Shown here: one piece after another, positions 1 through 63,051 of the stretch
Position numbering within the stretch: the first letter of the stretch is position 1
Layout: every line of letters begins with the position of its first letter
Source: Azospirillaceae bacterium
GTDB lineage: Bacteria > Pseudomonadota > Alphaproteobacteria > Azospirillales > Azospirillaceae
Direction of reading: 5' to 3'
Assembly: GCA_035627915.1 (NCBI GenBank)
Contig: DASPKT010000427.1
Location: 1-63,051 of the forward strand
DNA: 63,051 bases
Translations under genes and position numbers: made by a program
Notes under the pieces: model-generated
Told to the model about the DNA's origin: nothing
Database searches by the model: none
The model's input: only the letters and a program-made list of their open reading frames with translations

Positions 1-116
1 TGGTGCCGGCCGACGACGCGGAGCGCGTGCTGCACGGCCGCCTGCTGGACCGCACCGCCGCGCCGCCTGCGCCCGCCCTCAAGGCCGCGGCGCCGGCCGG
101 CTACATCGTGGATTGA
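1..116 (+). CDS. 3' end of an upstream CDS, possibly the CpaC-type secretin C-terminus (partial)
   Basis: Frame 3 is open from the window edge to TGA at 114-116 (...APAGYIVD*). It lies directly upstream of cpaD-cpaE-cpaF, where the secretin gene sits in Tad loci. Only 37 codons are visible, so the family call is contextual. Confidence 0.3.
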   Translation, partial: VPADDAERVLHGRLLDRTAAPPAPALKAAAPAGYIVD

Positions 117-204
117 GGGAGGGGACGATGCGCGGTTCGGCGGGGACGGGGTGGATGGTCCGGGTGCGCGTGGCGTGGCCGGGTGCGGCTGAGGCGCGGT
201 GCGT

Positions 205-486
205 GCTTCGACAGGCCCGGGATGAGGAGGGCTTGGCGGCCGGCGGTTCCGATGCCCTTCTCCGTCACCCCGGCGAAAGCCGGGGTCCAGGGGCCGCAGG
301 CGCCACGGCGAAGCAGCCCTGGATTCCGGCTTTCGCCGGAATGACGGAATGGAGGCGTGAGGAGAATGCCCCCCGCAAAGCGCTTCGGGAAGAGAGGCGG
401 TGGATGCCAAGCCAGGCGCAGCCAGCGGGAGCAGCAACCTCCCTGTGGAGCATCGACACGCCCCTCAGCCTGAGCCTGTCGAAGGC
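205..486. repeat. Composite nested-palindrome REP/MITE-like element
   Basis: The outer pair is GCTTCGACAGGCCCGGGATGAGG (205-227) and CCTCAGCCTGAGCCTGTCGAAGGC (463-486). The inner pair is GTCACCCCGGCGAAAGCCGGGGTCCAGG (264-291) and CCTGGATTCCGGCTTTCGCCGGAATGAC (318-345). The same module types occur at 8978, 30996 and 60203. Confidence 0.55.
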
Positions 487-1117
487 TGCACCCCGCTTCC
501 GCAGCACCCTGTCCTGCGCGCTCCCCGCCGCCCTCATGCTGCTGCTGGCCGCCTGCACGGCGCCCGACGGGCCGCCGCCGGCGCGCATGACGGAGGGCTT
601 GCCCGTCGCCGACCGGCAGGAGGCGGTGCACGCCGTCCGCTTCGCCCCCGGCTCGCCCGCGCCCGACGAGGCGGAGCGGCGGCGGCTCGGCGCCTTCCTG
701 GACGCGCTGCGGCTGCGGCCGGGCGACCGGGTGGCGGTGGAGTACCGGGAGGAGGAGGCCTCCGCCATCGCCGAGCGGCGCACGGCGTCGCTGCTGGACG
801 CGCTTCAGTCCCGGGGCCTGCGGGCGGTGCGCCGGGGCTGGGAGGCCGGGCTGGGACCGGACCTGCTGCGCGTCGCCGCCGACCGCACGACGCTCGCCGC
901 GCCGGGCTGCCCGGACTGGACGGAGGACATGGGCGCCAAGTGGCTGAACCGACCGGCGCCGAACCTGGGCTGCGCCACCGCGGCCAACCTTGCGGCGCAG
1001 GCCGCCCGGCCGGCCGACCTGGTGGAGGGCGAGGTGCCGGGCCCGGCCTACGCGCGTGCGGCACCCCGGGCCTCCGGCGCCGCCCCGGCCGCAGCCGGCG
1101 TCCCCGGGGCACGATGA
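404..1117 (+). CDS. cpaD: CpaD-family pilus assembly lipoprotein
   Basis: Lies in the frame of track ORF 113..1117. It has a lipoprotein-type signal (...ALMLLLAAC). The C-terminal part (CPDW...NLGCATAANLAA...ADL) resembles CpaD. The first ATG (404) was taken, but the 5' region overlaps a REP/MITE-like element (205..486), so the true start is uncertain. Confidence 0.55.
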   Translation: MPSQAQPAGAATSLWSIDTPLSLSLSKAAPRFRSTLSCALPAALMLLLAACTAPDGPPPARMTEGLPVADRQEAVHAVRFAPGSPAPDEAERRRLGAFLDALRLRPGDRVAVEYREEEASAIAERRTASLLDALQSRGLRAVRRGWEAGLGPDLLRVAADRTTLAAPGCPDWTEDMGAKWLNRPAPNLGCATAANLAAQAARPADLVEGEVPGPAYARAAPRASGAAPAAAGVPGAR

Positions 1118-1127
1118 GGAGGAAGAG

Positions 1128-2348
1128 ATGGGCGCCCTGCCGATGATGGACACGATGCCGGCCGGCCTGCACCCGGCCTTCCTGGGGGCCGGCGGCGACG
1201 ACGCCACGGTGCAGCTGCTGCGCCTGCTGGCGCGCGAGCAGGGCTGGCCCTCCACCGCGGTCATGCGCGGCGGTGCCGCGGCGGCGGAGGCGCTGCCGCT
1301 CGCCCCCGGCCAGCCCAGGCTGATGGTGGTCGACCTGGACGGGGAGGCGGAGCCGCTGGCCGCCGTCGCCCGGCTGGTCGGCCGCGTCGGTGCCGCGACC
1401 CGGCTGGTGGCGCTGGGCACCGCCAACGACGTGGCGCTCTACCGCGGGCTGCTGGCGGCGGGCGCCGCCGACTATTTGGTGAAGCCGGTCGCCGCCGACG
1501 CGCTGCGCCAGGCGATGACGGAGCCGTCGGCGCCGGCGGCGTCCCCGCGCCAAGCCGAGCCCGCCCAGGGCAAGGTCGTCGTCGTGGTCGGCGTGCGCGG
1601 CGGGGTGGGGGCCAGCACGGTCGCCACCAACGCCGCCTGGATGATGGCGCACGAGCTGAAACTGAACACGGCGCTCCTCGACCTCGACCTCCAGTTCGGG
1701 ACCAGCGCCCTGTCGCTGGACCTGGAGCCCGGCCGCGGCCTGCGCGAGGCGCTGGAGGCGCCGGACCGGCTCGACCCGCTGCTGCTGGCCAGCTCCATGG
1801 TGGCGGAGAGCGAGCGGCTGTCGGTCCTGGGGGCGGAGGAACCGCTGGAGGACACGGTGCAGTTCGACCAGCAGGCGCTGGCGACCCTGATGCGGGAGCT
1901 GAAGGGCCAGTTCGACTGCATCGTGGTCGACATGCCGCGCGCCCTGGTGCCCGTCCACCGCCGCCTGCTGGCGGGGGCGGAGAGCGTGACCCTGGTCTCC
2001 GACCTGTCGCTGGCGGGCATCCGCGACACGGTGCGCCTGACCCAGGCGATCCAGGCGGCGGCCGGCACGGTGCGGGTGCTGCCCGTGGCGGCCCGCGCCG
2101 GCAAGGAGCGCCGCCCCCAGGTCGACCGCGCCACCTTCGAGCGCGGCATCCACGGCACGCTGGCGGCCCTGGTGCCGGAGGACGCGAAGTCCGTCACGGC
2201 GGCCGCCAACCAGGGCAAGGCGCTGGGCGTGGTCGCCCGCTCCGCCCCCGTCACCGCGGCGCTGCGCACGCTCGCGGAGCGCATGTCGGGCGCCGTCCCG
2301 CCGCCCAAGCCCGGGCTGATGCAGCGCCTGCTGAAGAGGAAGCCATGA
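1128..2348 (+). CDS. cpaE: CpaE-family pilus assembly protein (receiver-like N-domain plus MinD/ParA-type ATPase)
   Basis: ATG at 1128 is preceded by GAGGAGGAAGAG. It has a deviant P-loop (VVVVGVRGGVGASTVATN) and an ATGA stop/start overlap with cpaF. The position fits a Tad locus. Confidence 0.8.
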   Translation: MGALPMMDTMPAGLHPAFLGAGGDDATVQLLRLLAREQGWPSTAVMRGGAAAAEALPLAPGQPRLMVVDLDGEAEPLAAVARLVGRVGAATRLVALGTANDVALYRGLLAAGAADYLVKPVAADALRQAMTEPSAPAASPRQAEPAQGKVVVVVGVRGGVGASTVATNAAWMMAHELKLNTALLDLDLQFGTSALSLDLEPGRGLREALEAPDRLDPLLLASSMVAESERLSVLGAEEPLEDTVQFDQQALATLMRELKGQFDCIVVDMPRALVPVHRRLLAGAESVTLVSDLSLAGIRDTVRLTQAIQAAAGTVRVLPVAARAGKERRPQVDRATFERGIHGTLAALVPEDAKSVTAAANQGKALGVVARSAPVTAALRTLAERMSGAVPPPKPGLMQRLLKRKP

Positions 2349-4063
2349 ACGACGGTCCCGGAAACGGCATCCCCGGAAACGGCATCCCCGGCAACGGCCT
2401 TCCCGGAGGTGGCCTCCCTGGAGGTGGCCTCCCTGGCACTGGACGGGGCCCCGGCGCCACCTCGCCCCGCATCGCGGAGCTGTCGGCGCGCCTGTTCGAC
2501 CGGGTGGCGGAGCGGCTGCCGCCCGCCCGCGCCGGCACCCTGCCGCGCGGCGAGGTGGCGCGCGAGGTAAAGCAGGCGCTCTCCGACCTGGCGCCGCCGG
2601 AATGCCGCGAGCTGAACCTGCTGGACCAGCGCGACCTGGTCACGGCCCTCATCAACGCGCTGCTGGCGGCGGCGCCGAAGCCGGCGGCGCCCGTGCAGCC
2701 GGTGCCCGAGGCCGAGGCGCCGCCCGAGCCGCCGCGCCCCGCGGCGGCACCGGTGCTGCGCCTGGTGGAGCCGGAGCCGGCGGCGGCCGGCCGCTCCCAG
2801 GTCAACGCGGCGGGGATCGAGCAGGCCAAGGCCCGCATCCAGGGCCCGCTGATGGAGCGCATAGACACCAGCGCCGCCGCCCGCCTGCCGCGCCAGCACT
2901 TGGCGGGCGAGGTCGGCGACCTCGTGGTGGAGCTGCTGGCCGAGCAGAAGATCCAGCTGAACGCGCCGGAGCGGGCGGAGCTGGTGGAGCGGCTGCTGGA
3001 CGACATGCTGGGGCTGGGCCCGCTGGAGCCGCTGCTGGCGGACGAGGCGGTCAACGACATACTGGTCAACGGCCCCAACCAGGTCTTCGTGGAGCGCCGC
3101 GGCAAGCTGGAGCTGACCGACGTGCGCTTCCGCGACAACGCCCACGTCATGTCGGTCGCCACCCGCATCGTCACTGCCATCGGGCGCCGGGTGGACGAGA
3201 GCTCGCCCCTGGTGGACGCGCGGCTGGCCGACGGCAGCCGCGTCAACATCATCATCCCGCCGCTGGCGATCGACGGGCCCAGCATCTCCATCCGCAAGTT
3301 CTCCAAGAAGAAGATCACGCTGGACGTGATGCAGCGGCAGGAGAACCTGTCGCCCGCGATGGCGACGGTGCTGCGCATCGCCTCGCGCTGCCGGCTCAAC
3401 ATCCTGATCTCCGGCGGCACCGGCTCGGGCAAGACGACGCTGCTGAACGCGCTGTCGCAGATGATCGACCACGGGGAGCGCATCGTCACCATCGAGGACG
3501 CGGCGGAGCTGCAGTTGCAGCAGCCGCACGTGGTCCGGCTGGAGACGCGCCCCGCCAACCTGGAGGGGCAAGGGGAGATCACCATGCGCGACCTGGTGAA
3601 GAACGCGCTCCGCATGCGCCCCGACCGCATCATCCTGGGCGAGATCCGGGGGGCCGAGGCGCTGGACATGCTGCAGGCCATGAACACGGGCCACGACGGC
3701 TCGCTCGGCACCATCCACGCCAACCGCCCGCGCGAGGCGCTGACCCGGCTGGAGAACATGGTCGGCATGTCCGGCATCAACCTGCCGGCCAAGGCGGTGC
3801 GCACGCAGATCGCCTCCGCGGTCGACCTGATCGTGCAGGTCAGCCGCATGCGCGACGGCGTGCGCCGCATCACCTACGTCAGCGAGGTCGTGGGCATGGA
3901 GGGCGACGTCATCACCATGCAGGACCTGTTCTGGTACGAGTATGCGGGCGAGGCGCCCGGCGGCCGGCTGATCGGGGAGTTCAAGACGGCCGGCATCCGG
4001 CCGCACTTCACCCAGCGCGCCGCCTATTTCGGCCTCGACCGCGCGCTCCTGGAAGCGGTCTGA
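2345..4063 (+). CDS. cpaF: CpaF/TadA-family type IV secretion/pilus ATPase
   Basis: 572 aa with Walker A GGTGSGKTT, and the remaining motifs resemble a secretion ATPase. It lies between cpaE and tadB. The N-terminus carries an unusual G/N/P repeat. Confidence 0.9.
   Translation: MNDGPGNGIPGNGIPGNGLPGGGLPGGGLPGTGRGPGATSPRIAELSARLFDRVAERLPPARAGTLPRGEVAREVKQALSDLAPPECRELNLLDQRDLVTALINALLAAAPKPAAPVQPVPEAEAPPEPPRPAAAPVLRLVEPEPAAAGRSQVNAAGIEQAKARIQGPLMERIDTSAAARLPRQHLAGEVGDLVVELLAEQKIQLNAPERAELVERLLDDMLGLGPLEPLLADEAVNDILVNGPNQVFVERRGKLELTDVRFRDNAHVMSVATRIVTAIGRRVDESSPLVDARLADGSRVNIIIPPLAIDGPSISIRKFSKKKITLDVMQRQENLSPAMATVLRIASRCRLNILISGGTGSGKTTLLNALSQMIDHGERIVTIEDAAELQLQQPHVVRLETRPANLEGQGEITMRDLVKNALRMRPDRIILGEIRGAEALDMLQAMNTGHDGSLGTIHANRPREALTRLENMVGMSGINLPAKAVRTQIASAVDLIVQVSRMRDGVRRITYVSEVVGMEGDVITMQDLFWYEYAGEAPGGRLIGEFKTAGIRPHFTQRAAYFGLDRALLEAV
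2360..2434 (+). repeat. Five in-frame 15-bp tandem units at the 5' end of cpaF (GNGIP GNGIP GNGLP GGGLP GGGLP)
   Basis: ggaaacggcatcccc occurs twice, ggcaacggccttccc once and ggaggtggcctccct twice. Confidence 0.8.
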
Positions 4064-4077
4064 GGGGAGGGGCGGCC

Positions 4078-5052
4078 ATGGTGCGCGATCCCCAGACCAT
4101 CATGATCATCGGCGCCGGCGCGGCGCTTGCCCTGCTGCTGCTCGCCATGGCGGGCGGGGAGGGCAACCCGCGGTTCGAGCGGCGCCTGGCCCGCGCCGGG
4201 CAGGAGGTGGTGCGCGCGCCGGCCGGCGGCGGCTCGGTGCGCCGCTCCACCCACTACAGCGCCATCCCCGGGCTGGACGCGCTGCTGAAGCGGGTGCTGC
4301 CCAACCGGGACAAGCTGCGCCGGCGGCTGGCGCGCACAGGCCGCTCCATCACGCTGGGCCAGTACGTGCTGGCGTCGGCGGTGCTGGCGGGGCTGGCGGC
4401 GCTGCTGTCGCGCCACGCCTTCGCCTTCCCGGCCGCCCTGGCGCTGCCGGTGGGCCTGGCGGTCGGCACCGGCGTGCCGCACATGGTCGTCGGCGTCATG
4501 GGCGCGCGGCGGGTGGCGCGCTTCATCGACGGCTTCCCCGACGCCATCGACCTGATCTGCCGCGGCCTGCGCTCCGGCCTGCCGGTCGTGGAATCCCTCA
4601 TGACGGTGGGTCGCGAGCTGCCCGATCCCATCGGCGTGGAGTTCCGGCGCATCGGCGACGCGGTGCGGCTCGGGCGCTCGCTGGACGAGGCGATGTGGGA
4701 GGTGGCGGGGCGGCTTGATGCGCCGGAGTTCAAGTTCCTCATCATCGCCATGTCGATCCAGCGCGAGACCGGCGGCAACCTGGCGGAGACGCTGGGCAAC
4801 CTGGCCGCCCTGCTGCGCAAGCGCCGCCAGTTGAAGCTGAAGATCAAGGCGCTGTCGTCGGAGGCGAAGGCCAGCGCCTGGATCATCGGCTCGCTGCCCT
4901 TCGCCATGTTCGGGATCATCATGCTGATGAGCCCGGACTACGCGACCGTGCTGCTGAACGACGCCCGCGGCCAGATGATGCTGGGCTTCGGCCTGTTCAT
5001 GATCGGGCTCGGCGCCGCCGTCATGGGCAAGATGGTGAGGTTCGAGATCTGA
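4078..5052 (+). CDS. tadB: TadB-like type II secretion system F-family inner membrane protein
   Basis: ATG at 4078 within the frame of track ORF 2602..5052. The upstream part of that ORF is a shadow frame over cpaF. The product is hydrophobic and polytopic, and its stop overlaps the tadC start (TGATG). Confidence 0.8.
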   Translation: MVRDPQTIMIIGAGAALALLLLAMAGGEGNPRFERRLARAGQEVVRAPAGGGSVRRSTHYSAIPGLDALLKRVLPNRDKLRRRLARTGRSITLGQYVLASAVLAGLAALLSRHAFAFPAALALPVGLAVGTGVPHMVVGVMGARRVARFIDGFPDAIDLICRGLRSGLPVVESLMTVGRELPDPIGVEFRRIGDAVRLGRSLDEAMWEVAGRLDAPEFKFLIIAMSIQRETGGNLAETLGNLAALLRKRRQLKLKIKALSSEAKASAWIIGSLPFAMFGIIMLMSPDYATVLLNDARGQMMLGFGLFMIGLGAAVMGKMVRFEI

Positions 5053-6026
5053 TGGACGCGCTGGACCTCCTCCCCTTCGACCTCGCGCGCGGCGGCGGCT
5101 TGGCAGCGTTGGCCGCGGCGGCGCTGGTCGTGGCGCTCGTCTGGCGGGCGCTGACCGAGCACGACCCGCTGCCGGCCCGCATCAAGGCGCTGGAGGCGCG
5201 GCGGGCGTCCTTGCGCTCCTCCTTCGCCGCGCGCTCGCGCCGGCGGGAGCGGCGGGCGGGGGCAAAGTCCGACTGGTTCGCCCTGCTGGCGCGCCGCCTG
5301 CAGCGGGCGAAGCCGGGCTCCCCCGGCACGGTGCAGCTGCGCCTGGCGCGGGCCGGCATCCGCTCGCGTGCGGCACTGGCGCAGTACCGGCTGGCGGCGA
5401 TGCTGGCCCCGCTGGCGCTGGGCGGCACGGTCGCGGCGCTGGTCTACGGCGCGGACGCCTGGAAGCTGGGGGCCTTGAAGCCGCTGGCGGTGCTGGGGGC
5501 CGCCCTGGCAGGGGCGCTGGCCCCCCGGCTCTACCTGCTGAACCGCACGCAGAAGCGGGTGGACGCCATCCGCAAGGCGCTGCCCGACGGCTTCGACCTG
5601 CTGGTCATCTGCGCCGAGGCCGGCCTCAGCCTGGACGCCGCACTCGACCGGGTGGCGCGGGAGACGGCGCAGAGCGCGCCGGAGCTGTCGGACGAGATCG
5701 CCCTGACGGCGCTGGAGCTGAGCTTCCTGCCCGACCGCGCCAAGGCGCTGGGGGGCCTCGCCGACCGGGTGCCGCTGGCCGGCGTCCGCGCGCTGGTCAA
5801 CACGTTCGCCCAGACCGAGCGCTACGGCACGCCGCTGGCCCAGGCGCTGCGCGTGCTGGCGGCGGAGCTGCGCGACGAGCGGATGATGAAGGCGGAGGAG
5901 AAGGCGGCGCGCCTGCCGGCCGTGCTGACCGTCCCCATGGTCGTCTTCATCCTGCCGCCGCTGTTCGTGGTGCTGATCGGCCCCGCCGTCTTCCGCTCCA
6001 TCGACGCGCTCTCCCACATGAAGTGA
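5052..6026 (+). CDS. tadC: TadC-like type II secretion system F-family inner membrane protein
   Basis: 324 aa, paralogous in architecture to tadB, translationally coupled, and in the canonical position. Confidence 0.8.
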   Translation: MDALDLLPFDLARGGGLAALAAAALVVALVWRALTEHDPLPARIKALEARRASLRSSFAARSRRRERRAGAKSDWFALLARRLQRAKPGSPGTVQLRLARAGIRSRAALAQYRLAAMLAPLALGGTVAALVYGADAWKLGALKPLAVLGAALAGALAPRLYLLNRTQKRVDAIRKALPDGFDLLVICAEAGLSLDAALDRVARETAQSAPELSDEIALTALELSFLPDRAKALGGLADRVPLAGVRALVNTFAQTERYGTPLAQALRVLAAELRDERMMKAEEKAARLPAVLTVPMVVFILPPLFVVLIGPAVFRSIDALSHMK

Positions 6027-6030
6027 GCGC

Positions 6031-6738
6031 CTAGCGCCGCGCCCGGTCGCGCAGCTGGCGGGCGGCGGCCAGGGTGGCGCGGTGGGCGTCGGTGGCGGCG
6101 GGATCGGCGGCCACCTCCTCCAGCAGGGCCGCCCCGCGCTCCTCCTCCCCGTGCAGGGCCAACGACCAGCCCAGGTTCGCCTTCAGCGTCAGGTCGCCGG
6201 GCGCCGCCTTCAGCCCCTGGTCGAAGGCCGCCAGCGCGCCGGCATGGTCGCCCGCCATGTCGAGCGCCACGGCGAGCCCGTTCAGCGACCGCGCATCTCC
6301 CGGCGCTGCGGCCAACGCCCGGCGGTAGGTGGCGGCGGCGTCGGCGGCGCGCTTCAGCGCCAGCTCCGCCCGCCCGGCGCCGCGCAGCGCCTCCAGGTTC
6401 GCGGGCTCCGCCGACAGCGCCGCCCGGTACGCCTCCAGCGCCGCCTCCGGCGCGCCGCCCTCCCAGGCGATGGCGGCGAGCGCCAGCGGCGCGGCGGCGA
6501 GGTCGGGGCGCAGCGCCGCCGCCCGGCGGTAGAGCGCCGCGGCGCTGGCGGCGTCGCCGCCCTGGCGGGTGGCGGCGGCGACCCGCATCAGCTCCTCGTA
6601 CCCCTCCGCCCGCGCGGCCGCCGGGGGCGCGCCGGCCCGGGTGGCGCAGCCCGCCGGCAGGAGCGCGCAGAGCGGCAGGGCCAGCAGCGCCAGCCGCAGG
6701 GCGGGGCCGCGGCGGGAGGGGAGGGAAGGACGGGCCAC
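6031..6738 (-). CDS. TPR-repeat lipoprotein (TadD/CpaI-like by context)
   Basis: Signal peptide with lipobox LLPAGC. It has Ala-rich TPR-like repeats (AALYRRAAALRPD..., EAYRAALSAEP..., ATYRRALAAAP...). It is convergent on tadC. Confidence 0.65.
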   Translation of the reverse strand: MARPSLPSRRGPALRLALLALPLCALLPAGCATRAGAPPAAARAEGYEELMRVAAATRQGGDAASAAALYRRAAALRPDLAAAPLALAAIAWEGGAPEAALEAYRAALSAEPANLEALRGAGRAELALKRAADAAATYRRALAAAPGDARSLNGLAVALDMAGDHAGALAAFDQGLKAAPGDLTLKANLGWSLALHGEEERGAALLEEVAADPAATDAHRATLAAARQLRDRARR

Positions 6739-6901
6739 CGGTCACTCCTGACGGGGTAGGGGGTAACTCATTCTAGCGCGCCGTCCCAAATAATGGTACA
6801 GTCCGGAAAGTAGACGAGCGCAGTAAATTAATAATCCGTAAAATTCTAACAAACTTCACGCGAGCCATGACCCTGCGAACCCTATCCCCGGCAGCGGCGC
6901 G

Positions 6902-7423
6902 ATGACGGCCTCGACGGCCGCCGAGCTGAAGCCGACGCGGGCCGAGCGTCAGCCGGCCGGTCGGCCCTATCACGACCTGGCGCGGCTGATCGAGCGGCTG
7001 CACCGGCGGTTCCTGGACGTGGTCCGGATCGAGCTGGCGCGGCTGGGGGTGGAGGACATCTCCCCGGTCCAGGCCCTGATGATGATGACCATCGGCGGCG
7101 GCGAGGAGCTGTCGGTCCGCGACCTGATCGAGCGCGGGTACTATCTGGGCTCCAACGCCTCCTACAACCTGAAGCACCTGGTGGAGGCCGGCTACGTCGA
7201 CCGCGCCCAATCGCAGCGCGACCGCCGCTCGGCCCGGCTGCGGCTGTCGCCGCGCGGGGCGGAGCTGGTGGCGGAACTGCGCCGGCTGGAGACCAGCCAC
7301 ATCGACAATCTGGTGCGCGGCGACGCCGAGGGGCAGGACCTCGAGGCGACCTACCGCACCCTGCGCCGCCTGGAGCGGACCTGGACAGATGTCATCCGGT
7401 ACGACGCGACGGACTTCGACTGA
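6902..7423 (+). CDS. MarR-family transcriptional regulator
   Basis: 173 aa with a winged-helix core (LSVRDLIERGYYLGSNASYNLKHLVEAGYVDRAQSQRDRRSARLRLSPRG) typical of MarR-like proteins. An AT-rich divergent promoter region lies upstream. Confidence 0.7.
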   Translation: MTASTAAELKPTRAERQPAGRPYHDLARLIERLHRRFLDVVRIELARLGVEDISPVQALMMMTIGGGEELSVRDLIERGYYLGSNASYNLKHLVEAGYVDRAQSQRDRRSARLRLSPRGAELVAELRRLETSHIDNLVRGDAEGQDLEATYRTLRRLERTWTDVIRYDATDFD

Positions 7424-7600
7424 CGCGCGCGGGCGCGGCCGTCCCTTGGGCGCCGCGCCGGATGACAGGAAATTTCCGAGAGTTTTACTTGAATCCCGGC
7501 GATGCGGCGGCCGCCCCGGCCGGGATGCGTATGGGCGGCACATGGGCGGGCTTTGCCCGGCCGCGGGGGGCGGCCGGGGGCTCCTGACCGGAGAAGGGCG

Positions 7601-8776
7601 ATGACCGGCAATTCCCTGAACGCCACCGACGTGGACCGTCTGCTGATCGACCGCTCCGCCGAGGCGCGGATCGAGACCATGACCAAGGTCGTGCGCGACC
7701 TGCAGGCGAACCGGCTGGAGGGACGCGAGGCGGAGCTCGCCCGCGACGTCATCTGCCGCTTCGCCCGCGACGCCGAGGCGGCGGTGCGCGAGGCGGTGGC
7801 CTGGCAGATCCACAACAGCCCGCTGCTGTCCGACGACCTCGCCCGGCGGCTCGCCAGCGACGTCGGCAAGGTGGCCTTCCCCGTGCTGCGCCACGCCCGC
7901 ACCTTCGCCGACGACTTCCTCCTGGAGGTCATCGGCCAGCGCGACGCGGAGAAGCAGGTCGCCATCGCCGGCCGCGACGGCGTCTCGCCCAAGGTGGCCG
8001 ACGCCATCGTGGAGAGCGCCAACCTGTCGGCCATCGGCACGCTGCTGCGCAACGAGACCGCCGACATCCAGGCGCCGACGCTGGAGAAGGTGGCCGACCG
8101 CTACGGCGACGTGCCCTTCGTCGCCGAGCCGCTGGCCGCCCGCCCGCAGCTGCCCATCACCGTGGTGGAGAAGCTGATCCACCAGGTTTCGGAGGAGCTG
8201 CGCCAGACGCTGGCGGAGCGCTACCGCCTGGCCCCCGCCGTGGTGGCGGAGCTGATCGGGCGGGGGCGCGAGGCCGCGACCATGCTGATGCTGCAGCCGC
8301 TGGCCAAGCGCTCCACCGACGTGGAGCTGCTGGCCCGCCACCTGCACCTGAACGGCCGCCTGACCGCGTCGCTGCTGTTCCGCGCGCTGTGCGCCGGCGA
8401 CGTCGGCCTGTTCGTGGCCGGCATCGCGGTGCGCGCCGGCATCGCCCCGGACAACGCCCGCACCCTGCTGTTCGACGACGGCGAGCGGGCGCTGAAGGCC
8501 GTCTTCGACAAGGCCCGCATCTCCACCCTGCTGCTGCCGCCCTTCCAGTCGGCCCTGGGGGTGGTGAAGGAGACCGGCTACGACGGCGACGAGGCGCGCC
8601 GCCGCGCCTTCCAGACCACCGTGCTCGCCCGCGTCTACGCCGAGTGCGGCCACATCGAGGAGCGCGCCGTCGACGACCTCCTGATGCAGCTCTTCGACCA
8701 GAAGAGCGAGGAGATGATCGACCAGGCCATGGACCTCGCCGGCATGCCCTTCCTGCCGATCCGCGGGAGGGCGTGA
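7601..8776 (+). CDS. DUF2336 domain-containing protein
   Basis: ATG at 7601 (MTGNSLNATDVDRLL...) within track ORF 7502..8776. The product is helical-repeat in character and resembles alphaproteobacterial DUF2336 proteins. The family assignment is from memory. Confidence 0.55.
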   Translation: MTGNSLNATDVDRLLIDRSAEARIETMTKVVRDLQANRLEGREAELARDVICRFARDAEAAVREAVAWQIHNSPLLSDDLARRLASDVGKVAFPVLRHARTFADDFLLEVIGQRDAEKQVAIAGRDGVSPKVADAIVESANLSAIGTLLRNETADIQAPTLEKVADRYGDVPFVAEPLAARPQLPITVVEKLIHQVSEELRQTLAERYRLAPAVVAELIGRGREAATMLMLQPLAKRSTDVELLARHLHLNGRLTASLLFRALCAGDVGLFVAGIAVRAGIAPDNARTLLFDDGERALKAVFDKARISTLLLPPFQSALGVVKETGYDGDEARRRAFQTTVLARVYAECGHIEERAVDDLLMQLFDQKSEEMIDQAMDLAGMPFLPIRGRA

Positions 8777-8780
8777 GGGG

Positions 8781-8836
8781 GGCTGCTAGTCCGGTATGTC
8801 GCATGGAGCGCCAGCGCAATGCGACGCGTAGCAGCC
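8781..8836. repeat. Nested hairpin of the GTCGCAT(T/G)G...CAATGCGAC repeat family
   Basis: GGCTGCTA...TAGCAGCC encloses GTCGCATGGAGCGCCAGCGCAATGCGAC (8798-8825). Related copies lie at 10154-10182 and 10205-10232. Confidence 0.55.
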
Positions 8837-8977
8837 CGGCCCATGGCCCGGGTCGCCGCATTGCGCCTGCGGCTCTCAGCGGCCTTGCCCGGCGGGAGTG
8901 AGGCAGAGCGGTGGTATCCAAGAGGGAAGCGGGCTACGCAGCTCTCCCCCCGCGCTGCCACGGCAACCCCGTCTGCC

Positions 8978-9117
8978 GTCATGCCCGCGGAGGCGGGCAT
9001 CCAGGTATCCAGCGTTCAATCCCGCTGTGACATGGGCGCCTACGGTGCCGCCGGTGGCCCTTTTTCCAGGCCGGCTAGCGGGCTGAATGCCTGGACCCCA
9101 GCCTCCGCGGGGGTGAC
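8978..9117. repeat. 140-bp REP/MITE-like element bounded by palindromic modules
   Basis: Left end GTCATGCCCGCGGAGGCGGGCATCCAGG. Right end CCTGGACCCCAGCCTCCGCGGGGGTGAC. It is a counterpart of 30996..31134. Confidence 0.65.
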
Positions 9118-9189
9118 GATCGAAGGTAGAGATTGGATCGCTTCAAGGCAGCACAGGGGCGTGGTGCCCCACGCGTCAACGAAGGCGGC

Positions 9190-9221
9190 TTGACACGGGG
9201 TGTTGTCTGACTAAAGTCAGA
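9190..9221 (+). promoter_or_regulatory. Putative sigma-70 promoter (TTGACA-N16-TAAAGT) overlapping a 16-bp palindrome TCTGACTAAAGTCAGA (candidate MarR operator)
   Basis: TTGACA at 9190-9195 and TAAAGT at 9212-9217. A perfect inverted repeat TCTGACT/AGTCAGA lies at 9206-9221. The ATG of the MarR-GNAT gene is at 9225. Confidence 0.45.
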
Positions 9222-9224
9222 GAA

Positions 9225-10124
9225 ATGACCCTCGACGCCGTCGCCCGCATCCGCCGCTTCAACCGCGCCGTCACCCTGGAGGTGGGGGCGCTCGACGAGT
9301 CCTTCCTCGGCCGGGGCCGTCCGCTGGGCGCGGCCCGGGTGCTGAACGCGGTCGGCCGGGGAAAGAACGACGTCGCCGCCCTGCGTGCCTGCCTGAAGCT
9401 CGATTCCGGCCTCGCGAGCAGGCTGCTGCGGAGCCTGGAGGAGGAAGGGCTGGTCGTCACCGAGCCCCATGCCGACGACGCACGGCGGCGGGTCGTGCGG
9501 CTGACCGCGGCGGGCGAGGCGGAGTTCCGGGTCTATGAGGAGCTGTCCGACGCGCGCGCGGCGGCGCTGCTGGGCCGGTGCAGGGACGCCGACGCGGTGC
9601 TGGCGGCCATGGACCTGATCGCCGCCGTCCTGGAATCCGACCGGATCGCCGTCACTGAGGTCGATCCCGCCGGCCCGGAGGCCCGGTTCTGCCTGGGACG
9701 CTATTACGCCGAGCTGGACGAGCGGTTCGAGGAGGGCTTCCAGGTGGGCCTCTCCCGCGATCCCGACCTGGACGACATGCGGCGCCCCCGCGGCACCTTT
9801 CTGGTGGCCCTGTCGGAAGGCATGCCCTTGGGCTGCGTGGGCCTGAAGCGGTCCGGTGAGCGGCTGGCGGAGATCAAGCGGCTCTGGGTCGACCGGACGG
9901 TCCGCGGCCTCGACCTGGGGCGCCGCCTCGCCCGGACGGCGGAGCAGGTGGCGCGGGAACTGGGCATCGCGACGCTGCGTCTCGACACCAACCGCGCCCT
10001 GACCGACGCCATCGCCATGTACCGGCGATGGGGTTGGACCGAGATCGACCGGTTCAACGACGATCCCTACGCCGACTATTTCTTCGAGAAGCACATCGCC
10101 GACGCGGACAGCGCCGGGCCTTGA
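9225..10124 (+). CDS. Bifunctional MarR-type HTH / GNAT N-acetyltransferase fusion protein
   Basis: N-terminal MarR-like winged helix (LRACLKLDSGLASRLLRSLEEEGLVV...RRRVVRLTAAG). C-terminal GNAT core (EIKRLWVDRTVRGLDLGRRLARTAEQVARELG...LRLDT). Confidence 0.75.
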   Translation: MTLDAVARIRRFNRAVTLEVGALDESFLGRGRPLGAARVLNAVGRGKNDVAALRACLKLDSGLASRLLRSLEEEGLVVTEPHADDARRRVVRLTAAGEAEFRVYEELSDARAAALLGRCRDADAVLAAMDLIAAVLESDRIAVTEVDPAGPEARFCLGRYYAELDERFEEGFQVGLSRDPDLDDMRRPRGTFLVALSEGMPLGCVGLKRSGERLAEIKRLWVDRTVRGLDLGRRLARTAEQVARELGIATLRLDTNRALTDAIAMYRRWGWTEIDRFNDDPYADYFFEKHIADADSAGP

Positions 10125-10153
10125 TCCGGCGCGGGCGGTTTGCGGCGTGGTCC

Positions 10154-10232
10154 GTCGCATTGCGGCTTCGCCTCCATGCGACCTGCGCATCCCCTCAACC
10201 GTAGGTCGCATTGAGCGTCAGCGCAATGCGAC
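10154..10232. repeat. Two hairpin copies of the GTCGCATTG...ATGCGAC repeat family
   Basis: GTCGCATTGCGGCTTCGCCTCCATGCGAC (10154-10182) and GTCGCATTGAGCGTCAGCGCAATGCGAC (10205-10232). Confidence 0.55.
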
Positions 10233-10508
10233 GTCCCGGGCTACCACCCGCCCGAAGGGGGCACCCCGCCCGCTTCGCGCCTGCACCACTTGGGCACCAT
10301 CTACATAGGAACAAGGCCGGCGGGGCGCCGTTTGTCCAGTGCATCCGGCCGTCGCCGACGGTCTGCCGCTGGTGAGGGCGGCTGGGCGTCGGAATTCCCC
10401 TCCGGCGGCCGGATGCGCGGCCGGCCTCGGTGGCGGCCGCCCCTCCACCTTCCGGTGCCGGGCTTCCGCGGGGGCCTGCCCGGGGTCTCGGGTCGGGAGC
10501 CTGGTGAA

Positions 10509-11594
10509 TTGGCTGAGCGGAAAGTCCGGGTCGCGCTGGTCGGTGTCGGCAACTGCGCCTCGTCCCTGGTGCAGGGGATCGAATACTACCGCAGGGCCGG
10601 CGACAACGACGCCGTCCCCGGCCTGATGAACGTCCGGCTGGGCGGCTACCATGTCGGCGACGTGGAGATTTCCTGCGCCTTCGACGTGAACCGCAACAAG
10701 GTCGGCCGCGACGTGGCCGAGGCGATCCTGGCGCCGCCCAACAACACCAAGCGCTTCGCCGAGGTGCCGCCGCTGGGCGTGACGGTCCGGCGCGGGCCGA
10801 CGCTGGACGGGCTGGGCAGCTACCTGCGCCAGTCGGTGCCGGAGTCCGAGCTGCCCGTCGCCGACGTGCCCAAGGTGCTGCGCGACACCGGCACCGACGT
10901 CGTCGTCTCCTACCTGCCGGTCGGCTCGCAGAAGGCGACCGAGTTCTATGTCGAGGCGGCGCTGAAGGCGCGCTGCGGATTCGTCAACTGCATCCCGGTC
11001 TTCATCGCGTCCCGCCCCGAATGGCGCCGCCGCTTCGAGGAGGCGGGGCTGCCCATCATCGGCGACGACATCAAGTCCCAGGTCGGCGCCACCATCGTGC
11101 ACCGGGTTCTGGCCAACCTGTTCCGCGAGCGGGGCGTGCGGCTGGACCACACCTACCAGCTGAACTTCGGCGGCAACAGCGACTTCCAGAACATGCTGGA
11201 GCGCGAGCGGCTGGAGTCCAAGAAGATCAGCAAGACCAACGCGGTGACCAGCCAGATGGACGTGCCGCTGTCGAACGAGGACGCGCATGTCGGGCCCAGC
11301 GACTACGTGCCCTGGCTGACCGACCGCAAATGGGCCTACATCCGCATGGAGGGGACCTCCTTCGGCGACGTGCCGCTGAACGTGGAGCTGAAGCTGGAGG
11401 TCTGGGACAGCCCGAACTCCGCCGGCGTGGTCATCGACGCGGTGCGCTGCGTGAAGCTGGCGCTGGACCGCGGCGTGTCGGGCGCGCTGGAGGGGCCCAG
11501 CAGCTACTTCATGAAGTCGCCGCCGCGCCAGTTCACCGACGCGGAGGCCCGCCAGCACGCCCGCGGGTTCATCGACGGCGACCACGGCCTATGA
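10509..11594 (+). CDS. ino1: Inositol-3-phosphate synthase (myo-inositol-1-phosphate synthase)
   Basis: Has the hallmark N-terminus [23 protein letters not shown] and conserved downstream blocks ([31 protein letters not shown]). The track ORF starts at 10290, but homologues begin just before the KVRV block. TTG at 10509 with GGGAG 9 nt upstream is the proposed start. Confidence 0.85.
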
Positions 11595-12187
11595 CCCTGT
11601 TCCTGCTGGTCCGCCACGGCAGCCACGACCTGCTGGGCGGAACCCTGGCGGGGCGCATGGAGGGCGTCTCCCTCAGTGCCGCCGGCCGGGCGGAGGCGGA
11701 GCGCCTCGCCGGCCGGCTCCTGCGTGAGCGCCCGTCGCGCCTGCTGACCAGCCCCGTCCAGCGCTGCCGGGAAACCGCCGCCATCCTCGGCCGCCGGCTT
11801 GACCTGCCTGTCGAGGCGGAGCCCGACCTGATCGAGATCGACTTCGGCGCCTGGACCGGGCGGCGGTTCGACGAGCTGTCGGGCGACCCCCTCTGGGCGC
11901 GCTGGAACTCCTTCCGGTCGGGGGCGCGTACCCCGGGCGGGGAGGGGATGGGACAGGTTCAGCTCAGGATGGTTGGGCTGCTGGACCGGCTGCGCCAGGA
12001 CGATCCCGACGGGACCGTCGCCCTGGTGGGACATGCCGATCCGCTGCGCGCCGCGCTCTGCTGGGCGCTCGGCATGCCGCTCGACCTGCTGCTCCGGCTG
12101 GAGGTCGCGCCCGCGTCGCTGAGCCGGCTGGAGCTGACGGAGTGGGGGCCGCGCGTGCTGTCGCTGAACGAGGTGGGGGCGGAATGA
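11591..12187 (+). CDS. Histidine phosphatase (phosphoglycerate-mutase-like) family protein
   Basis: Starts [10 protein letters not shown], which contains the RHG catalytic motif, and has a later ...GHADPLRA His motif. An ATGA overlap joins it to the synthase stop. Confidence 0.8.
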
Positions 12188-12236
12188 GAGCGAGCGTGGC
12201 GGCTGCGGGGCCGGCCTTCCCGGGGAGGGCGGCGGC

Positions 12237-13361
12237 ATGAAGATCGTCGTCTTCGGCCTGACGGTCTCCTCCTCCTGGGGCAACGGGCACGCCACGCTGT
12301 GGCGCGGCCTGATCGCGGCGCTGGCGCGGCGCGGCTGCCGGGTGGTGTTCCTGGAGAAGGACGTCCCCTGGTACGCGGGCGCCCGCGACCTCTGGGACCT
12401 GCCGGGCGGCGAGCTGGTGCTCTACCGGGACTGGGAGACGGTGCTGCCCGAGGCGCGCCGGCACCTGGCCGACGCCGACGTGGCGATGGTCACCTCCTAC
12501 TGCCCCGACGGGATCGAGGCGACCGAGCTGGTGCTGGAGGAGGGGCGCGGTCTGCGCACCTTCTACGACCTGGACACGCCGGTCACGCTGGCGACCCTGG
12601 CGGCGGGGGAGGGGCTGGCCTACATCGGCCCGCGCGGCTTGGGCGGCTTCGACTTGGTGCTGAGCTACACCGGCGGGGCGGCGCTGGAGGGGCTGCGCGA
12701 CCGGCTCGGCGCGCGGGCCGTCGTGCCGCTCTACGGCCACGTCGATCCCGCCGTGCACCGCCCGGTGCCGCCGGTGGAGCACTACCGGGCCGACCTCTCC
12801 TACCTCGGCACCTACGCCGCCGACCGGCAGGCCATGCTGGAGCGGCTGTTCGTGGAACCGGCCCGCGTGCTGACCGGCCGGCGCTTCCTGATCGGCGGGG
12901 CGCAGTACCCGGCCGACTTCCCCTGGACGCCCAACATCCATTTCGTGCGCCACCTGCCGCCGGCGGAGCACCCGGCCTTCTTCTCCTCCGGCCGGCTGAC
13001 GGTGAACGTGACACGGCGGGCGATGGCCGAGATGGGCTGGTGCCCCAGCGGCCGGCTGTTCGAGGCGGCGGCCTGCGGCTGCCCGGTCCTGTCGGACTGG
13101 TGGGAGGGGCTGGACCGGTTCTTCACGCCCGGCCGCGAGATCCTGGTCGCCCGCACCACGGCGGAGGCGGTCGCCGCCATCGACCATTCCGACGAGGGGC
13201 TGCGGCGCGTGGGTGAGGCCGCGCGCGAGCGGGTGCTGGCCGAGCACACGGCCGACCGGCGGGCGGACGAGCTGCTGGCCGCGCTCTCCGCCGCCCACCG
13301 GCCGGCGGCGGCGCGCCCCGGCGGGGATGCGGACCGCCGCGACGGCGTGCAGGGGGGCTGA
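12237..13361 (+). CDS. Glycosyltransferase, CgeB-like (GT-B fold)
   Basis: 374 aa. The N-terminus is MKIVVFGLTVSSSWGNGHATLWRGL. The C-terminal segment SGRLFEAAACGCPVLSDWWEGL is typical of the GT1/CgeB-like family. Confidence 0.7.
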   Translation: MKIVVFGLTVSSSWGNGHATLWRGLIAALARRGCRVVFLEKDVPWYAGARDLWDLPGGELVLYRDWETVLPEARRHLADADVAMVTSYCPDGIEATELVLEEGRGLRTFYDLDTPVTLATLAAGEGLAYIGPRGLGGFDLVLSYTGGAALEGLRDRLGARAVVPLYGHVDPAVHRPVPPVEHYRADLSYLGTYAADRQAMLERLFVEPARVLTGRRFLIGGAQYPADFPWTPNIHFVRHLPPAEHPAFFSSGRLTVNVTRRAMAEMGWCPSGRLFEAAACGCPVLSDWWEGLDRFFTPGREILVARTTAEAVAAIDHSDEGLRRVGEAARERVLAEHTADRRADELLAALSAAHRPAAARPGGDADRRDGVQGG

Positions 13362-13365
13362 TCCC

Positions 13366-14145
13366 ATGTGGGGCATCGTCCCGGCCGCGGGCAGCGGCAC
13401 CCGCATCCAGCCGCTCGCCTTCTCCAAGGAGCTGCTGCCCGTCGGCAGCCGCCTCGACGGCGACACAGAGCGCCCGCGCGCGGTCAGCGAGTACCTGATC
13501 GAGCGCATGGTGCAGGGCGGGGCGGACAAGGTCTGCTTCGTCATCTCCCCCGGCAAGTCGGACATCCTGGAATATTACGGCGGCAGCTACGGCACCGCCT
13601 CCATCGCCTATGTGGTGCAGCCGAACCCGGGCGGGCTGTGCGACGCCATCTTCCGCGCCCTGCCGCTGATCCCGCCGGACGAGCCGGTCATCGTCGGACT
13701 GCCCGACACCGTGTGGTTTCCCGACCACGCGCTGCGGGCGCTGCCCGACGACCGCCTGTCCTTCCTGCTGTTCCCGGTGGAACGGCCGGAGTTCTTCGAC
13801 GCGGTCGTGACGGACGGCGAGGGCACGGTGCGGGAGATCCAGGTGAAGCGGAAGGACGCCTCCACCCGCTGGATCTGGGGCGCCTTCAAGATGCCGGGCG
13901 CCGTCCTGCACGAGTTGCACGCGCTGTGGCGCGGGCGCGACCGGCAGGACGAGTACATAGGCACGCTGGTCAACGCCTGGATCGCGCGGGGCGGCCGCGC
14001 CGTCGGCATCCGCGCCGGCACGGCCTATGTCGACGTCGGCACCGTCCACGGCTACCGCGCCGCCATCGGGCTGCTGAGCGGCCAGTCGGGCAACCCCGGC
14101 CTGCCGTTCCCCGAGACCCACTCCCAGACCATGAGGACGCGCTGA
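13366..14145 (+). CDS. Sugar-phosphate (or inositol-phosphate) nucleotidyltransferase
   Basis: MWGIVPAAGSGTRIQPLAFSKELLPV is the NTP_transferase signature G-x-G-T-R. It starts 5 nt after the preceding stop, and its own stop overlaps the next start. Confidence 0.75.
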   Translation: MWGIVPAAGSGTRIQPLAFSKELLPVGSRLDGDTERPRAVSEYLIERMVQGGADKVCFVISPGKSDILEYYGGSYGTASIAYVVQPNPGGLCDAIFRALPLIPPDEPVIVGLPDTVWFPDHALRALPDDRLSFLLFPVERPEFFDAVVTDGEGTVREIQVKRKDASTRWIWGAFKMPGAVLHELHALWRGRDRQDEYIGTLVNAWIARGGRAVGIRAGTAYVDVGTVHGYRAAIGLLSGQSGNPGLPFPETHSQTMRTR

Positions 14146-14918
14146 TGGACACGCACAAGGCCGGCGGCGGCCTGCCGCCGGAGGAGATCCGCCGGCGTGC
14201 GGAGGCGCTGGGTCCCTGGTTCCACAACCTCGACCTCAAGGGCGTGCGCACGGCGCCGGACCATTTCCTGGGCGACTATCCCGCGGTGAAGTTCCGCAAC
14301 TTCGCCCACGCGCTGCCGGCCGACCTCACGGGCAGGTCGGTGCTCGATATCGGCTGCAACGCCGGCTTCTACTCCTTGGAGATGAAGCGGCGCGGGGCCG
14401 AGCGGGTGGTCGGCATCGACTTCGACGACCAGTACCTGGACCAGGCCCGCTTCGCCGCCGGGGTGCTGGGCTTCGACATCGAGTTCCGGAAGCTGTCCGT
14501 CTACGACGTGGGCGCGCTGGGCGAGCGGTTCGACGTCGTGATCTTCATGGGCGTGCTCTACCACCTGCGCCATCCCCTGCTGGCGCTCGACCTCATCCAC
14601 GAGCATGTCTGCGGCGACCTGCTGGTGTTCCAGAGCATGCAGCGGGGTAGCCCCGAGGTGGAGCCCCTGGAGAGTGACTATCCGTTCTGGACGACCGATG
14701 TCTTCGACCGTCCCGGATATCCCAGGCTGCATTTCGTCGAGCACGAATACGCCCACGACTGGACGAACTGGTGGGTTCCCAACAACGCCTGTGCCGAGGC
14801 CATGCTGCGCAGCGCCGGGTTCCGGATCGTCGACCATCCCGAGCAGGAGGTCTTCATCTGCCGGCGTGCCGAACCGCCCTACGGCGCCGGCGCCGTCTAT
14901 CCCGCCCGCCATCCCTGA
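14145..14918 (+). CDS. Class I SAM-dependent methyltransferase (TIGR04290-like by recollection)
   Basis: SAM motif I is VLDIGCNAGFYS, followed by post-I RVVGIDFD and FDVVIFMGVLYHLRHP. Confidence 0.8.
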   Translation: MDTHKAGGGLPPEEIRRRAEALGPWFHNLDLKGVRTAPDHFLGDYPAVKFRNFAHALPADLTGRSVLDIGCNAGFYSLEMKRRGAERVVGIDFDDQYLDQARFAAGVLGFDIEFRKLSVYDVGALGERFDVVIFMGVLYHLRHPLLALDLIHEHVCGDLLVFQSMQRGSPEVEPLESDYPFWTTDVFDRPGYPRLHFVEHEYAHDWTNWWVPNNACAEAMLRSAGFRIVDHPEQEVFICRRAEPPYGAGAVYPARHP

Positions 14919-14967
14919 AGTCCCAGCAACCCGACGCAAAGCCGAACGGCACGAAGAGGGGAGACCG

Positions 14968-15903
14968 ATGATCGAAGCGGTAATGTTGTGGAACGAGCCC
15001 AACAACAAGTCCCACTGGGACCTGGAGCTCGACCCCGACTGGGCGGCCTTCGCCGAGATGACCTCCATCACCGCAAAGGCGCTGAAGGAGGCGTGCCCGC
15101 AGGTGCCGCGCGTGCTGGGCGGCATCTCCCCCATCGACCCCAACTTCATCCGCAACCTGGACCGCAAGGGCGCGCTGGACGACATGGACGTGGTGGCGGT
15201 CCACGGCTTCCCGCTGGACTGGAACCACTGGCAGATCAACGAGTGGCCGGACAAGCTGGAGGAGATCCGCCAGGTCACCGGCAAGGAGCCGTGGGTGTCG
15301 GAGGTCGGCATCTCCACCTTCGGCGCCGAGGAGGTGCAGGAGTTCGGGCTGAAGCGCTCCGCCGAGCTGCTGGTCGGCCGGGTCCCGCGCATCCACTGGT
15401 ACAGCCTGTTCGACCTGCCCAAGGCCTGGCCCGCCACCACCCGCCACCGCGAGGCGGAGGGCTCCTCCTACTACCGGCACTTCTACATGGGGCTGGTGCG
15501 CGAGGACATGACGGAGAAGCTGGCTTACCGGCACTTCGCCGGCCTGACGCCGGAGGTCGGGCTCTGCCAGTGGTTCCACTACCAGGACCACCGGCTGGAC
15601 GAGGCGGTGCGGCGGATGAAGGAGCTGGGCGTCACCTACCTGCGCACCGGGCTCTCCTGGGCCGACTACTACCGCCCCGACGCGCTCGCCTGGTTCGACC
15701 GGCAGATGGAGGCGCTGAAGGACTTCCAGGTCACCGTCACCTACTGCTTCACGCCGGAGCACAAGGGGGTGCAGCCGCACTACACCAGCCCGCCCAAGGA
15801 CCCCGCGGAGTTCGCGGAGTTCTGCGTGGAGATGACCCGCCGCTACGCCGGCAGCGCCGCCCCCGCGGGCACGGCGCCGCTCGCGTCCACCGAGGCGGCG
15901 TGA
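14968..15903 (+). CDS. Glycoside-hydrolase-like TIM-barrel protein (clan GH-A-like)
   Basis: ATG at 14968 follows GAGGGGAG. A WNEPNN acid/base-type motif sits at residues 8-13, and WVSEVG is nucleophile-like. The C-terminal third resembles the beginning of a GH-A barrel (GVTYLRTGLSW). Confidence 0.5.
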   Translation: MIEAVMLWNEPNNKSHWDLELDPDWAAFAEMTSITAKALKEACPQVPRVLGGISPIDPNFIRNLDRKGALDDMDVVAVHGFPLDWNHWQINEWPDKLEEIRQVTGKEPWVSEVGISTFGAEEVQEFGLKRSAELLVGRVPRIHWYSLFDLPKAWPATTRHREAEGSSYYRHFYMGLVREDMTEKLAYRHFAGLTPEVGLCQWFHYQDHRLDEAVRRMKELGVTYLRTGLSWADYYRPDALAWFDRQMEALKDFQVTVTYCFTPEHKGVQPHYTSPPKDPAEFAEFCVEMTRRYAGSAAPAGTAPLASTEAA

Positions 15904-16787
15904 TCGCCGGGGGGACCTCCCGGCCCGGCGGACGGGCGGCCCGCAACCCGCCCGCCGCCGCCTTCCTGCGCGACCTGCTGCCGTCCGGCCCGCCGGTGCT
16001 GGACGCGCGGCGGGTCGCCATCGTCGTGGCGCATCCCGACGACGAGACGGTGGGGCTGGGGGCGCAGCTGCCGCGGCTGGCGGGCGTGCGGGTGGTGCAC
16101 GTCACCGACGGGGCGCCGGCCGACCTGGTGGACGCCCGCGCCCACGGGTTCCAGACGCGCGAGGACTATGCCGGCGCCCGCCGGGACGAGCTGGAGGCCG
16201 CCATGGCGGTGGCCGGCATCCCGCCCATGCGCGTCGTCGGCATAGGCATCGCCGACCAGGAGGCGAGCTTCGTCATGGCCGGGCTGGCGCGCCGGCTGGC
16301 CGAGCTGTTCGACCAGGCCGACGTTGGCGTGGTGCTGACGCATCCCTACGAGGGCGGCCACCCCGACCACGACGCCACCTGCTTCGCCGTGCACGCGGCC
16401 TCCGCCCTGATGCGGGAGGCCGGGCTGGCGGCGCCGGAGATCCTGGAGATGGCGAGCTACCATGCCGGGCCGGACGGCGGCCTCAGGACCGGCGCCTTCC
16501 TGCCGGCCGCCGGCGTCGTGGAGGAGGTGCTGCCCCTCGACCTCGACCAGCAGGCCCTGAAGCGCCGGCTTTTCGAGTGCCACGCGACCCAGGCCGGCAT
16601 GCTGGAGAACTTCCCGCTGGAGATGGAGCGGGTGCGCACGGCCCCGGACTACGACTTCCTCTCGCCCCCGCATACGGGCCGCCTCTACTACGAGAACTTC
16701 TCCTGGGGGGTGGACGGCGCCCGCTGGCGCGACGAGGCCGCCGCCGCCATCGCCCAGCTGCAGCTGGAGGCGCCGCCGTGGCGCTGA
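15900..16787 (+). CDS. PIG-L family deacetylase (LmbE/MshB/BshB-like)
   Basis: Has the motifs VAHPDDETVG and GGHPDHD. The GTG start at 15900 overlaps the preceding stop (GTGA). Confidence 0.8.
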   Translation: MIAGGTSRPGGRAARNPPAAAFLRDLLPSGPPVLDARRVAIVVAHPDDETVGLGAQLPRLAGVRVVHVTDGAPADLVDARAHGFQTREDYAGARRDELEAAMAVAGIPPMRVVGIGIADQEASFVMAGLARRLAELFDQADVGVVLTHPYEGGHPDHDATCFAVHAASALMREAGLAAPEILEMASYHAGPDGGLRTGAFLPAAGVVEEVLPLDLDQQALKRRLFECHATQAGMLENFPLEMERVRTAPDYDFLSPPHTGRLYYENFSWGVDGARWRDEAAAAIAQLQLEAPPWR

Positions 16788-17872
16788 CCGTCCTCGGCGT
16801 CGCCTACCCGCTGGCACCCGTCGGCCAGGGGGCTGTGGGTGGCGCCGAGCAGGTGCTGTCCCACATGGACCGGGCGCTGGTGGCGGCCGGCCACCGCTCC
16901 CTCGTCGTCGCCTGCGAGGGCTCGGAGGTGGCCGGGACCCTGCTGCCGGTGCCGCTGCCCCGGGGCGAGTTGGACGAGGCGGCGAAGCGGGCGGCCCAGG
17001 CCCGCCACGCCGCCGCCATCGCCGACGCGCTCGACCGCTTCCCCGTGGACGTCGTGCACCTGCACGGCATCGACTTCATGGCCTACCTGCCGCCGCCGGG
17101 CGTGCCGGTGCTGGCGACGCTGCACCTGCCGCCGGCCTGGTACCCGGAGGAGACCTGGCGCATCGCGCGGCCGGACACCTGGCTGAACCCGGTGTCGGAC
17201 AGCCAGCGCCGCCGCTGCCCGCCCGTGCCCAACCTGCTGGCGGCGGTCCCGAACGGGGTGCCGGTGGACCGGCTGGACTGGCGCGGGCGCAAGGCCGGCT
17301 TCGCCGCCGCACTCGGGCGGGTCTGCCCGGAGAAGGGGTTCGAGCATGCGGTGGAGGCGGCGGAGCGGGCGGAGGTGCCGCTGCTGCTGGCGGGCCGGGT
17401 CTATCCCTACCGCGCGCACCTCGACTATTTCGACCGGGTACTGCGGCCCCGCCTGTCGCGCCGGGTGCGCTTCCTGGGGCCGCTGGGCTTCACCCCGAAG
17501 CGCCGCCTGATGGGCATGGCGCGCGCCGTCCTGATCCCCAGCCTCTGCGAAGAGACGAGCTCGCTGACCGCCATGGAGGCGGCGGCCTGCGGCACCCCCG
17601 TCGTCGCCTTCCGCCACGGCGCCCTGCCCGAGGTGGTGGAGCACGGGCTGACCGGCTTCGTCGTGGACGACGCGGCCGCCATGGCCGACGCCATCCACGC
17701 CGCCGCGGCGCTCGACCCCGACGCCTGCCGCGCCCGGGCCCGGGCGCGCTTCTCCCTGGACTCCATGGCGGCGCGGTACCTGGAGCTGTACGGAACGCTG
17801 GCCGCCCGCCGGACGCCTTCTCTGCGTGCGGGAGAGGAAGCGGTCCCGCGGCTTCAGGCGCGGGGTGGGTGA
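16778..17872 (+). CDS. Glycosyltransferase family 4 (GT-B, retaining, MshA/BshA-like fold)
   Basis: The GTG start at 16778 overlaps the PIG-L gene end by 10 nt. The E-x7-E region is EETSSLTAMEAAACGTPVVAFRHGALPEVVEHG. Confidence 0.8.
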   Translation: MALTVLGVAYPLAPVGQGAVGGAEQVLSHMDRALVAAGHRSLVVACEGSEVAGTLLPVPLPRGELDEAAKRAAQARHAAAIADALDRFPVDVVHLHGIDFMAYLPPPGVPVLATLHLPPAWYPEETWRIARPDTWLNPVSDSQRRRCPPVPNLLAAVPNGVPVDRLDWRGRKAGFAAALGRVCPEKGFEHAVEAAERAEVPLLLAGRVYPYRAHLDYFDRVLRPRLSRRVRFLGPLGFTPKRRLMGMARAVLIPSLCEETSSLTAMEAAACGTPVVAFRHGALPEVVEHGLTGFVVDDAAAMADAIHAAAALDPDACRARARARFSLDSMAARYLELYGTLAARRTPSLRAGEEAVPRLQARGG

Positions 17873-17879
17873 GGGGGTA

Positions 17880-18839
17880 ATGAGGCTCCCCGCCGGCAAT
17901 GCGGCCACCGTCGGGGGCCTCCCAGCCCTGGCGGCGCTGGAGGCCACCTGGTGGGACCTCTGGCGGCGCGACCCCGGGGCGACGCCCTTCCACAGCCCGG
18001 CCTGGCTGCTGCCCTGGGCCCGGGTCTTCGCGCCGGAAGCGGTCTCGGCCGTCATCGTCGGCGGCCCGGACCGGCTGGACGCCCTGTTCCCGCTGTTCCG
18101 CCACGAGGGCCGACTGCTGCCGCTGGGGGCGGGGATCACCGACCATCTGGGCGGCCTCATCGATCCGACGCTCGGGCCCGGCGCCGCGACCGCCCTGCTT
18201 GCCGCGGCCGGCGCGGCGGGGCTGTCGCTCGACCTGCCGGACATCCGCGGCGCGCTCGCCGGCTGTCCCGCGCCCCCGGGCTGGCGGGAGGAGCGGTGGG
18301 AGGCGGAGCCCTGCCCGGTGCTGGCGCTGCCCGCGGCGCCGTCCCGCCGCCTCGCCCAGAACCTACGCACCGCCCGCAACCGCGCCGCCCGCCTGGGCAC
18401 GCTGGACGCCCGCCGGGTCCGCGGCGCGGAGGTCCTGCCGGCCCTGGACACGCTGGCCACCCTGCACGGCGCCCGCTGGCGGGAGCGCGGCGGGACGGGG
18501 GTGCTGGACGACGCGGCCGTCCGTACCTTCCACCGGCAGGCAGCCCCCTTGCTGGAGGCAGCCGGGCTGCTGCGCCTCTACCGCCTCGACCTCGACGGCC
18601 GTGCCGTCGCCATGCTGTACGGCCTCGCCGCCAAGGGGCGCTTCCACTACTACATCGGCGGCTTCGACCCGGCCTTCCGGGCGATCAGCCCCGGCGCCCT
18701 GCTGCTGTCCCACGCGGTGGAGGAGGCCGCCCGCGAGGGCTGCCGGGAATTCGACTTCCTGCGGGGGAGGGAGGACTACAAATACGCGTGGGGCGCCGCG
18801 GACCGGCCGGGCACGGGGCGGAGGCTTGTGCCGGCGTGA
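17880..18839 (+). CDS. GNAT-fold acyltransferase of the CelD/BcsL (FemAB-like, Acetyltransf_6) type
   Basis: N-terminus ...WWDLWRRDPGATPFHSPAWLLPW. C-terminus LYGLAAKGRFHYYIGGFDPAFRAISPGALLLSHAVEEAAREGCREFDFLRGREDYKYAWGA. Confidence 0.7.
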   Translation: MRLPAGNAATVGGLPALAALEATWWDLWRRDPGATPFHSPAWLLPWARVFAPEAVSAVIVGGPDRLDALFPLFRHEGRLLPLGAGITDHLGGLIDPTLGPGAATALLAAAGAAGLSLDLPDIRGALAGCPAPPGWREERWEAEPCPVLALPAAPSRRLAQNLRTARNRAARLGTLDARRVRGAEVLPALDTLATLHGARWRERGGTGVLDDAAVRTFHRQAAPLLEAAGLLRLYRLDLDGRAVAMLYGLAAKGRFHYYIGGFDPAFRAISPGALLLSHAVEEAAREGCREFDFLRGREDYKYAWGAADRPGTGRRLVPA

Positions 18840-18884
18840 GGCGGGATTTGCAACCGAGCATGGCAGGTGGCAGCATGCAAGGGC

Positions 18885-19094
18885 ATGCCGACCATTGGAC
18901 GCTTCGGGCCCTATGTGATCCGCTTCTTCAGCAACGAAGGGAGCGAACCCCCGCACGTGCATGTAGATCGCGGCGCCTGCACCGCCAAGATATGGCTGGA
19001 GGACCCGCCGAGGCTGGCGCTCAGCCGGGGCTTCGCGGCGCATGAGGCGAGGATCGTCCTCGCCCTGGTGGCGGAACATCGTGGCAGGTGTTAA
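18885..19094 (+). CDS. DUF4160 domain-containing protein
   Basis: MPTIGRFGPYVIRFFSNEGSEPPHVHV... matches the DUF4160 N-terminal signature (MPTI...F...E..PPH.HV). The stop TAA is at 19092-19094. Confidence 0.65.
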   Translation: MPTIGRFGPYVIRFFSNEGSEPPHVHVDRGACTAKIWLEDPPRLALSRGFAAHEARIVLALVAEHRGRC

Positions 19095-19380
19095 GAGCTC
19101 CTAACAGTACTGCGCGTCGCCGCGACGGCCGGAGTGCCGGTGCGTGGCAAGGAAGGCGGCGCGGCGCGATGCGGCGCATCGGGCAAGCCGCGTGACGCAG
19201 ACCACGGGCCGGCAATCCGGCCGCCCCCCAGAAATGCGTGTGGGCGGGGTGGTAAGGTTTGCTCGCCATCCGGTGCGTCGGACCGCCTCGCCGGGGCGCC
19301 GCCCCGCCCTCGGCGCTCCTCCTGCCGGACTGACGGCAAACCTTACCATCGCGGCTGGCGCGCAGTACTGTTAGGAGCTC
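19095..19380. mobile_element. 286-bp MITE-like element with 22-bp perfect terminal inverted repeats and a TAA target duplication
   Basis: IR-L is GAGCTCCTAACAGTACTGCGCG (19095-19116). IR-R is its exact reverse complement (19359-19380). The element is flanked by TAA at 19092-19094 and 19381-19383. It has an internal second inverted pair, GGTAAGGTTTGC / GCAAACCTTACC. It has no coding capacity. Confidence 0.7.
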
Positions 19381-19383
19381 TAA

Positions 19384-19674
19384 ATGCCTGGCAGACCCAT
19401 TTCGGGGGTGGCGATGACTGACCGGGCGATCGTGCATGTCGACGTGACGGACGACTTCGTGACCGTCCGGCTGGACGACGGACGTGTCGTCTCGACGCCG
19501 CTCGCCTGGTATCCCCGGCTCCTGGCGGCGCCGCCCGAGGCGCGGGCGCGGTGCGAGATCGTATCGGCCGGGCTGGGCGTCAGCTGGCCCGACCTCGACG
19601 AGGACCTGTCGCTGGCCGGGATGCTGCGGGGCGAGCCTGCGCGGCGGCGCCCGGGGCACCTCGCCGCGGAATAG
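19384..19674 (+). CDS. DUF2442 domain-containing protein
   Basis: ...VTDDFVTVRLDDGRVVSTPLAWYPRLLAAPPEARARCEIVSAGLGVSWPDLDEDLSLAGML is the DUF2442 pattern (W.P.L..A......N.E....G.G..WP.LDEDL). An alternative start is ATG 19414. Confidence 0.65.
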   Translation: MPGRPISGVAMTDRAIVHVDVTDDFVTVRLDDGRVVSTPLAWYPRLLAAPPEARARCEIVSAGLGVSWPDLDEDLSLAGMLRGEPARRRPGHLAAE

Positions 19675-19680
19675 CTCCCG

Positions 19681-21738
19681 TCACGCCGCCCCGCCCTCCG
19701 CCGTCCCCACCCAGCAGCGCAGCGCCTCCGCCACGCTCCAGGCCTGGGCGATGCAGCCGCGGGGCGTGTAGGGGGGCTCGGCGTCGAAGATCTCGCTGAG
19801 GGTGCCGATGCCAGCCTCGCCCAGGTGGGCGGCCAGGCCCTCCAGCAGGCGCCGCGCGCCGGCCCGGTCCTCCGGGTGCAGCTTCAGCCGGGCGTCCAGG
19901 TAGGGCCCGATCAGCCAGCCCCAGACGGTGCCCTGGTGGTAGGCGGCGTCGCGGGAGCGGAGGTCGCCGAAGTAGCGCCCGCGGTAGTCGGGATGGCCGG
20001 GCGCCAGCGAGCGCAGGCCGACCGGGGTCAGCAGCCGCTCCTCCACCGCCCGCAGGACGGGCTCCCACCGCTCCCGGTCCAGCACCGGATGGTCTAGCGA
20101 GATCGCCAGCACCTGGTTCGGCCGGCAGGCCGGGTCGTCGCCGCCGCCCTCGGCGTCCACCACGTCGTGGAGATGGCCGCCTTCGGCATACCAGAAGCGA
20201 TCGTTGAAGCTGGCGCGGGCGCGGTCGGCCATGGCGGCCCAGGGCTCCGCCTCCGCCCCGCGGCCCTCTTCCGCCAGCCAGCCGGCCAGCAGCCGCAGCG
20301 CGTTGTGCCACAGCGCGTTGATCTCCACCGCCTTGCCGCGGCGGGGCGTGACCACCCAGCCCTCCACCTTGGCGTCCATCCAGGTCAGCTGGTAGCCCTC
20401 CGCCCCCTGGCGCAGCAGCCCGTCGGCCGGGTCCATGCCGATGCCGAAGCGGGTTCCCCGCCGGTGGTGCCCGGCGATGTCCAGCAGGACGGGCAGCAGC
20501 CGGCGCAGCGTGGCGCGGTCGCCGGTGGCGGCGACGTAGCGGTGGACGGCGTGGAAGAACCAGAGGGTGGCGTCGGCAGTGTGGTAGAGCCCCTCGTTGC
20601 GCCCCTCCGGGAACAGGTTGGGGATCAGCCCGTCGCGGACGTGCCCGGCGAAGGCGCGCAGGATCCACCGGGCCTCCGCGGCGCGGCCGGTGCAGAGCGT
20701 CAGCCCCTCCAGCGCGATCATGGTGTCGCGGCCCCAGTCGGTGAACCAGTGGTAGCCGGCCACCACGCTGCGCACCTCGTCCCCGCGGGCCTGCGCGCGG
20801 GCTTGGTCGGCGCTGCGCCCCGCCGGGCTCATCAGGAAGGCGTCGGCGGCCAGCACCAGCTCCGCCGCCGGGCCGGCGCGCGCCGCCGGCGGGGCGAGGG
20901 AGAGGAGGTGGCGCCGCCGCTCCCGCTCCAGCGCCAGCGCTTCCGCCGGGGGCAGCGCATCCAGCACGGGCCAGGGCTCGGTGCCGGCCACCAGGGCCGC
21001 GGGGCGGTCCGGCGCCAGCGGCACCTCGAAGCCGGCGCCGCTCCACAGCATCCCCCGGCTGTCGTAGCCGCGCTCCGCCTCCTGCCGGTACAGCACGTCC
21101 ATCGCCCCGGTCCCCTCGACCACCAGTCGGGCGGCGGCCCCGTGGACCCGGAGGCGCAGGGGCGGCAGGGCCGGGTCGCCCGTGATCTCGCAGCGCCCGT
21201 CCTCCATGCCGACCCGGTAGGCGGCGGGGGCCGCGGCCACGGGTGCCTCCAGCGCGCGGAAGCCGACCGCCGGGCGCAGCAGCAGGGTCGCCGGCGCGCT
21301 GCCCGGCAGCAGGCGGTAATGGGCCTGCACCGCGTTCTGCCGGTAGGGCATGAACAGGCGCTTCTCCAGCAGCACCCCGCCGGCGGCGAAGCGCCAGACG
21401 GGGAGGCCCAGCTCCAGCGCGAAGGCATCCAGGCAGCCGGTCCCGGCGTCGTCCGGCTGCTCCAGCGGGACCAGCGGCAGCTCCCGCCCGTCCGCCAGCC
21501 GAACCGCCTCGCGCAGGTGGCTCAGCATCACCATGCGGCCCAGCGGCGCCGGCAGGGCCGCGACCAGCAGGCCGTGGTAGCGGCGGGTCAGCGCGCCCGC
21601 GGCCGTGGCGGAGGCGTAGCCGCCCAGCCCGTTGGCGACCAGCCACTCCGCCGCCGGCCCGGCAGCCGCCAGCGCCGCGCGGTCGAGCGACCGCACGATC
21701 CCGTCCTCCTCCTCCGGCCGCCTGCGCTGGTCGTCCAT
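19681..21738 (-). CDS. Amylo-alpha-1,6-glucosidase / glycogen-debranching-enzyme-like protein (GDE_N plus GDE_C)
   Basis: 685 aa with blocks GYHWFTDWGRDTMIAL, LTWMDAKVEGWVVTPRRGKAVEINALWHNAL, AYHQGTVWGWLIGPY and PRGCIAQAWSVAE. Confidence 0.85.
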   Translation of the reverse strand: MDDQRRRPEEEDGIVRSLDRAALAAAGPAAEWLVANGLGGYASATAAGALTRRYHGLLVAALPAPLGRMVMLSHLREAVRLADGRELPLVPLEQPDDAGTGCLDAFALELGLPVWRFAAGGVLLEKRLFMPYRQNAVQAHYRLLPGSAPATLLLRPAVGFRALEAPVAAAPAAYRVGMEDGRCEITGDPALPPLRLRVHGAAARLVVEGTGAMDVLYRQEAERGYDSRGMLWSGAGFEVPLAPDRPAALVAGTEPWPVLDALPPAEALALERERRRHLLSLAPPAARAGPAAELVLAADAFLMSPAGRSADQARAQARGDEVRSVVAGYHWFTDWGRDTMIALEGLTLCTGRAAEARWILRAFAGHVRDGLIPNLFPEGRNEGLYHTADATLWFFHAVHRYVAATGDRATLRRLLPVLLDIAGHHRRGTRFGIGMDPADGLLRQGAEGYQLTWMDAKVEGWVVTPRRGKAVEINALWHNALRLLAGWLAEEGRGAEAEPWAAMADRARASFNDRFWYAEGGHLHDVVDAEGGGDDPACRPNQVLAISLDHPVLDRERWEPVLRAVEERLLTPVGLRSLAPGHPDYRGRYFGDLRSRDAAYHQGTVWGWLIGPYLDARLKLHPEDRAGARRLLEGLAAHLGEAGIGTLSEIFDAEPPYTPRGCIAQAWSVAEALRCWVGTAEGGAA

Positions 21739-21919
21739 GGGTCCCGCCTTCCGCCCGCTCCGCCCCGGTCAAACAGGGCAGCCGCGGACATGTGCCGCGC
21801 GGCGGCGCCGCGGCCGCCTCCCGCGCCGCGATCCTGCGCGCGAGGCCCCCAAATCGCCGCCCGGCGGCAGCGGCCGGCGCATAGACTGGGGGCCAACGCG
21901 ACCCCTGGGGGAATGGGAC

Positions 21920-22831
21920 ATGGCCGACGCCGACTTCGAGATCCTGGACGAGAGCTTCCGCACCTGCGTCAAGACCAGCGCCCAGGTGGAGCGGCTGCAC
22001 CAGGGCTCCCGCTGGGCGGAGGGGCCGGCCTGGTTCCCGGCGCACCGCACGCTGGTGTGGAGCGACATCCCCAACGACCGCATGCTGCGCTGGGACGAGG
22101 CGACGGGCGCCGTCGGCGTCTTCCGCTCCCCCTCCGGCTACGCCAACGGCAGCACGGTGGACCGCCAGGGCCGGCTGGTCACCTGCGAGCACGGCGGACG
22201 GCGGGTGGTGCGCACCGAGCACGACGGCTCCCTGACCGTGATCGCGGAGCGGTGGCAGGGCCGGCGGCTGAACAGCCCCAACGACGTCGTCGTGGCGGCG
22301 GACGGCGCCGTCTGGTTCACCGATCCCGCCTACGGCATCGACAGCGACTACGAGGGGGTGCGGGCGGAGAGCGAGATCGGCGCCTGCCACCTCTACCGCG
22401 CCGACCCCTCAAGCGGGGAGGTGCGCATCGCCGCCGACGACTTCGTGCGCCCCAACGGCCTCGCCTTCGGGCCCGACGGGCGGCTCTACGTGGCCGACAC
22501 CGGCGGGACCCACGCGAAGGACGGGCCGCGCCACATCCGCGTGTTCGCGGTGGGGGAGGGCGGGCGCCTGTCCGGCGGGGAGGTGTTCGCCACCTGCACG
22601 TCCGGCTTCTTCGACGGGTTCCGCTTCGACGATGCCGGGCGGATCTGGACCAGTGCCGCGGACGGCGTGCACTGCCTGGACCGCGACGGGCGGCTGATCG
22701 GCAAGGTGCGCGTGCCGGAGCGGGTGGCGAACGTCTGCTTCGGCGGCGCCAAGCTGAACCGGCTGTTCATCTGCGCCACCACCTCGCTCTACGCCGTCTA
22801 CCTGCCGGTGCGGGGGCTCCGCACCTTCTGA
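21920..22831 (+). CDS. SMP-30/gluconolactonase/LRE-family protein
   Basis: ATG at 21920 (MADADFEILDE...). Contains AEGPAWFP...LVWSDIPNDRMLRWD, NGSTVDRQGRLVTCEHG, NSPNDVVV..DGAVWFTDP, PNGLAFGPD and NVCFGG. Confidence 0.8.
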   Translation: MADADFEILDESFRTCVKTSAQVERLHQGSRWAEGPAWFPAHRTLVWSDIPNDRMLRWDEATGAVGVFRSPSGYANGSTVDRQGRLVTCEHGGRRVVRTEHDGSLTVIAERWQGRRLNSPNDVVVAADGAVWFTDPAYGIDSDYEGVRAESEIGACHLYRADPSSGEVRIAADDFVRPNGLAFGPDGRLYVADTGGTHAKDGPRHIRVFAVGEGGRLSGGEVFATCTSGFFDGFRFDDAGRIWTSAADGVHCLDRDGRLIGKVRVPERVANVCFGGAKLNRLFICATTSLYAVYLPVRGLRTF

Positions 22832-22835
22832 GGGG

Positions 22836-23303
22836 TCAGGCGATGGGAACGCCCAGCCCGACCTTGACGGGATCGATGACCACGGTGGTGCGGAAGCGCG
22901 CCACCAACGGGTCCTCGAACAAGAGGCTGCGGGTCAGGCGGTCGTAGTCCGCCATGTCCTGCGCCGTCACGATCAGCACGAAGTCGTGGTCGCCGGCGAC
23001 GTAGTAGCATTGCTGCACCTCCGGCCGGGCGCGGACGCGGCGCTTGAAGCCGTCGACCAGGTCCTCGCGCGCGCCCTGGGCCAGCGCCACCTCCACGATG
23101 GCGGTCAGGCGGCGCCCGGCCGCCTGCGGCGCCACCACGGCCACCTCCGCCAGGATGGCGCCGCACTCGCGCAGGCGGCGGATGCGGCGCTGCACGGCGG
23201 TGGGGGAGAGGCCGACAGCCTCGCCTATGGCCTCCGACGTCTCCCGCACGGTGCGCTGGAGCCGGTCCAGGATGGCGCGGTCGAAGCTGTCGAGGTCGTC
23301 CAT
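22836..23303 (-). CDS. Lrp/AsnC-family transcriptional regulator
   Basis: MDDLDSFDRAILDRLQRTVRETSEAIGEAVGLSPTAVQRRIRRL... forms the HTH, followed by a RAM/AsnC_trans_reg domain. The internal ATG 23303 was chosen over the track start 23357. Confidence 0.8.
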   Translation of the reverse strand: MDDLDSFDRAILDRLQRTVRETSEAIGEAVGLSPTAVQRRIRRLRECGAILAEVAVVAPQAAGRRLTAIVEVALAQGAREDLVDGFKRRVRARPEVQQCYYVAGDHDFVLIVTAQDMADYDRLTRSLLFEDPLVARFRTTVVIDPVKVGLGVPIA

Positions 23304-23464
23304 GCCGCCCAGCCTAGCAGCGCCCCGCGGCCGGAGAAAGCGGGGAGGGGGCGGCACCCGGTGCGGGTAAGCCGCGAGGCGGACAAGACCCGGCCCCGCC
23401 CGCTCTGCTAGCCTCCGCGCATCCGGGGCGGCGGCGCCCCGCGGGATGGTGGAAGGCGGCGGGC

Positions 23465-24331
23465 ATGGATCGGCATTCGTTCGGCAGCGGCGGCATCGCG
23501 GCGACAGTGGCGGCCAGGGGGGCGGAACTGGTGTCGCTGCGCGGCGGCGACGGGACCGAGTTCCTCTGGCAGGCCGGCCCGGAATGGCCGCGCCACGCGC
23601 CGGTGCTGTTCCCCATCGTCGGGCGCCTGCGCGGCGACCGCTACCGGCACGGCGGGCGTGACTACGCCATGACCCAGCACGGCTTCGCCCGCGACCGGAC
23701 CTTCCGCTGGCTGGAGCGCGGCGCGGAGGGCTGCCGGCTGGTGCTGGAGGACGACGCGGAGACCCGCGCCGCCTATCCCTTCGCCTTCCGGCTGGAGATC
23801 GCCTACCGCTGCGACGGCACCGCCCTGTCGGTGGATTACCGCATCGCCAACACCGGGACCGGGGCGCTGCCGGCCTCGCTGGGCGCCCATCCCGGCTTCA
23901 ACTGGCCGCTGCGCCAGGGCGTGCCCAAGGAGGCCCACCGGCTGGAGTTCGAGCGGCCGGAACCGGGCCCGCTCGCCGGGGTGGAGGGCGGGCTGCTGGC
24001 GCCCGGCGCCGTGCCCTCGCCGGTGCGGGACCGGACGCTGGAGTTGACCGAGGAGCTGTTCCGCGGCGACGCCCTGGTCTTCGACCCCGTGAACAGCCGT
24101 TCCGTCCGCTACACCGCCCCCGGCTGCCCTGTCCTGGAGGTGTCCTGGCGCGGCTTCCCGCAACTGGGCGTCTGGTCCAAGCCATCCGGCGCCCCCTTCC
24201 TCTGCATCGAGCCCTGGCACGGCACCGCCGACCCCGTCGGCTTCGACGGCGACCTCGAGGACAAGCCCGGCATGATGCTGATCCCGCCGGGGGAGGCGCG
24301 GGAGATGGGGATGCGGGTGGCGCTGGGCTGA
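23465..24331 (+). CDS. Aldose 1-epimerase family protein
   Basis: Contains FLWQAGPEWPRHAPVLFPIVGRL, MTQHGFARD, LGAHPGFNWPL and CIEPW, the pattern of YphB/YeaD-like mutarotases. Confidence 0.8.
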   Translation: MDRHSFGSGGIAATVAARGAELVSLRGGDGTEFLWQAGPEWPRHAPVLFPIVGRLRGDRYRHGGRDYAMTQHGFARDRTFRWLERGAEGCRLVLEDDAETRAAYPFAFRLEIAYRCDGTALSVDYRIANTGTGALPASLGAHPGFNWPLRQGVPKEAHRLEFERPEPGPLAGVEGGLLAPGAVPSPVRDRTLELTEELFRGDALVFDPVNSRSVRYTAPGCPVLEVSWRGFPQLGVWSKPSGAPFLCIEPWHGTADPVGFDGDLEDKPGMMLIPPGEAREMGMRVALG

Positions 24332-24418
24332 CGCCGGGAGCCTTCTCAGCATCTCCGGAACGTCCCGTCCCAGGCCCCGGGGCGGATCGCGGGATGTGGC
24401 CGGTGGGGGCCGCGCCGC

Positions 24419-24739
24419 TCAGCCGTGCAGGTCGCCGAGCCCCGTCAGGCGGATCGTTCCCTTGCCGGGCAGCGTGACCTGCAACTCCAGCGTCCCGCCG
24501 GCGGCCTCCACGAACCGCCGCAGCGTGGAGAGGTAGAGGTCCGTCTGCCGCTCGATCTTGTGCACGGACGGCTGCTTGATGCCGAGCGCGTCGGCGATCT
24601 GCTCCTGGCTGCGCTCGGCCAGCAGCCGCAAGGCCTTCAGCCCCTCGATCTCGTCCAGCAGCTCCTGTGCCCTGGCCTCGACGGCTTCGCGCTCTTCCCC
24701 CGGCAGCGTATCCAGGAACTCCTCAAGCGTGCGTCCCAT
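24419..24739 (-). CDS. XRE-family HTH antitoxin (HigA-like)
   Basis: 106 aa. The HTH is SQEQIADALGIKQPSVHKIER. It overlaps the upstream toxin gene by 17 nt. Confidence 0.7.
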   Translation of the reverse strand: MGRTLEEFLDTLPGEEREAVEARAQELLDEIEGLKALRLLAERSQEQIADALGIKQPSVHKIERQTDLYLSTLRRFVEAAGGTLELQVTLPGKGTIRLTGLGDLHG

Positions 24740-25088
24740 GGCCCACTCCTTTCAGGTATTCGTCGAACCGCCGGTCGGCGACGGCGATCAGGGTGCGGTA
24801 GAACCGCCGTTGCGAGACGCCGCTCTTGTCTCCGGCAACGAGAAGGATCGCGGCGCGTTCCGGATCGAAGGCGAACGCCACGCGCCACGCGCCGTCGCCG
24901 GCGGCGAAGCGCAACTCCTTCATGTTGCGGTGACGCGAGCCCGCCAGGGTGTCGGCATAGGGACGCCCGAGGGTCGGTCCCTCGATGGCGAGCAGCCTTG
25001 CGTGGGCCAGCAGGGCGACACGCACTGCCGGCGGGAGGTTCCGGACCTCATCCTCGAACTCGTCGTGCAGCCGCACCGTCCACGCCAT
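24723..25088 (-). CDS. RelE/HigB-superfamily toxin (Gp49-like)
   Basis: 121 aa with ...MKELRFAAGDGAWRVAFAFDPERAAILLVAGDKSG... The toxin-first gene order matches HigBA modules. Confidence 0.7.
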   Translation of the reverse strand: MAWTVRLHDEFEDEVRNLPPAVRVALLAHARLLAIEGPTLGRPYADTLAGSRHRNMKELRFAAGDGAWRVAFAFDPERAAILLVAGDKSGVSQRRFYRTLIAVADRRFDEYLKGVGHGTHA

Positions 25089-25154
25089 GGCCGTATCATA
25101 GCCTGCGGGCTATGCGCCGATCAATAGCCTCTAGGCTATATGTGGCGGCGCCCC

Positions 25155-26513
25155 TCAGAACCGCAGCGTGAACACGGTCCCGCCGCCGTCGGCGTCCGAG
25201 ACGCCGATGGTGCCGCCGTGGGCCAGCATGATCTGGCGGCAGAGCGACAGGCCGACGCCGGAGCCCTCGCGCTTGGTGGTGAAGAAGGGGACGAAGATCT
25301 TGTCGGCGACCTCGGGCGGGATGCCGGGGCCGTTGTCGGCGACCGACAGGATGACGCGGCCGTACTCGTCCAGGTGGGCGGCGACGCGGATGGCGGCGCC
25401 CTCGCGCCCCGCCAGCGCCTCCGCGGCGTTCTTCACCAGGTTGATCAGCACCTGGTCCAGCATGTCGGCGTCGGCCAGCACCTCCAGGCTGGGCGGCAGG
25501 ACCAGCGTGTCCAGCGCCACCCCGCGCTCCGCCAGCGCCGGGCCCATCAGCTTCTCCAGCCGCTCCATCATGTCCTTCAGGCGGAACCGCTCCATCTGCG
25601 GGCGCGGCACCTGGGTGAACTGGCGGTAGCGCTCCACGAAGCGCAGCAGCCCGCCGGCGCGGCGGGTCACCGTGTCCATCGCCTCCGCCACGTCGTTGAG
25701 GTCTTCGGCCAGGTCCTGCCTGTCGGCCAGCCGCTCCCGCAGGTCGCCCAGCAGCGACTGGGCGGTGCGGGCCAGCGAGGAGACGGGGGTCAGCGAGTTC
25801 ATCATCTCGTGCGTCAGCACCCGCACCAGGTCGTGCCAGGCGCGCACCTCCGTCGCCTCCAGCTCGCCCCCGATGTTCTGGAGGGAGACCAGCATGCGCG
25901 ACTCGCCGCCGATGGTCATCTGGGTCGCCTGGACGGTCAGCTGCTGAAGCCCCGGGCCGCCCACCACCTTCACCAGCCGCCGCTCCCCCGGCTTCAGGGT
26001 GCGCAGCGCGTCGGCGACGGTGCCGCCCTCGTCCAGCCGGCGGATCAGGTCCTCGTGCCCCAGCAGCTTGCGCGCGGCGTTGTTCAGCAGCTCCACCCGG
26101 CCGTCGGGGAAGACGGCGGCCAGCGCCACCGGCACGTGCTCCACCAGCACGTTCAGGTAGTCGGCCTGCTGCTCCTTGTCGGCGCGGGTGGCGCGGAACT
26201 TCTCCAGCACGCCGGAGAAGGCGGTGCCCAGCTCGTCGAAGGCGGTGCCGAGGCCCCGCATGGAGAAGCTCTGCTGGAAGTCGGAATGGGCGATGGCGGT
26301 CAGGAAGCGCGACAGCTCCCGGTTCGTCGTCTGCACCACCCGCAAGAGCCCGCCGATCTGAAGCAGCAGCGCCACCGCGACCAGGAACGCCGTCGCCCGG
26401 TACTCGGTGGCGACCAGCAGGATGCCCAGCAGCATGGAGGTGAGCGCCAGCAGCGCCACCCGGATGGTGACGTTCAGCTCGAACCGGCGTGCGCCGACAC
26501 GCTCAAAGCCCAT
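25155..26513 (-). CDS. Sensor histidine kinase with two closely spaced TM helices, a PAS-like region, HisKA and HATPase_c
   Basis: H-box is LTHEMMNSLTPV, N-box is LINLVKNAAEA, and G-boxes are DNGPGI and GSGVGLSL. The N-terminus has TM1 (TIRVALLALTSMLLGILLVA), a loop of only TEYR(A), then TM2 (TAFLVAVALLLQIGGLLRVV). Its start overlaps the regulator stop by 11 nt. Confidence 0.85.
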   Translation of the reverse strand: MGFERVGARRFELNVTIRVALLALTSMLLGILLVATEYRATAFLVAVALLLQIGGLLRVVQTTNRELSRFLTAIAHSDFQQSFSMRGLGTAFDELGTAFSGVLEKFRATRADKEQQADYLNVLVEHVPVALAAVFPDGRVELLNNAARKLLGHEDLIRRLDEGGTVADALRTLKPGERRLVKVVGGPGLQQLTVQATQMTIGGESRMLVSLQNIGGELEATEVRAWHDLVRVLTHEMMNSLTPVSSLARTAQSLLGDLRERLADRQDLAEDLNDVAEAMDTVTRRAGGLLRFVERYRQFTQVPRPQMERFRLKDMMERLEKLMGPALAERGVALDTLVLPPSLEVLADADMLDQVLINLVKNAAEALAGREGAAIRVAAHLDEYGRVILSVADNGPGIPPEVADKIFVPFFTTKREGSGVGLSLCRQIMLAHGGTIGVSDADGGGTVFTLRF

Positions 26514-27921
26514 GCTTTTCCATCCGGCGGTAAAGGGAGGCGCGGGTGATGCCGAGCTCGTCCGCGGTGTGGCTGATGTTGCCGGCGTGCTTCTCCAGCG
26601 CGCGGCGGATCACCTCGCGCTCCACCGCCTCAAGGTCCAGCGTCTTCAGGCTGAGCTCGCCGTCCGCGGCCGGGGCCGCGGCGGGGGCGGCGGCCGGCGC
26701 CGGGGCCGGCTGGCCGCCGGTGGAGGGCAGGGAGAAGTCCTCCGCCTCCAGCACGTCGGCGCCGGACAGGATCATCGCGCGCTCCACCGCGTGGCGCAGC
26801 GCGCGCACGTTGCCGGGCCATCGGTAGCTCATCAGCCGTTGCAGCGCCTCCGCCGAGACGCGCTTGCGCGGCATGTTGTACTTGCGGGCGTAGATGCCGA
26901 TGAAATGCTCCAGCAGGGCCGGGATGTCGTCGGGGCGGTCGCGCAGGGGGGGCAGGTTCAGCTCCACCGTGTTGACGCGGTAGAGCAGGTCCTGGCGGAA
27001 CATGTCCTCGCGCTGCAGCTGCTCCACCGGCATGTTGGTGGCGCAGATCAGGCGCACGTCGATGGGGATCGGCTTGTTGCCGCCGACGGGGAGCACCACC
27101 CGCTGCTCCAGCACCGACAGCAGCTTGCTCTGGAGGTAGAGGGGCAGGTTGCCGATCTCGTCCAGGAACAGGGTGCCGCCCTGGGCGGCGACGAAGCGGC
27201 CGATGCGGTCGTCCTTGGCGTCGGTGAAGGCGCCGCGCTTGTGGCCGAACAGCTCGCTCTCGAACAGCGTCTCCGCCACCGCACCCAGGTCGACCGAGAC
27301 GAAGACCTGGTCGGCGCGGCGGGAGCGGCGGTGGATCTCCCGCGCGATGACCTCCTTGCCGGTGCCGTTCTCGCCCAGGATCAGGACGTTGGCGTCGGTG
27401 GGGGCGGCGCGGTCGACCAGGTCCAGCACCCGGCGCATGACCGGGGAGCTTCCCACCAGCGAGGTCGGCGGGCCGTCCAGCGCCGCCGTCAGCTCCTTGT
27501 TGCGGGCCCCCAGGTGCGCCGCCTCGCGCCGGGACGCCGTCAGCTTGATGGCGGACAGCAGCGTCGCCACCAGCCGCTCGTTCTGCCAGGGCTTCAGCAC
27601 GAAGTCGGTGGCGCCCTGCTTCATCGCGTCCACCGCCGTGCCGACGTCGCCGTAGGCGGTGATGAGGATGACCGACAGCGTGGCATCGATCTCCAGCACC
27701 TTCTTCAGCCACTGGAACCCCTCGCGCCCGGTGTTGGCGCCGATGGCGAAGTTCATGTCCAGCAGCACCGCGTCGAAGGCGTTCTCCTTCAGCAGCACCG
27801 GGATGCGGTCGGGGCGGGATTCCGTGTGGACGGCGATGCCCTCTCGCTTCAGCAGCAGGCGGGCGGCGATCAGGATGTCCTCGTCGTCGTCCACCATCAG
27901 GACGCGGCCGGCGGTGGCCAT
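26503..27921 (-). CDS. Sigma-54-dependent response regulator (NtrC-family enhancer-binding protein)
   Basis: Receiver domain (VLMVDDDEDIL...DAVLLDMNF...KP). AAA+ domain with Walker A GENGTGKE, a GAFT loop variant (GHKRGAFTDA) and ESELFGH. C-terminal Fis-type HTH (NISHTADELGITRASLYRRM). Confidence 0.9.
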   Translation of the reverse strand: MATAGRVLMVDDDEDILIAARLLLKREGIAVHTESRPDRIPVLLKENAFDAVLLDMNFAIGANTGREGFQWLKKVLEIDATLSVILITAYGDVGTAVDAMKQGATDFVLKPWQNERLVATLLSAIKLTASRREAAHLGARNKELTAALDGPPTSLVGSSPVMRRVLDLVDRAAPTDANVLILGENGTGKEVIAREIHRRSRRADQVFVSVDLGAVAETLFESELFGHKRGAFTDAKDDRIGRFVAAQGGTLFLDEIGNLPLYLQSKLLSVLEQRVVLPVGGNKPIPIDVRLICATNMPVEQLQREDMFRQDLLYRVNTVELNLPPLRDRPDDIPALLEHFIGIYARKYNMPRKRVSAEALQRLMSYRWPGNVRALRHAVERAMILSGADVLEAEDFSLPSTGGQPAPAPAAAPAAAPAADGELSLKTLDLEAVEREVIRRALEKHAGNISHTADELGITRASLYRRMEKHGL

Positions 27922-27976
27922 GGTCGGTCGTGCTCGTGTCGTGGAAGGGGCGTCGTGGAAAGGGCGTCGGGGGCGG

Positions 27977-28005
27977 TGTCCGGATGCGGACAGGGCAACT
28001 GTCCG
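27977..28005. promoter_or_regulatory. Candidate enhancer (UAS): TGTCCG-GATG-CGGACA palindrome plus an overlapping GGACAG-N5-CTGTCC
   Basis: A 16-bp palindrome lies at 27977-27992, and a third TGTCCG half-site at 28000-28005. It sits ~100 bp upstream of a sigma-54 -24/-12 element. The same 16-mer occurs as its reverse complement at 33428-33443. Confidence 0.55.
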
Positions 28006-28089
28006 ATATCGTACATCTGCACGGAAGCGAACGCATCCATTTTCGGCCGCATCCGGTCAGGAACCCAGGATTTCCGCGGCTTCCCGATC

Positions 28090-28104
28090 TGGCACGCCCC
28101 TTGC
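28090..28104 (+). promoter_or_regulatory. Sigma-54 (-24/-12) promoter TGGCAC-GCCCC-TTGC
   Basis: cTGGCACGccccTTGCc matches YTGGCACG-N4-TTGCW with correct spacing. It lies 48 nt upstream of the small-ORF ATG at 28152 and next to the divergent sigma-54 EBP gene. Confidence 0.7.
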
Positions 28105-28151
28105 CATCAGGGGAACAACGGACCGACACCTTCACTCAAGGGAAGCCAGCC

Positions 28152-28298
28152 ATGACCGACATCTCCATCCAGGCCACCGACACCTTCTCCTTCGGCAGCT
28201 TCCTGCGCGACGTGGTCGCCGAGCTGGCGAACCCGACGCTGGCCGTCGCCGCCGCCTTCGCCTGCGTGACGGTGAAGATGTTCGCCGGCTTCATGTGA
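28152..28298 (+). CDS. Small (48 aa) predicted membrane peptide, unknown family
   Basis: MTDISIQATDTFSFGSFLRDVVAELANPTLAVAAAFACVTVKMFAGFM. AAGGGA lies 9-14 nt upstream of the ATG. G/C third positions are strongly preferred (about 46 of 48 sense codons by eye). The C-terminus is a hydrophobic helix. The gene is the first in a sigma-54 transcript. It is a paralogue-like counterpart of 33561..33713. Confidence 0.5.
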   Translation: MTDISIQATDTFSFGSFLRDVVAELANPTLAVAAAFACVTVKMFAGFM

Positions 28299-28357
28299 TC
28301 GGGGTCGAGTAAAGCCGGCAAACCTCCGGGCGGGGGCCCAGGGCGGGGAGGGAAGAA

Positions 28358-30811
28358 ATGTTCCAGCACTACGCGACCATGGCCTGGCGCAACCTTGCGC
28401 GCCACCGGCTGCACGCCGCGATCAACCTGCTCGGCCTCAGCGTCGGGCTGGCGGCGGCGCTGCTGATCTTCATGTATGTGCGCCACGAACTCTCCTACGA
28501 GCGGCATTTCGCCAATTCCGACCGCATCTACCGCCTGGCGACGGAGCCGCTGGAGCCGGGGCAGGGCGACGACGGGCGCAAGCACGCCCTGTCGCCGCAG
28601 CCGATGGCCGAGCTGCTGATGCAGGCCGCCGACCAGATCGGCATCGAGGCGGCGACCCGGTACGAGTTCGGGACCTTCATCCTGGCGCGGGGCGAGGCGC
28701 GCTTCTTCGAGAAGACCACCTTCGTCCACGCGGACTTCTTCCGCATGTTCGACTTCCCCTTCCGCCACGGTGACCCGGCGACGGCCCTGGCGACGCCGGA
28801 CGGGATGGTGATGTCCCGCGAGCTGGCCCAGAAATACTTCGGCGACGCCGATCCCATCGGCCAGGCCATCCTGGTCAACAACAAGCACCTGTTCCGCGTC
28901 ACCGGCGTGCTGGACGAGCCGCGCGGCCCGTCGGAGCTGGAGGGGGAGCTGTTCGTCTCCACCGCCAACCCGGTCCTGTCGCCGCCGCTGTGGATGAACC
29001 AGAACGGCCCGTCCTTCGTGATGGCGCGGCCCGGCGTCAGCCAGGCGGAGCTGCAGCGCCGCATGGACGGGGCGCTGGAGGGGCTGCTGCCGCAGCAGGC
29101 GGTCGAGGACAACGGCCGCTTCCGCGTCCTGCTGGAGCGGCTGGCCGACACCCACCTGCATTCCGGGCGCTGGGTCTTCATCAACCAGGCCCCGGCCTCC
29201 GCCGACACGGTCTACGCCATGATCGGCATCGGGCTGGCGCTGCTGGCGATGGTCGCCATCAACTACACCAACCTCTCCACCGCGCGGGCCACCCTGCGCG
29301 CAAAGGAGATCGGCCTGCGCAAGGCGCTGGGCGCCGGCCGGGCGCAGCTGATCCGGCAGTTCATCGGCGAGTCGGTGGCGCTGTCGCTGGCCGGCCTGCT
29401 GCTGGCGCTGGTGCTGGTGGAGCTGTCGCAGACGGCCTTCGCCGACCATCTCGGCATCCGCTTCATGGGCTCCCTCGTGGGCGATCCCGTGGCGCTGCTG
29501 GCAGGCCTCGCCCTGGCGCTCGGCCTCGGCCTGCTGGGCGGCGCCTATCCGGCGCTGGTGCTGAGCGGCTTCCGCCCGGCCGCGGTGCTGCGCGCCGCCC
29601 GGGTGAACGTCGGCCCGGCCTCGCGGCTGCGCCAGGTGCTGGTCGTCACCCAGTTCGCCACCGCCGTGGTGCTCGCCATCTCCACCGTCGTCGTCTATGC
29701 CCAGGCCCGCTACGGCGCCACCGCCAACCTGGGCTTCCAGCCGGAGATGCGGGTGGTGCTGTCCGGCCTCGACCGCGAGCCCGTGGTGCAGCGGCGCGAG
29801 GTGCTGCGGGAGGAGATGCTGCGCATCCAAGGCGTCACCGGTGCCGCCACCTCCTGGATCGTGCCGGGCGCCTCGGGCTCCATGGGGCGCGGGCTCAGGC
29901 GGGCCGACCAGTCGCCGGAGGACGACACCAACGTCCAGCTCTTCCGCATCGGGCACGAGTACCTGGACGTGCTGGGCGTGCGCCTGCTGGCCGGCCGCAC
30001 CTTCTCCCGCGAGGTCCCCGCCGACGTGATGCCCCCGGCCAGCCGCGGCCCTGTCACCGGTGCCGTCAACGTGGTCATCAACCGCGAGGCGGTGCGCCGG
30101 CTGGGCTTCGCCTCGCCCGAGGCGGCGCTGGGCCAGCCGCTGGTCTTCGAGGACGACAACCGCGATCCCGTCACGGTCGTCGTGGTCGGGGTCAGCGACA
30201 ACGTCCGCCAGCACAGCGCCCGCAGCGAGATCCGCCCGGCCCTCTACATCGTGGAGCAGGAGGGGGTGTACCCGCAGTCCTTCATGACCCTGACCCTGGA
30301 CGGGCGCGAGCTGGACCGGACGCTTGCCGCCATCGACGCCACCTGGCGCCGCTTCGCCCCCGACCTCCCGGTGCGCCGGCGCTTCCTGGACGACCAGCTG
30401 GAGGCCATGTACCTCCAGGACCGGCGCCTTGCCGGCGTGCTGGCGGGCTTCTCCGGCCTGACCCTGGTCATCGCCTGCCTGGGCCTGTTCGCCCTGGCCG
30501 CCAGCGAGGCGGAGCGGCGGACCAAGGAGATCGGCGTGCGCAAGGTGCTGGGCGCCGGCGTGCCCGCCCTGGTGCGGCTCATGGTGTGGCAGTTCTCCCG
30601 CCCCGTCGCCATCGCCATCCTGATCGCCTGGCCGCTCGCCTGGTGGATGATGGGGAACTGGCTGCAGGGCTTCGTCCACCGCATCCCGCTGGACCCCACC
30701 CTGTTCCTCCTGACCGGGGTGGCTACCCTGTTGGTGGCATGGATGACCGTCGCCGGTCACGCGTTCAAGGTAGCGTCGGCCAGGCCCATCCAGGCCCTCC
30801 GATACGAGTAA
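28358..30811 (+). CDS. ABC transporter permease, duplicated FtsX/MacB-type (permease 1, 817 aa)
   Basis: The N-terminal TM is MFQHYATMAWRNLARHRLHAAINLLGLSVGLAAALLIF. It has two large extracytoplasmic domains, each followed by an FtsX-type 3-TM bundle (...KEIGLRKALGA... and ...KEIGVRKVLGA...). The C-terminus is ...IQALRYE. No ATPase gene lies in its operon. Confidence 0.85.
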   Translation: MFQHYATMAWRNLARHRLHAAINLLGLSVGLAAALLIFMYVRHELSYERHFANSDRIYRLATEPLEPGQGDDGRKHALSPQPMAELLMQAADQIGIEAATRYEFGTFILARGEARFFEKTTFVHADFFRMFDFPFRHGDPATALATPDGMVMSRELAQKYFGDADPIGQAILVNNKHLFRVTGVLDEPRGPSELEGELFVSTANPVLSPPLWMNQNGPSFVMARPGVSQAELQRRMDGALEGLLPQQAVEDNGRFRVLLERLADTHLHSGRWVFINQAPASADTVYAMIGIGLALLAMVAINYTNLSTARATLRAKEIGLRKALGAGRAQLIRQFIGESVALSLAGLLLALVLVELSQTAFADHLGIRFMGSLVGDPVALLAGLALALGLGLLGGAYPALVLSGFRPAAVLRAARVNVGPASRLRQVLVVTQFATAVVLAISTVVVYAQARYGATANLGFQPEMRVVLSGLDREPVVQRREVLREEMLRIQGVTGAATSWIVPGASGSMGRGLRRADQSPEDDTNVQLFRIGHEYLDVLGVRLLAGRTFSREVPADVMPPASRGPVTGAVNVVINREAVRRLGFASPEAALGQPLVFEDDNRDPVTVVVVGVSDNVRQHSARSEIRPALYIVEQEGVYPQSFMTLTLDGRELDRTLAAIDATWRRFAPDLPVRRRFLDDQLEAMYLQDRRLAGVLAGFSGLTLVIACLGLFALAASEAERRTKEIGVRKVLGAGVPALVRLMVWQFSRPVAIAILIAWPLAWWMMGNWLQGFVHRIPLDPTLFLLTGVATLLVAWMTVAGHAFKVASARPIQALRYE

Positions 30812-30842
30812 GGGCTTGCATCCGTTCCCTGCTCGTGACCTG

Positions 30843-30880
30843 GGGCCCGTCCGGACCGCTCTCCGGACGGGCCCGTTTTC
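30843..30880 (+). terminator. Rho-independent terminator
   Basis: GGGCCCGTCCGGA-ccgctc-TCCGGACGGGCCC forms a 13-bp perfect stem and is followed by GTTTTCCTTT. It lies 32 nt after the permease-1 stop. Confidence 0.75.
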
Positions 30881-30995
30881 CTTTGGGTTCTTTGCGGGGG
30901 CGTTCCGGCCATGCCCGCCTCAGCGGCAGTGGGGGGGCGGGGACAGTCCGGCGACAGCATGTGGCCTGAGCGCTCCCGGTCCCGACACTCACCCC

Positions 30996-31134
30996 GTCAT
31001 TCCCGCGGAGGCGGGAATCCAGGCATTCAGCGTGCTATGTCCCTGGGCGGAAAGGCGCCCACGTCACCGCCGGCGCCCTTTGCCCGGGTTGGACAGCAGG
31101 CCGAATACCTGGACCCCGCCTCCGCGGGGGTGAC
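30996..31134. repeat. 139-bp REP/MITE-like element bounded by palindromic modules
   Basis: Left end GTCATTCCCGCGGAGGCGGGAATCCAGG. Right end CCTGGACCCCGCCTCCGCGGGGGTGAC. It is homologous in ends, length and internal ends to 8978..9117. Confidence 0.65.
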
Positions 31135-31169
31135 GGCAAAAGGCGCGGAGGGCGCCCCCGTCCCCTATC

Positions 31170-33335
31170 TCACCCCGGCACGCTGCGCGGGGTGCGGTGG
31201 CGGCCGGAGCGGGTGAGCTCCTCCTCCAGGGCGGCGACCAGGTCGGCGACGGCGAAGGGCTTGGGCAGGAGGCGCGCCTCGTCCTTCGGCACCAGCTCCT
31301 CGCTGTAGCCGGTCATCAGCACGACCGGCAGCAGGGGCCAGCGCTGGCGCACGATGCGCAGCAGGCCGACGCCGCTGAGCTCCCCCGGCATGACGATGTC
31401 GCTCAGCACCAGGTCCGCCTCGTCGCCGGCCTCCAGCATCCGCAGCGCCTCGTCGCCCGAGGTGGCGCGGCGCAGGCTGTAGCCGAGGTCGCCCAGGATG
31501 GCGCTCAGCATGCTGCCGACGACCGGGTCGTCCTCGACCAGCAAAATGCGGCCGCCGACCGCGTTCAGGCTGCGCCGCAGGTCGCCGCGGCCGGCCGCCG
31601 GCACCTTGTCGGAGCGCGGCAGCAGGATGGTGACCGTCGTGCCGAGGCCCTGGCGGCTGTCGATCAGGATGGTGCCGTGCGACTGGCGGGCGAAGCCGTA
31701 GGCCTGGCTGAGGCCGAGGCCGGTGCCGCCGTTCGCCTGCTTGGTGGTGAAGAAGGGCTCGAACGCGCGGGCCACCGTGTCGGGCGACATGCCGGCGCCG
31801 GTGTCCTCCACCGACAGGGCGACGTAGGCGCCGGTCAGCTCGCCCGGGTCCACGCCGGCGCTGCGGTTGGTGTTGCGCGCGCGGATGGTCAGCACGCCCG
31901 GTTCCGGCATTGCGTCGCGGGCGTTCGCCAGGATGTTGAGGATCGTGACCTCGAACTGGGTCTGGTCCACCTCGACCGTCCAGAGGTCGGGGGCGATGTC
32001 CACCTCGAGCCTGATGTCGGGGCGCAGCGTGCGCGCCATCAGCTCCGACATGGCGAGCAGCTGGTCGCGGATGGCGATCGGCTTGGGCTCCAGCGGCTGG
32101 CGGCGCGCGAAGGCGAGAAGCTGCCGGGTCAGCTTGGCGCCGCGGTCGACGGCCTGGTGCCCGGCCTGGAGCACGGGCGCCAGGCCGGCGGCGGACGCCT
32201 TGCGCTCCACCAGGGTCAGGCAGGCCGCCATGGCCTGGAGCAGGTTGTTGAAGTCGTGCGCGACGCCGCGGGTCATCTGGCCCATGGCCTCCAGCCGCCG
32301 CGCCGCCTCGTAGGCGATGTCCTGGCGGCGGCGGATGCGCAGCTCGCGCACGAACAGCCAGGCGAACAGCCCGGCCAGGGCGACGCAGAGCAGCCCGCCG
32401 CCGGCCATCAGCAGGGCGGCCTGCCGCAGCGGCGCCGCGAAGATCTCCCGGGGCAGGCCGAAATGGATGGACCAGCCGACATCCGGCAGCTTGCGGTAGA
32501 CCGAGCGCAGCGGGAACCCGTCCAGCCCGACGCTGTCGTAGAAGCCCTCCGGCTCCTCCCGGCGGACCTGGAGCACGCGGGCGCTGGCCATGGTGCCGAC
32601 CAGCGCCTCGTCGCCGCGGGTGCGGGCGACGATGTGGCCGCTGCCGTCCACCACCACGCCGATCCAGTCGGAGGGCAGCCCGTTCGCCAGCAGGATCTCC
32701 TTGAGGTGGCGGGGATCGACCACGGCGGACAGCAGGTAGCGCAGCCTTCCGTCGCGCACGACGGGCACCCGCACCGCGAAGGCCGCCCGGTTGCGCGGGC
32801 CGCGCAGGACCGTGCCGACGACCGGCGCGCCCGTGGCGACGGCGCGGGCGTGGCTCTCCAGGTCGACGACCTTGCCGGGGGCGCCGGCCACCTGCTCGGG
32901 CGCGTCGGCCAGCCGGTTGCCCTCCGGGTCGCTCAGGACCAGCGTCTTCCACAGGGGCTGGTGCGCCCGCGCCCGCTCCGCCATGGCGAAGAAGGCGGCG
33001 CGGTCGAAGCCGCCGGCGTCAACCGGCAGCGCCGCCGCCAGCATCTGCAGGCTGGCGACCTGGGCCGCCAGGTCGCCCTCCAGCCGCTGGGTCAGGTGCG
33101 CCACGCGGTTGGCGGCATCCTGCTCCATCGCCGCCTGCCGCTGTTGCAGCCAGGCGGCGCCCAGCATGACCGACAGCCCGACGATGGGCAGCAGGGCCGC
33201 CAGCGCCAGCAGGCTGAGGTGCCGCTGGGAAGAGGGACTGCCCGCGCGGCCGGACGGGGAACCGGGACGGGATCGGAGCGGCCACAAGGCGTCTGGCGTC
33301 CCTTCGCTGGATGCCGGGGCGGCGGGGAGCGGCAT
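31170..33335 (-). CDS. Hybrid sensor histidine kinase/response regulator with a periplasmic Cache-like sensor domain
   Basis: 721 aa. TM1 is followed by ~270 aa of extracytoplasmic domain, then TM2. H-box MTRGVAHDFNNLLQAM. HATPase motifs NILANARDAM, DTGAGM and GTGLGLS. C-terminal receiver (ILLVEDDPVV...DLVLSDIVMP...KP). Confidence 0.85.
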   Translation of the reverse strand: MPLPAAPASSEGTPDALWPLRSRPGSPSGRAGSPSSQRHLSLLALAALLPIVGLSVMLGAAWLQQRQAAMEQDAANRVAHLTQRLEGDLAAQVASLQMLAAALPVDAGGFDRAAFFAMAERARAHQPLWKTLVLSDPEGNRLADAPEQVAGAPGKVVDLESHARAVATGAPVVGTVLRGPRNRAAFAVRVPVVRDGRLRYLLSAVVDPRHLKEILLANGLPSDWIGVVVDGSGHIVARTRGDEALVGTMASARVLQVRREEPEGFYDSVGLDGFPLRSVYRKLPDVGWSIHFGLPREIFAAPLRQAALLMAGGGLLCVALAGLFAWLFVRELRIRRRQDIAYEAARRLEAMGQMTRGVAHDFNNLLQAMAACLTLVERKASAAGLAPVLQAGHQAVDRGAKLTRQLLAFARRQPLEPKPIAIRDQLLAMSELMARTLRPDIRLEVDIAPDLWTVEVDQTQFEVTILNILANARDAMPEPGVLTIRARNTNRSAGVDPGELTGAYVALSVEDTGAGMSPDTVARAFEPFFTTKQANGGTGLGLSQAYGFARQSHGTILIDSRQGLGTTVTILLPRSDKVPAAGRGDLRRSLNAVGGRILLVEDDPVVGSMLSAILGDLGYSLRRATSGDEALRMLEAGDEADLVLSDIVMPGELSGVGLLRIVRQRWPLLPVVLMTGYSEELVPKDEARLLPKPFAVADLVAALEEELTRSGRHRTPRSVPG

Positions 33336-33394
33336 CCTAGCCGAAAGCGCCCGGCGGCTTCACCCGCCTTGTCGGCATGGGAGGGGCGGGCGGC

Positions 33395-33450
33395 TGTCCG
33401 GTTCGGCGGGACCCTGTCCGCCGGCGCTGTCCGCATCCGGACAGTGTCCG
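33395..33450. promoter_or_regulatory. Candidate enhancer (UAS) cluster: TGTCCG-CATC-CGGACA palindrome plus three further TGTCCG half-sites
   Basis: TGTCCG occurs at 33395, 33415, 33428 and 33445. The 16-bp palindrome at 33428-33443 is the exact reverse complement of 27977-27992. It lies ~70 bp upstream of the second sigma-54 promoter. Confidence 0.55.
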
Positions 33451-33475
33451 GAAACGAACGGGGTAGATCGAACGA

Positions 33476-33488
33476 TAAGTTATTGATT
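33476..33488 (-). promoter_or_regulatory. IHF-consensus site (AATCAATAACTTA on the minus strand)
   Basis: Matches WATCAA-N4-TTR exactly. It is located between the UAS cluster and the -24 element, in the only AT-rich patch of this intergenic region. Confidence 0.45.
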
Positions 33489-33505
33489 TTGCACGCGCCG
33501 GACGC

Positions 33506-33520
33506 TGGCACGCCGCTTGC
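33506..33520 (+). promoter_or_regulatory. Sigma-54 (-24/-12) promoter TGGCAC-GCCGC-TTGC
   Basis: cTGGCACGccgcTTGCt lies 41 nt upstream of ATG 33561. It matches the 28089-28105 promoter at 15 of 17 positions. Confidence 0.7.
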
Positions 33521-33560
33521 TGATAATGCGGCGGGTAGAACACAAGAGGGGACGCCCGTC

Positions 33561-33713
33561 ATGACCGAACCGATCACCCGCACGGACACGCCCGCCACGG
33601 AGCGCACCGTCACCGAGCGCATCGAGGATGCGGTCACGTCAGTCAACCCGGACGTCTGGCTCGCCAGCGCCCTCGTGGTGGTGGTGATCCGATGCCTGGG
33701 CGGCCTCGTCTGA
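33561..33713 (+). CDS. Small (50 aa) predicted membrane peptide, unknown family
   Basis: MTEPITRTDTPATERTVTERIEDAVTSVNPDVWLASALVVVVIRCLGGLV. AGAGGGG lies 9 nt upstream of the ATG. It is hidden inside the shadow ORF 31197..33713. Its layout matches the 28152 peptide: MT(D/E) start, acidic/Thr-rich N-half, an NP motif, and a hydrophobic helix containing one Cys. Confidence 0.45.
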   Translation: MTEPITRTDTPATERTVTERIEDAVTSVNPDVWLASALVVVVIRCLGGLV

Positions 33714-33745
33714 CCGTAGTCTCGTCGAGCGGGAACGACATCAAA

Positions 33746-35005
33746 ATGGGTATGGACCGAAAGATCGAGAAGCGCTCGCGCTTCAAGCGCCAGCACCTGA
33801 TCGGCGCCGCCGTCGGCGCGCTGGCCCTGGGGGCGGCGGGCTTCATGGCCGTCGGCGGCTCCGGCGGCAGCACCGTCCGGGTGGCCGAGGAGCGGCTGGT
33901 GACGGCCGAGGTGAAGCAGGGGCAGTTCGAGGACTTCATCCCCGTCCGGGGCGCCGTGGAGCCGCTGAACAGCGTGTTCCTGGACTCGGTCGAGGGCGGC
34001 CGGGTGGAGAAGCGCTTCGCCGAGGCCGGCCAGATGGTCAAGGCCGGCCAGCCCCTGGTGGAGCTGTCCAACACCGACCTGCAGCTGGAGGTCATCGCCC
34101 GCGAGGCGCAGGTGATCGAGCAGCTGAACCAGCTCCGCACGGTGGAGCTGGGCCTCCAGACCAACCGCCTCACCAACAAGCGCGAGCTGGTGGAGGTCGA
34201 GTACAAGCTGGTGCAGCTGAAGCGCGACCTCGACCGCCGCTCGCAGCTGGTGAAGACGAACGCCGTCAGCCAGGCCCAGTTCGAGGACAGCAAGGACGAG
34301 TACGACTACTACCAGCGCCGCCGCGAGGTCCTGCAGGAGAGCATCCGCGTCACCGACGGCATGCGCACCGAGCAGTACGAGCAGCTGAAGGCCGCCACCT
34401 CCAAGCTCCAGGAGAACCTGGAGTACGCGCGCCGCAACCTGGAGAACCTGGTGGTCAAGGCGCCTGTCGACGGCCAGTTGACCCAGCTGGAGGCGGAGAT
34501 CGGCCAGACCATGCAGCGCGGCCAGCGCCTGGGCCGGGTCGACCGCATCGACGGCTTCAAGGTCTCCGCCCAGGTCGACGAGTTCTACCTGCCGCGCCTG
34601 GACGTGGGCCAGACCGCCGAGGTGCAGATGGGCTCGGCCAACACGGTGCTGCGCGTCGCCAAGATCTACCCGCAGGTCCGCGACGGCCAGTTCCGGGTGG
34701 ACCTGGAGTTCGCCGCCGAGCCGCCCAAGGACATCCGCAGCGGCCAGACGCTCCAGATGCGCCTGAAGCTGGGCGCCACCACGTCGGCGCTGCTGATCCC
34801 CAACGGCGCCTTCTTCCAGGACACCGGCGGCGACTGGATCTTCGTCGTCGGCTCCGACGGCAAGTACGCCACCAAGCGCCGCGTCCAGCTCGGCCGCCGC
34901 AACGCCCAGGTCATCGAGGTCAAGGGCGGCCTGGAACCGGGCGAGCGCGTCATCACCTCCGCCTACGGCGACATGGTCCGCATGGACCGCATCCAGCTCA
35001 ACTGA
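33746..35005 (+). CDS. HlyD/MacA-type periplasmic adaptor (membrane fusion protein)
   Basis: N-terminal TM (LIGAAVGALALGAAGFMAV), a lipoyl-like hairpin, a long coiled coil (QLEVIAREAQVIEQLNQLRTVELGLQ...) and a beta-barrel C-domain. The alternative start at 33752 is equally possible. Confidence 0.8.
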   Translation: MGMDRKIEKRSRFKRQHLIGAAVGALALGAAGFMAVGGSGGSTVRVAEERLVTAEVKQGQFEDFIPVRGAVEPLNSVFLDSVEGGRVEKRFAEAGQMVKAGQPLVELSNTDLQLEVIAREAQVIEQLNQLRTVELGLQTNRLTNKRELVEVEYKLVQLKRDLDRRSQLVKTNAVSQAQFEDSKDEYDYYQRRREVLQESIRVTDGMRTEQYEQLKAATSKLQENLEYARRNLENLVVKAPVDGQLTQLEAEIGQTMQRGQRLGRVDRIDGFKVSAQVDEFYLPRLDVGQTAEVQMGSANTVLRVAKIYPQVRDGQFRVDLEFAAEPPKDIRSGQTLQMRLKLGATTSALLIPNGAFFQDTGGDWIFVVGSDGKYATKRRVQLGRRNAQVIEVKGGLEPGERVITSAYGDMVRMDRIQLN

Positions 35006-35034
35006 ACGACCGAACCGATAGAAGGGAGTAGTCC

Positions 35035-35715
35035 ATGCTGAAACTCGTGAACCTGACCAAGGTCTACCGCACCGAAGAGGTGGAGACGACCGCGCTGAAT
35101 TCCGTGAACATCCATGTCAAGCACGGCGAGTTCGTCGCCATCATGGGCCCGTCGGGCTGCGGCAAGTCCTCGCTGCTGAACATCATCGGCATGCTCGACA
35201 ATCCCAGCGGCGGCGAATACTGGTTCGACGGCGAGAACGTCGCCGGCTACGGCGAGCGCAAGCTGGCCGACATCCGCAAGAAGAACATCGGCTTCATCTT
35301 CCAGAGCTTCAACCTGATCGACGAACTCACCGTGTTCGAGAACGTCGAGCTGGCGCTGCTCTACCACGACATCCCGGCGCGCGAGCGCAAGGAGCGGGTC
35401 AAGGCGGCGCTGGAGAAGGTGAACATCGCCCACCGCGAGACCCACCTGCCGCAGCAGCTCTCCGGCGGCCAGCAGCAGCGCGTCGCCATCGCCCGCGCCG
35501 TCGTCTCCAAGCCCAAGATGCTGCTGGCGGACGAGCCGACCGGCAACCTCGACAGCGCCAACGGCGACGAGGTCATGAAGATGCTGACCGACCTGAACGC
35601 CGAGGGCACGACCATCGTCATGGTCACCCACTCCATGCCGCACGCCCAGTACGCGCGCCGCATCATCAACCTGTTCGACGGCCAGGTCGTGGCCGAGAAC
35701 CTGCGCGCCGCCTGA
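35035..35715 (+). CDS. ABC transporter ATP-binding protein (MacB/LolD-type NBD)
   Basis: Walker A GPSGCGKSS, Q-loop, signature LSGGQQQRVAIARA, Walker B MLLADEPT and H-loop VTHS. Confidence 0.9.
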   Translation: MLKLVNLTKVYRTEEVETTALNSVNIHVKHGEFVAIMGPSGCGKSSLLNIIGMLDNPSGGEYWFDGENVAGYGERKLADIRKKNIGFIFQSFNLIDELTVFENVELALLYHDIPARERKERVKAALEKVNIAHRETHLPQQLSGGQQQRVAIARAVVSKPKMLLADEPTGNLDSANGDEVMKMLTDLNAEGTTIVMVTHSMPHAQYARRIINLFDGQVVAENLRAA

Positions 35716-35762
35716 CCGGCGCCGGGTTCCTGGGGGGAAGTCCAAGGGGGGAGGGCGGCGGG

Positions 35763-38219
35763 ATGCTGCGCAACTACATCGTCACTGCGGTACGCAACCT
35801 GCTGAAGCACCGGCTCTACTCGGCGATCAACATCGCCGGGCTGGCGGTCGGGCTGGCGGCCTGCATCCTGATCGCGCTGTTCGTGCGCGACGAGTTCAGC
35901 TACGAGCGCTTCTGGCCGAAGCTGGACCGGATGCACCGGGTCGCCCTGACCTTCTACATCCCGGGCCGCGAGCCCATGATGGTCGGCGACAGCCAGTTCG
36001 TCATGGGCCCGCTGCTGAAGGAGGACTTCCCCGGGATCGAGGAGGTGGTCCGCTTCGCGCCCCAGCGCACCCTGGTGGACCGCGCCGACAACCCCGCGCT
36101 GGAGGTGCTGACCTACGCCGACCCCGGCGTCTTCCGGGTGTTCGGCTACGAGTTCCTGCGCGGCACGGCCGACGGCGCGCTGGACCGCCCCGGCACCGTC
36201 GTGCTCACCCAGCGCATGGCGCGCAAGTGGTTCGGCGACGAGGACCCGGTCGGCCAGTCCCTGAAGGTCGACGGCCAGCACCTGCTGGAGGTCACCGGCG
36301 TGGTGAAGGACCTCCCTCACAACACGCACCTGAAGTCGGTCGACTTCCTGGTCGCCATGGAGTCGAAGAGCAACCGCCTGAACAAGGAGGCGCGGGAGAG
36401 CTGGACCACCATGCAGGGGTCCACCTACGTGCTGCTGCGCGACGGCGCCTCCGCCGCCGAGGTGCAGGCCGGGCTGAAGGACTTCGTCGCCCGCCGCGCC
36501 GGCAACATCGCCCTGCCGGGCGGCGCCGTCGCCGCCACCTCCATCTTCAAGTACGACCTCCAGCCCGTCGCCGACATCCACCTGCACTCCGCCGGCTTCC
36601 AGGGCGAGGAGGACCCGGGCGACTTCGGCATGGTCATGGCCTTCGCCGGCATCGCCGTCCTGATCCTGGGCATCGCCTGCATCAACTTCATGAACCTGGC
36701 GACGGCCCGCGCCTCGGGCCGGGCGCGGGAGGTCAGCATCCGCAAGGTGGTGGGCGCCCAGCGCCGCCAGATCGTGGCGCAGTTCCTGGGCGAGTCCGTG
36801 GTCGTCACCCTGCTGGCGCTGGTCATCGCCGTCGCCCTGGTGGAGCTGGCGCTGCCCTGGTTCTCCGGCTTCGTGAACAAGCCGCTGGGCATCGATTATG
36901 CCGGCAGCCTGGGCGACGTGGCGATGCTGGTGGCCCTGACCGTCCTGGTCGGCGTCGCCGCCGGTTCCTACCCCGCCTTCGTCCTGTCCGCCTTCAAGCC
37001 GGCGGCGGTGCTGAAGGCCAACAAGTCCTCGGCCGGCGGCGGGCGGCTGCGCGCGGTGCTGGTCGTGGTGCAGTTCGCCATCTCCATCTCCCTGATGGTG
37101 GCGACCGCCGTGGTGTACGCCCAGATGGAGTACGCGAAGTCCATGCGCCTCGGCTACGACCGGGAGCACGTGCTGGCGATCTCCGGCACCCACCGCGGCG
37201 CCGCCCGCGCGGCGATCGACAGCCTGCGCGAGGAGATCGGCAAGCTGCCGGGCGTCGTCACCGTGGCCCGCGCCGGCGGCTATCCCACGGACGGGAACGA
37301 GAACAACAACATCGTCCAGATGCCGGACAGCGATCCCAGCAACCCGCTGGTGATCGGCAACCAGAGCGCCGACGCCAACTTCTTCAAGGCGCTGGGCATC
37401 CAGACCGTGGCCGGCCGCACCTTCGACGAGAGCTTCGCCACCGACGTGCTGCCCGAAGACCCGGCGGAGGCGGCCAAGCGCCCGTCCGCCCTGGTGCTGA
37501 ACCGCGCCGCCGTGAAGCGCCTGGGCTTCGCCTCGCCGGAGGCCGCCATCGGCCAGACCTTCAAGATCGGCGTCAGCGCCGACGGGCTGTCCCCGGTGAC
37601 GGTGGTCGGCGTGGTGGACGACGTCCTCCAGGGCTCCATCCGGGCCGCGGTGAAGCCGATGATGTACTACATGGCCGACCCGTACCCCTTCCTGGTCGTG
37701 CGCCTGTCCGGCCAGGAGCTGAACGCCACGGTCAACCGGATCGACGAGACCTGGAAGCGCCTGGTCCCCGGCACGCCGATCCGCCGCACCTTCCTGGAGG
37801 ACAGCTTCAACGCCCTCTACGCGGCGGAGGAGCGGCAGGGCCAGATGTTCGCCACCTTCTCCGGCCTCGCCATCGTCATCGCCTGCCTGGGCCTGTTCGG
37901 CCTGGCCTCCTTCACCGCGGAGAAGCGCACGAAGGAGATCGGCATCCGCAAGGTGCTGGGCGCCAGCGTGCCCGAGATCGTGCGGCTGCTGGTGTGGCAG
38001 TTCTCCCGCCCGGTGCTGGTGGCGAACCTGATCGCCTGGCCGCTCGCCTGGTACGCCATGCGCGACTGGCTGGACGGCTTCGCCTACCGCGTCGAGCTGA
38101 GCCCGCTCTACTTCGCGGTGGCCGGGATCGCGGCGCTGACCATCGCCTGGGCGACGGTCGCCAGCCACGCCACCCGGGTCGCCATGACCAAGCCCTCCAG
38201 CGCCCTGCGCTACGAATAA
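35763..38219 (+). CDS. ABC transporter permease, duplicated FtsX/MacB-type (permease 2, 818 aa)
   Basis: Starts MLRNYIVTAVRNLLKHRLYSAINIAGLAVGLAACILIALFVRDEFSYE... It has two FtsX modules and ends ...SSALRYE. Confidence 0.85.
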   Translation: MLRNYIVTAVRNLLKHRLYSAINIAGLAVGLAACILIALFVRDEFSYERFWPKLDRMHRVALTFYIPGREPMMVGDSQFVMGPLLKEDFPGIEEVVRFAPQRTLVDRADNPALEVLTYADPGVFRVFGYEFLRGTADGALDRPGTVVLTQRMARKWFGDEDPVGQSLKVDGQHLLEVTGVVKDLPHNTHLKSVDFLVAMESKSNRLNKEARESWTTMQGSTYVLLRDGASAAEVQAGLKDFVARRAGNIALPGGAVAATSIFKYDLQPVADIHLHSAGFQGEEDPGDFGMVMAFAGIAVLILGIACINFMNLATARASGRAREVSIRKVVGAQRRQIVAQFLGESVVVTLLALVIAVALVELALPWFSGFVNKPLGIDYAGSLGDVAMLVALTVLVGVAAGSYPAFVLSAFKPAAVLKANKSSAGGGRLRAVLVVVQFAISISLMVATAVVYAQMEYAKSMRLGYDREHVLAISGTHRGAARAAIDSLREEIGKLPGVVTVARAGGYPTDGNENNNIVQMPDSDPSNPLVIGNQSADANFFKALGIQTVAGRTFDESFATDVLPEDPAEAAKRPSALVLNRAAVKRLGFASPEAAIGQTFKIGVSADGLSPVTVVGVVDDVLQGSIRAAVKPMMYYMADPYPFLVVRLSGQELNATVNRIDETWKRLVPGTPIRRTFLEDSFNALYAAEERQGQMFATFSGLAIVIACLGLFGLASFTAEKRTKEIGIRKVLGASVPEIVRLLVWQFSRPVLVANLIAWPLAWYAMRDWLDGFAYRVELSPLYFAVAGIAALTIAWATVASHATRVAMTKPSSALRYE

Positions 38220-38242
38220 TCCCTGGAAATCGGGAAACACAG

Positions 38243-40717
38243 ATGCTCGGGAACTACCTGACCGTCGCCTTCCGGAACCTGGTCAAGCACCGGCTCTACT
38301 CGGCGATCAACATCTTCGGCCTCGCGGTCGGCCTGGCCGCCGCGATCCTGATCCTGCTCTTCGTCCGCAACGAGCTGAACTACGACGGCTTCCACCGGGA
38401 CGCCGACCGCCTCTACCAGGTGGCGGTGGACGCCGAGATCCCCGGCCGCCCCGCCAACAAGATCTCGCGCACCATGCCGCCGGTCGGGCCGGCCATGAAG
38501 GACTACTTCGCCGAGGTGGAGGACGTCCTGCAGCTGATCCAGCAGAGCTCCGTCGTGCGGCGCGGCGGCGACGTCCAGTTCTCCGAGCAGATGATCAGCA
38601 CGACGCCGAACTTCTTCGACTTCTTCACCTACCGCTTCGTGAAGGGCGACCCGGCGCGGGCGCTGGCGGAGCCCGACTCGGTCGTCCTGACCGAGAGCAC
38701 GGCGCGCAAGTACTTCGGCGACGCCGACGCGCTGGACCAGGTCCTCACCATCGACCAGACCGACGTGCGGGTGACCGCCGTCGTCGCCGACCTGCCGCCC
38801 AACACGCAGCTGGACTTCACCATGCTGCTGAACCGGCAGTCCAAGGCCAGCCGCGCGGCGCCGTCGCTGCTGGAGAGCTGGGGCGCGCTCTGCTGCTTCA
38901 CCTACGTGAAGCTGAAGGAGGGCGCCGACGCCGACCAGGTGCGCGCCAACCTGAAGGCGTTCATGGAGGCGAAGGCCCCGGTCCAGCGCACGCCGACCGG
39001 CACCTTCAGCCCGGCCGAATCCTTCAAGCTGATGCTGCGCAACGTCACCGACGTGCACACCGACCCGATGCTGGGCGACCTGCGGCCGGGCACCAGCCGG
39101 ACGGAGATCTACATCTTCTCCGCCGTGGCGGCCCTGGTCCTGGTCATCGCCAGCATCAACTTCATGAACCTGGCGACCGCCCGCGCCACCCAGCGGGCGC
39201 GCGAGGTCAGCGTCCGCAAGGTGGTGGGCGCCAGCCGCACCCAGATCATCGCCCAGTTCATCGGCGAGTCCGTGCTGCTGACCGTGATCGGGCTGGTGCT
39301 GTCCATCGCGCTTGTGGAGCTGGCGCTGCCCTACTACTCCGACTTCCTGGGCCTGAAGCTCAGCTTCAACTACCTGTCGGACCCGGTCCTGCTGCTGATG
39401 CTGCTGGGGCTGACCCTGGTGGTCGGCACCGCCGGCGGCGCCTATCCCGCCTTCTTCCTGTCCGCCTTCAAGCCGGCGGCGGTGCTGAAGGGGGCGTCCA
39501 GCGGCACCTCGGGCGGCTCCGGCCGGCTGCGCGCGGCGCTGGTGGTGGTGCAGTTCTCCATCTCCATCGCGCTGATGACGGCCACCGCCGTGGTCTACGG
39601 CCAGCTCCTGTTCGCCACCGGCAAGGACCTGGGCTTCGACCGGGAGAACGTGGTCGTGCTGGAAGGCGTGGGCCGCCGCGACGCCCGCGACCGCCGCGAG
39701 GCGCTGATGGAGGCGCTGCGCAAGGACCCGCGCGTCGTCTCGGTGGCGTCGGGCAGCGTCATGCCGGGCGACGGGGACGAGAGCAACACCGGCATCCGCC
39801 TGCCGGGCGGCGACCCCAACGACAACCTGACGCTGCGCAATGACAGCGTGAACTACGACTACTTCCGCACCATGGGCATGCGGCTGGTGGCCGGCCGCGA
39901 CTTCGACCGGGAGCGGGGCGGCGACGCGCTGGTCCGCCCGGCGACGCCGCCGACGGCCGAGAACCCGCAGGTGCTGAAGGGGGCCGCGGTGGTCAACCGC
40001 TCCGCCGTCGCCCGGATGGGCTTCGCCTCGCCGGAGGCGGCGCTGGGCCAGACCTTCCAGGCCGGCGACGCCCCCAACAGCTCGCTGGAGCTGACCATCG
40101 TCGGCGTGCTGGAGGACTTCCACTACCGCTCCGTCACCGACCCGATCGCCGCCGGCTTCTTCTACATCGACCCGGCCGACCAGACGCAGGTGGCGGTGCG
40201 GATCAAGGGCGGCGACGTGCCGGGCGCGCTCTCCTTCGTCGACCGCACCTGGAAGGAGGTCTATCCGGACCTGCCGCTGCGCCGCCAGTTCCTGGACGAG
40301 CGCCTGCAGCAGCTCTACGAGCGCGAGCGCACCACCTCGGAGATGTTCGCCGCCTTCTCCGGCCTCGCCATCGTGATCGCCTGCCTGGGCCTGTTCGGCC
40401 TGGCCTCCTTCACCGCGGAGCGGCGGACCAAGGAGATCGGCCTGCGCAAGGTGCTGGGCGCCAGCGTGTCCGACATCGTGCGGCTGCTGGTCTGGCAGTT
40501 CAGCAAGCCGGTGCTGGTGGCGAACCTGATCGCTTGGCCGATCGCCTGGTACGGCGCGTCGCGCTGGCTGGAGGGCTTCGCCTACCGCATCGACCTCAGC
40601 CCGCTGATCTTCCTGGGCGCAGGATTCGCCGCCCTGCTGATCGCCTGGGCCACGGTCGGCATGCACGCCACCCGGGTGGCGGCGGCGAAGCCGGTGACGG
40701 CCTTGCGCTACGAGTGA
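38243..40717 (+). CDS. ABC transporter permease, duplicated FtsX/MacB-type (permease 3, 824 aa)
   Basis: ATG at 38243 (MLGNYLTVAFRNLVKHRLYSAINIFGLAVG...) lies inside track ORF 36227..40717, whose first 2 kb is a shadow frame. The protein ends ...VTALRYE. Confidence 0.85.
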   Translation: MLGNYLTVAFRNLVKHRLYSAINIFGLAVGLAAAILILLFVRNELNYDGFHRDADRLYQVAVDAEIPGRPANKISRTMPPVGPAMKDYFAEVEDVLQLIQQSSVVRRGGDVQFSEQMISTTPNFFDFFTYRFVKGDPARALAEPDSVVLTESTARKYFGDADALDQVLTIDQTDVRVTAVVADLPPNTQLDFTMLLNRQSKASRAAPSLLESWGALCCFTYVKLKEGADADQVRANLKAFMEAKAPVQRTPTGTFSPAESFKLMLRNVTDVHTDPMLGDLRPGTSRTEIYIFSAVAALVLVIASINFMNLATARATQRAREVSVRKVVGASRTQIIAQFIGESVLLTVIGLVLSIALVELALPYYSDFLGLKLSFNYLSDPVLLLMLLGLTLVVGTAGGAYPAFFLSAFKPAAVLKGASSGTSGGSGRLRAALVVVQFSISIALMTATAVVYGQLLFATGKDLGFDRENVVVLEGVGRRDARDRREALMEALRKDPRVVSVASGSVMPGDGDESNTGIRLPGGDPNDNLTLRNDSVNYDYFRTMGMRLVAGRDFDRERGGDALVRPATPPTAENPQVLKGAAVVNRSAVARMGFASPEAALGQTFQAGDAPNSSLELTIVGVLEDFHYRSVTDPIAAGFFYIDPADQTQVAVRIKGGDVPGALSFVDRTWKEVYPDLPLRRQFLDERLQQLYERERTTSEMFAAFSGLAIVIACLGLFGLASFTAERRTKEIGLRKVLGASVSDIVRLLVWQFSKPVLVANLIAWPIAWYGASRWLEGFAYRIDLSPLIFLGAGFAALLIAWATVGMHATRVAAAKPVTALRYE

Positions 40718-40725
40718 TCCGCAGC

Positions 40726-40761
40726 GGGGCGCCCCTCCCCGGGCAGGGGGAGGGGCGCCCC
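40726..40761 (+). other. GC-rich 15-bp perfect stem-loop between permease genes 3 and 4
   Basis: GGGGCGCCCCTCCCC-gggcag-GGGGAGGGGCGCCCC. No U-tract follows, so it is not called a terminator. Confidence 0.5.
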
Positions 40762-40794
40762 CGATCTCAACCGGCGGCCCGGGGGGCTGGCGCC

Positions 40795-43242
40795 ATGTTC
40801 CTCAACTACCTGACGGTCGCACTCCGCTTTCTGGCCCGGCACAAGCTCTATGCCGCGCTGAACGTCGCCGGCCTCGCCGCCGGCCTGGCGGCCTGCGCCA
40901 TGATCGCCGTCTTCGTCCGCTACGAGCTGAGCTACGACGGCTTCCACGCGAAGGCGGACCGCATCTACCGGGTCAACCGGACCGAACACATCCCCGGCCG
41001 CGCACCCTCGACCTCCGGCGTCACCGCGCTGCCGACGGCGTCGGCCCTGAAGGACGGGCTGCCGGAGGTGGAGGCGGCGGTGCGGGTGCTGCGCTTCGGC
41101 GCCATCATCCGCCAGGGCGGGACCAGCTTCCAGGAACGGGTGGGCCGGGTCGATGCAGACTTCTTCCGCGTCTTCGACTACCGCGTCGTCTCCGGCTCGC
41201 TGGAGGGGGCGCTCGACCGGCCCGGCACCGTCGTCCTGACGGAATCCCGGGCGCGCAAGTATTTCGGCGACGCCGACGCGGTCGGCCGCAGCCTGGAACT
41301 GACCACCGGCCGGGTCTGGCAGGTCGCCGCGGTCGTCGCCGACCCGCCGACCAACTCCTTCCTGGAGAGCTACGGCATGTTCGTGCCGGTGGAGACCAGC
41401 TTCAGCGAGGGCTCCGACAAGCAGTTCCGCGACCGGCTGGAGGCCTGGGACAGCAACTGGGTGAACACCTTCCTGCTGCTGGCGCCCGGCGCCGACCCGG
41501 CCGCCGCGGAGGCGAACATCCCCGAGGTGCTGGCCCGGCGCGTGCCCGACTACCGGCCGCCGGCGGCCGGGCAGGGGCGCGTCACCTTCACCCTCTCCCT
41601 GCAGGCGCTGACCGCCATCCACACCGACCCGCAGGACGGGGAGCCCGGCACGCCGATGTCCGTCATCGTCGGCTTCGTCGGCGTGGGCGCGCTGATCCTG
41701 CTGATCGCCGGCATCAACTTCGTGAACCTCTCCACCGCCCGCGCCTCGCTGCGCGCCCGGGAGGTGGCGGTGCGCAAGACGCTGGGCGCCTCGCGCACGC
41801 GGCTGGTGGCGCAGTTCCTGGGCGAGTCGGTGCTGCTGGCGCTGCTCTCCGGCGTGGTGGCGCTGGCGCTCGTGGAGCTGCTGGCGCCCGCCTTCCTGGA
41901 GGTGCTGGACATGGCGCGGGTGAAGCAGGGCATGCGGCTGTGGGAGCTGGCGCTCTACGGGCTGCCGGTGCTGCTGGCGGTCGGGCTTCTGGCCGGCATC
42001 TACCCCGCCTTCGTCCTGTCCGCCTTCACCCCGGCGGAGGTGATGAAGGGCGGCAAGGCGGCGGGCGGGGCCGGGCGGCTGCGCGCGGCGCTGGTCGTCC
42101 TGCAGTTCGCCATCGCCATCGCGCTGGCGGTCAGCACCCTCGTCATGGTCTCGCAGACCCGCTTCGCCAGCTCCCAGCGCCTGGGCTTCGAGCACGAGAA
42201 CCTGCTGGTGGTCCGGGCCATGCTGCTGGACGAGGTGCGGCCGCGGCGCGACAGCTTCATCGAGGAGGTGCGCCGCCTGCCGGGCGTCGTCTCGGCGGCG
42301 CTGGCCTCCTGGGTCCCGTCCGACTCCTCGGAGCGCACCACCGACTTCCGCCTGCCGGCCGCCCCGCCGGAGGAGACGCTGACCCTGCGCACCGAGCCGG
42401 TGGATTTCGGCTACCTGGAGACGCTCGGCGCCCGGCTGCTGGCCGGCCGCACCTTCGACCGGGCACGCGAGGCCGACGCCATGCCGGAAGGGGCGGAGCG
42501 GAAGGAGGCGGCCGTCGTCGTCACCGCCTCCATGCTGCCCGTCCTGGGCGCCCGCACGCCCGAGGAGGCGGTGGGCCGGACGCTGTACTATCCCCGCGAC
42601 GAGGGCGACCTGACCCTGACGGTCGCGGGCGTGGTGGACGACATCCAGTTCTCCACCGCCCGCAACCCTGTCGTCCCGACCGTCTTCATGATCGACCGCT
42701 CGGCGCTGGGCTCGCTGGTGGTGCGGCTGGCGGCGGGGGCGGGGCCGAACACGCTGGCGGAGATCGACCGCACCTGGCGGACGATGTACCCCGACGTTCC
42801 GGTGCGCCGCACCTTCCTGGAAGACCAGATCCACCGCCTCTACGAAACCGAGGCGCGCCAGGGCGCGGTGCTGGCGGCCTTCGCCGGCCTCGCCATCGTG
42901 ATCGCCTGCCTGGGCCTGTTCGGCCTCGCCTCCTTCACGGCGGAGCGGCGGACCAAGGAGATCGGCCTGCGCAAGGTGCTGGGCGCGCGGGTCGGCGACA
43001 TCGTGCGGCTGCTGGTCTGGCAGTTCAGCAAGCCGGTGCTGCTGGCGAACCTGGTGGCCTGGCCGGCGGCCTGGTTCGCCATGCGGCGCTGGCTGGACGG
43101 CTTCGCCTACAGGATCGAGCTGGACCCGCTGGTCTTCCTGGCGGCCGGCGCCGCCGCCCTTGTGATCGCCTGGACGACCGTGGCCGCGCACGCCGCCCGC
43201 GTCGCCCGCGCCAAGCCCGTCAACGCCCTGCGCTACGAATAG
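40795..43242 (+). CDS. ABC transporter permease, duplicated FtsX/MacB-type (permease 4, 815 aa)
   Basis: ATG at 40795 (MFLNYLTVALRFLARHKLYAALNVAGLAAG...). The protein ends ...VNALRYE. Confidence 0.85.
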   Translation: MFLNYLTVALRFLARHKLYAALNVAGLAAGLAACAMIAVFVRYELSYDGFHAKADRIYRVNRTEHIPGRAPSTSGVTALPTASALKDGLPEVEAAVRVLRFGAIIRQGGTSFQERVGRVDADFFRVFDYRVVSGSLEGALDRPGTVVLTESRARKYFGDADAVGRSLELTTGRVWQVAAVVADPPTNSFLESYGMFVPVETSFSEGSDKQFRDRLEAWDSNWVNTFLLLAPGADPAAAEANIPEVLARRVPDYRPPAAGQGRVTFTLSLQALTAIHTDPQDGEPGTPMSVIVGFVGVGALILLIAGINFVNLSTARASLRAREVAVRKTLGASRTRLVAQFLGESVLLALLSGVVALALVELLAPAFLEVLDMARVKQGMRLWELALYGLPVLLAVGLLAGIYPAFVLSAFTPAEVMKGGKAAGGAGRLRAALVVLQFAIAIALAVSTLVMVSQTRFASSQRLGFEHENLLVVRAMLLDEVRPRRDSFIEEVRRLPGVVSAALASWVPSDSSERTTDFRLPAAPPEETLTLRTEPVDFGYLETLGARLLAGRTFDRAREADAMPEGAERKEAAVVVTASMLPVLGARTPEEAVGRTLYYPRDEGDLTLTVAGVVDDIQFSTARNPVVPTVFMIDRSALGSLVVRLAAGAGPNTLAEIDRTWRTMYPDVPVRRTFLEDQIHRLYETEARQGAVLAAFAGLAIVIACLGLFGLASFTAERRTKEIGLRKVLGARVGDIVRLLVWQFSKPVLLANLVAWPAAWFAMRRWLDGFAYRIELDPLVFLAAGAAALVIAWTTVAAHAARVARAKPVNALRYE

Positions 43243-43274
43243 ACGACGAACAGACGTCCTGGGGGATGCCCGCC

Positions 43275-45749
43275 ATGCTGATCGCGAACTACCTGACAGT
43301 CGCCCTGCGCCAGCTGGCGCGCAACCCGCTCTACTCCGCCATCACGGTGCTGGGGCTGGCCATCGGCCTGGCGAGCTGCCTGCTGATCCTGCTGCACGTC
43401 GAGGACGAGCTGTCCTACGACCGCTGGGCCCCCGACGCCGACCGCGTCTACCGGCTGCACACGACGACGGAGATCCCGGGCCGCTCGCCCTTCCGCACCG
43501 TGCGCTCCGCCGGCTACATGAAGCAGGCCTACCTCGACGATTACGGCGACGTGTTCGAGACGGGCGCCCGCCTCTTCGCCGACAGGGTCACCCTGATCCG
43601 CGACGACGAGCCCTTCTCCCAGACGATCGGGATGGTCGATCCCGCCTTCACCGACATCTTCCCCGTAGAGACGGTGGCGGGCGAGGGGACGGCGGCGCTG
43701 AAGGACCCGACCGCCCTGCTGCTGTCGGAGCGGGCCGCCCGCAAGTACTTCGGCGACGCCGACCCGGTCGGGCGCACGCTGACCCTCTGCTGCGTCGGGA
43801 CCGAGAAGTTCGACTACCGCGTCGCCGGCGTCTTCCGGGACTTCCCGCGCGCCAGCCACCTTGAGCTGGAGGTGCTGGCGCCGATCGACGAGGAGCGGTT
43901 CAAGGCGCTGCCGAACATCTTCCGCACCTGGACCTCGGTCAACGTCTACACCTACTTCAAGCTGCGCCCCGGCGCCGACATCGGGCGGGTCGAGGCCGAC
44001 GTCCCCGCCTTCATCGACCGCCACATCTCCATGAGCAACGCCGCGCAGAAGGCGTCCGACCGGATCCGCCAGCACTTCATGAAGCTGGAGGACATCCGCC
44101 TGCACAGCCGCGCGCAGGCGGGCGACCTCGGCGACATGAAGCCCAGCGGCGACGCCACCCAGGTCTACACGCTGGCGACGGTGGCGGCGCTGATCCTGGT
44201 CATCGGCTGCATCAACTTCACCAACATGGCGGTGGCCCGCTCGCTGCGCCGTGCGCGGGAGGTGGCGGTGCGCAAGGTGCTGGGCGCCGGCCGCCTGCAG
44301 GTGGCGGCGCAGTTCCTGGGCGAGGCGGTGCTGCTGGCCGGCATCTCCATCGTCGCGGCCCTGGTCCTGGCCGAGGTGGCGATGCCCTGGTTCAACGACC
44401 TGATCGGCAAGGAGCTGACGCTGGCCTACGGCGACCCCGGCCTGTGGCTGCGGCTGGCGGCCCTGGTGCTGCTGGTGGGCGTGCTGGGCGGCGCCTACCC
44501 GGCGCTCTACCTCTCCGGCTTCCGCCCGGCCCGCATCCTGAAGGGGGAGCGGCTGCGCGAGAGCGCCGCCGGCGGCGGCATCCGCACTGTCCTGGTCGTG
44601 GTGCAGTTCGCCATCTCCGTCGGGCTGATGACGGTGACGGCGGTGGTGTTCAGCCAGACCCTCTACGTCCGCGGGGCTGAGCTGGGCTTCGACCGCGGCA
44701 ACGTGCTGATCCTGCGCAACGTCGGCGGCAGCGTCCCAGCCGCGACCGCATCGGCCCTGACGGAGGAGGTGCGGCGGCTGCCGCAGGTGGAGGCGGCCGT
44801 GCGCTCCTCCGACGTGCCGACCGACAATGACGAGAACAACACACGCATCTCCGTCTCCGGCGGCGAGCCGGAGGGGCAGGTGATGAACTACATCGGCACC
44901 GACTACGGCTTCTTCGACCTCTACCGCATCCCGGTCCTGGCCGGACGCGGCTTCGATCCCGCGCGCAGCGCCGACCCGCTGGTCCGGCCGGAGAAGGCGG
45001 GCGACCCCTCCACCGGCAGCGTCATCCTGAACGAGTCCGGCGCCCGCCGCCTGGGCTTCCGCAACCCGGCCGACGCCGTGGGCCAGACCGCGACCTTCCA
45101 GCTGTTCCGCACCGGGCCGACGACCGCCACCGTCATCGGCATCGTCCCGGACGTGCGGTTCCGCTCGCTGAAATACGACGTCCAGCCGAGCTTCTACTTC
45201 CACGGCGAGCCCGCCTTCAACGACCTCTCCGTCCGCTTCCGGGGCGACCCGGCCGCGCTGATGGCGGAGATGGAGCGGGTCTGGCGCCGGATGGTCCCCG
45301 ACCGGCCGTTCACGGCCAGCTTCCTGGACGACATGATCGAGGCCCAGTACGCCGACGAGGCGCGCCAGGCCAAGGCCTTCGCCGCCTTCTCCGGCCTCGC
45401 CATCCTGGTGGCGTGCCTGGGCCTCTACGGCCTGTCCTCCTTCGCGGCGGAGCGGCGGACCAAGGAGATCGGCGTGCGCAAGGTGTTCGGCGCCACCGTC
45501 TGGTCCATCGTCCGGCTGCTGGTCTGGCAGTTCACCCGGCCGGTGCTGCTGGCGAACCTCATCGCCTGGCCGCTGGCCTGGATGTTCCTGGCCGACTGGC
45601 TGCAGGGCTTCGACCGGCGCATCGATTTGAGCCCGCTCTACTTCGCCGGGGCGACGCTGGCGGCCCTGTCGGTGGCCTGGGCCACGGTCGCCGGCCACGC
45701 CACCCGGGTGGCGCGGGCCAAGCCGGTGGACGCGCTGCGCTACGAGTGA
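43275..45749 (+). CDS. ABC transporter permease, duplicated FtsX/MacB-type (permease 5, 824 aa)
   Basis: MLIANYLTVALRQLARNPLYSAITVLGLAIG... An alternative ATG at 43266 adds MPA. The protein ends ...VDALRYE. Confidence 0.85.
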   Translation: MLIANYLTVALRQLARNPLYSAITVLGLAIGLASCLLILLHVEDELSYDRWAPDADRVYRLHTTTEIPGRSPFRTVRSAGYMKQAYLDDYGDVFETGARLFADRVTLIRDDEPFSQTIGMVDPAFTDIFPVETVAGEGTAALKDPTALLLSERAARKYFGDADPVGRTLTLCCVGTEKFDYRVAGVFRDFPRASHLELEVLAPIDEERFKALPNIFRTWTSVNVYTYFKLRPGADIGRVEADVPAFIDRHISMSNAAQKASDRIRQHFMKLEDIRLHSRAQAGDLGDMKPSGDATQVYTLATVAALILVIGCINFTNMAVARSLRRAREVAVRKVLGAGRLQVAAQFLGEAVLLAGISIVAALVLAEVAMPWFNDLIGKELTLAYGDPGLWLRLAALVLLVGVLGGAYPALYLSGFRPARILKGERLRESAAGGGIRTVLVVVQFAISVGLMTVTAVVFSQTLYVRGAELGFDRGNVLILRNVGGSVPAATASALTEEVRRLPQVEAAVRSSDVPTDNDENNTRISVSGGEPEGQVMNYIGTDYGFFDLYRIPVLAGRGFDPARSADPLVRPEKAGDPSTGSVILNESGARRLGFRNPADAVGQTATFQLFRTGPTTATVIGIVPDVRFRSLKYDVQPSFYFHGEPAFNDLSVRFRGDPAALMAEMERVWRRMVPDRPFTASFLDDMIEAQYADEARQAKAFAAFSGLAILVACLGLYGLSSFAAERRTKEIGVRKVFGATVWSIVRLLVWQFTRPVLLANLIAWPLAWMFLADWLQGFDRRIDLSPLYFAGATLAALSVAWATVAGHATRVARAKPVDALRYE

Positions 45750-45825
45750 GCCCTATCCCAACTGGCCCTTGCGCCCCGGTGGCCCGGTGATGCACCAAGG
45801 CCGTCGGCCGACAGGAGCGGGCGCG

Positions 45826-46818
45826 ATGGCGACAGACGGCACGATGGTTCTCCCCGGCCCCGGGGACGTGGAGGATGCGGGCCGCCGGCTCGCCGGGCAG
45901 GCGGTCCCGACCCCGCTGCTGCGCAGCGACGCGCTGGACGCGGCGGTGGGCGGCATGGTGCTGGTGAAGGCGGAGCCGCTGCAGGTCACCGGCTCCTTCA
46001 AGTTCCGCGGCGCCTACAACCGCCTCTCCCGCATCCCGGAGGCGGAGCGGGGCCGCGGCGTCGTCGCCTGGTCGTCGGGCAACCACGCCCAGGGCGTGGC
46101 GGAGGCGGCGCGGCGCCTCGGCATCCCGGCGGCCATCGTGATGCCGTCCGACGCTCCCCGCATCAAGGTGGACAACACCCGCCACCTCGGCGCCGAGGTG
46201 GTCTTCTACGACCGCACGACGGAGGACCGGGAAGTCATTGCCCGCCGCCTCTGCGCGGAGCGGGGGGCGGTCCTGGTGCCCTCCTACGACGACTTCCACA
46301 TCATCGCCGGGCAGGGCACGGTCGGGCTGGAGATCGGCCGGCAGGCGCGGGAGCTGGGGCTGACGGTGGACGCCTGCGTGGTCAACTGCTCCGGCGGCGG
46401 GCTCGCCACCGGGACCGCCATGGGGCTCAGGCTGAGCTTCCCCGAGGCATCCGTGCACACGGCGGAGCCCGCCGGCTTCGACGACATGGCGCGCTCGCTG
46501 GCGAAGGGGGAGCGGGTGCGCAACGCCGCCACCGGCGGTTCCGCCTGCGACGCGCTGCTGACAGTGACGCCGGGCGACATGACCTTCCCGCTGGCGCAAC
46601 GCCTGCTGGGGGAGGGCTTCGCCGTCACCGACGAGGAATGCTTCGCCGCCATGCGTTTCGCCTTCCGCCACCTGAAGCTGGTGGTGGAGCCGGGCGGTGC
46701 GGCGGCGCTGGCCGCGGTGCTGACCGGCCGGCTCGACTGCCGCGGCCGCACCGTCGCCGTGGTGGCCTCAGGCGGCAACGTGGACCCGGAGCTGTACGCC
46801 CGGGTGGTGGCGGGCTAG
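45826..46818 (+). CDS. PLP-dependent serine/threonine dehydratase family protein (threonine ammonia-lyase / serine-racemase-like)
   Basis: The PLP-lysine motif is TGSFKFRGA, with a SSGNHAQG and a GGGL loop. AGGAGCGG lies upstream of ATG 45826. Confidence 0.8.
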   Translation: MATDGTMVLPGPGDVEDAGRRLAGQAVPTPLLRSDALDAAVGGMVLVKAEPLQVTGSFKFRGAYNRLSRIPEAERGRGVVAWSSGNHAQGVAEAARRLGIPAAIVMPSDAPRIKVDNTRHLGAEVVFYDRTTEDREVIARRLCAERGAVLVPSYDDFHIIAGQGTVGLEIGRQARELGLTVDACVVNCSGGGLATGTAMGLRLSFPEASVHTAEPAGFDDMARSLAKGERVRNAATGGSACDALLTVTPGDMTFPLAQRLLGEGFAVTDEECFAAMRFAFRHLKLVVEPGGAAALAAVLTGRLDCRGRTVAVVASGGNVDPELYARVVAG

Positions 46819-47063
46819 GGACGCTCGTCGCCCGGCGCCGGCGGCGCGTCCCCGGCGCGGTCGAGGAACCAGAGCATGTCCTCGGGCTTCGCCTCGCCGG
46901 CGCGGCGCTTGAAGAAGGCGGCGGCCGTCTCGACGGCGCCGACCTTCTCCGCCACGGCGACGGCGATCCACTGGTTCAGGGAGACGCCGTCCTCCTTGGC
47001 CAGCCTCTGCGCCGCCTCCTTGATCGAGCGGGGGAGCTTGAGCGGGTAGGATGCCTTGTTCAT
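46815..47063 (-). CDS. Ribbon-helix-helix/HicB-like antitoxin
   Basis: 82 aa, MNKASYPLKLPRSIKEAAQRLAKEDGVSLNQWIAVAVAEKV... It lies directly downstream of the PIN gene. Confidence 0.6.
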   Translation of the reverse strand: MNKASYPLKLPRSIKEAAQRLAKEDGVSLNQWIAVAVAEKVGAVETAAAFFKRRAGEAKPEDMLWFLDRAGDAPPAPGDERP

Positions 47064-47075
47064 GGCTGCGTTCCT

Positions 47076-47498
47076 TCAGGCCGTCGGGCCAGGCAGTTCC
47101 GCGGGCTTCGCCACCCTGAGGCCGAACCGGGCGGCCGCCGCGGCGAAGTCACGGACGTTGTGGGTCACGAGCGCGTCGGCGCGGCCGTTCACCGCCGCCT
47201 CCAGCACCATCTCGTCGCTCGGGTCCGTCAACTGCGGCCTCCAGTGGAAATGAACCTCGATCGGTTCGACGGCACTCGCCAGCGCGGCGAGGAACCGGTC
47301 GATCCCGGATGCGTCCAGCCCGTGCGCCGCCTGCTGCTCCGACCGCTTCAGCACATCCTCGTATTCCAGGAACAGCGCCGGCGTCGCGATGACCACCAGC
47401 CTGCGCCGGGCGACCAGCCGCATCACGGCATTCGCGGCACCCGTCCTGCTGCGCAGGGCGGCAACGATGATCGACGTGTCCAGGACGACCCGATGCAT
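47076..47498 (-). CDS. PIN-domain toxin (TIGR00305-like)
   Basis: MHRVVLDTSIIVAAL...D...LEAAVNGRADALVTHNVRDF shows the acidic PIN residues and the typical C-terminal block. Confidence 0.75.
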   Translation of the reverse strand: MHRVVLDTSIIVAALRSRTGAANAVMRLVARRRLVVIATPALFLEYEDVLKRSEQQAAHGLDASGIDRFLAALASAVEPIEVHFHWRPQLTDPSDEMVLEAAVNGRADALVTHNVRDFAAAAARFGLRVAKPAELPGPTA

Positions 47499-47511
47499 AT
47501 CTCATGAGATA

Positions 47512-50500
47512 TCATGCCGGGGCAGGCTCCGTCACCGGGGCGATCGCGCGCAGCGCCGCCAGCACCCCCCTGACCGCGTCCAGCCGGCCCGCCGGGTCGT
47601 CCCAGGTGACGCGCAGCTTGCCGTCGTCGCGCCAGTCGGCGCCGGGGACGGCAGGGTGGGCGGAATGGGCGTCGGCGTGGGAGGTGAGGAGCGCACCCTT
47701 GGGCCCGAGGTCCAGCTGGGCGATGCCGGCCGCCAGGCACAGGCGCTTCAGCTCGGCCCGGTCCAGCAGCGCGTCGACCTCCGGCGGCGGGGCGCCGTGG
47801 CGGCGGGTCAGGGCCGCCTCCAGCTCCGCCCGGGGCGCCTCCGCCGTCTCCAGGCGCAGGTACAGCTCCAGCCGGCGGCCGGGATCGGCGACGTAGGTCT
47901 CGGGGACCAGGGCGGGGCGGTCGAGGTTGACCTGGGGGCTCCAGTCCGGCGGCTCCGGTTTTCCCTTTGCCGCCGCCACGGCGCGGCGCAGCAGGTCCTG
48001 GAACAGGGCCGGCCCGATGTCGCGCAGGTGCCCGCTCTGCGCCTCGCCCAGCAGCTCGCCGCCGCCGCGCAGGTCCATGTCGCGGCTGGCGACGGCGAAG
48101 CCGGCCCCGGCGCCGGTCAGCGCCGCCAGGCTCTCCAGCCGCTCCCGCGCGGTGTCGGCCGGCGGCTTCGCCGGGTCGTAGGTCAGGTAGGCGTAGGCCT
48201 GGATGCGGGACCGGCCCACCCGGCCGCGCAGCTGGTGCAGCTGGGCCAGCCCGAAGCGGTCGGCGTGGTGCAGCAGGATGGTGTTGGCGTTGGGGATGTC
48301 GAGGCCGGTCTCCACGATGTTGGTGGCCAGCAGCACGTCGCACCCGCCCTCCACGAAGCGCGACAGCCGGTCCTCCAGCGCCTCCGGCTTCAGCCGCCCG
48401 TGCGCCTCGACCACGCCCAGCTCCGGGCAGGCCTCCTCCAGCAGGGTGCGCAGGGCGGGGATGTCGTCGATGCGCGGGCAGACCAGGAAGCTCTGCCCGC
48501 CGCGCTCGCGCTCGCGCAGCAGGGCGGCGCGCAGCAGCTCCGCCGTCAGCGGCTTCACCTCCGTGCGCACCGGGCGGCGGTCGGAGGGCAGGGTGGCGAC
48601 CACGCTGATGTCGCGCAGCCCGCCCAGCGCCAGGCGCAGGGTGCGGGGGATGGGGGTGGCGCTCATCGCCAGCACGTGCACCCGGGCGGAGAGGGAGGCG
48701 AGGCGTTCCTTCTCCTTCACGCCGAACCGGTGCTCCTCGTCGATGACGACAAGGCCGAGGTCCCGGAAGCGGACGCCCTTTGCCAGCAGGGCGTGCGTGC
48801 CGACCGCCACCCGGATCGTCCCGTCGGCCAGCCCGGCCCTGACCCGCCGTTCCTCCTCCGCCGGCACCCCGCGGCCGAGATAGCCCGTCTCCAGGGGAAA
48901 GCCGGCAAGGCGGGCGGCGAAGGTCTCGGCGTGCTGGCGGGCCAGCGGCGTGGTCGGCGCCACGACCGCGACCTGCCGGCCGGCCATGGCGACGGCGAAG
49001 GCGGCGCGCAGCGCCACCTCGGTCTTGCCGACGCCGACGTCGCCGACCACCAGCCGGTCCATGGTGCGGCCGGAGGCGAGGTCGGCCAGCACCGCCTCGA
49101 TCGCGGTGCGCTGGTCCTCGGTCTCGCGGTAGGGGAAGCCGGCCAGGAAGGCGCGCCAGGGGCGGCGGGCGGGGACGACGGGCTCCTGCCGGCGCGCGGC
49201 CCGGGCGGCGGCGCGCTCGACCAGCTGCCGCGCCACCTCGTCCACCGCGGCCCGCGCGCGGGCGACGCGGCCCTCCCAGGCGCCGCCGCCCAGCCTGTCC
49301 AGCGTCACCCCCTCGCGCGGCAGGCCGTAGGGGCGTACCGCGTCCAGATGGTCCACCGGGACCAGCAGCGTGTCGCCGCCCTTGTAGACGAGGCGCAGGC
49401 AGTCCCGCACCGCGCCGGCCGCCTCCACCGTCTCCATCCCGTCGGCGAGGCCGATGCCGTGGTCGCGGTGGACCACCAGCGCGCCCAGGGCCAGGGCGGG
49501 CTCGCCGGCACCGGCCAGGGCGTCGGCGGTGGTGTCGGTGGTGCGCGGCGCCTGCCGCTCCCGCACCATCTCGCCGCGCCCCACCACGGCGAGGCCGGGG
49601 GCGGTGAAGCCCTCCTCCAGCTCCAGCGCCGCGACGGCGACGGCGTCGGCCGGCAGCGCCGCCGCTTCCCGCCAGTCCGCCGCGGCCGCCGCGGGGCCGA
49701 GGCCGCCGCGCTCGACCAGCCGCGCCAGGCCGGCCGCCTGGGCCGGCCGCTCCACCACCGCCAGGATGCGCCGCTTCTCCCCGCGCCAGGCGCTCAGCCG
49801 CTCCGCCACGGCGCCCGGGCTCTCCGCCACGGACAGGCCGGAGCCGCGCCGGCCGCCGGCGTCGCAGGCATCCGCCTCGCCGGGCGGCGGCGGGTCGTCG
49901 TCCAGCTCCACCACGGCGCGGGCGGACAGGGCCTCCTCCCACTCCTCCTCCGTGAGGAAGGCGAGGTCGGGCGGGACGGGATGGTAGGCGGGCAGGCCGG
50001 CCCTGGCGTCCACCGTCCGGCGCGCCTCGCGGGCGCGGAAGCCCTGCGCGATCTCGGCATGGCGGATGGCGCGCGCCTGCGCCGCCCGCTCGTCCAGCGA
50101 CAGCACGGCGTCGGGCAGCAGGCCGAACAGCGTGTCCGTGCGCTCGAAGAACAGGGGCAGCCAGTGCTCCATCGCCGGCGGGCGGCGCCCGGCCTCCACC
50201 GCCTCGCGCACCGGGTCGCGCGCGTCGGGCCGGCCGAACAGGCGGCCATAGGCGGTCGTGAAGCGCGCGGCCGCGGCGGCGTCCAGCGGCACCTCCGACA
50301 CCGGGGGCAGGGTTCCGCCCGCGGCGAGGTCGAGGGAGAGGGGCGTGCCGTCCGGCAGCACGGCGGTCAGGGCGCCCGCCTCCAGCCGGAAGTCGCCGGG
50401 CTCCCGCGGGTCGGGCGACTGGAGGTATCCCAGGCCCAGCAGCCCTTCCTTCACCGCAGCCTCCTCGGTGCCGGGCTCCAGCACCAGGCCGGCCAGCGCC

Positions 50501-50865
50501 GCCGCGGGCGGCAGGCGGCGCAGCACCGCGCCCGCGGTCGACAGCACCAGCCGCGGCCCCGCGGCCGGCGCCGCCAGGGCGCGCAGGGCCGCGATGCGGC
50601 GCGCCATGACGGGCACGCTGGGGCCGATGCGGTCGTAGGGGCGGCAGTCCCAGGCCGGCAGGTCCAGCACCTCCACGTCAGGGGCGAAGAAGCGCAGGGC
50701 CGCCGCCAGCACGTCGAGCCGCCGCCGGCTCTCCGCCAGGTGCAGCAGCGGGCGGGGGGAGAGGCGCCGCGCGGCCTCGGCCAGCAGCAGCGCGTCGTGC
50801 CCCTCCGGCGCGCCGTACAGGATGCGGCGCCAGGGCGGCGGAAGCGTCGGGTCGAAGGGGAGCAT
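47512..50865 (-). CDS. mfd: Transcription-repair coupling factor Mfd
   Basis: 1117 aa. It has a UvrB-homology N-terminus, the RNAP-interaction region (LVVHRDHGIG...YKGGDTLLVPVD), and superfamily-2 helicase motifs (GDVGVGKTEVA, DEEHRFGV, MSATPIPRTL, QLHQLRGRVGR). Confidence 0.92.
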   Translation of the reverse strand: MLPFDPTLPPPWRRILYGAPEGHDALLLAEAARRLSPRPLLHLAESRRRLDVLAAALRFFAPDVEVLDLPAWDCRPYDRIGPSVPVMARRIAALRALAAPAAGPRLVLSTAGAVLRRLPPAAALAGLVLEPGTEEAAVKEGLLGLGYLQSPDPREPGDFRLEAGALTAVLPDGTPLSLDLAAGGTLPPVSEVPLDAAAAARFTTAYGRLFGRPDARDPVREAVEAGRRPPAMEHWLPLFFERTDTLFGLLPDAVLSLDERAAQARAIRHAEIAQGFRAREARRTVDARAGLPAYHPVPPDLAFLTEEEWEEALSARAVVELDDDPPPPGEADACDAGGRRGSGLSVAESPGAVAERLSAWRGEKRRILAVVERPAQAAGLARLVERGGLGPAAAAADWREAAALPADAVAVAALELEEGFTAPGLAVVGRGEMVRERQAPRTTDTTADALAGAGEPALALGALVVHRDHGIGLADGMETVEAAGAVRDCLRLVYKGGDTLLVPVDHLDAVRPYGLPREGVTLDRLGGGAWEGRVARARAAVDEVARQLVERAAARAARRQEPVVPARRPWRAFLAGFPYRETEDQRTAIEAVLADLASGRTMDRLVVGDVGVGKTEVALRAAFAVAMAGRQVAVVAPTTPLARQHAETFAARLAGFPLETGYLGRGVPAEEERRVRAGLADGTIRVAVGTHALLAKGVRFRDLGLVVIDEEHRFGVKEKERLASLSARVHVLAMSATPIPRTLRLALGGLRDISVVATLPSDRRPVRTEVKPLTAELLRAALLRERERGGQSFLVCPRIDDIPALRTLLEEACPELGVVEAHGRLKPEALEDRLSRFVEGGCDVLLATNIVETGLDIPNANTILLHHADRFGLAQLHQLRGRVGRSRIQAYAYLTYDPAKPPADTARERLESLAALTGAGAGFAVASRDMDLRGGGELLGEAQSGHLRDIGPALFQDLLRRAVAAAKGKPEPPDWSPQVNLDRPALVPETYVADPGRRLELYLRLETAEAPRAELEAALTRRHGAPPPEVDALLDRAELKRLCLAAGIAQLDLGPKGALLTSHADAHSAHPAVPGADWRDDGKLRVTWDDPAGRLDAVRGVLAALRAIAPVTEPAPA

Positions 50866-51042
50866 GCGGGCCGCGGGATGCGGAAGGGGCGCGCCAGGTC
50901 AACCCCGGGCGCCCCGGCCGGTTCCGCGGCGCCCCGCCGCACCACCAAAGAGCGGTCCCTCCTTCGGGGATGGGCGCCCGTTCCGCGTGTTGTCACCGCG
51001 GGTTGATACCGACCGACGCCCGCGCGCCAGGGAGACAGCGGC

Positions 51043-53593
<2,551 letters not shown>

Positions 53594-53714
53594 CCGCGGC
53601 CGGCCGATGGGGCGGGGAAGGGGCCGTCCCCGGGGGGCGGCCCCTTGCCGCGTCTGGCGCGGGCGTGCGGATTGGGCTAAGGGTGGCGCCGGCATGACGG
53701 CGCGGGGTCGGGCG

Positions 53715-53897
53715 ATGAAGCTTGAGGACAGGCTGGCGGTGAAGCTGCTGGCGCAGGCGCAGGCGAGCCTGGGCAAGGCCGTGGCCGAGACGCTGTGCAC
53801 CGAGCCCGACCCCAGGGTGGTCAAGGCCCTGGTGCGCGAGGCGGCGGAGCTGATCGCGGAGTTCGAGGACGCCTGGTTCGAGACGGCGGGGCGCTAG
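53715..53897 (+). CDS. Hypothetical small protein (60 aa; could start at 53694)
   Basis: MKLEDRLAVKLLAQAQASLGKAVAETL...FEDAWFETAGR is predicted helical. There is no recognisable family, and it converges with the next small ORF. Confidence 0.25.
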   Translation: MKLEDRLAVKLLAQAQASLGKAVAETLCTEPDPRVVKALVREAAELIAEFEDAWFETAGR

Positions 53898-54115
53898 GCC
53901 GCGCGCGGCGCCCGGCCGCGCCCGGCGCGGGCCGGCGCCGCCTCGTCCTCCAGCCGCTGGCAGGCCCGGTGCACGGCCGCCAGCGAGCCGAAGCGGTGGC
54001 GGTCCAGCCGCAGGAACAGGGGATCGGCGCTGAAGAACAGGAACCCGTCGCCATCGGCGACGGCGACGCCGGCCGCATGGCCGACGGTCTCGATCACGTA
54101 GCTCTCGGACGACAT
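53894..54115 (-). CDS. Hypothetical small protein (73 aa)
   Basis: MSSESYVIETVGHAAGVAVADGDGFLFFSADPLFLRLDRHRFGSLAAVHRACQRL... A strong GGAGGA lies 7 nt upstream of ATG 54115, which is internal to track ORF 53894..54439. Confidence 0.4.
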   Translation of the reverse strand: MSSESYVIETVGHAAGVAVADGDGFLFFSADPLFLRLDRHRFGSLAAVHRACQRLEDEAAPARAGRGRAPRAA

Positions 54116-54420
54116 CCGTTTCCTCCGGGGACACGCCTGCGCAGTCCCGGCCGTCGCCGGCCGGCCTTCCATGCGGCAGGAACGCCCCGCTTCCGGCCGG
54201 GACCGGAGGCGGTGAGGGCGGGGAGCCCTGTCGAGGTATCGGGCGAAACAACAGGTCGCCCTTGTGGTTTGTTCCTTGGTCCTGCCCGGCATACCGCGGC
54301 GGCGATCCCGGCAACCCGGGCCGCGCCTGCCCGCCGCCGCGCCGCGCATTGCAGGTGTGAAATGGCGTCTATCTACATCGCGGTTGACACGGGTGCCCCG
54401 ATACCCAAGCTTCAGGAGGC

Positions 54421-55491
54421 GTGAAACGCATGGAAACACCGGAGCAGCCCCGCATGAGCATCCGCACCGCCGCGTCCCGGCCCGTCGCCCGCCTCGCCTC
54501 CGCCCTGCTGCTGGGCGCCGCGGTCCTGTCCGCCGGCGCCGCCCAGGCGGCCGAGGTGGTGGTCCGCGCCGGCTACATCCCCGTGCTGGGCGCCGCCCAG
54601 GCCTTCATCATCGACAAGCAGGGCTGGGACAAGGAGGCGGGCTTCGACCTGCAGCTGACCCAGTTCGACAGCGGCCCCAACATGATCCAGGCGCTGGCGT
54701 CCGGCACGCTTGAGGGCTACGTCGCCGGCGTCGGCCCCCTCATCGTCGCCCGCGCCCAGGGCATCGGCGTCCGCGTCGTCGCCTCCACCGCGGTGGAGGA
54801 GCTGGTGGTCGCCGCCGGGCCGGACCTGGCCGCCGCGGCCAAGGGCGGCAACGCCGCCAAGGCCATCGCCGACCTCTCCGCCAAGCTGGGCCGGCCGGTG
54901 AAGCTGGCGACGCAGCCCGCGGGCTCCATCCCCAACACGGTGCTGCAGTACTGGCTGTGGCGCGTCGCGGGCGTGGACAAGTCCAAGGTGGAGCTGGTGC
55001 CGATGGGCATCGACGCCACCCAGCAGGCGCTGCTGGCCGGGGCCGTCGACGGCGCCACCGTGCGCGAGCCGGCGCTGACCATCATCCGCGACCGGCTGCC
55101 GGCCGTCTCGGTGCTGGCCTACGGCAAGGACATGATCGAGAACCAGCCCGGCACCGTCGTCGGCGTGAGCGAGGAGCTGGCGACCAAGCACCCCGAGGTC
55201 GTGCAGAAGCTGGTCGACCTGACCGTGCGCGCCACCAAGCTCATCCAGCAGGACCCGGCCACGGCCGCCAAGGCGGTGGAGCAGGTGCTGGGCCGCGGCC
55301 TGATCGACGCCAAGACCATGCAGCGGGCCCTGACCTCGCCCGCCTCGCGCTTCTCGGTCGATCCCCGCTCCATCGTTGAGAAGACCAAGCTGATCCAGGA
55401 CTTCCAGGTGGAGATCGGCGTGCTGAAGAAGGCGGAGCCGGTGGACGGTCTGTTCGACGCCTCCTTCTTCGACAAGTCCCCGAAGGGCTGA
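54421..55491 (+). CDS. ABC transporter substrate-binding protein (NitT/TauT, NMT1-like family)
   Basis: Signal peptide ...LLLGAAVLSAGAAQA. Periplasmic binding fold with AGYIPVLGAAQAFI. Starts at GTG 54421 or ATG 54430. Confidence 0.75.
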   Translation: MKRMETPEQPRMSIRTAASRPVARLASALLLGAAVLSAGAAQAAEVVVRAGYIPVLGAAQAFIIDKQGWDKEAGFDLQLTQFDSGPNMIQALASGTLEGYVAGVGPLIVARAQGIGVRVVASTAVEELVVAAGPDLAAAAKGGNAAKAIADLSAKLGRPVKLATQPAGSIPNTVLQYWLWRVAGVDKSKVELVPMGIDATQQALLAGAVDGATVREPALTIIRDRLPAVSVLAYGKDMIENQPGTVVGVSEELATKHPEVVQKLVDLTVRATKLIQQDPATAAKAVEQVLGRGLIDAKTMQRALTSPASRFSVDPRSIVEKTKLIQDFQVEIGVLKKAEPVDGLFDASFFDKSPKG

Positions 55492-55498
55492 GGCGGCG

Positions 55499-56242
55499 GT
55501 GCGGCGCATCCTGCTGGCGGCGCTGGGCGTCGCCCTCTTCCTCGCCCTGTGGGAGGCGGTGCCGCGGCTGGGGCTGGTGCGGCCGGTGCTGCTGCCGGCC
55601 CCCAGCCAGATCCCGGGCACCTTCCTCAGCGAGATCCAGAGCGGCAGCTGGCTGTCGGCCGTGCTCGCCAGCCTCGGCCACTATCTCTGGGGATTGGCGC
55701 TGGGTTCGCTGCTGGGCGTCGGGCTGGGCGTCGCCGTCGGCATGTCGCGCACGCTGGAGGACCTGACCTCCTGGGTGGTGCGGCTGCTGCGGCCGATCCC
55801 CGGCCTCGCCTGGGTGCCCTTCGCCATCATCTGGTTCGGCGTCAGCCCGTCGGCGGCGACCTTCATCATCGTGGTCGGCGTCTTCTGGATCAATTTCTTC
55901 GCCGCCCTGGGCGCGGTGCAGGCGGTCGACCGCGACCTGCTGGAGCTGGCCGACGCGTTCGGCCACCGCGGCCCCCTGGCGAAGCTGACGAAGGTCGTGC
56001 TGCCCGCCGCCTCCGCCTCCATCCTGTCGGGCTTCCGCACCGGGCTGGGGCAGGCCTGGATGGCCGTGGTGGCGGCGGAGCTGTTCGGCGTGCCCGGCAT
56101 CGGCCAGCGCATGATGCAGGCCTCCTCGCTGCTGGCGACCGACATCGTCGTCGTCTACATGATCACCATGGCGCTGCTCTACGGCATCGTGGACACCGTC
56201 TTCGTCGCCGTGCGCGACCGGCTGCTGGGGTGGAAGGCATGA
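55499..56242 (+). CDS. ABC transporter permease (NitT/TauT family)
   Basis: 247 aa with six TM helices. The EAA-like loop is ...DRDLLELADAFG... Confidence 0.8.
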   Translation: MRRILLAALGVALFLALWEAVPRLGLVRPVLLPAPSQIPGTFLSEIQSGSWLSAVLASLGHYLWGLALGSLLGVGLGVAVGMSRTLEDLTSWVVRLLRPIPGLAWVPFAIIWFGVSPSAATFIIVVGVFWINFFAALGAVQAVDRDLLELADAFGHRGPLAKLTKVVLPAASASILSGFRTGLGQAWMAVVAAELFGVPGIGQRMMQASSLLATDIVVVYMITMALLYGIVDTVFVAVRDRLLGWKA

Positions 56243-56997
56243 TCACGGTCGAGCGCCTGTCCCTGGCCTTTCCCGGTGCCATGGGGGGCGAGACGGTGGT
56301 GCTGCGCGACTTCTCGCTCGCCATCGGCAAGGGGGAGTTCATCGCCATCGTCGGCGCGTCGGGCGTGGGCAAGTCCACCCTGCTGCGCGTCGTCGCCGGC
56401 CTGATCCGGCCCAAGGAAGGCACGGTCGCCCGCGACAGCGACCCGCGGCCGGGCACCCGGCCCTACGGGCTGGTGTTCCAGGACGCACGCCTGCTGCCCT
56501 GGCGGCGGGTGCGGGCCAACGTGGAGTTCGGGCTGGAGGGGCTGGGCCTGCCGCGGGCGGAGCGGCGCCGCCGCGCGGACGAGGCGCTGGCCCTGGTCGG
56601 CCTCACCGACAAGGCCGACCGCTGGCCGCACCAGCTCTCCGGCGGGCAGCGCCAGCGCGTCGCCATCGCCCGCGCGCTGGCCGTGGACCCGGAGCTGCTG
56701 CTGATGGACGAGCCGTTCGGCGCGCTCGACGCCATCACCCGCCAGACCCTGCAGGACGAGTTGCTGGACCTCTGGCGGCGCACCGGCAAGACCATCCTGT
56801 TCGTGACCCACGACATCGAGGAGGCGGTCTACCTGGCCGACCGCGTGGTGCTGCTGGCCGGCTCCCCCGCCACCGTGCGCTCGGAGGACCGCCCGCGCGC
56901 GGCACGCCCGCGCCGCCGCGACGACGCCGACGCCCGCGACCTCGCCGACCGCATCCGCGACCGGCTCTCCGTGCTGATCGACGGGGAGGGGATCTAG
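56239..56997 (+). CDS. ABC transporter ATP-binding protein (NitT/TauT family)
   Basis: An ATGA overlap joins it to the permease gene. Walker A GASGVGKST, signature LSGGQRQRVAIARA and Walker B LLLMDEP. Confidence 0.85.
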   Translation: MITVERLSLAFPGAMGGETVVLRDFSLAIGKGEFIAIVGASGVGKSTLLRVVAGLIRPKEGTVARDSDPRPGTRPYGLVFQDARLLPWRRVRANVEFGLEGLGLPRAERRRRADEALALVGLTDKADRWPHQLSGGQRQRVAIARALAVDPELLLMDEPFGALDAITRQTLQDELLDLWRRTGKTILFVTHDIEEAVYLADRVVLLAGSPATVRSEDRPRAARPRRRDDADARDLADRIRDRLSVLIDGEGI

Positions 56998-58280
56998 TCC
57001 GCCTTCAGCGCCCGGCGCAGGCGGCGCAGCCCCACCCAGGCCGCCCCCAGCACCAGCGGCACCGCACCCGCAGCCAGCAGGTGGTGGTCCAGGTGCAGCC
57101 CCAGGGCCGGCAGCCCCTCCGCCACGACCTTCAGCAGTCCGATCAGGTAGTAGGTGATGGCGACCACCGACAGCCCCTCCACCGCCTCCTGGATGCGGAG
57201 CTGGGCGCGGGCGCGTGCCTCCATCGACCGCAGCAGCTCGGCGTTCTGCTCGGCCAGCTGCACGTCGACGCGGGTGCGCAGCATGGCGCCGGCGCGGCCC
57301 ACACCCTCGGCCAGCTCCGCCAGCCGCCGCCGCGCCGCCTCGCAGGTGCGCACGGCGGGGCCGAAGCGCCGCTCCAGGAACACGCCGATGCGGGGCAGGC
57401 CGGGGATGCGCTCCTCCCTCAGCTCCTGCAGCCGCCGCTCCACCAGGGCGGCGTAGGCAGCGGTGGCGCCGAAGCGGAAGCGGGTGCGCCCGGCGGCCGC
57501 CTCCACCTCCGCCGCCAGCAGGGTCAGCCGGTCCAGCAGCGCATGCTCCTCCGCGGTGGAACCGGCGGCGGCGGTGCGCTCCACGATGGCGGCCAGCCGC
57601 GCCTCCATCTCCGACAAGGCGGGGGTCAGCGCGCGGGCGTCGGGCAGGCCCAGCAGCGCCATCATGCGGTAGGTCTCGATCTCCAGCAGCCGCTGGACCA
57701 GCCGCCCGGTGCGGGCCGGCGTCAGGGCCACGTCGCGCACCAGCATGCGGCTGCAGCCGTCCTCGCCCACGTGGAAGTCGGTCCAGGCCAGCGCGTCGCC
57801 GCCGTTCACGACGGAGCCCGCCAGCTGCCCGCCGGGGAACAGCGCCGCCAGGCTCTCCGGCCCGTGGCGGGGCTCGGTGTCCGCCTCCACCCGCAGGTGC
57901 AGCGCCGCCAGCCGCCCCCCGGCGATGCCGGCGGTCCATTCCTCCAGCTCCGGCGTCAGGGCCGACCAGCCGCCGTCGCCCGGACCCGGCGCCAGGACGG
58001 TCACGGTCACGAACTCGGCATGCCGCTCCCAGCGCAGCAGCCGGTCGCCGACCGGCATCTGGCCGTGCCGGTCCTCCGGGCCCGGCGCCGCGGTCCCATG
58101 GCGGGCGCAGAGGCCCGCCAGCCGGTCGAGGTCGGCGGCCGCCTCCGCCGGGTCCGCCAGCCAGGCGACGTGCGTCAGGCGGGACGGCGTCTCCACCCGC
58201 AAATGCGGGCGCGCGTGCAGCTCGTCGTTGAGGGCGGCGCGCAGCGGGTGGTCGGCGGGGTGGGCGGCGCTGTCCGGCAT
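56994..58280 (-). CDS. DUF3422-family membrane-anchored protein
   Basis: 428 aa. The N-terminus is ...HPLRAALNDELHARP and there are two C-terminal TM helices. The family assignment is from memory. Confidence 0.5.
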   Translation of the reverse strand: MPDSAAHPADHPLRAALNDELHARPHLRVETPSRLTHVAWLADPAEAAADLDRLAGLCARHGTAAPGPEDRHGQMPVGDRLLRWERHAEFVTVTVLAPGPGDGGWSALTPELEEWTAGIAGGRLAALHLRVEADTEPRHGPESLAALFPGGQLAGSVVNGGDALAWTDFHVGEDGCSRMLVRDVALTPARTGRLVQRLLEIETYRMMALLGLPDARALTPALSEMEARLAAIVERTAAAGSTAEEHALLDRLTLLAAEVEAAAGRTRFRFGATAAYAALVERRLQELREERIPGLPRIGVFLERRFGPAVRTCEAARRRLAELAEGVGRAGAMLRTRVDVQLAEQNAELLRSMEARARAQLRIQEAVEGLSVVAITYYLIGLLKVVAEGLPALGLHLDHHLLAAGAVPLVLGAAWVGLRRLRRALKAD

Positions 58281-58407
58281 GTGGGCCCCCGGCGGGTTTC
58301 GGGAGCCAGCCTAGGCGCGGCGGGGGTACTCCGCAACCGTCGCATCCCCCAGCTCCCCCCTTGGGTGCTATGGTCGGCCACAAGGGTTCGCTGGGCGCGG
58401 GGATCGC

Positions 58408-58911
58408 ATGCGGGTTTTCGGATTGGCGGGATGGAGCGGCAGCGGCAAGACCACGCTGGTCACGCGGCTGCTACCGGAGCTGCGCGCCCGCGGCGTCCGC
58501 GTCTCCACGGTCAAGCACGCCCACCATGCCTTCGACGTGGACCAGCCCGGCAAGGACAGCTACCGGCACCGCGAGGCCGGGGCGGAGGAGGTGCTGGTCA
58601 GCTCCGCCAGCCGCTGGGTGCTGATGCACGAGCACCGCGGCGCGCCGGAGCCGCCGCTGGCGGACCTGCTGGCCCGCCTGTCGCCGGTCGACCTGGTGCT
58701 GGTGGAGGGGTTCAAGCGCGACCCGCACCCGAAGCTGGAGGTCTGGCGCCGGGCGACCGGCAAGCCGCTGCTGCACCCCGACGACCCGCACATCGTCGGC
58801 CTCGCCACCGACGCCCCGCCGGAGGGCTGCCCGCTGCCCTGCCTGGACCTCGACGACATCCCCGCCATCGCCGCCTTCGTGCTGCGGGCGGCCGGGCTGG
58901 AGGGGCGCTGA
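58408..58911 (+). CDS. mobB: Molybdopterin-guanine dinucleotide biosynthesis adaptor protein MobB
   Basis: Starts MRVFGLAGWSGSGKTTLV (P-loop). It also has ...VSTVKHAHH.FDVD.PGKDS and LVLVEGFK. Confidence 0.85.
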   Translation: MRVFGLAGWSGSGKTTLVTRLLPELRARGVRVSTVKHAHHAFDVDQPGKDSYRHREAGAEEVLVSSASRWVLMHEHRGAPEPPLADLLARLSPVDLVLVEGFKRDPHPKLEVWRRATGKPLLHPDDPHIVGLATDAPPEGCPLPCLDLDDIPAIAAFVLRAAGLEGR

Positions 58912-58914
58912 GGC

Positions 58915-60168
58915 ATGGCGCAGCTCTCCGACGACTGCTTCGCCTTCGGCGGCCCGCTGATGCGGCTGGAGCAGGCGGTCGCCCTGCTGCGCGACCGGCT
59001 GGCCCCCGCGGCGGGGACGGAGGAGGTGCCGCTGCGCGCCGCGGCCGGCCGGGTGCTGGCCGCCGACCTGGTCGCCCCCATCGACGTGCCGGCGCACGAC
59101 AACTCCGCCGTGGACGGCTACGCGGTGCGCCACGCCGACCTGGCGGCGGACGCCGACACGGTGCTGCCGCTGGCCGGCCGCGTCGCCGCCGGCGACGACC
59201 CCGGGGCACCGCCGGACAGTCCCTGCGCCGTCCGCATCTTCACCGGCGCCCCGATGCCGGTCGGCTTCGACACGGTCATGATGCAGGAGGACGCGGTGGA
59301 AGAGGGGGGCCGGGTCCGCCTGCGCCCCGGGCTGAAGCGCGGCGCCAACCGCCGCCGGGCGGGGGAGGACGTGGGCAGGGGCTCCATCGCCCTGCCGGGG
59401 GGCCGGCGGCTGCGGCCGCAGGACGTCGGCCTGGCCGCGGCCCTCGGCGTCACGCGGCTGCCGGTGCGGGCGCCCCTGCGGGTGGCGCTGCTCTCCACCG
59501 GGAGCGAGCTGCACGAGCCCGGCACGGTGCCGGGCCCCGGCGGCATCCACGACAGCAACCGCTACATGCTGGCGGCCCTGCTGGAGGGGCTGGGCTGCGC
59601 GGTCACCGATCTCGGCATCCTGCGCGACGACCCGGACGCCATCGGCAGCGCGCTCTCCGCCGCCGCGGCGGGGCACGACCTGATCCTCAGCTCCGGCGGC
59701 ATGTCCACGGGGGAGGAGGACCACGTCAAGGCGGCGGTGGAGCGGCTGGGGCGGCTGCATTTCTGGCGTCTCGCCATCAAGCCGGGGCGGCCGGTCGCCA
59801 TGGGCCAGGTGGGCCGCGTGCCCTTCGTCGGCCTGCCCGGCAACCCGGTCGCCGGCATGGTGACCTTCCTGCTGCTGGCCCGGCCGCTGGTGCAGCACCT
59901 CCAGGGCGAGGCGCCCTCCGACCCGCCGCGCTTCCCGGTCCGCGCCGCCTTCGACTACCGCAAGAAGCGCGACCGGCGCGAATATGTCCGTGTCTGGCTG
60001 GAGCGCGCCGCCGACGGTGCGCTGGAGGCCCGCAAGTTCCCCCGCGACGGCGCCGGCATCCTCTCCTCCCTCGTCGCCGCCGACGGGCTGGCGGAGCTGG
60101 GGGAGGAGGTCACCTCCGTCGCGCCGGGCGACATGGTGGCGTACCTGCCGCTGTCGTCGGTGATTTGA
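58915..60168 (+). CDS. moeA: Molybdopterin molybdotransferase MoeA
   Basis: 417 aa with SAVDGYAV, RIFTGAPMP, ILSSGGMSTGEEDHVK and GLPGNPVA motifs. Confidence 0.9.
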   Translation: MAQLSDDCFAFGGPLMRLEQAVALLRDRLAPAAGTEEVPLRAAAGRVLAADLVAPIDVPAHDNSAVDGYAVRHADLAADADTVLPLAGRVAAGDDPGAPPDSPCAVRIFTGAPMPVGFDTVMMQEDAVEEGGRVRLRPGLKRGANRRRAGEDVGRGSIALPGGRRLRPQDVGLAAALGVTRLPVRAPLRVALLSTGSELHEPGTVPGPGGIHDSNRYMLAALLEGLGCAVTDLGILRDDPDAIGSALSAAAAGHDLILSSGGMSTGEEDHVKAAVERLGRLHFWRLAIKPGRPVAMGQVGRVPFVGLPGNPVAGMVTFLLLARPLVQHLQGEAPSDPPRFPVRAAFDYRKKRDRREYVRVWLERAADGALEARKFPRDGAGILSSLVAADGLAELGEEVTSVAPGDMVAYLPLSSVI

Positions 60169-60202
60169 GGGGGGTGCGGGCTGGGTGCGGCGGGCAGGTG
60201 CT

Positions 60203-60450
60203 GCGGGCTTCGACAGGCTCAGCCTGAGGAACGGGGGATGCCAGGCCCGGCGTGGACGGGGCGCGCCTGGGGGCTGGGGGCAGGGCGGGGTCCGGCGGCA
60301 AGGCGCCACGCCGCCCCCCACTCGACCGTCATGCCCGCCTCCGCGGGGGTGACGATCAAGGGGTGGGACGGGGCGCGGCTGCACATCACACAGTTAGGCC
60401 CCCCGGGGGAGCAGCACATCCTCCCTCAGGCTGAGCCTGTCGAAGCCCGC
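60203..60450. repeat. 248-bp MITE/REP-like element with perfect 27-bp terminal inverted repeats
   Basis: GCGGGCTTCGACAGGCTCAGCCTGAGG lies at 60203-60229, and its exact reverse complement at 60424-60450. A central hairpin module GTCATGCCCGCCTCCGCGGGGGTGAC lies at 60328-60353. Confidence 0.65.
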
Positions 60451-60486
60451 ACCCCACCGCCGCTGCCGACGGACGGCGCCCGCCCC

Positions 60487-61122
60487 CTACAGCCCCGGAT
60501 GCGCCGCCAGCAGCCGTTCCGCCTCGTCCAAATCCTCCGGCGTGTTGGCGTTGAAGAAGGGGTCGGCGGGGTCGGTGGCGAAGTCGGCGTGGGCGATGCC
60601 GTGCCGGGCGGTCCAGCGGTCGATCCGGCGGAGATCCTCGACGACCAGGGCGTGGCGCAGATCCTCGCGCAGCGCCACCGGCCACAGCCCCACCACGGGA
60701 TGCGCCTGCCCGGCGGAGCGGGCGCAGGCGAGCGGGGTGCCGGCGGCCCGCCGCGCCGCCTCCAGCCGCGCCAGCAGGTCGGGGGGCAGGAACGGGCAGT
60801 CAGTGGGGACGCTCAGCACGTCGGCCGCGCCGGGCGCATGCTCCGCCGCCCAGTCCAGCGCCGCCAGCACGCCGGCCAGGGGCCCCGCGAACCCCTCCAC
60901 CGTGTCGGCGACGACGGGCAGGCCCCAGGGGGCGAAGCGCGCCGGGTCGCCGTTGGCGTTCAGCACCAGCGTGCCCACCTGCGGCAGCACCCGGGCGATG
61001 ACCCGGTCCAGCACGGCCGCACCGCCGACGGTCCGCAGCGCCTTGTCGCCGCCGCCCATGCGCCGCGCCAGCCCGCCGGCCAGCAGCACGCCCAGCACGC
61101 CGGGGACGGCCGCCTCACTCAT
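60487..61122 (-). CDS. mobA: Molybdenum cofactor guanylyltransferase MobA
   Basis: 211 aa with [16 protein letters not shown] and ...PTDCPFLP motifs. Confidence 0.85.
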
Positions 61123-61990
61123 CCCCCTCGGCCCCCTTGCGGCGGTGGCGGCGGTCCTCGTCTGGGTCGTGGCGCCAGTCGGCGTCGAAGACGATGCGCT
61201 CCGTCCCCGCGAGCGCCAGGAACCGCCGGCCGCGGGCGCGGCCGATCAGGGTCAGCCCGGCCTGCCGCGCCAGGTCCACGCCCCAGGCGGTGAAGCCGGA
61301 GCGCGAGACCAGGATCGGGATGCCCATCTGCACCGTCTTGATGACCATCTCCGAGGTCAGGCGGCCGGTGGTGTAGAAGATCTTGTCCTCCGCCCCGACC
61401 CCGTGCCGGAACATCCAGCCGGCGATCTTGTCCACCGCGTTGTGGCGACCAACGTCCTCCATGTAGACGACCGGCCGGTCCTCCACCGCCAGCGCGCAGC
61501 CGTGGATGGCGCCGGCCGTCAGGTACAGCGACGGGGCCGTGTTGATCTTGTGCAGCAGGGCGTAGAGCCAGCTGGTGCGGATGGTGGCGGTGCGCGACAG
61601 GGTGACGGAGGCGAACCGCTCCATGATGTCGCCGAAGGCGGTGCCCTGGGCGCAGCCCGAGGTCAGCGTCTTCCGGCGCAGCTTCTCCTGGAAGTCGGTG
61701 GCGCGCTCGGTGCGCACGGCCACGACCTCCACCTCCGGGTCGTAGACCACGTCGGTGACCCGGTCGTCGGCGCGCAGCATGTTCTGGTTCAGCAGGTAGC
61801 CGAGCGCCAGCTCCTCCGGATAGTCCAGGATCGTCATCATGGTGACGATCTCCTGGCCGTTCAGGTAGAGGGTCAGCGGCCGCTCCACCGGCACGGCGGA
61901 GGCCACGGGCTGGCCCGTCTGGTCGATGCCCTCGACGGGCCGCGACAGGCGCGGGTCGTCCGGGTCCGGCGTGATCAGGAATTCGTTCAT
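61115..61990 (-). CDS. fdhD: Formate dehydrogenase accessory sulfurtransferase FdhD
   Basis: 291 aa with ...TSGCAQGT (active-site Cys loop), [11 protein letters not shown] and SRSGFT. It overlaps the mobA start by 8 nt. Confidence 0.85.
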
Positions 61991-62075
61991 GCCCCCGACG
62001 ATACGGGGCCGGGAGCCCCCACCGCAAGGCGCGTCCGGGCGACCCCCCTCCGGGTAGCCCGGGCGGAGAGGGCGC

Positions 62076-62306
62076 TCAGCGGTCGTCCCACTCCGGCTCC
62101 TCGGCCTTCAGCAGCTCCACCAGCCGCGCGACGCGGCCGGTGACGTTGCGGCCCAGCGCCACCGCCAAGTAGTCGTCGGAGCCGAGCCAGGTCCGCGCCT
62201 CCATCAGCTCGGCCGGGCTGGCGCCGGTGCCGATGATGCTGGCGATGCGGAAATCGTCCAGGCGCCCGCAGATCTCGATCACCTGGTCGCGCGTCAGGGA
62301 CTGCAT
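62076..62306 (-). CDS. Hypothetical small protein (76 aa)
   Basis: MQSLTRDQVIEICGRLDDFRIASIIGTGASPAELMEARTWLG... GGGGAGG lies 7 nt upstream of ATG 62306, which is internal to track ORF 62076..62429. Confidence 0.4.
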   Translation of the reverse strand: MQSLTRDQVIEICGRLDDFRIASIIGTGASPAELMEARTWLGSDDYLAVALGRNVTGRVARLVELLKAEEPEWDDR

Positions 62307-62490
62307 GTCGGAACCTCCCCGCAGAGGGCCATGTCTCCGGGATAGGCCCGCCCCCGGCCGGATGCAACGGCGCATCCGGGGCGCATCCGGGGTGCCGGCC
62401 GCCACCCCCTCCGGGCAGGACTCGCCCACGTTGACATCGCCCGCCCGGAGGCCCTAACTGCCGCGCGGACAATGGCGGGGGGGGAAGAGG

Positions 62491-63051
62491 ATGACGGGCG
62501 CGGTGCCCCGGACGGGTGGGCGCATCCTGGTGGACGCGCTGGTGGCGCAGGGTGCCGAGCTTGCCTTCTGCGTGGCGGGGGAGAGCTACCTGGACGTGCT
62601 GGACGCGGCGCTGGACCGGCCGCAGCTGCGCCTCGTCACCTGCCGGCAGGAGGGCGGGGCCGCCTTCATGGCGGAGGCCTACGGGAAGCTCACCGGCCGG
62701 CCCGGCATCGTCATGGTCACCCGCGGCCCCGGCGCCTGCAACGCCGCCATCGGCGTGCACACCGCCATGCAGGACAGCACGCCCATGATCCTGCTGGTCG
62801 GCCAGATCGAGCGCGGCCAGGCCGAGCGCGAGGCCTTCCAGGAGATCGACTACCGCCGGATGTACGGCCAGATGGCGAAGTGGGTCGCGCAGATCGACCG
62901 CGTGGAGCGCATCCCGGAGTACGTGAGCCGCGCGTTCCACACCGCGACTGCCGGGCGACCGGGCCCGGTCGTGCTCGCGCTGCCGGAGGACACGCTCTTC
63001 TCGGAGGCGGCGGTCGCGGATGCGCCGAAGCATCACGTCGTGCGCGGCGCG
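62491..63051 (+). CDS. Thiamine-diphosphate-dependent enzyme, acetolactate-synthase-large-subunit-like (5' partial)
   Basis: MTGAVPRTGGRILVDALVAQGAELAFCVAGESYLDVLDAL...CRQEGGAAFMAEAYGKLTGRPGIVMVTRGPGACNA... is the ThDP N-terminal Pyr domain. The frame is open to the window edge. It is not in the ORF track because it has no stop. Confidence 0.75.
   Translation, partial: MTGAVPRTGGRILVDALVAQGAELAFCVAGESYLDVLDAALDRPQLRLVTCRQEGGAAFMAEAYGKLTGRPGIVMVTRGPGACNAAIGVHTAMQDSTPMILLVGQIERGQAEREAFQEIDYRRMYGQMAKWVAQIDRVERIPEYVSRAFHTATAGRPGPVVLALPEDTLFSEAAVADAPKHHVVRGA

Follow-up and report, generated by a model that had tools for sequence, protein, structure and literature searches.

What product is made by a nine-gene operon that opens with an inositol-3-phosphate synthase (Ino1) gene in an alphaproteobacterium? 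Such an operon lies at positions 10,509-18,839 of a 63,051-nt stretch of Azospirillaceae DNA (referred to below as the window), and the original prediction was that it carries a mycothiol/bacillithiol-like enzyme set in a Gram-negative background. No publication on this cluster turned up in full-text searches.

Organization of the operon

A GC3 frame plot revealed nine successive coding frames between ~10.3 and 18.9 kb on the plus strand. Based on inspection of start codons, the nine genes (g1-g9) are intact, retain their catalytic motifs, and either overlap or lie no more than 49 nt apart (Table 1). The g2-g9 product lengths were the same in independent gene calls from a metagenome contig that encodes an identical g5 protein. 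The TTG start of g1 is preceded by GGGAG, with alternative starts at 10455 and 10413; alternative GTG starts of g9 are located at 17865 and 17826. No transmembrane segments or signal peptides were found in any of the nine proteins, which are all soluble. The co-directional, tightly coupled layout and the presence of an Ino1 operon in an alphaproteobacterium were borne out, and Pfam and NCBIfam profile searches upheld every protein family originally named. We infer the substrates of g1-g9 from family or fold only.

Table 1. Predicted promoter and genes of the operon (positions in the window).
Feature	Identity	Position	Strand	Details
Promoter motif	sigma-EcfG type, GGAAC-N16-CGTT	10308..10332	+	~177 nt before the g1 TTG start
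g1	Ino1	10509..11594	+	361 aa
g2	histidine phosphatase	11591..12187	+	198 aa; ATGA overlap with g1
g3	CgeB-like GT-B	12237..13361	+	374 aa; 49-nt gap after g2
g4	RmlA/GalU-like nucleotidyltransferase	13366..14145	+	259 aa; 4-nt gap after g3
g5	TIGR04290 SAM methyltransferase	14145..14918	+	257 aa; 1-nt overlap with g4
g6	permuted clan GH-A barrel	14968..15903	+	311 aa; 49-nt gap after g5
g7	PIG-L de-N-acetylase	15900..16787	+	295 aa; 4-nt overlap with g6
g8	GT4 glycosyltransferase	16778..17872	+	364 aa; 10-nt overlap with g7
g9	Acetyltransf_6 acyltransferase	17880..18839	+	319 aa; 7-nt gap after g8

A conserved core and an optional module

Comparison of genome context showed that 12 related loci, spread over at least eight genera, have all nine genes with order and strand kept, so the arrangement is not due to chance, and that g1-g6 are found in order in 27 loci; some of the loci come from kindred species and are not phylogenetically independent. 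Genes g5 and g6 adjoin in 77 of 80 loci; 61 loci have g1 and g2, and the presence of g3 goes with that of g4. The core of the cluster consists of Ino1, the histidine phosphatase, the CgeB-like GT-B, the RmlA-like nucleotidyltransferase, the TIGR04290 methyltransferase, and the GH-A barrel. Its invariant part, as judged from synteny, is the methyltransferase-glycosidase pair with Ino1, the histidine phosphatase, and CgeB-like glycosyltransferases. The PIG-L/GT4/GNAT trio supplements this core as an optional module: g7, g8, and g9 were present in 29, 33, and 24 of 81 related loci, respectively. The cluster is distributed among many soil Alphaproteobacteria.

The accessory enzymes and the mycothiol question

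The g7 protein matched PIG-L (67 bits) and contains AHPDDE and HPDH motifs; its nearest solved structure is diacetylchitobiose deacetylase (2.5e-5). The g8 protein matched Pfam families Glyco_trans_1_4, Glycos_transf_1, and Glyco_transf_4. Its closest solved relatives, albeit of moderate similarity, are glucosylsucrose synthase (TeGSS, 7fg9; 1e-37, full length, 133 bits) and tetrahydrobiopterin glucosyltransferase (BGluT; 3e-28), two GT4 enzymes whose acceptors are soluble small molecules (PMC9909042). Solved MshA was matched at 2e-10 and over a partial stretch only. The adjoining PIG-L gene suggests that the g8 donor is an N-acetylhexosamine rather than glucose. The g9 protein matched PF13480 (Acetyltransf_6, CelD/Fem-like GNAT; 122 bits), and a sequence search retrieved no solved relative of it. 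In this genome, g8 would add an N-acetylhexosamine, g7 would remove the N-acetyl group, and g9 would re-acylate the amine.

The original prediction allowed for a low-molecular-weight cofactor: g8 would attach GlcNAc to inositol-phosphate, g2 would dephosphorylate the product, g7 would deacetylate it, and g9 would transfer an acyl or aminoacyl group onto GlcN-Ins. PIG-L enzymes are known to act on GlcNAc conjugates, and the Ino1, GT4, phosphatase, PIG-L, and GNAT families do occur together in this one operon. Actinobacterial mycothiol synthesis (Ino1, MshA, MshA2 phosphatase, MshB, MshC, MshD) likewise relies on cytoplasmic enzymes throughout and begins with Ino1, which here is of the actinobacterial type, and both pathways include a GNAT, a PIG-L deacetylase, and a phosphatase besides a GT4-fold transferase. 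The resemblance, however, turned out to be at the family level only. The g8 protein scored 47 bits against both MshA (cut-off 462) and BshA (cut-off 274), and g7 scored 21 bits against MshB (cut-off 224) and 41 bits against BshB2 (cut-off 195); g8 is much nearer to TeGSS and BGluT than to MshA. No Cys ligase was found in the operon or the examined flanks, in agreement with the original view that the product is not mycothiol itself. Moreover, most relatives dispense with the deacetylase, GT4, and GNAT, a departure from mycothiol synthesis, which in turn uses no nucleotidyltransferase, CgeB-like transferase, methyltransferase, or permuted glycosidase; a cofactor route leaves the methyltransferase-glycosidase pair and the CgeB-like transferases unexplained. 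We therefore reject the mycothiol and bacillithiol pathways as such, and consider a cofactor pathway of this kind distinctly unlikely. The broader proposal of a methylated inositol glycoconjugate bearing a de-N-acetylated and re-acylated aminosugar is plausible, as is its being soluble.

The inositol module, CgeB-like transferase, and nucleotidyltransferase

The g1 protein matched Pfam Inos-1-P_synth (124 bits) and, over its full length, TIGR03450 (539 bits, under the equivalog cut-off of 638); its median identity to orthologues is 74%. The g2 protein matched His_Phos_1 (161 bits) and contains the RHG catalytic motif; its best NCBIfam match, the MSMEG_4193 family, scored below cut-off (162 bits). 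The g3 protein matched Glyco_trans_1_2 (CgeB-like; 142 bits) and has a GT4 fold. Its AlphaFold model (pLDDT 90.6) was compared with solved structures using Foldseek, and ManT (7qsg), sucrose-phosphate synthase, BshA, and MshA were among the matches, with TM scores of 0.64-0.70. The modelled fold thus matches those of GT4 enzymes with soluble acceptors.

The g4 protein belongs to Pfam NTP_transferase, the fold that it has in common with inositol-phosphate cytidylyltransferase (IPCT). This similarity, and the fact that Ino1 is the only sugar-phosphate-forming enzyme of the operon, would fit a di-myo-inositol-phosphate-like phosphodiester solute made via CDP-inositol, with g4 in the role of the cytidylyltransferase and g3 in that of a TagF-like phosphotransferase. 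CDP-inositol formation, which had been brought up in the original prediction, is not favoured by our results: a g4 family profile matched RmlA over the full length (3e-13) and also GalU, but not IPCT at E<=1. The operon encodes neither a CDP-alcohol phosphatidyltransferase nor a membrane protein of any kind, and both the conserved glycosidase and the GT4-like character of g3 point to glycosidic chemistry, which makes this route highly improbable.

The methyltransferase and the permuted glycosidase-like protein

The g5 protein scored 395 bits against TIGR04290 (cut-off 300), which confirms the model originally put forward for it, and has relatives in at least 569 species. A search of solved structures retrieved sugar O-methyltransferase EvdMO1 as the nearest (2e-13), with ToxA, CmoB, and WbdD among the next matches; no mycobacterial methyltransferase was found in this search. 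By sequence, g5 resembles sugar O-methyltransferases.

The g6 protein, a "beta-xylosidase" with a weak Pfam match to Glyco_hydro_cc, is glycosidase-like, with a clan GH-A (beta/alpha)8 barrel that is circularly permuted. In a BLASTP alignment with a canonical-order relative (P0407), segments 5-185 and 194-285 of g6 matched residues 134-311 and 25-119, respectively, so that strands b4-b8 precede b1-b3. All clan GH-A catalytic residues are kept, including the NEP acid/base motif at residues 9-11 and nucleophile E112. Some of the canonical-order relatives also carry a fused NDP-sugar epimerase/dehydratase domain. With GH39/PslG-type hydrolases of the same clan, g6 shares the TIM barrel and the Arg, His, Asn-Glu, His, Glu, Trp signature; unlike them, it has permuted strands, is short, is cytoplasmic, and is encoded within a biosynthetic operon.

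A cytoplasmic set of glycosyltransferase, SAM methyltransferase, and hydrolase is also encoded by mycobacterial methylmannose-polysaccharide (MMP; manT, meT1, meT3, mmpH) and MGLP clusters. The product could accordingly be a methylated oligo- or polysaccharide that is kept inside the cell and built on an inositol primer, a Gram-negative analogue of MGLP/MMP with g6 as a chain-processing hydrolase. ManT, the methylmannose-polysaccharide mannosyltransferase, is the top structural match of g3, the manT-meT-mmpH arrangement is paralleled here, and synthesis of the MGLP primer involves GpgP, a mycobacterial enzyme of the histidine phosphatase family. Many related genomes contain three to seven additional CgeB-like paralogues and one GT4, which points away from a simple solute and towards an oligo- or polysaccharide. 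We nevertheless regard this analogue as unlikely: ManT was only slightly ahead of a dozen other GT4 structures, g5 homology to the mycobacterial methyltransferases was not detected among solved structures, only two glycosyltransferases are present in the window, and the inositol module has no counterpart in MMP/MGLP clusters.

A predicted stress promoter and expression of orthologues

The 384-nt gap 5' of g1 contains a match to the sigma-EcfG promoter consensus (PMC4814048), which, as a pattern match, is a predicted promoter and not a mapped transcription start. Two strict matches are present in the 63-kb window, versus 0.78 expected. Within 300 nt 5' of Ino1, on the sense strand, the motif was found at 26 (strict pattern) or 33 (loose pattern) of 61 loci, against a background of 0.5% and 2.1%, respectively, in random 300-nt windows; the surrounding sequence is otherwise unalignable between loci. 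No such motif precedes g6-g9 in related loci, and it seldom precedes g3-g5 (no more than 4 of 51-81 loci with the loose pattern).

The orthologous cluster of Rhodospirillum centenum has the same order and flanks as the one studied here. Its genes RC1_0768-0773 are induced ~4-5 fold during late encystment, with the change confined to the 96-h time point (log2FC 2.34 for RC1_0768-0770 and 1.96 for RC1_0771-0773), while accessory genes RC1_0774-0776 are not among the differentially expressed genes (PMC4340629). In Methylobacterium extorquens AM1, META1_0137-0143, whose identity was confirmed by exact length matches with locus L088, are down 2.0-2.9 fold in ecfG1 ecfG2 and sextuple ecfG mutants (PMC4814048, S2 Table). 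No sigma-EcfG motif is visible in the examined part of the M. extorquens operon, so these modest changes could be indirect. The operon is apparently under the control of the general stress response (PhyR-NepR-sigma-EcfG). The promoter, the published expression of orthologues, and the permutation of the g6 barrel were all absent from the original prediction.

The late-cyst timing and the CgeB (spore maturation) family name of g3 also fit a cyst- or spore-coat glycan, or another inositol-containing cell-surface glycan, built by CgeB-like enzymes for export to the resting-cell envelope; so do the arrays of paralogous transferases in other genomes and the occurrence of cyst and myxospore formers among the hosts. 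Yet none of the nine proteins is membrane-bound or secreted by prediction, and no transporter or exporter is conserved near the cluster among 80 loci, be it a flippase, ABC exporter, Wzy/Wzx, or polyprenyl-phosphate transferase. In addition, most host genera are not known as cyst formers. A coat glycan is thus rather unlikely.

A proposed pathway

We propose that g1 would convert glucose-6-phosphate to inositol-3-phosphate, g4 would supply an NDP-hexose, and g3, as a retaining GT-B, would transfer the hexose onto inositol-3-phosphate or free inositol. The phosphate would then be removed by g2, much as a transferase and a phosphatase act in turn in the sucrose, trehalose, glucosylglycerate, and mycothiol pathways, although g2 could simply yield free inositol, which would speak against the proposed pathway. 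A hydroxyl would be O-methylated by g5, and g6 may trim, transglycosylate, or recycle the glycoside. Two-step solute pathways (sucrose SPS/SPP, trehalose OtsA/OtsB, glucosylglycerate GpgS/GpgP, and mannosylglycerate) likewise employ a dedicated phosphatase, here translationally coupled, and stress-controlled expression is a shared feature; sucrose-phosphate synthase, TreT, and the like are fold matches of g3. The operon differs from them in that the acceptor would be inositol-3-phosphate, the product would be methylated and, in this genome, extended, and a conserved glycosidase is included.

The product is most likely an O-methylated glycosyl-myo-inositol, extended in this genome by an N-deacetylated and re-acylated aminosugar. 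On balance, with a probability of roughly 0.55, we favour an operon of the general stress response that makes a cytoplasmic methylated myo-inositol glycoside, which would most likely serve these bacteria as a protectant during stress or dormancy, such as desiccation.

Organization of the operon

Raw ORF lists of the window are crowded with shadow ORFs, because its G+C content is ~73%. A GC3 frame plot revealed nine successive plus-strand coding phases at ~10.3–18.9 kb, and adjacent genes (g1 to g9) overlap by 1–10 nt or are separated by gaps of 4–49 nt. Identical product lengths were called on a metagenome contig whose g5 protein is identical to that of the window. The frame plot, the start codons, and the metagenome gene calls thus bear out the nine coupled co-directional genes of the original prediction, and Pfam and NCBIfam searches agree with all nine of its family assignments. 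Catalytic motifs are intact in g2 (RHG), g4 (GxGTR), g5 (SAM motif), g6 (NEP and SEVG), g7 (AHPDDE and HPDH), and g8 (E-x7-E). No transmembrane segments or signal peptides were found in any of the nine proteins, and an Rfam search detected no RNA families anywhere in the window. A sigma-70/terminator scan gave no informative signal, the one terminator-like site inside g3 being below chance expectation.

Features of the window; boundaries of g1–g9 were set by start-codon inspection
Feature	Position	Strand	Description
MarR gene	6902–7423		upstream of operon
DUF2336 gene	7502–8776		upstream of operon
MarR-GNAT fusion gene	9225–10124		between DUF2336 gene and operon
GGAAC-N16-CGTT	10308–10332	+	strict match, within 384-nt gap upstream of g1
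g1	10509–11594	+	inositol-3-phosphate synthase (Ino1)
g2	11591–12187	+	histidine phosphatase
g3	12237–13361	+	CgeB-like glycosyltransferase (GT)
g4	13366–14145	+	nucleotidyltransferase
g5	14145–14918	+	TIGR04290 methyltransferase
g6	14968–15903	+	GH-A barrel
g7	15900–16787	+	PIG-L deacetylase
g8	16778–17872	+	GT4
g9	17880–18839	+	GNAT
DUF4160/DUF2442 pair	18885–19094, 19384–19674		directly after g9
GDE_N/GDE_C glycoside hydrolase	19681–21738	-	convergent, downstream of operon
GGAAC-N16-CGTT	24837–24861	-	strict match, inside/upstream of Gp49-like/HTH (HigB/HigA-like) pair

Conserved core and accessory genes

Relatives of g5 were found in at least 569 species when a single genome of each species was scanned, and metagenomic proteins of this gene cluster, grouped at 90% identity, make up at least 8000 clusters. 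The best 80 of the g5 matches from these species were compared as loci by tblastn and ORF-family clustering. They come mostly from Alphaproteobacteria (Roseomonas, Microvirga, Methylobacterium, Inquilinus, Sphingomonas, Bradyrhizobium, Enterovirga, Azospirillum, Aerophototrophica), with Sorangium, Acidobacteriota, and Armatimonadota likewise represented. The adjacency of g5 and g6 is essentially constant (77/80 loci), and g1 and g2 are both found in 61 of the 80. The g3 orthologue co-varies with g4; loci without g4 have only a 47–48% identical g3 paralogue. The last three genes are present in 29 (g7), 33 (g8), and 24 (g9) of 81 loci. Conservation of the nine-gene block, for which a genome-context check had been proposed, is evident: the full order is kept in 12 loci from at least eight genera, and the g1–g6 order in 27. 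From these locus-wide presence/absence patterns, the core consists of Ino1, the histidine phosphatase, one or more CgeB-like GTs, the methyltransferase, and the GH barrel, with the nucleotidyltransferase optional, and the mycothiol-like trio g7–g9 is classed as accessory.

Many genomes add genes that are not in the 63-kb window, namely three to seven CgeB-like paralogues with a GT4, an MDR/Gfo-Idh-MocA oxidoreductase pair, an SDR epimerase, and a second methyltransferase. The GT-paralogue array adjoins the Ino1-methyltransferase-GH core in loci L002, L013, L021, L025, L060, L088, and others, sometimes accompanied by a B12-binding radical SAM enzyme, which the window does not encode. P0122, a 524-aa ORF that looked like a fusion of g3, was rejected as a phosphatase-GT fusion, since the gene call had joined two neighbouring GT paralogues into one. 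A protein family of ~624 aa with no Pfam match (family 11) repeatedly adjoins the methyltransferase-GH pair (L004, L059, L064, L022, and others); its hosts are Armatimonadota, Acidobacteriota, Sorangium, and some Alphaproteobacteria. Some Methylorubrum strains (M. extorquens-related loci L087 and L089) retain the methyltransferase-GH pair alone, adjoining an integrase-like gene in L089, which suggests partial deletion of the cluster. No conserved transporter or lipid-carrier transferase family was seen across the 80 loci. A rival reading, in which the product is an exported cyst-coat glycan, has to contend with this absence of export machinery, both from the 80 loci and from the nine proteins.

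Promoter and expression of orthologous clusters

The strict pattern GGAAC-N16-CGTT occurs only twice in 63 kb, once upstream of g1 and once at the HigB/HigA-like pair. Sigma-EcfG promoters, which belong to the alphaproteobacterial general stress response, have the consensus GAAC-N16,17-C/GGTT (PMC4814048). By pattern match, the operon has the promoter expected of a member of the sigma-EcfG regulon (GGAAC-N16,17-CGTT upstream of the first gene). When 300 nt upstream regions were searched on the sense strand, the motif preceded Ino1 in 26 (strict) or 33 (loose) of 61 loci, compared with 0.5% and 2.1% of random windows from the same loci; these loci come from related species and are non-independent samples, and their spacer sequences vary between genera. 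The same search found neither strict nor loose matches upstream of g6–g9. Since the upstream regions of Ino1 are unalignable across genera, the motif is conserved on its own. Microvirga-type loci have a second, divergent EcfG-type motif that faces the GT-paralogue array. The portion of the M. extorquens operon that was examined shows no EcfG motif.

All nine genes recur in unchanged order in Rhodospirillum centenum SW, their products being 54–83% identical to those of the window, and the flanks match as well (MarR and DUF2336 upstream, PALP and coxB/coxA downstream). According to cyst RNA-seq data, RC1_0768-0770 are induced with a log2FC of 2.34 and RC1_0771-0773 with a log2FC of 1.96, the rise being confined to 96 h, i.e., late encystment; RC1_0774-0776 are missing from the list of differentially expressed genes (Dong et al., PMC4340629). 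The Methylobacterium extorquens AM1 cluster META1_0137-0143, which codes for a GH barrel, a TIGR04290 methyltransferase, a histidine phosphatase, Ino1, an SDR, and two CgeB-like GTs, was matched to locus L088 by exact gene lengths and overlaps. After ethanol stress, these genes are down 2.0–2.9 fold in the ecfG1 ecfG2 double and the sextuple ecfG mutants (PMC4814048). The cluster was not recognised as a unit in either paper (PMC4340629, PMC4814048).

Flanking genes

The DUF2336 and MarR genes that precede the operon have syntenic counterparts in R. centenum, where the DUF2336 orthologue RC1_0767 (72% identical) is induced at four of four cyst time points, with a log2FC of 1.5–3.4 (PMC4340629). 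The MarR-GNAT fusion gene was seen in the window only. The DUF4160/DUF2442 pair resembles a toxin-antitoxin module; in R. centenum and Aerophototrophica, the position after g9 is taken by an ORF of 267 aa for which Pfam gave no match. The GDE_N/GDE_C protein carries an MGH1-like (mannosylglycerate-hydrolase-like) domain, and a 58% identical copy adjoins the cluster in L001; the enzyme may serve in turnover of the operon product or of glycogen. A stretch of ~25 kb separates the cluster from PALP/coxB/coxA in the window (22.8–51 kb, by comparison with locus L085) and is lacking from this position in R. centenum; it contains genes for two MacB-type ABC permeases, an HlyD-family adaptor, an ABC ATPase, histidine kinases, and Mfd.

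Enzyme families and comparison with known pathways

The operon had been read as a mycothiol/bacillithiol-like enzyme set. Ino1, which the mycothiol pathway requires, is supplied by g1: the protein scored 124 bits against Pfam Inos-1-P_synth (cut-off 27) and matched TIGR03450 over its full length (E 4e-162), though at 539 bits it falls below the equivalog cut-off of 638. The rest of the set did not hold up. With the MshA model TIGR03449, g8 reached 47 bits (cut-off 462) in its C-terminal part only, and MshA structures matched it at 2e-10 at best over a partial stretch; g7 reached 21 bits with the MshB model TIGR03445 (cut-off 224), and the BshA and BshB2 models gave 47 bits (cut-off 274) and 41 bits (cut-off 195). 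A Cys ligase domain is, as had been claimed, absent from the nine proteins, and also from 20 flanking ORFs, and no BshC-like protein is present. Judged by sequence, the operon would share Ino1 with the mycothiol pathway but lack an MshA-type GT4, MshB, and MshC, and it would likewise lack BshA, BshB, and BshC of the bacillithiol pathway. With the Msh and Bsh models far below their cut-offs and the trio only accessory, a mycothiol-like cofactor is a weak candidate for the product. The closest relatives of g7 are diacetylchitobiose deacetylases. Those of g8 are glucosylsucrose synthase (1e-37 over the full length) and tetrahydrobiopterin glucosyltransferase, both of which act on small soluble molecules; g9 has no solved relatives by sequence.

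A family profile of g4 matched RmlA over its full length at 3e-13 and also GalU, while IPCT gave no match at E<=1, so that the CDP-inositol route proposed for g4 finds no backing. The di-myo-inositol-phosphate pathway has IPCT and a membrane DIPP synthase, whereas the operon has neither an IPCT match nor a transmembrane protein. The profile result disfavours a DIP-like phosphodiester as the product.

An AlphaFold model of g3 (pLDDT 90.6) has a GT-B fold and matches retaining, soluble-acceptor GT4 enzymes with TM scores of 0.64–0.70 (ManT, sucrose-phosphate synthase, BshA, MshA, BGluT, TeGSS, GlgM, and TreT). In transferase-plus-phosphatase compatible-solute pathways, a retaining GT acts on a phosphorylated acceptor, a specific phosphatase follows, and the solute accumulates under stress; the operon combines the modeled GT4-like fold of g3 with a coupled histidine phosphatase. 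The profile check suggested for the methyltransferase was passed by g5, which scored 395.4 bits against TIGR04290 (cut-off 300; model positions 2–226 of 226). In a search of solved structures, g5 was closest to the sugar O-methyltransferase EvdMO1, with WbdD further off.

Clusters for mycobacterial polymethylated polysaccharides (PMPS) combine a ManT-like GT, MeT1/MeT3-type methyltransferases, and the hydrolase MmpH, for which the GH-A barrel g6 would be the candidate counterpart in the operon. ManT tops the fold matches of g3, yet it is barely apart from other GT4 structures, and no mycobacterial methyltransferase was among the g5 matches. The GT arrays of other genomes speak for a possible rival reading of the product, namely an inositol-primed methylated oligo- or polysaccharide similar to PMPS.

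A circularly permuted glycosidase barrel

The g6 protein starts with the NEP acid/base motif, usually found at the end of strand 4, has its nucleophile motif SEVG at residue 112, and matches the N-terminal strands of PslG with its C-terminal third. Of the clan signature residues, N9-E10, E112, R226, H79, and W144 do not vary among 25 homologues, and H265 is nearly invariant. The model is a TIM barrel (pLDDT 82) with five strands followed by three; its best Foldseek matches, GH5, GH10, and GH2 enzymes, are of partial length or low TM, as expected from a permuted barrel. When residues 195–297 were re-joined before 1–194, g6 aligned contiguously to PslG 26–181 across the junction, and the E-value in a PDB phmmer search changed from 3.7e-3 to 3.1e-7; in Pfam, the Glyco_hydro_cc match of the re-joined protein was no longer than before. 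An exhaustive search found canonical-order relatives (35–42% identity). BLASTP against one of these, P0407, aligned the segments in swapped order: g6 5–185 to 134–311 (41% identity) and 194–285 to 25–119 (43% identity). The phmmer and BLASTP results settle the permutation. On sequence and model evidence, the database “beta-xylosidase” g6 is thus assigned as a circularly permuted clan GH-A barrel, with strands 4–8 preceding 1–3. It has the Asn-Glu acid/base and Glu nucleophile of the clan on a (beta/alpha)8 barrel but does not keep the canonical b1 to b8 order.

Some canonical-order relatives (L092 5241–7253; P0470, P0496) carry an NAD-dependent NDP-sugar epimerase/dehydratase domain as a fusion partner. 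Their gene cluster also encodes another SDR, an MDR dehydrogenase, a GT4, and three CgeB-like GTs, but neither Ino1 nor the methyltransferase. The fusion and the GT neighbours link the barrel to the synthesis of sugars and not to the degradation of polysaccharides.

Proposed pathway and significance

Most likely, the operon is a target of the general stress response and makes a cytoplasmic O-methylated glycosyl-myo-inositol, which the accessory trio would here extend with a de-N-acetylated, re-acylated aminosugar. In the step order that we infer, Ino1 would form inositol-3-P, the RmlA-like g4 would supply an NDP-hexose, and the CgeB-like GT would transfer the hexose from it to inositol-3-P. 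The histidine phosphatase would then strip the phosphate, the methyltransferase g5 would act next, and g6 would come last, processing or recycling the glycoside. A broader reading, to which we give roughly three chances in ten as a whole, is that the cluster defines an undescribed class of stress metabolites, O-methylated glycosyl-myo-inositols or inositol-primed methylated oligosaccharides analogous to PMPS, that horizontal transfer has carried it to Myxococcota, Acidobacteriota, and Armatimonadota, and that the permuted GH-A enzyme processes the product. The enzyme families and the logic of stress-induced glycosides are already known. A full-text search of the literature found no description of the cluster or its product, and the literature searched made no mention of this gene combination, of how widely it occurs, of its probable membership of the sigma-EcfG regulon, or of the permuted glycosidase.

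The alphaproteobacterial general stress response guards against desiccation, salt, heat, and oxidants, and, to our knowledge, which of its targets actually protect is largely unsettled. The cluster is a widespread and probable target of this response, and its genes follow a clear biosynthetic logic. The analysis also corrects annotation, in that a “beta-xylosidase”, a “tRNA mo5U34 methyltransferase”, and a “spore maturation protein CgeB” belong to one pathway, and it documents circular permutation within clan GH-A glycosidases. Identification of the product could reveal a new protectant of soil-crust, rhizosphere, and leaf-surface bacteria and of cyst formers, which would bear on inoculant survival.

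Follow-up and report, generated by a model that had tools for sequence, protein, structure and literature searches.

Several described systems serve for comparison with the locus studied here. DarBCD exports darobactin, PvdRT pyoverdine and DevBCA a glycolipid, while FtsEX with EnvC and YbbAP with TesA are examples of mechanotransmission, and BceAB reports to the kinase BceS. E. coli macAB is controlled by PhoPQ, LolCDE has two permease genes per ATPase gene, and the dar operon begins with darA; we know of no sigma-54 control of DarBCD. YbbP passes substrates to a periplasmic hydrolase (PMC12646458), and clusters of ADOP paralogs ("acidobacterial duplicated orphan permease", TIGR03434) were noted earlier in Psychroflexus, without an assigned function (PMC3914696).

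The window, i.e., the whole 63,051-nucleotide stretch analyzed here, contains an island that, by its gene content, appears to connect a two-component system via sigma-54 to a MacAB-like envelope pump, in which several alternative permeases accompany a single ATPase and a single adaptor. At somewhat better than even confidence, we read it as a tripartite extrusion system of the MacAB-like (type VII ABC) kind, inducible and with permeases that can replace one another. Kinase and NtrC-type activator are divergent from promoter 1, which is followed by pep1 and P1; promoter 2 precedes pep2, the MacA-like adaptor, the ABC ATPase and P2-P3-P4-P5, with intergenic gaps of 23-77 bp. The features listed in the sequence-only reading were all recovered at their window positions (Table 1): the kinase and GAFTDA-bearing activator divergent from a sigma-54 promoter, the near-identical second promoter 5416 bp away, the TGTCCG-N4-CGGACA palindrome before both, a peptide gene of 48-50 aa ahead of the permeases behind each promoter, a single NBD gene, a single HlyD-type adaptor, and five permeases with two FtsX modules each. 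That reading knew of no characterized function for such arrays, and we found no functional study of the cassette in the literature. The island proteins score below every NCBIfam cut-off of the named families ADOP, DarBCD, MacB and YbbP.

Table 1. Features of the island, in window coordinates.
Feature	Position	Strand	Basis or remark
Sensor histidine kinase, 452 aa	25155..26513	-	Pfam HATPase_c + PAS_8
NtrC-type sigma-54 activator (EBP), 472 aa	26503..27921	-	Pfam Response_reg, Sigma54_activat 3.8e-63, HTH_8
Two putative activator sites, TGTCCGgatgCGGACA + TGTCCGatatCGTACA, ~75-115 bp upstream of promoter 1	27977..28015	.	Motif match
Sigma-54 promoter 1 (-24/-12), TGGCACGCCCCTTGC = TGGCACgccccTTGC	28090..28104	+	TGGCAY-N5-TTGC match
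pep1, 48 aa, hydrophobic C-terminal tail	28152..28298	+	ORF; gene caller of public assembly agrees
Permease P1, 817 aa	28358..30811	+	Duplicated MacB_PCD+FtsX; no ATPase/adaptor of its own
Intrinsic terminator, end of pep1-P1 operon	30843..30874	+	13-bp stem, 11 GC pairs, then T-run
Hybrid histidine kinase/receiver, 721 aa, between the two operons	31170..33335	-	Pfam HisKA, HATPase_c, Response_reg
Putative activator sites, TGTCCGcatcCGGACA + adjacent TGTCCGgaaaCGAACG, ~50-80 bp upstream of promoter 2	33428..33460	.	Motif match
Sigma-54 promoter 2, TGGCACGCCGCTTGC = TGGCACgccgcTTGC	33506..33520	+	TGGCAY-N5-TTGC match
pep2, 50 aa, conserved core ERIEDAVTSVNPDVWL, then hydrophobic tail	33561..33713	+	ORF; gene caller of public assembly agrees
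MacA-like periplasmic adaptor, 419 aa	33746..35005	+	Pfam HlyD_3, HlyD_D23
Single ABC ATPase (NBD), 226 aa	35035..35715	+	Pfam ABC_tran 1.7e-37
Permease P2, 818 aa	35763..38219	+	2x MacB_PCD + 2x FtsX
Permease P3, 824 aa	38243..40717	+	2x MacB_PCD + 2x FtsX; AF2 model
Permease P4, 815 aa	40795..43242	+	2x MacB_PCD + 2x FtsX
Permease P5, 824 aa	43275..45749	+	2x MacB_PCD + 2x FtsX

The bacterial gene cassette is real and widely conserved. Kinase-activator and adaptor-ATPase-permease genes, with one to at least four permeases, occur in Alpha- and Gammaproteobacteria, Myxococcota, Bdellovibrionales and, on a plasmid, Bacteroidota. Neighborhood mining, proposed in the sequence-only reading, revealed kinase and activator divergent from the adaptor, ATPase and permease(s) in 51 of the 71 related loci for which the upstream sequence was long enough, i.e., a conserved unit in several phyla. 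Sixty loci had 10 kb of downstream DNA; in 32 the permease array fills the fetched sequence, and 31 of these contain at least four permeases, where four is a lower bound. Among related loci, arrays of at least four permeases are more frequent than any other state. The assertion that one permease per ATPase is normal was thus too strong, as multi-permease arrays are the rule in this family, ADOP clusters had already been described and LolCDE has a ratio of 1:2. On this comparative evidence the cassette is no recent amplification: the array recurs as a unit, and the paralogs, 37-50% identical to one another, have orthologs elsewhere.

Each permease of approximately 820 aa is a pseudo-dimer of two directly fused MacB-type halves, with eight TM helices and two periplasmic domains. 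All five are intact, have coding-type GC3 values (0.94-0.99) and retain all 60 positions that are invariant in a 40-sequence family alignment. P1, P3, P4 and P5 have orthologs in other genera with 50-72% identity, the upper value being that of P1 and its counterpart in the closest relative (L003); judged by these identities, the paralogs are old. The N-terminal helix and the ALRYE C-terminus were correctly described as common to the five, but are no specialty of the island: among the 40 aligned homologs the helix is recurrent and ALRYE nearly invariant. The proposed divergence of the periplasmic domains was borne out segment by segment, with 24-39% identity among P1-P5 compared with 61-77% in the C-terminal FtsX module. 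The segments that couple to the NBD are the most conserved parts (mean identity 65% and 79%). This combination of divergent periplasmic domains and conserved coupling segments fits a set of five alternatives that use the ATPase and the adaptor in common, although some of them could be served by another ATPase encoded elsewhere in the genome. ADOP is the best NCBIfam model for all five (E 1e-89 to 1e-102), while a Foldseek search with the AF2 model of P3 (pLDDT 85, pTM 0.79) returned YbbP at the top (9ge6, E 8e-21), followed by MacB, Spr0694-0695, LolCE and BceB.

The control region is conserved too. TGGCAY-N5-TTGC matches the whole window exactly twice, at the two promoters, where 0.14 matches are expected from shuffled sequence and none of 100 shuffles gave two or more. 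With 0.22 matches expected in the window, TGTCCG-N4-CGGACA lies at 27977, 28000 (one mismatch) and 33428 and at no other position. Sigma-54 promoter and TGTCCG-type sites accompany the cassette across phyla: about three quarters of the listed loci have the strict promoter pattern ahead of the adaptor gene, and the palindromes, usually two or three sites spaced by 17 or 21 bp, occur in 72 of 82 loci (the window's own locus enters this count as two copies) versus a background of 0.09 per 600 bp. The activator is composed of REC, AAA+ and Fis-type HTH domains; its GAFTDA loop is present in 43/61 orthologs, and it reaches the cut-off of no named NCBIfam EBP family.

At the N-terminus of the kinase, a loop of only about 5-10 residues separates two TM helices; PAS and the HATPase_c catalytic domain follow, and the two-TM, short-loop topology is shared by 49 of 58 orthologs. 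Since a periplasmic sensing domain is missing, sensing is probably intramembrane or mediated by the transporter; because of the additional cytoplasmic PAS domain, the signal could also be intracellular. To call the circuit envelope-signal-responsive was an overstatement. The claim that the island lacks both a TolC-like gene and a regulator of another type held for its first part only, as Pfam scans of the main ORFs in the window detected no TolC/OEP gene, whereas the hybrid kinase had been overlooked. It has no counterpart at the corresponding place in the closest relative and is probably not part of the system core.

The adaptor comprises a TM anchor, a lipoyl domain, a long alpha-hairpin, a beta-barrel and a membrane-proximal (MP) domain. 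In its AF2 model (pLDDT 84) the hairpin helices span residues 110-170 and 176-233, about 60 residues per arm, and the closest PDB match is MacA in MacAB-TolC. From this adaptor fold alone we infer a tripartite system. According to our preferred reading, the phosphorylated activator would bind the palindromes, so that both promoters fire together. A dimer of the single ATPase would dock on any of the five permeases, each with a substrate range set by its divergent periplasmic domains, and the adaptor would connect the permease with a duct of the TolC type whose gene would lie elsewhere. The kinase may sense within the membrane or via the transporter, as BceS does with BceAB. Most likely, the pump would rid the periplasm, or the outer leaflet of the inner membrane, of toxic compounds that are amphiphilic or act on the envelope; antibiotics, detergent-like metabolites and antimicrobial peptides or lipopeptides are candidate substrates. 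No conserved resistance-type or substrate-type neighbor was found beside the cassette.

Two other readings are both unlikely, to a similar degree. The island might instead be a dedicated exporter of an endogenous product, in the manner of DarBCD, PvdRT and DevBCA, with different permeases for different cargo variants. The cargo could be a peptide released from the cell, perhaps pep1 or pep2, or else a lipid, glycolipid, siderophore or other metabolite. DarC, DarD and DarB are indeed the best or second-best NCBIfam matches of adaptor, ATPase and permeases, but the scores are far below the cut-offs (221 vs 450, 281 vs 375 and at most 140 vs 700), and FtsE, MacB and LolD match the ATPase as well. 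A small ORF starts each operon, like darA in the dar operon; however, most lineages bearing the cassette lack these ORFs, whose hydrophobic tails resemble membrane anchors and show no leader/core organization. Contrary to the sequence-only reading, a tiny membrane peptide at the head of each operon is not a feature of the system. The pep2 family lies directly upstream of the adaptor in 25/25 Azospirillaceae-type loci and is missing from all others, pep1 has an ortholog in the closest relative only and no Pfam or NCBIfam match, and homology between the two is not detectable. In our preferred reading they are lineage-specific accessories outside the core. A further point against the exporter reading is that radical-SAM genes, and genes for maturation or biosynthesis in general, are missing from the island and from the conserved neighborhood of the cassette.

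The second of these readings dispenses with export: the permeases would act by mechanotransmission on periplasmic partners, or would chiefly sense ligands and pass this information to the kinase, the array being a receptor panel. YbbP as the nearest full-length fold match, a kinase built like transporter-dependent kinases and the missing linkage to TolC (no TolC-type gene within 10 kb in related loci) speak for it. Against it, in the whole family the gene immediately before that of the ATPase encodes a MacA-like adaptor with a long hairpin of the TolC-docking type, which points to a trans-envelope duct, and no conserved periplasmic partner gene was found beside the cassette. That one permease works while the others are drifting copies without division of labor, as tandem paralogs with generic annotations might suggest, is highly improbable in view of five full-length genes with high GC3, family-invariant residues kept in every copy, paralogs more distant from each other than from orthologs in other genera, and the prevalence of at least four copies in related genomes.

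The extrusion system that we favor shares with MacAB-TolC the MacB-type periplasmic core domain with a 4-TM FtsX module, a MacA-like adaptor with TM anchor and long hairpin, and an FtsE/MacB/LolD-type ATPase. It differs in that the ATPase is a separate polypeptide, that the permease consists of two fused halves with two different periplasmic domains rather than forming a homodimer, that five permease genes accompany one ATPase and one adaptor with TolC unlinked, and that control is of the sigma-54/NtrC type; against the MacB model, the permeases reach 27-50 bits (NCBIfam cut-off 966). ADOP proteins likewise carry two MacB_PCD+FtsX units in one polypeptide of about 800 aa and form paralog families and clusters (PMC3914696), and P1 is an "orphan" in the ADOP sense. 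In contrast, P2-P5 are non-orphan, directly behind ATPase and adaptor, the host is an alphaproteobacterium, and scores of 300-343 bits amount to about half of the 622-bit cut-off.

The DarBCD operon opens with a small ORF and, like the island, encodes the ATPase separately from the adaptor and a duplicated FtsX permease; DarC and DarD are the top NCBIfam matches of the island's adaptor and ATPase. Yet DarBCD has a single permease, and the island has sub-threshold scores and neither a radical-SAM maturase nor a precursor-like peptide. In E. coli YbbAP-TesA, too, the permease is a pseudo-symmetric single polypeptide; it carries two Porter/Sabre periplasmic domains and binds a separate ATPase in two copies (PMC12646458), but YbbP has 10 TM helices including a two-helix linker, YbbAP works with a periplasmic hydrolase and no adaptor, and sequence similarity is negligible (NF041854, 17 bits vs a cut-off of 999, P5 only). 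[quoted passage not shown] Finally, LolCDE resembles the island in placing two different permease polypeptides on one ATPase gene, whereas LolC and LolE are the 4-TM halves of one heterodimer rather than alternative complete permeases.

The genes and signals of the sigma-54-controlled island and its surroundings are collected in the table below. Because the G+C content of the window is high (approximately 72-77%), long spurious ORFs are frequent; genes were chosen by codon-position GC together with domain matches, and the same genes, both small ORFs included, are called in the public assembly of the same contig. The five duplicated permeases, P1 to P5, are distributed over two operons, pep1-P1 behind promoter 1 (operon 1) and pep2-adaptor-ATPase-P2-P3-P4-P5 behind promoter 2 (operon 2), where pep1 and pep2 denote the small ORFs; the intergenic spacing in operon 2 is 23-77 bp. 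The gene list and the signals that the sequence-only reading had assigned to the island were recovered, but the hybrid kinase between the operons had been overlooked. Its N-terminus comprises approximately 250 residues between two hydrophobic segments and matches no Pfam family. Since the equivalent place in the nearest related locus, L003, holds a 193-aa receiver-only ORF (8697-9278) instead, the hybrid kinase was rejected as a part of the system and is treated as non-core.

Features of the island and of other parts of the window
Feature	Position	Strand	Length and remarks
Tad/Cpa-type pilus assembly genes	990-6026	+	
DUF2336 gene	7502-8776	+	distant from island
ORF	14605-15903	+	432 aa; coding-type GC3, no Pfam match
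Gp49/HigB-like + HTH protein	24419-25088	-	toxin-antitoxin pair; upstream flank
Histidine kinase	25155-26513	-	452 aa
NtrC-type activator	26503-27921	-	472 aa; REC, Sigma54_activat (E 3.8e-63), HTH_8 (Pfam), GAFTDA loop
Putative activator sites	27977-28015		TGTCCG-N4-CGGACA
Predicted sigma-54 promoter 1	28090	+	TGGCAY-N5-TTGC
pep1	28152-28298	+	48 aa
Permease P1	28358-30811	+	817 aa
Intrinsic terminator	30843-30874	+	13-bp stem
Hybrid histidine kinase/receiver	31170-33335	-	721 aa; between the two sigma-54 operons
Putative activator sites	33428-33460		TGTCCG-N4-CGGACA
Predicted sigma-54 promoter 2	33506	+	TGGCAY-N5-TTGC
pep2	33561-33713	+	50 aa
Adaptor	33746-35005	+	419 aa
ABC ATPase	35035-35715	+	226 aa
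Permease P2	35763-38219	+	818 aa
Permease P3	38243-40717	+	824 aa
Permease P4	40795-43242	+	815 aa
Permease P5	43275-45749	+	824 aa
PIN-domain toxin + 82-aa ORF	46815-47498	-	toxin-antitoxin pair; downstream flank

According to Pfam, the flanks are unrelated to the content of the island; the downstream flank also holds a PLP enzyme and Mfd. Toxin-antitoxin pairs lie on both sides, and the Psychroflexus island of ADOP permeases, a family compared below, has been drawn with an addiction module inside (PMC3914696). Elsewhere in the window, the 432-aa ORF is located in the lowest-GC stretch of its region (0.69) and is surrounded by a glycosyltransferase/nucleotidyl-transferase/inositol-phosphate-synthase cluster, and the ordinary-looking pilus assembly genes encode a ParA/CpaE-like ATPase, a CpaF-type T2SSE ATPase and a TadB-type T2SSF protein.

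The promoter pattern has exactly two matches in 63 kb, approximately 45-60 bp 5' of the small ORFs, where 0.14 are expected from shuffled sequence and not one of 100 shuffles gave two. Allowing one mismatch at most, the window contains three copies of the palindrome (expected 0.22), each of them within 120 bp upstream of the two promoters. These counts bear out the two near-identical sigma-54 promoters with upstream palindromes predicted earlier: the signals are not chance. A promoter of the -24 GG/-12 GC type, upstream sites and an adjacent activator with an AAA+ domain together suggest a sigma-54 regulon, and this arrangement is kept in related loci. Of the loci listed, roughly three quarters have the strict sigma-54 pattern upstream of the adaptor gene. 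The palindrome (at most two mismatches) is found in 72 of 82 loci, the two copies of the window locus being counted; the background rate is 0.09 per 600 bp. Usually two or three palindromes are present per related locus, spaced 17 or 21 bp. The site TGTCCG-N4-CGGACA formally conforms to TGT-N10-ACA, the known pattern of NifA sites, and cross-talk with NifA is conceivable in diazotrophic Azospirillaceae. Among 61 activator orthologs (loci L003-L084) the loop reads GAFTDA in 43 and GSFTDA in 4, in the place of the canonical sigma-54 contact loop GAFTGA, which is kept in 14. In 49 of 58 kinase orthologs, two N-terminal TM helices are joined by no more than 15 residues (mostly 0-4), and in 51 of the 71 loci with sufficient upstream DNA the divergent kinase-activator pair is no further than 1.3 kb from the adaptor gene. 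Combined with genetic linkage to type VII ABC transporter genes, such a topology is that of the transporter-coupled intramembrane-sensing (Bce-type) kinases.

The two small ORFs have a narrower distribution. An HMM search over the six-frame ORFs of 84 loci detected pep2 in no locus outside the 25 Azospirillaceae-type ones, in all of which (25/25) it sits between promoter and adaptor gene; as a universal component it was rejected. In the other lineages the promoter is too near to the adaptor gene to leave space for it. The pep2 family combines a variable N-terminus with the core [DE]R[IV]EDAxxSV[NH]PD[LV]WL and approximately 15 hydrophobic residues. With GC3 saturated, its pooled pN/pS of 0.63 on the 25-codon core carries no weight, and we consider pep2 a real gene because of the conservation of the motif. 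A database search returned three proteins, all 'hypothetical'. An ortholog of pep1 was identified in L003 only, and none in the related P1-type operon of Aerophototrophica. Neither ORF matches a family. Both contain 'NP' directly before a hydrophobic tail of 20 residues; their profiles do not support a paralogous origin (profile-profile E = 0.18, probability 0.3%), which was rejected. The C-terminal hydrophobic tails suggest that pep1 and pep2 are tail-anchored membrane proteins. Both are real, lineage-specific accessories, and with pep2 confined to Azospirillaceae-type loci and pep1 to the nearest relative, a small peptide at the head of each operon, as first described, does not define the system.

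For the adaptor, two ATG starts were considered, 33692 (437 aa, sharing 22 nt with the 3' end of pep2) and 33746; the former has no exact database match and was rejected in favour of the latter, which agrees with the homologs and with the gene call of the public assembly. The AF2 model (pLDDT 84) features a TM helix at the N-terminus and a hairpin (110-170/176-233) with approximately 60 residues per arm. Its best Foldseek matches are the MacA chains 9qgy_G and 5nik_D of MacAB-TolC (TM-score approximately 0.6), and because of this match the system may form a trans-envelope pump with a TolC encoded elsewhere. No TolC/OEP gene was found in the window by Pfam scans of the main ORFs, nor within 10 kb of the related cassettes, i.e., kinase-activator pairs divergent from adaptor, ATPase and one or more permeases.

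Each of the permeases contains two MacB_PCD and two FtsX stretches (Pfam). The AlphaFold model of P3 (AF2, 40 homologs; pLDDT 85, pTM 0.79) shows, in this order, TM1, periplasmic domain 1, TM2-4, a short disordered linker, TM5, periplasmic domain 2 and TM6-8; two MacB-type halves are joined directly in it, with 8 TM helices in all. By Foldseek the model is closest to E. coli YbbP (9ge6, E 8e-21); MacB, Spr0694-0695, LolC/E, BceB, and HrtB come next. At the sequence level, P3 had only weak PDB matches, to MacB, Spr0694-0695 and YtrF, such that fold comparison was required to find YbbP. The periplasmic domain of P3 also resembles PDB 3is6 (TM-score 0.73-0.77), a 'putative permease' domain of Porphyromonas gingivalis from structural genomics; thus, a solved domain of this permease family exists, without functional annotation.

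Overall pairwise identity among P1 to P5 is 37-50%. Examined region by region, it is 24-37% in periplasmic domain 1 and 28-39% in periplasmic domain 2, versus 61-77% in the C-terminal FtsX module, so the divergence of the periplasmic domains noted earlier holds. The cytoplasmic segments after TM2 and TM6, which by analogy to MacB and YbbP would carry the coupling helices, have mean identities of 65% and 79%, respectively, and the 60 positions invariant in the 40-sequence family alignment are kept by all five paralogs. Conserved coupling and FtsX parts combined with divergent periplasmic parts are expected if all permeases dock to the same ATPase and face different periplasmic ligands or partners.

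Homologs of the adaptor number in the thousands, with the closest ones in Azospirillaceae. With each species represented by a single genome, a scan yielded 348 loci encoding a relative, 80 of which were fetched with 10-kb flanks, and the window proteins were mapped onto them. The order adaptor-ATPase-permease is near-universal in the mapped loci. Where 10 kb downstream were available (60 loci), the array fills the fetched DNA in 32, 31 of which show at least four permeases; two or three permeases are present in 13 loci, one in 12, and none in 3. Kordiimonas marina has exactly four, immediately followed at the 3' side by two DUF2336 genes (L085, 20364-22505); the window likewise contains a DUF2336 gene, which may be coincidence. 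Alphaproteobacterial and other carriers comprise Azospirillaceae, Kordiimonadales, Emcibacter, Iodidimonas and sphingomonad MAGs, as well as Thalassotalea, Bowmanella, Woeseiaceae, Lysobacterales, Myxococcota, and Bdellovibrionales, while Pseudoalteromonas and Hymenobacter (Bacteroidota) have copies on chromids or plasmids. These lineages are from soil, rhizosphere, marine and gut-associated habitats. Clustering of 1499 flanking ORFs revealed lineage-specific synteny only and no conserved neighbour family (TolC, enzymes, substrates) beside the cassette.

In a nearest-neighbour analysis of 156 permeases, P3 came out as the ortholog of the permease that stands first in other Azospirillaceae (59-62% identity). 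P5 corresponds to the second or third permease of these lineages (54-59%), P4 to a second or third permease (50-52%), and P1 to its copy in L003 (72%); P2 is closest to its paralog P3 (approximately 50%). As orthology extends across genera, the duplications are older than the genera. A recent meaningless amplification, raised at the outset as the alternative to a conserved unit, does not fit with this, and the cassette recurs across lineages. The inventory of parts, the arrangement of promoters and sites, and the conservation of these features are shown.

By analogy to NtrC-type systems, the kinase would phosphorylate the receiver domain of the activator, which would oligomerise on the tandem palindromes and remodel the sigma-54 holoenzyme at both promoters. 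Firing of both promoters by one activator would co-express P1 with an ATPase and an adaptor, neither of which its own operon encodes. Following the structures of MacB, LolCDE and YbbAP, each permease would bind an ATPase dimer and pass ATP-driven closure on to its periplasmic domains. Substrates taken from the periplasm or the outer leaflet would then be expelled by way of the MacA-like adaptor and a TolC-type duct. That these are envelope-active amphiphiles is speculative, and endogenous export is a rival reading. Equally speculative, the kinase may read the membrane or the transporter as BceS does; a second rival holds that the permeases activate a partner or act purely as sensors, and a third, that they are redundant. 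Our own joint reading, which we consider rather unlikely to hold in all its parts, is that one ATPase dimer and one adaptor are shared among the permeases, that the permeases supply the ligand input of the kinase, and that pep1 and pep2 tune the complex or the kinase in Azospirillaceae. With such a shared engine ('one engine, many heads'), the differing periplasmic domains would set a combinatorial substrate range, and a kinase without periplasmic domain, fed by the permeases, would be a Gram-negative counterpart of Bce-type flux sensing with sigma-54 output.

Type VII ABC systems (MacAB, LolCDE, FtsEX, BceAB, YbbAP) play a central part in envelope biology and in drug resistance, and to our knowledge all studied examples have one permease unit per engine. 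The cassette is widespread, usually with several alternative permeases behind one ATPase and adaptor and with a conserved sigma-54 circuit. Solving it would give a role to many ADOP-like genes annotated just as 'ABC transporter permease', test the sharing of ABC engines among alternative membrane modules, and show whether transporter-coupled signalling occurs beyond Firmicutes. The conserved putative binding site offers a handle for regulon prediction in complete genomes.

In the literature searched, which was mostly open-access, no report ties a sigma-54 activator to these permeases or gives their function, and a comparative survey of sigma-54 (PMC3162934) has no mention of FtsX, HlyD or efflux. 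In Psychroflexus torquis, ADOP paralogs grouped together with other transporter genes were described, their role given as 'unknown' (PMC3914696), and many ADOP copies were counted in Dyadobacter (PMC11573002). Excerpts of a 2018 MacB review describe homodimeric, heterodimeric and 10-TM fused arrangements, and the topology survey in these excerpts does not include a direct 8-TM fusion (PMC5985334).

No permease, adaptor or ATPase of the island belongs to a named equivalog (NCBIfam), and the hmmscan proposed for the permeases returned MacB_PCD and FtsX with no cut-off of a well-characterised family reached. The best curated family for P1 to P5 is ADOP (TIGR03434; 300, 314, 343, 339 and 335 bits versus a cut-off of 622.3), whose two-unit architecture they share, with tandem MacB_PCD+FtsX and, in the P3 model, 8 TM helices and two periplasmic domains. 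ADOP permeases are 'orphan' in that no ABC ATPase gene is adjacent; in contrast, P2 to P5 follow the ATPase in one operon, and only P1 is without an adjacent one. DarB ranks second (at most 140 bits versus 700), and DarC and DarD are best for adaptor (221 versus 450) and ATPase (281 versus 375), all below cut-off; the island differs from DarBCD, whose genes are linked to the darA precursor gene and the radical-SAM gene darE, in having no radical-SAM gene. YbbP (model NF041854, 17 bits versus 999) has 10 TM helices instead of the 8 in the P3 model, and no thioesterase (TesA-type) gene is nearby; two extra linker helices are present in YbbP and BceB (PMC12646458, PMC5985334). MacB (NF007826, at most 50 bits versus 966) fuses its NBD to a 4-TM permease and acts as a homodimer, whereas the island encodes a separate NBD and fused pseudo-dimer permeases. 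The finding is real and conserved, but its parts are familiar and it is less singular than first held. According to the adaptor model, the MacA-type adaptor with its long alpha-hairpin is shared with MacAB-TolC, and as judged from the sequences, the system falls outside MacB, ADOP, DarBCD and YbbAP and would work like MacAB-TolC.

Follow-up and report, generated by a model that had tools for sequence, protein, structure and literature searches.

Upstream of a -24/-12 element at 28090-28104, a 63,051-bp stretch of Azospirillaceae DNA (hereafter the window) carries a palindrome, and both lie between divergently oriented genes, one of which encodes a sigma-54-dependent enhancer-binding protein (EBP). 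This arrangement raises the question of whether the element is a sigma-54 promoter, whether the palindrome is its enhancer, and, if so, which protein acts there and on which genes. The original prediction, made from the sequence alone, answered the first two parts in the affirmative and assigned the enhancer to the neighbouring regulator. Here we follow up these proposals by scanning the window and by comparing it with related loci in other genomes.

Two sigma-54-type promoters precede paralogous small genes

The sequence TGGCAC-N5-TTGC had been placed at 28090-28104 with canonical spacing, and it was found as described. A search of both strands of the window gave exactly two matches, this one (P1) and another that we designate P2, where dinucleotide-preserving shuffles gave an expectation of 0.13 and none of 100 shuffles produced two. 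Tolerating one mismatch added no further match in the window. The GG and GC doublets are exactly 10 bp apart in both elements; P2 fits CTGGCACG-N4-TTGCT in full, and P1 deviates at the final W only. Both are kept at the orthologous position in relatives. The closest of these is L099, an Azospirillaceae MAG whose EBP is 94% identical over the portion present, and its counterpart of P1 is CTGGCACGCCGCTTGCCAT. Together this supports the assignment of P1 and P2 as -24/-12 promoters of the sigma-54 type, with transcription predicted to start at about 28115-28117 and 33531-33533, respectively. A six-frame search of the window found neither an rpoN gene nor an RpoN box. The coordinates of all features are collected in Table 1.

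Table 1. Features of the P1 and P2 regions, in order of position in the window.
Feature	Coordinates	Strand	Basis or remarks
Sensor histidine kinase	25155-26513	-	Pfam PAS, HATPase; hydropathy scan
Response-regulator EBP	26503-27921	-	Pfam REC, sigma-54 AAA+, AAA lid, HTH_8
P1 enhancer site 1 (distal), TGTCCGGATGCGGACA	27977-27992		Exact dyad; PWM 20.9
P1 enhancer site 2, TGTCCGATATCGTACA	28000-28015		Best PWM score in the window, 26.3
Possible weak third P1 site, TGCACGGAAGCGAACG	28018-28033		PWM 11.7, rank 5 in the window
Putative sigma-54 promoter P1, TGGCACGCCCCTTGC	28090-28104	+	-24 GG at 28091-28092, -12 GC at 28103-28104
sm1, opening the P1 operon; 48-aa peptide with a hydrophobic helix at its C-terminus	28152-28298	+	GC3 0.98
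PERM1, 817-aa duplicated FtsX/MacB-PCD permease	28358-30811	+	Pfam MacB_PCD, 2x FtsX
Intrinsic terminator closing the P1 operon	30843-30884	+	13-bp stem with 11 G-C pairs, then GTTTTCCTTT
Hybrid histidine kinase, divergent from P2	31170-33335	-	Pfam HisKA, HATPase_c, Response_reg
P2 enhancer site 1, TGTCCGCATCCGGACA	33428-33443		Exact dyad; PWM 20.9
P2 enhancer site 2, TGTCCGGAAACGAACG	33445-33460		PWM 18.6
IHF consensus AATCAATAACTTA between P2 enhancer and promoter	33476-33488	-	Sole WATCAANNNNTTR match in the window
Putative sigma-54 promoter P2, TGGCACGCCGCTTGC	33506-33520	+	Second exact TGGCAC-N5-TTGC match
sm2, opening the P2 operon; 50-aa peptide	33561-33713	+	GC3 0.90
Membrane-fusion (periplasmic adaptor) protein	33746-35005	+	Pfam HlyD_3, HlyD_D23
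ABC ATPase	35035-35715	+	Pfam ABC_tran
PERM2, duplicated FtsX/MacB-PCD permease	35763-38219	+	Pfam, start mapping
PERM3, duplicated FtsX/MacB-PCD permease	38243-40717	+	Pfam, start mapping
PERM4, duplicated FtsX/MacB-PCD permease	40795-43242	+	Pfam, start mapping
PERM5, duplicated FtsX/MacB-PCD permease	43266-45749	+	Pfam, start mapping

P1 and P2 are both directed at small ORFs, each with a Shine-Dalgarno sequence. The gap from promoter to ATG is 48 nt for P1 and sm1 and 41 nt for P2 and sm2, and the two ORFs begin 36-41 nt past the predicted transcription starts. The GC3 of sm1 resembles that of the neighbouring genes, GGGAAG stands 8 nt before its ATG, and the source, a metagenome contig, carries a gene call for it; the copy in the closest relative is 69% identical. 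The products of sm1 and sm2 are paralogous (alignment z = 6.4) and, as judged from their sequences, are tail-anchored small membrane peptides. Homologues of sm2 (P0003-P0005 and the Nitrospirillum copies) are always encoded directly upstream of genes for a membrane-fusion protein, an ATPase and a permease.

The operons encode a proposed MacAB-like export system

Beyond sm1, the P1 operon holds PERM1, which has no adjoining ATPase gene. In the P2 operon, the membrane-fusion protein scores above the cut-off of the NCBIfam model RND_mfp. Its ORF opens at 33692, and the likely start is MGMDRKIEK at 33746/33752, because orthologues begin with MDRKI or MDKKI. The ABC ATPase is 60-75% identical to its homologues across phyla and 89-96% within Azospirillaceae, and PERM2-PERM5 follow it as four permease genes in tandem (35763-45749). 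Long minus-strand ORFs at 38210-45698 were considered as permease genes and rejected, since they have no Pfam match and the plus-strand frames encode PERM3-5; these ORFs are read here as shadow ORFs.

From these gene contents we propose that the products of both operons assemble into an envelope exporter of the MacAB-like type, having a single ATPase for five duplicated permeases. The permease architecture (two MacB_PCD and two FtsX domains) is the same as that of the ADOP family, and the nearest NCBIfam models of the pump genes are DarC, DarD, DarB and ADOP, all with scores below cut-off. For ADOP (TIGR03434), PERM1 and PERM2 reach 300.2 and 313.9 bits against a cut-off of 622.3, and for the darobactin exporter the scores against the respective cut-offs are 282/375 (DarD), 221/450 (DarC) and 137/700 bits (DarB); the system thus falls outside both as these models define them.

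The window encodes a single EBP, with a kinase gene overlapping its own

A divergent operon for an EBP and a kinase had been predicted upstream of P1. Pfam domains confirm the EBP (Table 1), and the kinase gene overlaps it by 11 nt; a six-frame search for GAFTGA-like loops found no other EBP in the window. The protein has the receiver domain, the Walker A and B motifs, the contact loop and the HTH_8 domain of an NtrC-family response-regulator EBP, the loop as a variant: the motifs LLDMNF, GENGTGKE and LFLDEIG are present, and the sigma-54 contact loop reads GAFTDA instead of GAFTGA. The variant belongs to the family, as 58 of 81 members have GAFTDA and 75 of the 81 either GAFTDA or GSFTDA. A survey of Desulfovibrio EBPs lists GAFTDA among the variants expected to stay active (PMC4641369). 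At least 90% of EBP orthologues share the recognition helix ..LG(L/I)TRxSLYRR... The nearest solved structures in a PDB sequence search are 4l4u (E = 2e-78), 1ny5, 3dzd and 1ojl. The EBP falls short of the cut-offs of all named NCBIfam equivalogs (NtrC, AtoC, ZraR, PrsR, NtrX, GlrR and others), its best scores being 361.5 for PEP_resp_reg (cut-off 502.6) and 359 for AtoC (cut-off 714).

In the partner kinase, two membrane helices lie side by side at the N-terminus; there is no periplasmic domain, and a PAS and a catalytic domain are present. Related loci almost always have its gene directly after that of the EBP. The hybrid kinase divergent from P2 has two membrane helices flanking residues 65-303, which form a periplasmic domain. 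Its position beside the module is not conserved outside Azospirillaceae.

Tandem dyads stand upstream of both promoters

The palindrome predicted upstream of P1, TGTCCGGATGCGGACA, is present 113 bp before the promoter. A second site follows it at a spacing of 23 bp, 90 bp from P1, and a weak match stands at 72 bp. At P2, two sites spaced by 17 bp lie 78 and 61 bp from the promoter. The relaxed dyad TGTNCG-N4-CGNACA occurs in the whole window at 27977, 28000 and 33428 only. We also scanned the 63 kb with a log-odds position weight matrix (PWM) made solely from sites in other genomes and so independent of the window. Its top four positions were 28000, 33428, 27977 and 33445 (scores in Table 1), all upstream of P1 or P2; next came 28018 and a coding-region match (11.6), over a background with a mean of -30 and a standard deviation of 10.

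These results change how the P1 region is read. The original prediction described a second dyad, GGACAG-N5-CTGTCC, overlapping the palindrome. That sequence does exist, at 27988-28004, and it is the junction of two full 16-bp sites rather than an independent element; read in this way, P1 carries two full sites and a possible weak third instead of one dyad and an overlapping one. The third site is doubtful, and in the closest relative its right half alone is conserved. The 16-bp sequence at 28044-28059 (CGGCCGCATCCGGTCA, three mismatches) was rejected as a site, having a PWM score of 5.3 and no conservation in the closest relative. Near P2, exact TGTCCG half-sites without a proper right arm were also seen at 33395 and 33415; only the latter is kept, and only in the closest relative.

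The recurrence of the P1 16-mer at the other promoter had been offered as unlikely to be due to chance. The recurrence itself is exact, TGTCCGCATCCGGACA being the reverse complement of TGTCCGGATGCGGACA, and the part of the argument that does not hold is the spacer, whose identity is incidental. The closest relative retains the P1 promoter and both P1 dyads at the 23-bp spacing (site 2 corresponds to TGTCCGATAACGTACA), and the dyad spacers and flanks have diverged, with site 1 keeping its half-sites around the spacer TCAG where the window has GATG. Because of this difference, the exact identity between P1 and P2 is in part coincidental, and the conserved signal lies in the half-sites TGTNCG and CGNACA.

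Between the P2 dyads and the promoter lies an IHF consensus; one match to WATCAANNNNTTR in the window compares with 0.02 expected, and an A/T-rich ATTGAT core is kept at this position in relatives. A scan of the P1 region for the IHF consensus found none.

Could the dyads be chance matches, or a dispersed repeat or hairpin with no regulatory role? The window is 73% G+C and contains TGTCCG 46 times, and a hairpin of 6-bp stem and 4-nt loop could form. Against this, the scan with the 16-bp dyad that had been suggested as a check placed full dyads at the two promoters only, and a matrix that owes nothing to the window returned the same sites at the top of its ranking. The sites also lie upstream of the predicted starts and therefore would not be transcribed with the operons, and an Rfam scan of 25000-36000 matched no RNA family and hence gave no sign of a leader RNA. 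The evidence from other genomes, given below, bears on this explanation further.

The dyads are enriched beside orthologous EBP genes across phyla

Relatives of the EBP were sought in a single genome from each species, which gave 80 loci with 48-60% identity. They belong to Bacteroidota, Acidobacteriota, Sphingomonadales, Kordiimonas, gammaproteobacteria, Gemmatimonadota, Ignavibacteria, Zixibacteria and Latescibacterota. In the conserved neighbourhood, the EBP and kinase genes diverge either from genes for a membrane-fusion protein, an ATPase and a duplicated permease or from an orphan duplicated permease gene; the window has both arrangements. Motif enrichment was counted over the 76 loci with orthologous EBP-kinase pairs (49-60% identity). 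Over the 600 bp preceding the EBP gene, the density of TGTNCG-N4-CGNACA is 0.70 per kb, and elsewhere in these loci it is 0.0098 per kb, a 72-fold enrichment; most often the sites come in tandem. A site with at most one mismatch is found upstream of the EBP gene in 49 of the 76 loci; the other 27 have none at this tolerance of the strict pattern, and several of them have a looser core. AT-rich Bacteroidales and gammaproteobacteria carry a tandem core of the form GTNCR-N4-YGNAC. The frequency matrix of 80 sites reads T-G-T-n-C-G-n-W-W-n-C-G-n-A-C-A, in which the inner CG pairs (positions 5-6 and 11-12) are as invariant as the outer TGT and ACA.

Geometry is shared as well. In the family, 21 bp is the commonest spacing between sites (12 of 32 intervals, with 18 of the 32 at 20-24 bp), and the distances from site to promoter form two clusters, 55-69 and 85-94 bp. 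The promoter that follows the sites is always directed away from the EBP gene, and in Bacteroidota it has the form TGGCAC-N5-TTGGC. The P1 sites at 90 and 113 bp stand about 1-2 helical turns beyond these usual distances. The 17-bp spacing at P2 would set the two dimers on different faces of the helix and is conserved in Azospirillaceae, as opposed to the 21 bp usual elsewhere. Both departures count against the enhancer reading, as do the missing IHF consensus at P1, the 27 loci with no strict site and the absence of rpoN from the window.

Closer relatives provide footprints at higher resolution. A profile search with sm1 and sm2 led to three more peptides of 44-52 aa, each encoded directly upstream of membrane-fusion, ATPase and permease genes; upstream of all three, two dyads and a sigma-54 promoter are kept, and in one case the IHF box. 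In 596 Gb of genomes, the 33-bp unit TGTCCG-N4-CGGACA-N-TGTYCG-N4-CGRACG is matched exactly 14 times, where we estimate a chance expectation of about 0.02 assuming uniform base composition. Almost all of these matches come from Nitrospirillum species or other Azospirillaceae. In nine of the 14, a -24/-12 element stands at +78/79, and the eight of these that retain downstream sequence continue with an sm2-like peptide gene and then pump genes, the ATPase being 89-96% identical where its sequence is present. When P2 was aligned over 10 Azospirillaceae loci, only dyad 1, dyad 2, the A/T-rich ATTGAT box and CTGGCAYRCCCYTTGCC were conserved, with the half-sites of site 1 invariant. A plasmid collection yielded only short matches of 72-76% identity (Azospirillum and other genera) and no close relative.

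The enrichment at orthologous positions across phyla, the ranking by a foreign matrix, the matches of the 33-bp unit and the ten-locus alignment leave chance or an inert hairpin with a very small probability, and we regard this explanation as effectively refuted. The same enrichment, along with the window sites ranking as the top four for a matrix built elsewhere, bears out the enhancer role predicted for the dyad as far as comparative evidence can. We consider it highly likely that 28090-28104 is a sigma-54 promoter and that the dyads 61-113 bp upstream of P1 and P2 serve as the enhancer for the EBP encoded at 26503-27921.

The neighbouring EBP is the best candidate to bind the dyads

Dyads resembling TGT-N10-ACA are bound by several unrelated regulators. 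The sites might then be operators of another DNA-binding protein, for instance one that represses the divergently oriented regulator and kinase genes, with the EBP activating from solution or from other sites; their nearness to the divergent start codons, 55 bp for the EBP and 93 bp for the hybrid kinase, would suit such a role. Across phyla, however, the EBP is the only DNA-binding protein consistently encoded beside the motif, and P2 has no adjoining regulator gene with a DNA-binding domain. Moreover, what stays fixed is how far the motif stands from the sigma-54 promoter, not how far it stands from the EBP start, as a second cluster in Sphingomonadales illustrates: the EBP gene is 450-490 bp away from it, a second sigma-54 promoter 57-68 bp. 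We therefore judge binding chiefly by another protein to be very unlikely, and the dyads are very probably binding sites of the neighbouring two-component activator.

The EBP could also bind the dyads chiefly in order to control its own operon, by occluding a promoter of the EBP and kinase genes, with little part in activating P1 or P2. Site 1 is 55 bp from the EBP ATG, the P1 sites come to within about 22 bp of the EBP start codon in the closest relative, and in many proteobacterial loci the first site is 37-73 bp from the EBP start. This explanation fits poorly with the P2 sites, which are 5.5 kb from the EBP gene, and with Nitrospirillum, where the sites upstream of pump operons do not adjoin an EBP gene; the conserved quantity, again, is the distance to the -24 element. 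That autoregulation is the main function is, in our judgement, very unlikely. As an additional function, it had been raised in the original prediction, and because the P1 sites are so near the EBP start codon, we conjecture that their occupancy may also dampen the EBP-kinase operon. Scans of both intergenic regions, on the EBP and hybrid-kinase sides, found no sigma-70 consensus, and no sigma-54 promoter facing the EBP gene was found. As no promoter was found for the EBP operon, this autoregulation stays a conjecture, the weakest made here, and if it occurs it would act by occlusion.

With activation of P1 and P2 as the preferred reading, the switch can be outlined by analogy with the NtrC family. 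The membrane kinase would phosphorylate the receiver domain of the EBP, and EBP dimers on the tandem TGTNCG-N4-CGNACA sites would then build the active AAA+ ring. A DNA loop, aided at P2 by IHF bound at 33476-33488, would bring the ring to sigma-54 RNA polymerase waiting as a closed complex on TGGCAC-N5-TTGC, and ATP hydrolysis would open the promoter. From P1, the transcript would cover sm1 and the orphan duplicated FtsX permease and end at the terminator at 30843. From P2, it would cover sm2, the membrane-fusion protein, the ABC ATPase and the four duplicated FtsX permeases.

Significance and comparison with known systems

The mechanism of this switch is an ordinary one, that of an enhancer-dependent promoter of the NtrC/glnAp2 or NifA type. 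What appears to be new is the operator, TGTNCG-N4-CGNACA in tandem and usually 21 bp apart, together with the promoter targets that it suggests for an uncharacterised EBP family. A literature search found no description of this family, its motif or its regulon. The family spans at least Pseudomonadota, Bacteroidota, Acidobacteriota, Gemmatimonadota, Ignavibacteria, Zixibacteria and Latescibacterota. It offers a handle on widespread, uncharacterised MacB-like pumps and duplicated FtsX permeases, since a regulator, a site and a promoter allow reporter screens for inducers, and Nitrospirillum species with the same 33-bp enhancer, such as N. amazonense and N. viridazoti, provide a cultured model. 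Annotation gains as well, since these sigma-54 operons begin with a gene for a small, conserved membrane peptide.

The closest parallel in layout is NtrC at glnAp2 of enteric bacteria. There, tandem dyads about 100 bp upstream of a -24/-12 promoter support phosphorylation-triggered oligomerisation and DNA looping, and the NtrC sites, of the form TGCACC-N5-GGTGCA, also overlap and repress a divergent or upstream promoter. The window shares the response-regulator EBP with a Fis-type HTH and the tandem dyads before a -24/-12 promoter. It differs in the site, TGTNCG-N4-CGNACA, in the score of the EBP (336 bits against the ntrC cut-off of 558.6) and in its targets, which are export-pump genes and not those of nitrogen assimilation.

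NifA, a protein with a GAF domain, binds an upstream activator sequence of the form TGT-N10-ACA. The window 16-mer fits this pattern exactly, at roughly 60-110 bp upstream and with an IHF consensus in between at one promoter, whereas the inner CG is invariant in the window family, unlike in the NifA consensus. The EBP has a receiver domain instead of GAF and reaches 290 bits against the nifA cut-off of 528.85; on this domain content and score, a reading of the dyads as NifA sites was rejected. GlrR (QseF) sites at glmY are TGTC-N10-GACA with IHF. The window resembles them in half-sites that start with TGTC, in a response-regulator EBP and in the IHF-assisted looping predicted at P2, and departs from them in its spacing of TGTC-N8-GACA and in an EBP score of 286 bits against the NCBIfam GlrR cut-off of 763. 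NtrC1 and NtrC4 of Aquifex aeolicus and ZraR have the same REC-AAA+ architecture as the EBP and are generic family matches only; their DNA sites and regulons are unrelated, and the window family carries GAFTDA or GSFTDA.

Among exporters, MacAB-TolC, DevBCA, DarBCD and ADOP share with the window a membrane-fusion protein, an ABC ATPase that is fused or stands alone, and a permease that combines FtsX and MacB periplasmic core domains. The window system is set apart from them by its internally duplicated permease, by five paralogues per ATPase and by the absence of an adjoining outer-membrane factor or modification enzyme.

A final comparison concerns what the kinase may sense. BceRS-BceAB of Firmicutes is a peptide-antibiotic sensing module whose kinase has two membrane helices and no extracellular sensor domain. 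By analogy, the window kinase may be of the same kind, as it too has two membrane helices and no extracellular sensor domain and is encoded beside the FtsX-type ABC exporter that it would control. The systems differ in that the regulator here is a sigma-54 EBP and not of the OmpR type, and in that the exporter is a Gram-negative tripartite pump with an adaptor. The module comprises a kinase without a sensor domain, a GAFTDA EBP, TGTNCG-N4-CGNACA sites in tandem and a MacB-like pump that has several duplicated permeases. We speculate that it could do in Gram-negative bacteria what the Bce-type detoxification systems do, in which the transporter acts as sensor, with pump activity or sm1/sm2 feeding back on the kinase. 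We hold this to be rather unlikely. If true, it would provide a regulatory key to the large expansions of ADOP and FtsX permeases in Bacteroidota and Acidobacteriota, and the 44-52-aa membrane peptides would represent small proteins of a new class, with a regulatory or pump-accessory role.

A peptide family leads the sigma-54 operons

Small genes for peptides of 44 to 52 aa always stand first in their sigma-54 operon, and in Azospirillaceae the genes for a membrane-fusion protein (MFP), an ATPase and a permease follow directly 3′ of them. The encoded peptides form a tail-anchored family with the conserved motif ..ER-x-EDA-x3-VNPD-x-WL-x2-AL-x-VV-x-IRCLGG. This family has no match in Pfam or NCBIfam.

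Coordinates of the features, in the window unless another locus is named
Feature	Locus	Position	Strand	Remarks
Peptide family members	window	28152-28298; 33561-33713
Peptide family member	L083	4001-4147
Peptide family member	L087	4001-4159
Peptide family member	L088	1220-1354
Gp49/HigB-like gene (121 aa) and HTH_3/HTH_37 gene (106 aa)	window	24419-25088	-	overlapping, just 3′ of the kinase gene
Hybrid histidine kinase gene	window	31170-33335	-	between both operons, divergent from P2
Dyad pair at promoter P1	window	27977-28015
Dyad pair at promoter P2	window	33428-33460
Additional TGTCCG half-sites	window	33395-33400; 33415-33420
Sigma-54 contact loop of the EBP	window	27217-27234		residues 230-235
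14-bp tandem repeat	window	27938-27969

The Gp49/HigB-like and HTH_3/HTH_37 genes look like a toxin-antitoxin pair. The hybrid histidine kinase has a periplasmic domain of ~240 residues; in the Azospirillaceae relatives its position is taken by a kinase related to it or by single-domain response regulators. Three gene-like ORFs of 818 to 827 aa on the minus strand (within 38210-45698) found no match in a Pfam search and were rejected as genes; in this DNA of 73% G+C they arise as shadow ORFs opposite the permease genes of the plus strand.

Enhancer geometry and promoter variants

The two predicted enhancer dyads are spaced 17 bp apart at P2, a spacing kept in 14 genomes, and 23 bp apart at P1, while the commonest value in other phyla is 21 bp. 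This difference bears on face-of-helix geometry. Just 5′ of the P2 sites lie two more exact TGTCCG half-sites, neither with a proper right arm, which brings the number of half-sites to five within ~65 bp; conservation of the one at 33415 is limited to the closest relative. At P1, the 14-bp unit gtcgtggaa(g/a)gggc, repeated in tandem for ~2.3 copies, separates the EBP start codon from the first enhancer site, and the closest relative there, L099, shows a 34-bp gap in place of the repeat.

In four Sphingomonadales loci (L041, L045, L050 and L056), an additional unit of dyad cluster and sigma-54 promoter (TGGCACGGCTCATGC) lies between the EBP and MFP genes. This unit would drive a distinct small ORF, whose product of ~55-60 aa has a hydrophobic segment at its N-terminus and, in two of the four, ends in ..AMGCASILL. 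The pump genes of the Bacteroidota relatives are preceded by a -12 element of the form TTGGC(A/T) in place of TTGCW (e.g., TGGCACAGCGCTTGGCT; read from L006, L008, L026, L027, L046, L057, L019 and L024).

The loop with which the EBP, a response-regulator activator, contacts sigma-54 is GAFTDA as opposed to GAFTGA. Among the 81 members of the EBP family, GAFTDA occurs in 58 and GSFTDA in 17.

Follow-up and report, generated by a model that had tools for sequence, protein, structure and literature searches.

A 48-residue membrane peptide encoded ahead of a sigma-54-controlled FtsX permease in Azospirillaceae: a possible accessory subunit of a type VII ABC transporter

What might a membrane peptide of 48 residues contribute at the head of a transcript that otherwise encodes a large permease? 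The question is raised by a locus in a 63,051-nucleotide stretch of DNA (70-77% G+C) from an Azospirillaceae bacterium, hereafter the window. An earlier note on this DNA had described a small open reading frame, here pep1 (28152..28298, plus strand), as coding for a peptide with a C-terminal hydrophobic helix, and as the first cistron between a sigma-54 promoter and a permease gene without an adjoining ATPase gene; both descriptions are upheld by our analysis. The translation and coordinates proved exact. Direct reading places the Shine-Dalgarno-like AAGGGA of the note at 28138..28143 (plus strand), 8 nt before the ATG. As the note had it, the start lies 48 nt past the -12 GC of the promoter, and 59 nt separate the stop codon (28296-28298) from the permease ATG at 28358.

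Divergently from pep1, on the minus strand, lie the genes of an NtrC-type sigma-54-dependent response regulator (26503..27921; REC, AAA+ and HTH_8 in Pfam) and of a sensor histidine kinase of 452 aa (25155..26513; PAS and HATPase_c). A hydropathy scan places two adjacent transmembrane helices in the kinase at residues 17-35 and 42-60, joined by a loop of about 6 residues, and the kinase is predicted to be of the intramembrane-sensing type. Every NCBIfam match of the regulator falls under the equivalog cut-offs; the regulator genes are 88% identical at the DNA level between the window and the related Azospirillaceae MAG DASPNP01. On the other side of pep1, permease 1 (28358..30811, plus strand; 817 aa) is a duplicated FtsX/MacB_PCD protein in which Pfam recognizes two FtsX stretches and one MacB_PCD stretch. 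It has a strong GGAGG ribosome-binding site of its own.

A second sigma-54 unit follows on the plus strand, and its small peptide and promoter are as the earlier note described them. The palindrome TGTCCGCATCCGGACA (33428..33443), the upstream site (UAS) of promoter 2, precedes that promoter, TGGCACGCCGCTTGC (33506..33520), then the gene of a 50-aa peptide, pep2 (33561..33713), a periplasmic adaptor of the MFP/HlyD family (33746..35005; 419 aa, assigned by Pfam and orthologues) and an ABC ATPase (35035..35715; 226 aa, Pfam), the only ATPase found in the locus. The unit ends with four duplicated FtsX permeases in tandem (35763-38219, 38243-40717, 40795-43242 and 43266-45749, delimited by Pfam and start codons); they share the one ATPase gene, and relatives carry two to at least four copies. 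For the second permease, of 818 aa, Pfam reports MacB_PCD and FtsX twice each. What lies between the two sigma-54 units differs among relatives: in the window this interval holds a hybrid kinase on the minus strand (31170-33335), in a sister MAG small receiver-domain genes (L002 5685-7691), and in Aerophototrophica a gene of the animal-haem-peroxidase family (L018 6140-7597). The flanks of the operon contain, by Pfam, a PLP enzyme, a PIN toxin, Mfd, a cytochrome oxidase and sugar enzymes; the PIN-domain gene (46815-47501, minus strand), between the pump operon and mfd, is preceded by a small ORF with which it probably forms a toxin-antitoxin pair.

The length of pep1 says nothing by itself, since in this G+C-rich DNA 73 ORFs of at least 40 aa overlap 14 kb. 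Very long antisense ORFs opposite Pfam-supported genes are likewise artefacts of about 72% G+C; the one opposite permease 1 (28136-30760, minus strand, 874 aa) was rejected on that ground, and a longer ORF starting at a GTG at 27930 was rejected as its start would precede the promoter. The composition of pep1 is that of a gene. All 48 third codon positions are G or C, where nearly all had been claimed, and the G+C fractions at the three positions (0.54/0.46/1.00, against 0.72/0.46/0.97 in permease 1) give a codon signature that matches the neighbouring genes in a stretch that is genic on neither strand. Among 785 stop-terminated segments of 30 aa or more in the window, pep1 is one of just 2 that finish with a hydrophobic 20-mer carrying no more than one charge; pep2 fails this filter, with a D and an R among its last 20 residues.

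The control elements are also rare by chance. The promoter 1 element TGGCACGCCCCTTGC (28090..28104, plus strand; -24 GG, -12 GC), found by pattern scan, is conserved in the sister MAG (L001). Its pattern, TGGCAC-N5-TTGC, occurs twice in 63 kb against an expectation of 0.13, both times directly upstream of pep1 or pep2 and 41-48 nt from the ATG. With GG and GC elements at this spacing, upstream sites, and conservation in orthologous loci, these sequences have the features of sigma-54 promoters. The palindrome TGTCCG-N4-CGGACA was counted three times upstream of the two peptides, against 0.22 expected, and two of the copies, TGTCCGGATGCGGACA and TGTCCGATATCGTACA, start at 27977 and 28000 (27977..28015, plus strand) in front of promoter 1. 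The same motif stands upstream of the orthologous promoters (L001, L002, L006, L007, L011-L014, L016, L008 and L018), and the pair at 27977..28015 likely represents enhancer sites for the response regulator.

A comparison with the sister MAG (L001, L002, L003, L010) offers a greater level of detail on what is selected in pep1. Its homologue (L001:5736-5894) is a 52-aa peptide, MTDLTHTTAHGTDSLARIGAFLRAVGAELADPTLAVAAALACVTVKLFAGFM, with the promoter and palindromes also kept. The earlier note had named loss of the frame at syntenic loci as evidence against coding; the frame is intact here, down to the first three codons, and the pair differs by an in-frame indel of four codons in the N-terminal half. 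For this one sequence pair from two lineages, the C-terminal 26 codons show 7 synonymous against 3 conservative nonsynonymous changes (N/D, F/L and M/L), which corresponds to a dN/dS of about 0.13 and, by our own estimate, a binomial P of about 0.006. The N-terminal half, with 16 nonsynonymous and 2 synonymous differences, is indistinguishable from neutral. A natural variant of pep1 in a read assembly differs by F14L only, a change that also falls in the N-terminal half. The syntenic comparison, with its synonymous bias in the C-terminal half, does not refute the coding reading, and pep1 is very probably a real protein-coding gene for a membrane helix.

The gene had been called unannotated, and this does not hold: the same 48-aa product is called by three independent pipelines, in assemblies from ENA, Logan and JGI, and for the homologue there is the record HYC03549.1, a "hypothetical protein". 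The pep1 gene is uncharacterised rather than unannotated. The 90% cluster of HYC03549.1 also holds a 487-aa protein, P0132, which is unlike the peptide and evidently a clustering artefact. Beyond these records pep1 is scarce. As a query against 5.8 billion proteins it matched only itself, and an exhaustive profile search of 1.84 billion representatives returned 8 matches, 6 of which are peptides of this group. A genome scan with the permease as query found one locus, a metagenome scan with the pep1 alignment found the same two lineages only, and blastn against plasmids returned only unrelated permeases. Across protein, genome and metagenome-contig searches, pep1 is thus known from two lineages only. 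Pfam (E up to 10) and NCBIfam have nothing for either peptide, and Rfam has no family in window positions 27800-33900, which include both peptide genes.

The predicted product has a variable acidic N-terminal part and two helices, one spanning residues 9-24 and a hydrophobic one spanning 28-47 and reaching the C-terminus, with A-N-P breaking the chain between them. These limits are those of an AF2 model that, built on a four-sequence alignment with a pLDDT of 68, is indicative only; the hydropathy of residues 30-48 is 1.94. The N-terminal part carries a net charge of -3, and the sole basic residue of the hydrophobic helix lies 7 residues from its end. By the positive-inside rule, the positive charge near the C-terminus and the acidic N-terminus would probably place the N-terminal part in the periplasm. 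No signal peptide, lipobox or cleavage motif was seen in the sequence. A lipoprotein or Sec signal was rejected, as the N-terminus is acidic, A-F-A-C is no lipobox and the Cys is missing from several family members.

The distinct position of pep1 becomes clearer next to pep2, whose syntenic loci we fetched via adaptor orthologues. According to the resulting alignment, pep2 defines an undescribed small-protein family of the Azospirillaceae, which we name NPDLWL. In nine lineages of the Azospirillaceae its members, of 43-52 aa, stand as first cistron in sigma-54 MFP-ABC-FtsX operons. A pep2-type ORF lies between promoter and adaptor gene in the sister MAG, Niveispirillum sp. KHB5.9, N. irakense, Nitrospirillum amazonense, Oleisolibacter albus, another Azospirillaceae MAG, Aerophototrophica crusticola and a second assembly (L018) with an identical peptide; the loci with such a gene before the MFP gene are the window, L002, L006, L007, L011, L012, L013 and L017/L018. 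Cultured carriers are Nitrospirillum amazonense, Niveispirillum irakense, Oleisolibacter albus and Aerophototrophica crusticola. The variable, mostly acidic N-terminal part is followed by the motif (E/D)R(I/V)(E/L)DA, an invariant P-D-x-W-L (P30, D31, W33, L34) and a hydrophobic helix that ends the protein; a longer form of the family motif, ER(I/V)EDA..V-NPD(L/V)WL, comes just before the transmembrane helix. Between close pairs, pN in the core is 0.04-0.14 against a pS of 0.42-0.50, a pattern indicating that the core is under purifying selection, and the N-terminal part is neutral. The single Cys on which the earlier note remarked is unconserved, with none in the Oleisolibacter, N. irakense, Niveispirillum and Aerophototrophica members.

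Outside the Azospirillaceae the operon is found without the peptide. No peptide ORF is present at the same operon in Paremcibacter, Kordiimonas, Iodidimonas or a gammaproteobacterial MAG (0 of 4), in which the adaptor is 51-55% identical and the kinase, the regulator and the operon are kept. The promoter motif is present in three of these outgroups, as is the palindrome, which Kordiimonas lacks. The absence of the peptide from all four operons suggests that it is an Azospirillaceae addition to an older, widespread module. That module, a loop-less kinase and sigma-54 regulator divergent from an MFP-ABC-duplicated-FtsX operon, extends from the Azospirillaceae to the four outgroups (L008, L014, L015, L016), and most of its copies carry TGTCCG-N4-CG(G/T)ACA sites. 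We found no description of such a sigma-54/MacB-FtsX module in the literature. Outgroup adaptor genes (L008 9001-9081; L015 6001-) are called with an extension of 15-40 aa before the conserved MDRKIEK, so either these start calls are wrong or the space is used otherwise than in peptide-bearing lineages.

Is pep1 a member of this family? The layout that the earlier note saw in common is real: in both peptides the C-terminus lies 20 residues past N-P, position -7 is K/R and position -3 is G. The same distance of 20 residues is found in pep1 and 7 of the 10 listed family members, and pep1 fits the family in length (43-52 aa), in the end of its helix 17-20 residues after (N/H/D)-P, and in its position as first cistron between a sigma-54 promoter and a type VII ABC transporter gene. 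Yet pep1 is without D-x-W-L, having P-T-L-A-V in place of the invariant P-D-x-W-L, and the pep2-family HMM misses it (rank about 36th of 993 segments, E about 42). An hhalign comparison of pep1 with the family aligns the two in register, 30-50 on 30-50, with a P of 0.0048 and a probability of 7%. At best, the alignments hint that pep1 is a diverged paralogue of the pep2 family.

The two genes had also been taken for independent copies, and this is probably not so. Their first eight bases, ATGACCGA, are identical, and among the listed sequences this start is confined to the window lineage and the sister MAG lineage, which includes the one relative carrying pep1. Together with the shared promoter and enhancer-site architecture, the common start suggests a lineage-specific duplication. 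Aerophototrophica has the same regulator-permease layout, with a regulator 81% identical to that of the window. Permease 1 is 70% identical to its orthologue in L001 and 50% to that in L018 (Aerophototrophica), and 37-41% to its paralogues in the window. In front of the orthologous Aerophototrophica permease the promoter lies 42 nt before the ATG, with no ORF between. The simplest history would be that the peptide gene was duplicated in the window lineage after the Aerophototrophica split, diverged fast and then came under purifying selection on its helix. The copy would thereby have been re-fitted to the fast-evolving permease beside the kinase-regulator pair, the permease termed orphan in the earlier note.

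We tentatively favor the explanation that pep1 serves the co-expressed type VII ABC (MacB/FtsX-type) permease as an accessory or modulatory subunit, although we would put its chances somewhat below even. The phosphorylated NtrC-type regulator would bind the TGTCCG-N4-CGGACA palindromes and activate sigma-54 RNA polymerase at 28090-28104, giving a transcript that starts near 28116 and would carry pep1 and then permease 1. Translated from its own Shine-Dalgarno sequence and ATG, the peptide would form a short amphipathic helix, an N-P kink and a terminal hydrophobic helix of 20 residues, as far as the low-confidence AF2 model is a guide. This helix may pack against the transmembrane helices of the permease and tune its assembly, activity or specificity, by analogy with VraH-VraDE and AcrZ-AcrB. 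Four observations lead us to favor such a role: wherever it occurs the peptide is linked to transporter genes, the membrane helix is the part under selection, a diverged and fast-evolving permease goes with the diverged copy, and VraH provides a precedent among FtsX-family transporters. Against it, the outgroups keep the operon without the peptide and the orthologous Aerophototrophica permease lacks pep1, which indicates that the peptide is dispensable for the core machine.

A bolder version, which we regard as doubtful, would make the peptide family the first small-protein subunit of a Gram-negative MacB-type tripartite pump, with pep1 a newborn paralogue fitted to the permease by the kinase and that permease sensing for the loop-less kinase. 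If true, the permease-as-sensor arrangement would be a sigma-54 version of Bce-style flux sensing. In either form, a lineage-specific peptide added to a widespread pump operon, with a second copy in one sub-lineage, offers a natural comparison of pumps with and without it; the narrow distribution limits its significance.

The main rival holds that the peptide is a feedback connector which binds the intramembrane-sensing kinase and adjusts its activity, as MgrB does with PhoQ. A kinase whose two helices are joined by so short a loop needs a membrane-embedded input, pep1 adjoins the kinase-regulator pair, as does the single Oleisolibacter peptide, and the peptide is under the promoter that the regulator is taken to control. 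The genomic distribution points the other way. In Niveispirillum, N. irakense, Nitrospirillum and L013 there is no kinase-regulator pair within 9 kb upstream of the peptide, which is always co-oriented with transporter genes in these four, and the outgroups have the same kinase type without any peptide. A feedback regulator would also not need a second, strongly diverged copy. We thus consider a feedback connector unlikely.

A different fate for the peptide, as cargo, is suggested by the order of the genes, which resembles that of the RiPP cluster darABCDE: a MacB-type machine might expel the peptide from the membrane, or the product might be a signal- or toxin-like peptide. The best NCBIfam match of the adaptor is indeed the darobactin export adaptor DarC, over its full length, at 221 bits, and the permeases match DarB at 77-136 bits, but these scores are far under the equivalog cut-offs of 450 for DarC and 700 for DarB. 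The position as first cistron fits an exported product, as does the hypervariable N-terminal part, which is seen in some secreted peptides. However, Pfam recognizes no maturation enzyme, radical-SAM or otherwise, in the operon and the flanking ORFs within 19.7-53.6 kb, and a RiPP locus was rejected on that account. Further points against a cargo are the lack of a Sec or lipoprotein signal and of any cleavage motif, the unconserved Cys, the conservation of the hydrophobic helix itself, and outgroup operons that do without the peptide. Export of the peptide by the machine therefore appears distinctly unlikely.

A further reading, to which we give little credence, makes pep1 a newcomer with scarcely any function, arisen lately by duplication or insertion, and translated yet only marginally useful. 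It would account for the restriction to two lineages, the absence from the orthologous Aerophototrophica locus and the loss of the family-invariant D-x-W-L. It sits poorly with purifying selection on the C-terminal half across a divergence at which permease 1 DNA retains only 78% identity, and with a perfect adaptation of codon bias (GC3 of 100%).

Least probable of all is a cis-acting translated leader, in which only the act of translation would matter, by opening the mRNA or coupling to the permease: a short first-cistron ORF with a neutrally evolving N-terminal half would suit it, but the C-terminal half of pep1 and likewise the pep2 core are conserved at the amino-acid level through synonymous changes, the spacer to the permease (59 nt, 107 nt in L001) is unconserved and in the window unstructured (z +1.49), with no terminator and no Rfam family, permease 1 has its own GGAGG site, and the orthologous Aerophototrophica permease has the same kind of promoter without a leader ORF. 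The leader or coupling role considered in the earlier note is thus unsupported. An attenuator or terminator was rejected as well, there being no terminator, a window spacer that folds worse than shuffled sequences and an L001 hairpin that is not conserved. This hairpin, a strong GC structure (GGGGGCGCCCCU...AGGGGGCGCC) at L001 5905-5935, follows the pep1 homologue of the sister MAG; it lacks a U-tract, and the window has nothing comparable.

Returning to the accessory subunit that we favor, comparison with known systems places both the permeases and the peptide. The permeases resemble ADOP proteins (TIGR03434) in their size of about 800 aa, their two MacB_PCD+FtsX halves, their many paralogues and the occurrence of some without an adjoining ATPase gene. 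Scores of 300 (permease 1) and 314 bits against a cut-off of 622 indicate relatives of ADOP that fall short of the curated family. Acidobacteria are the group in which ADOP genes are described, and we know of no report of a sigma-54 promoter or a leading small ORF at such genes. The darobactin operon darA-darBCD-darE likewise has a short peptide gene followed by genes for an adaptor, an ATPase and a duplicated FtsX permease. It differs in encoding the radical-SAM enzyme DarE, which has no equivalent at the pep1/pep2 locus, and in a peptide composed of a leader and a Trp-rich core, where the peptide here is a membrane helix.

MgrB, a feedback inhibitor of PhoQ, crosses the membrane once and measures about 47 aa; its gene is induced by the very two-component system on which the protein then acts. 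It has no sequence relation to pep1, its kinase PhoQ has a periplasmic domain, and its gene is monocistronic, in contrast to the peptide here, which keeps company with transporter genes. The locus shares with Bce-type modules an intramembrane-sensing kinase with two transmembrane helices and a minimal loop. Bce-type modules further comprise a BceB-type permease with one extracellular domain and an OmpR-type regulator, neither of which is present here; in their place are duplicated FtsX permeases and an NtrC-type, sigma-54-dependent regulator.

Only a few small membrane proteins, AcrZ, VraH and KdpF among them, are known to tune transporters, and most came to light by accident; to our knowledge no such tuner is known for Gram-negative MacB-type pumps. 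A review of MacB states that small-protein partners cannot be excluded (PMC5985334). In E. coli, the single-helix AcrZ of about 49 aa modulates the tripartite AcrAB-TolC pump (PMC5985334). Its likeness to pep1 lies in being a small single-helix protein; the class of pump differs, that of AcrZ being RND. The AcrZ helix sits at the N-terminus, the tail is cytoplasmic, and the gene is not part of the pump operon. VraH is a small transmembrane protein needed by the FtsX-family transporter VraDE, for only part of its function (PMC5786555). Compared by description only, VraH is named third in its operon (vraDEH), in a Gram-positive host, with a basic C-terminal YYKRREEKGK and a BceB-type permease that has one extracellular domain. 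The pep1 gene, in contrast, comes first in its operon and is controlled, unlike VraH, by a sigma-54-dependent regulator. Common to both is a small transmembrane protein encoded in an operon with a type VII ABC permease and switched by a two-component system (PMC5786555). A small membrane protein encoded with its transporter would thus be of a known kind, and as a partner of a Gram-negative MacB-type pump it would be new.
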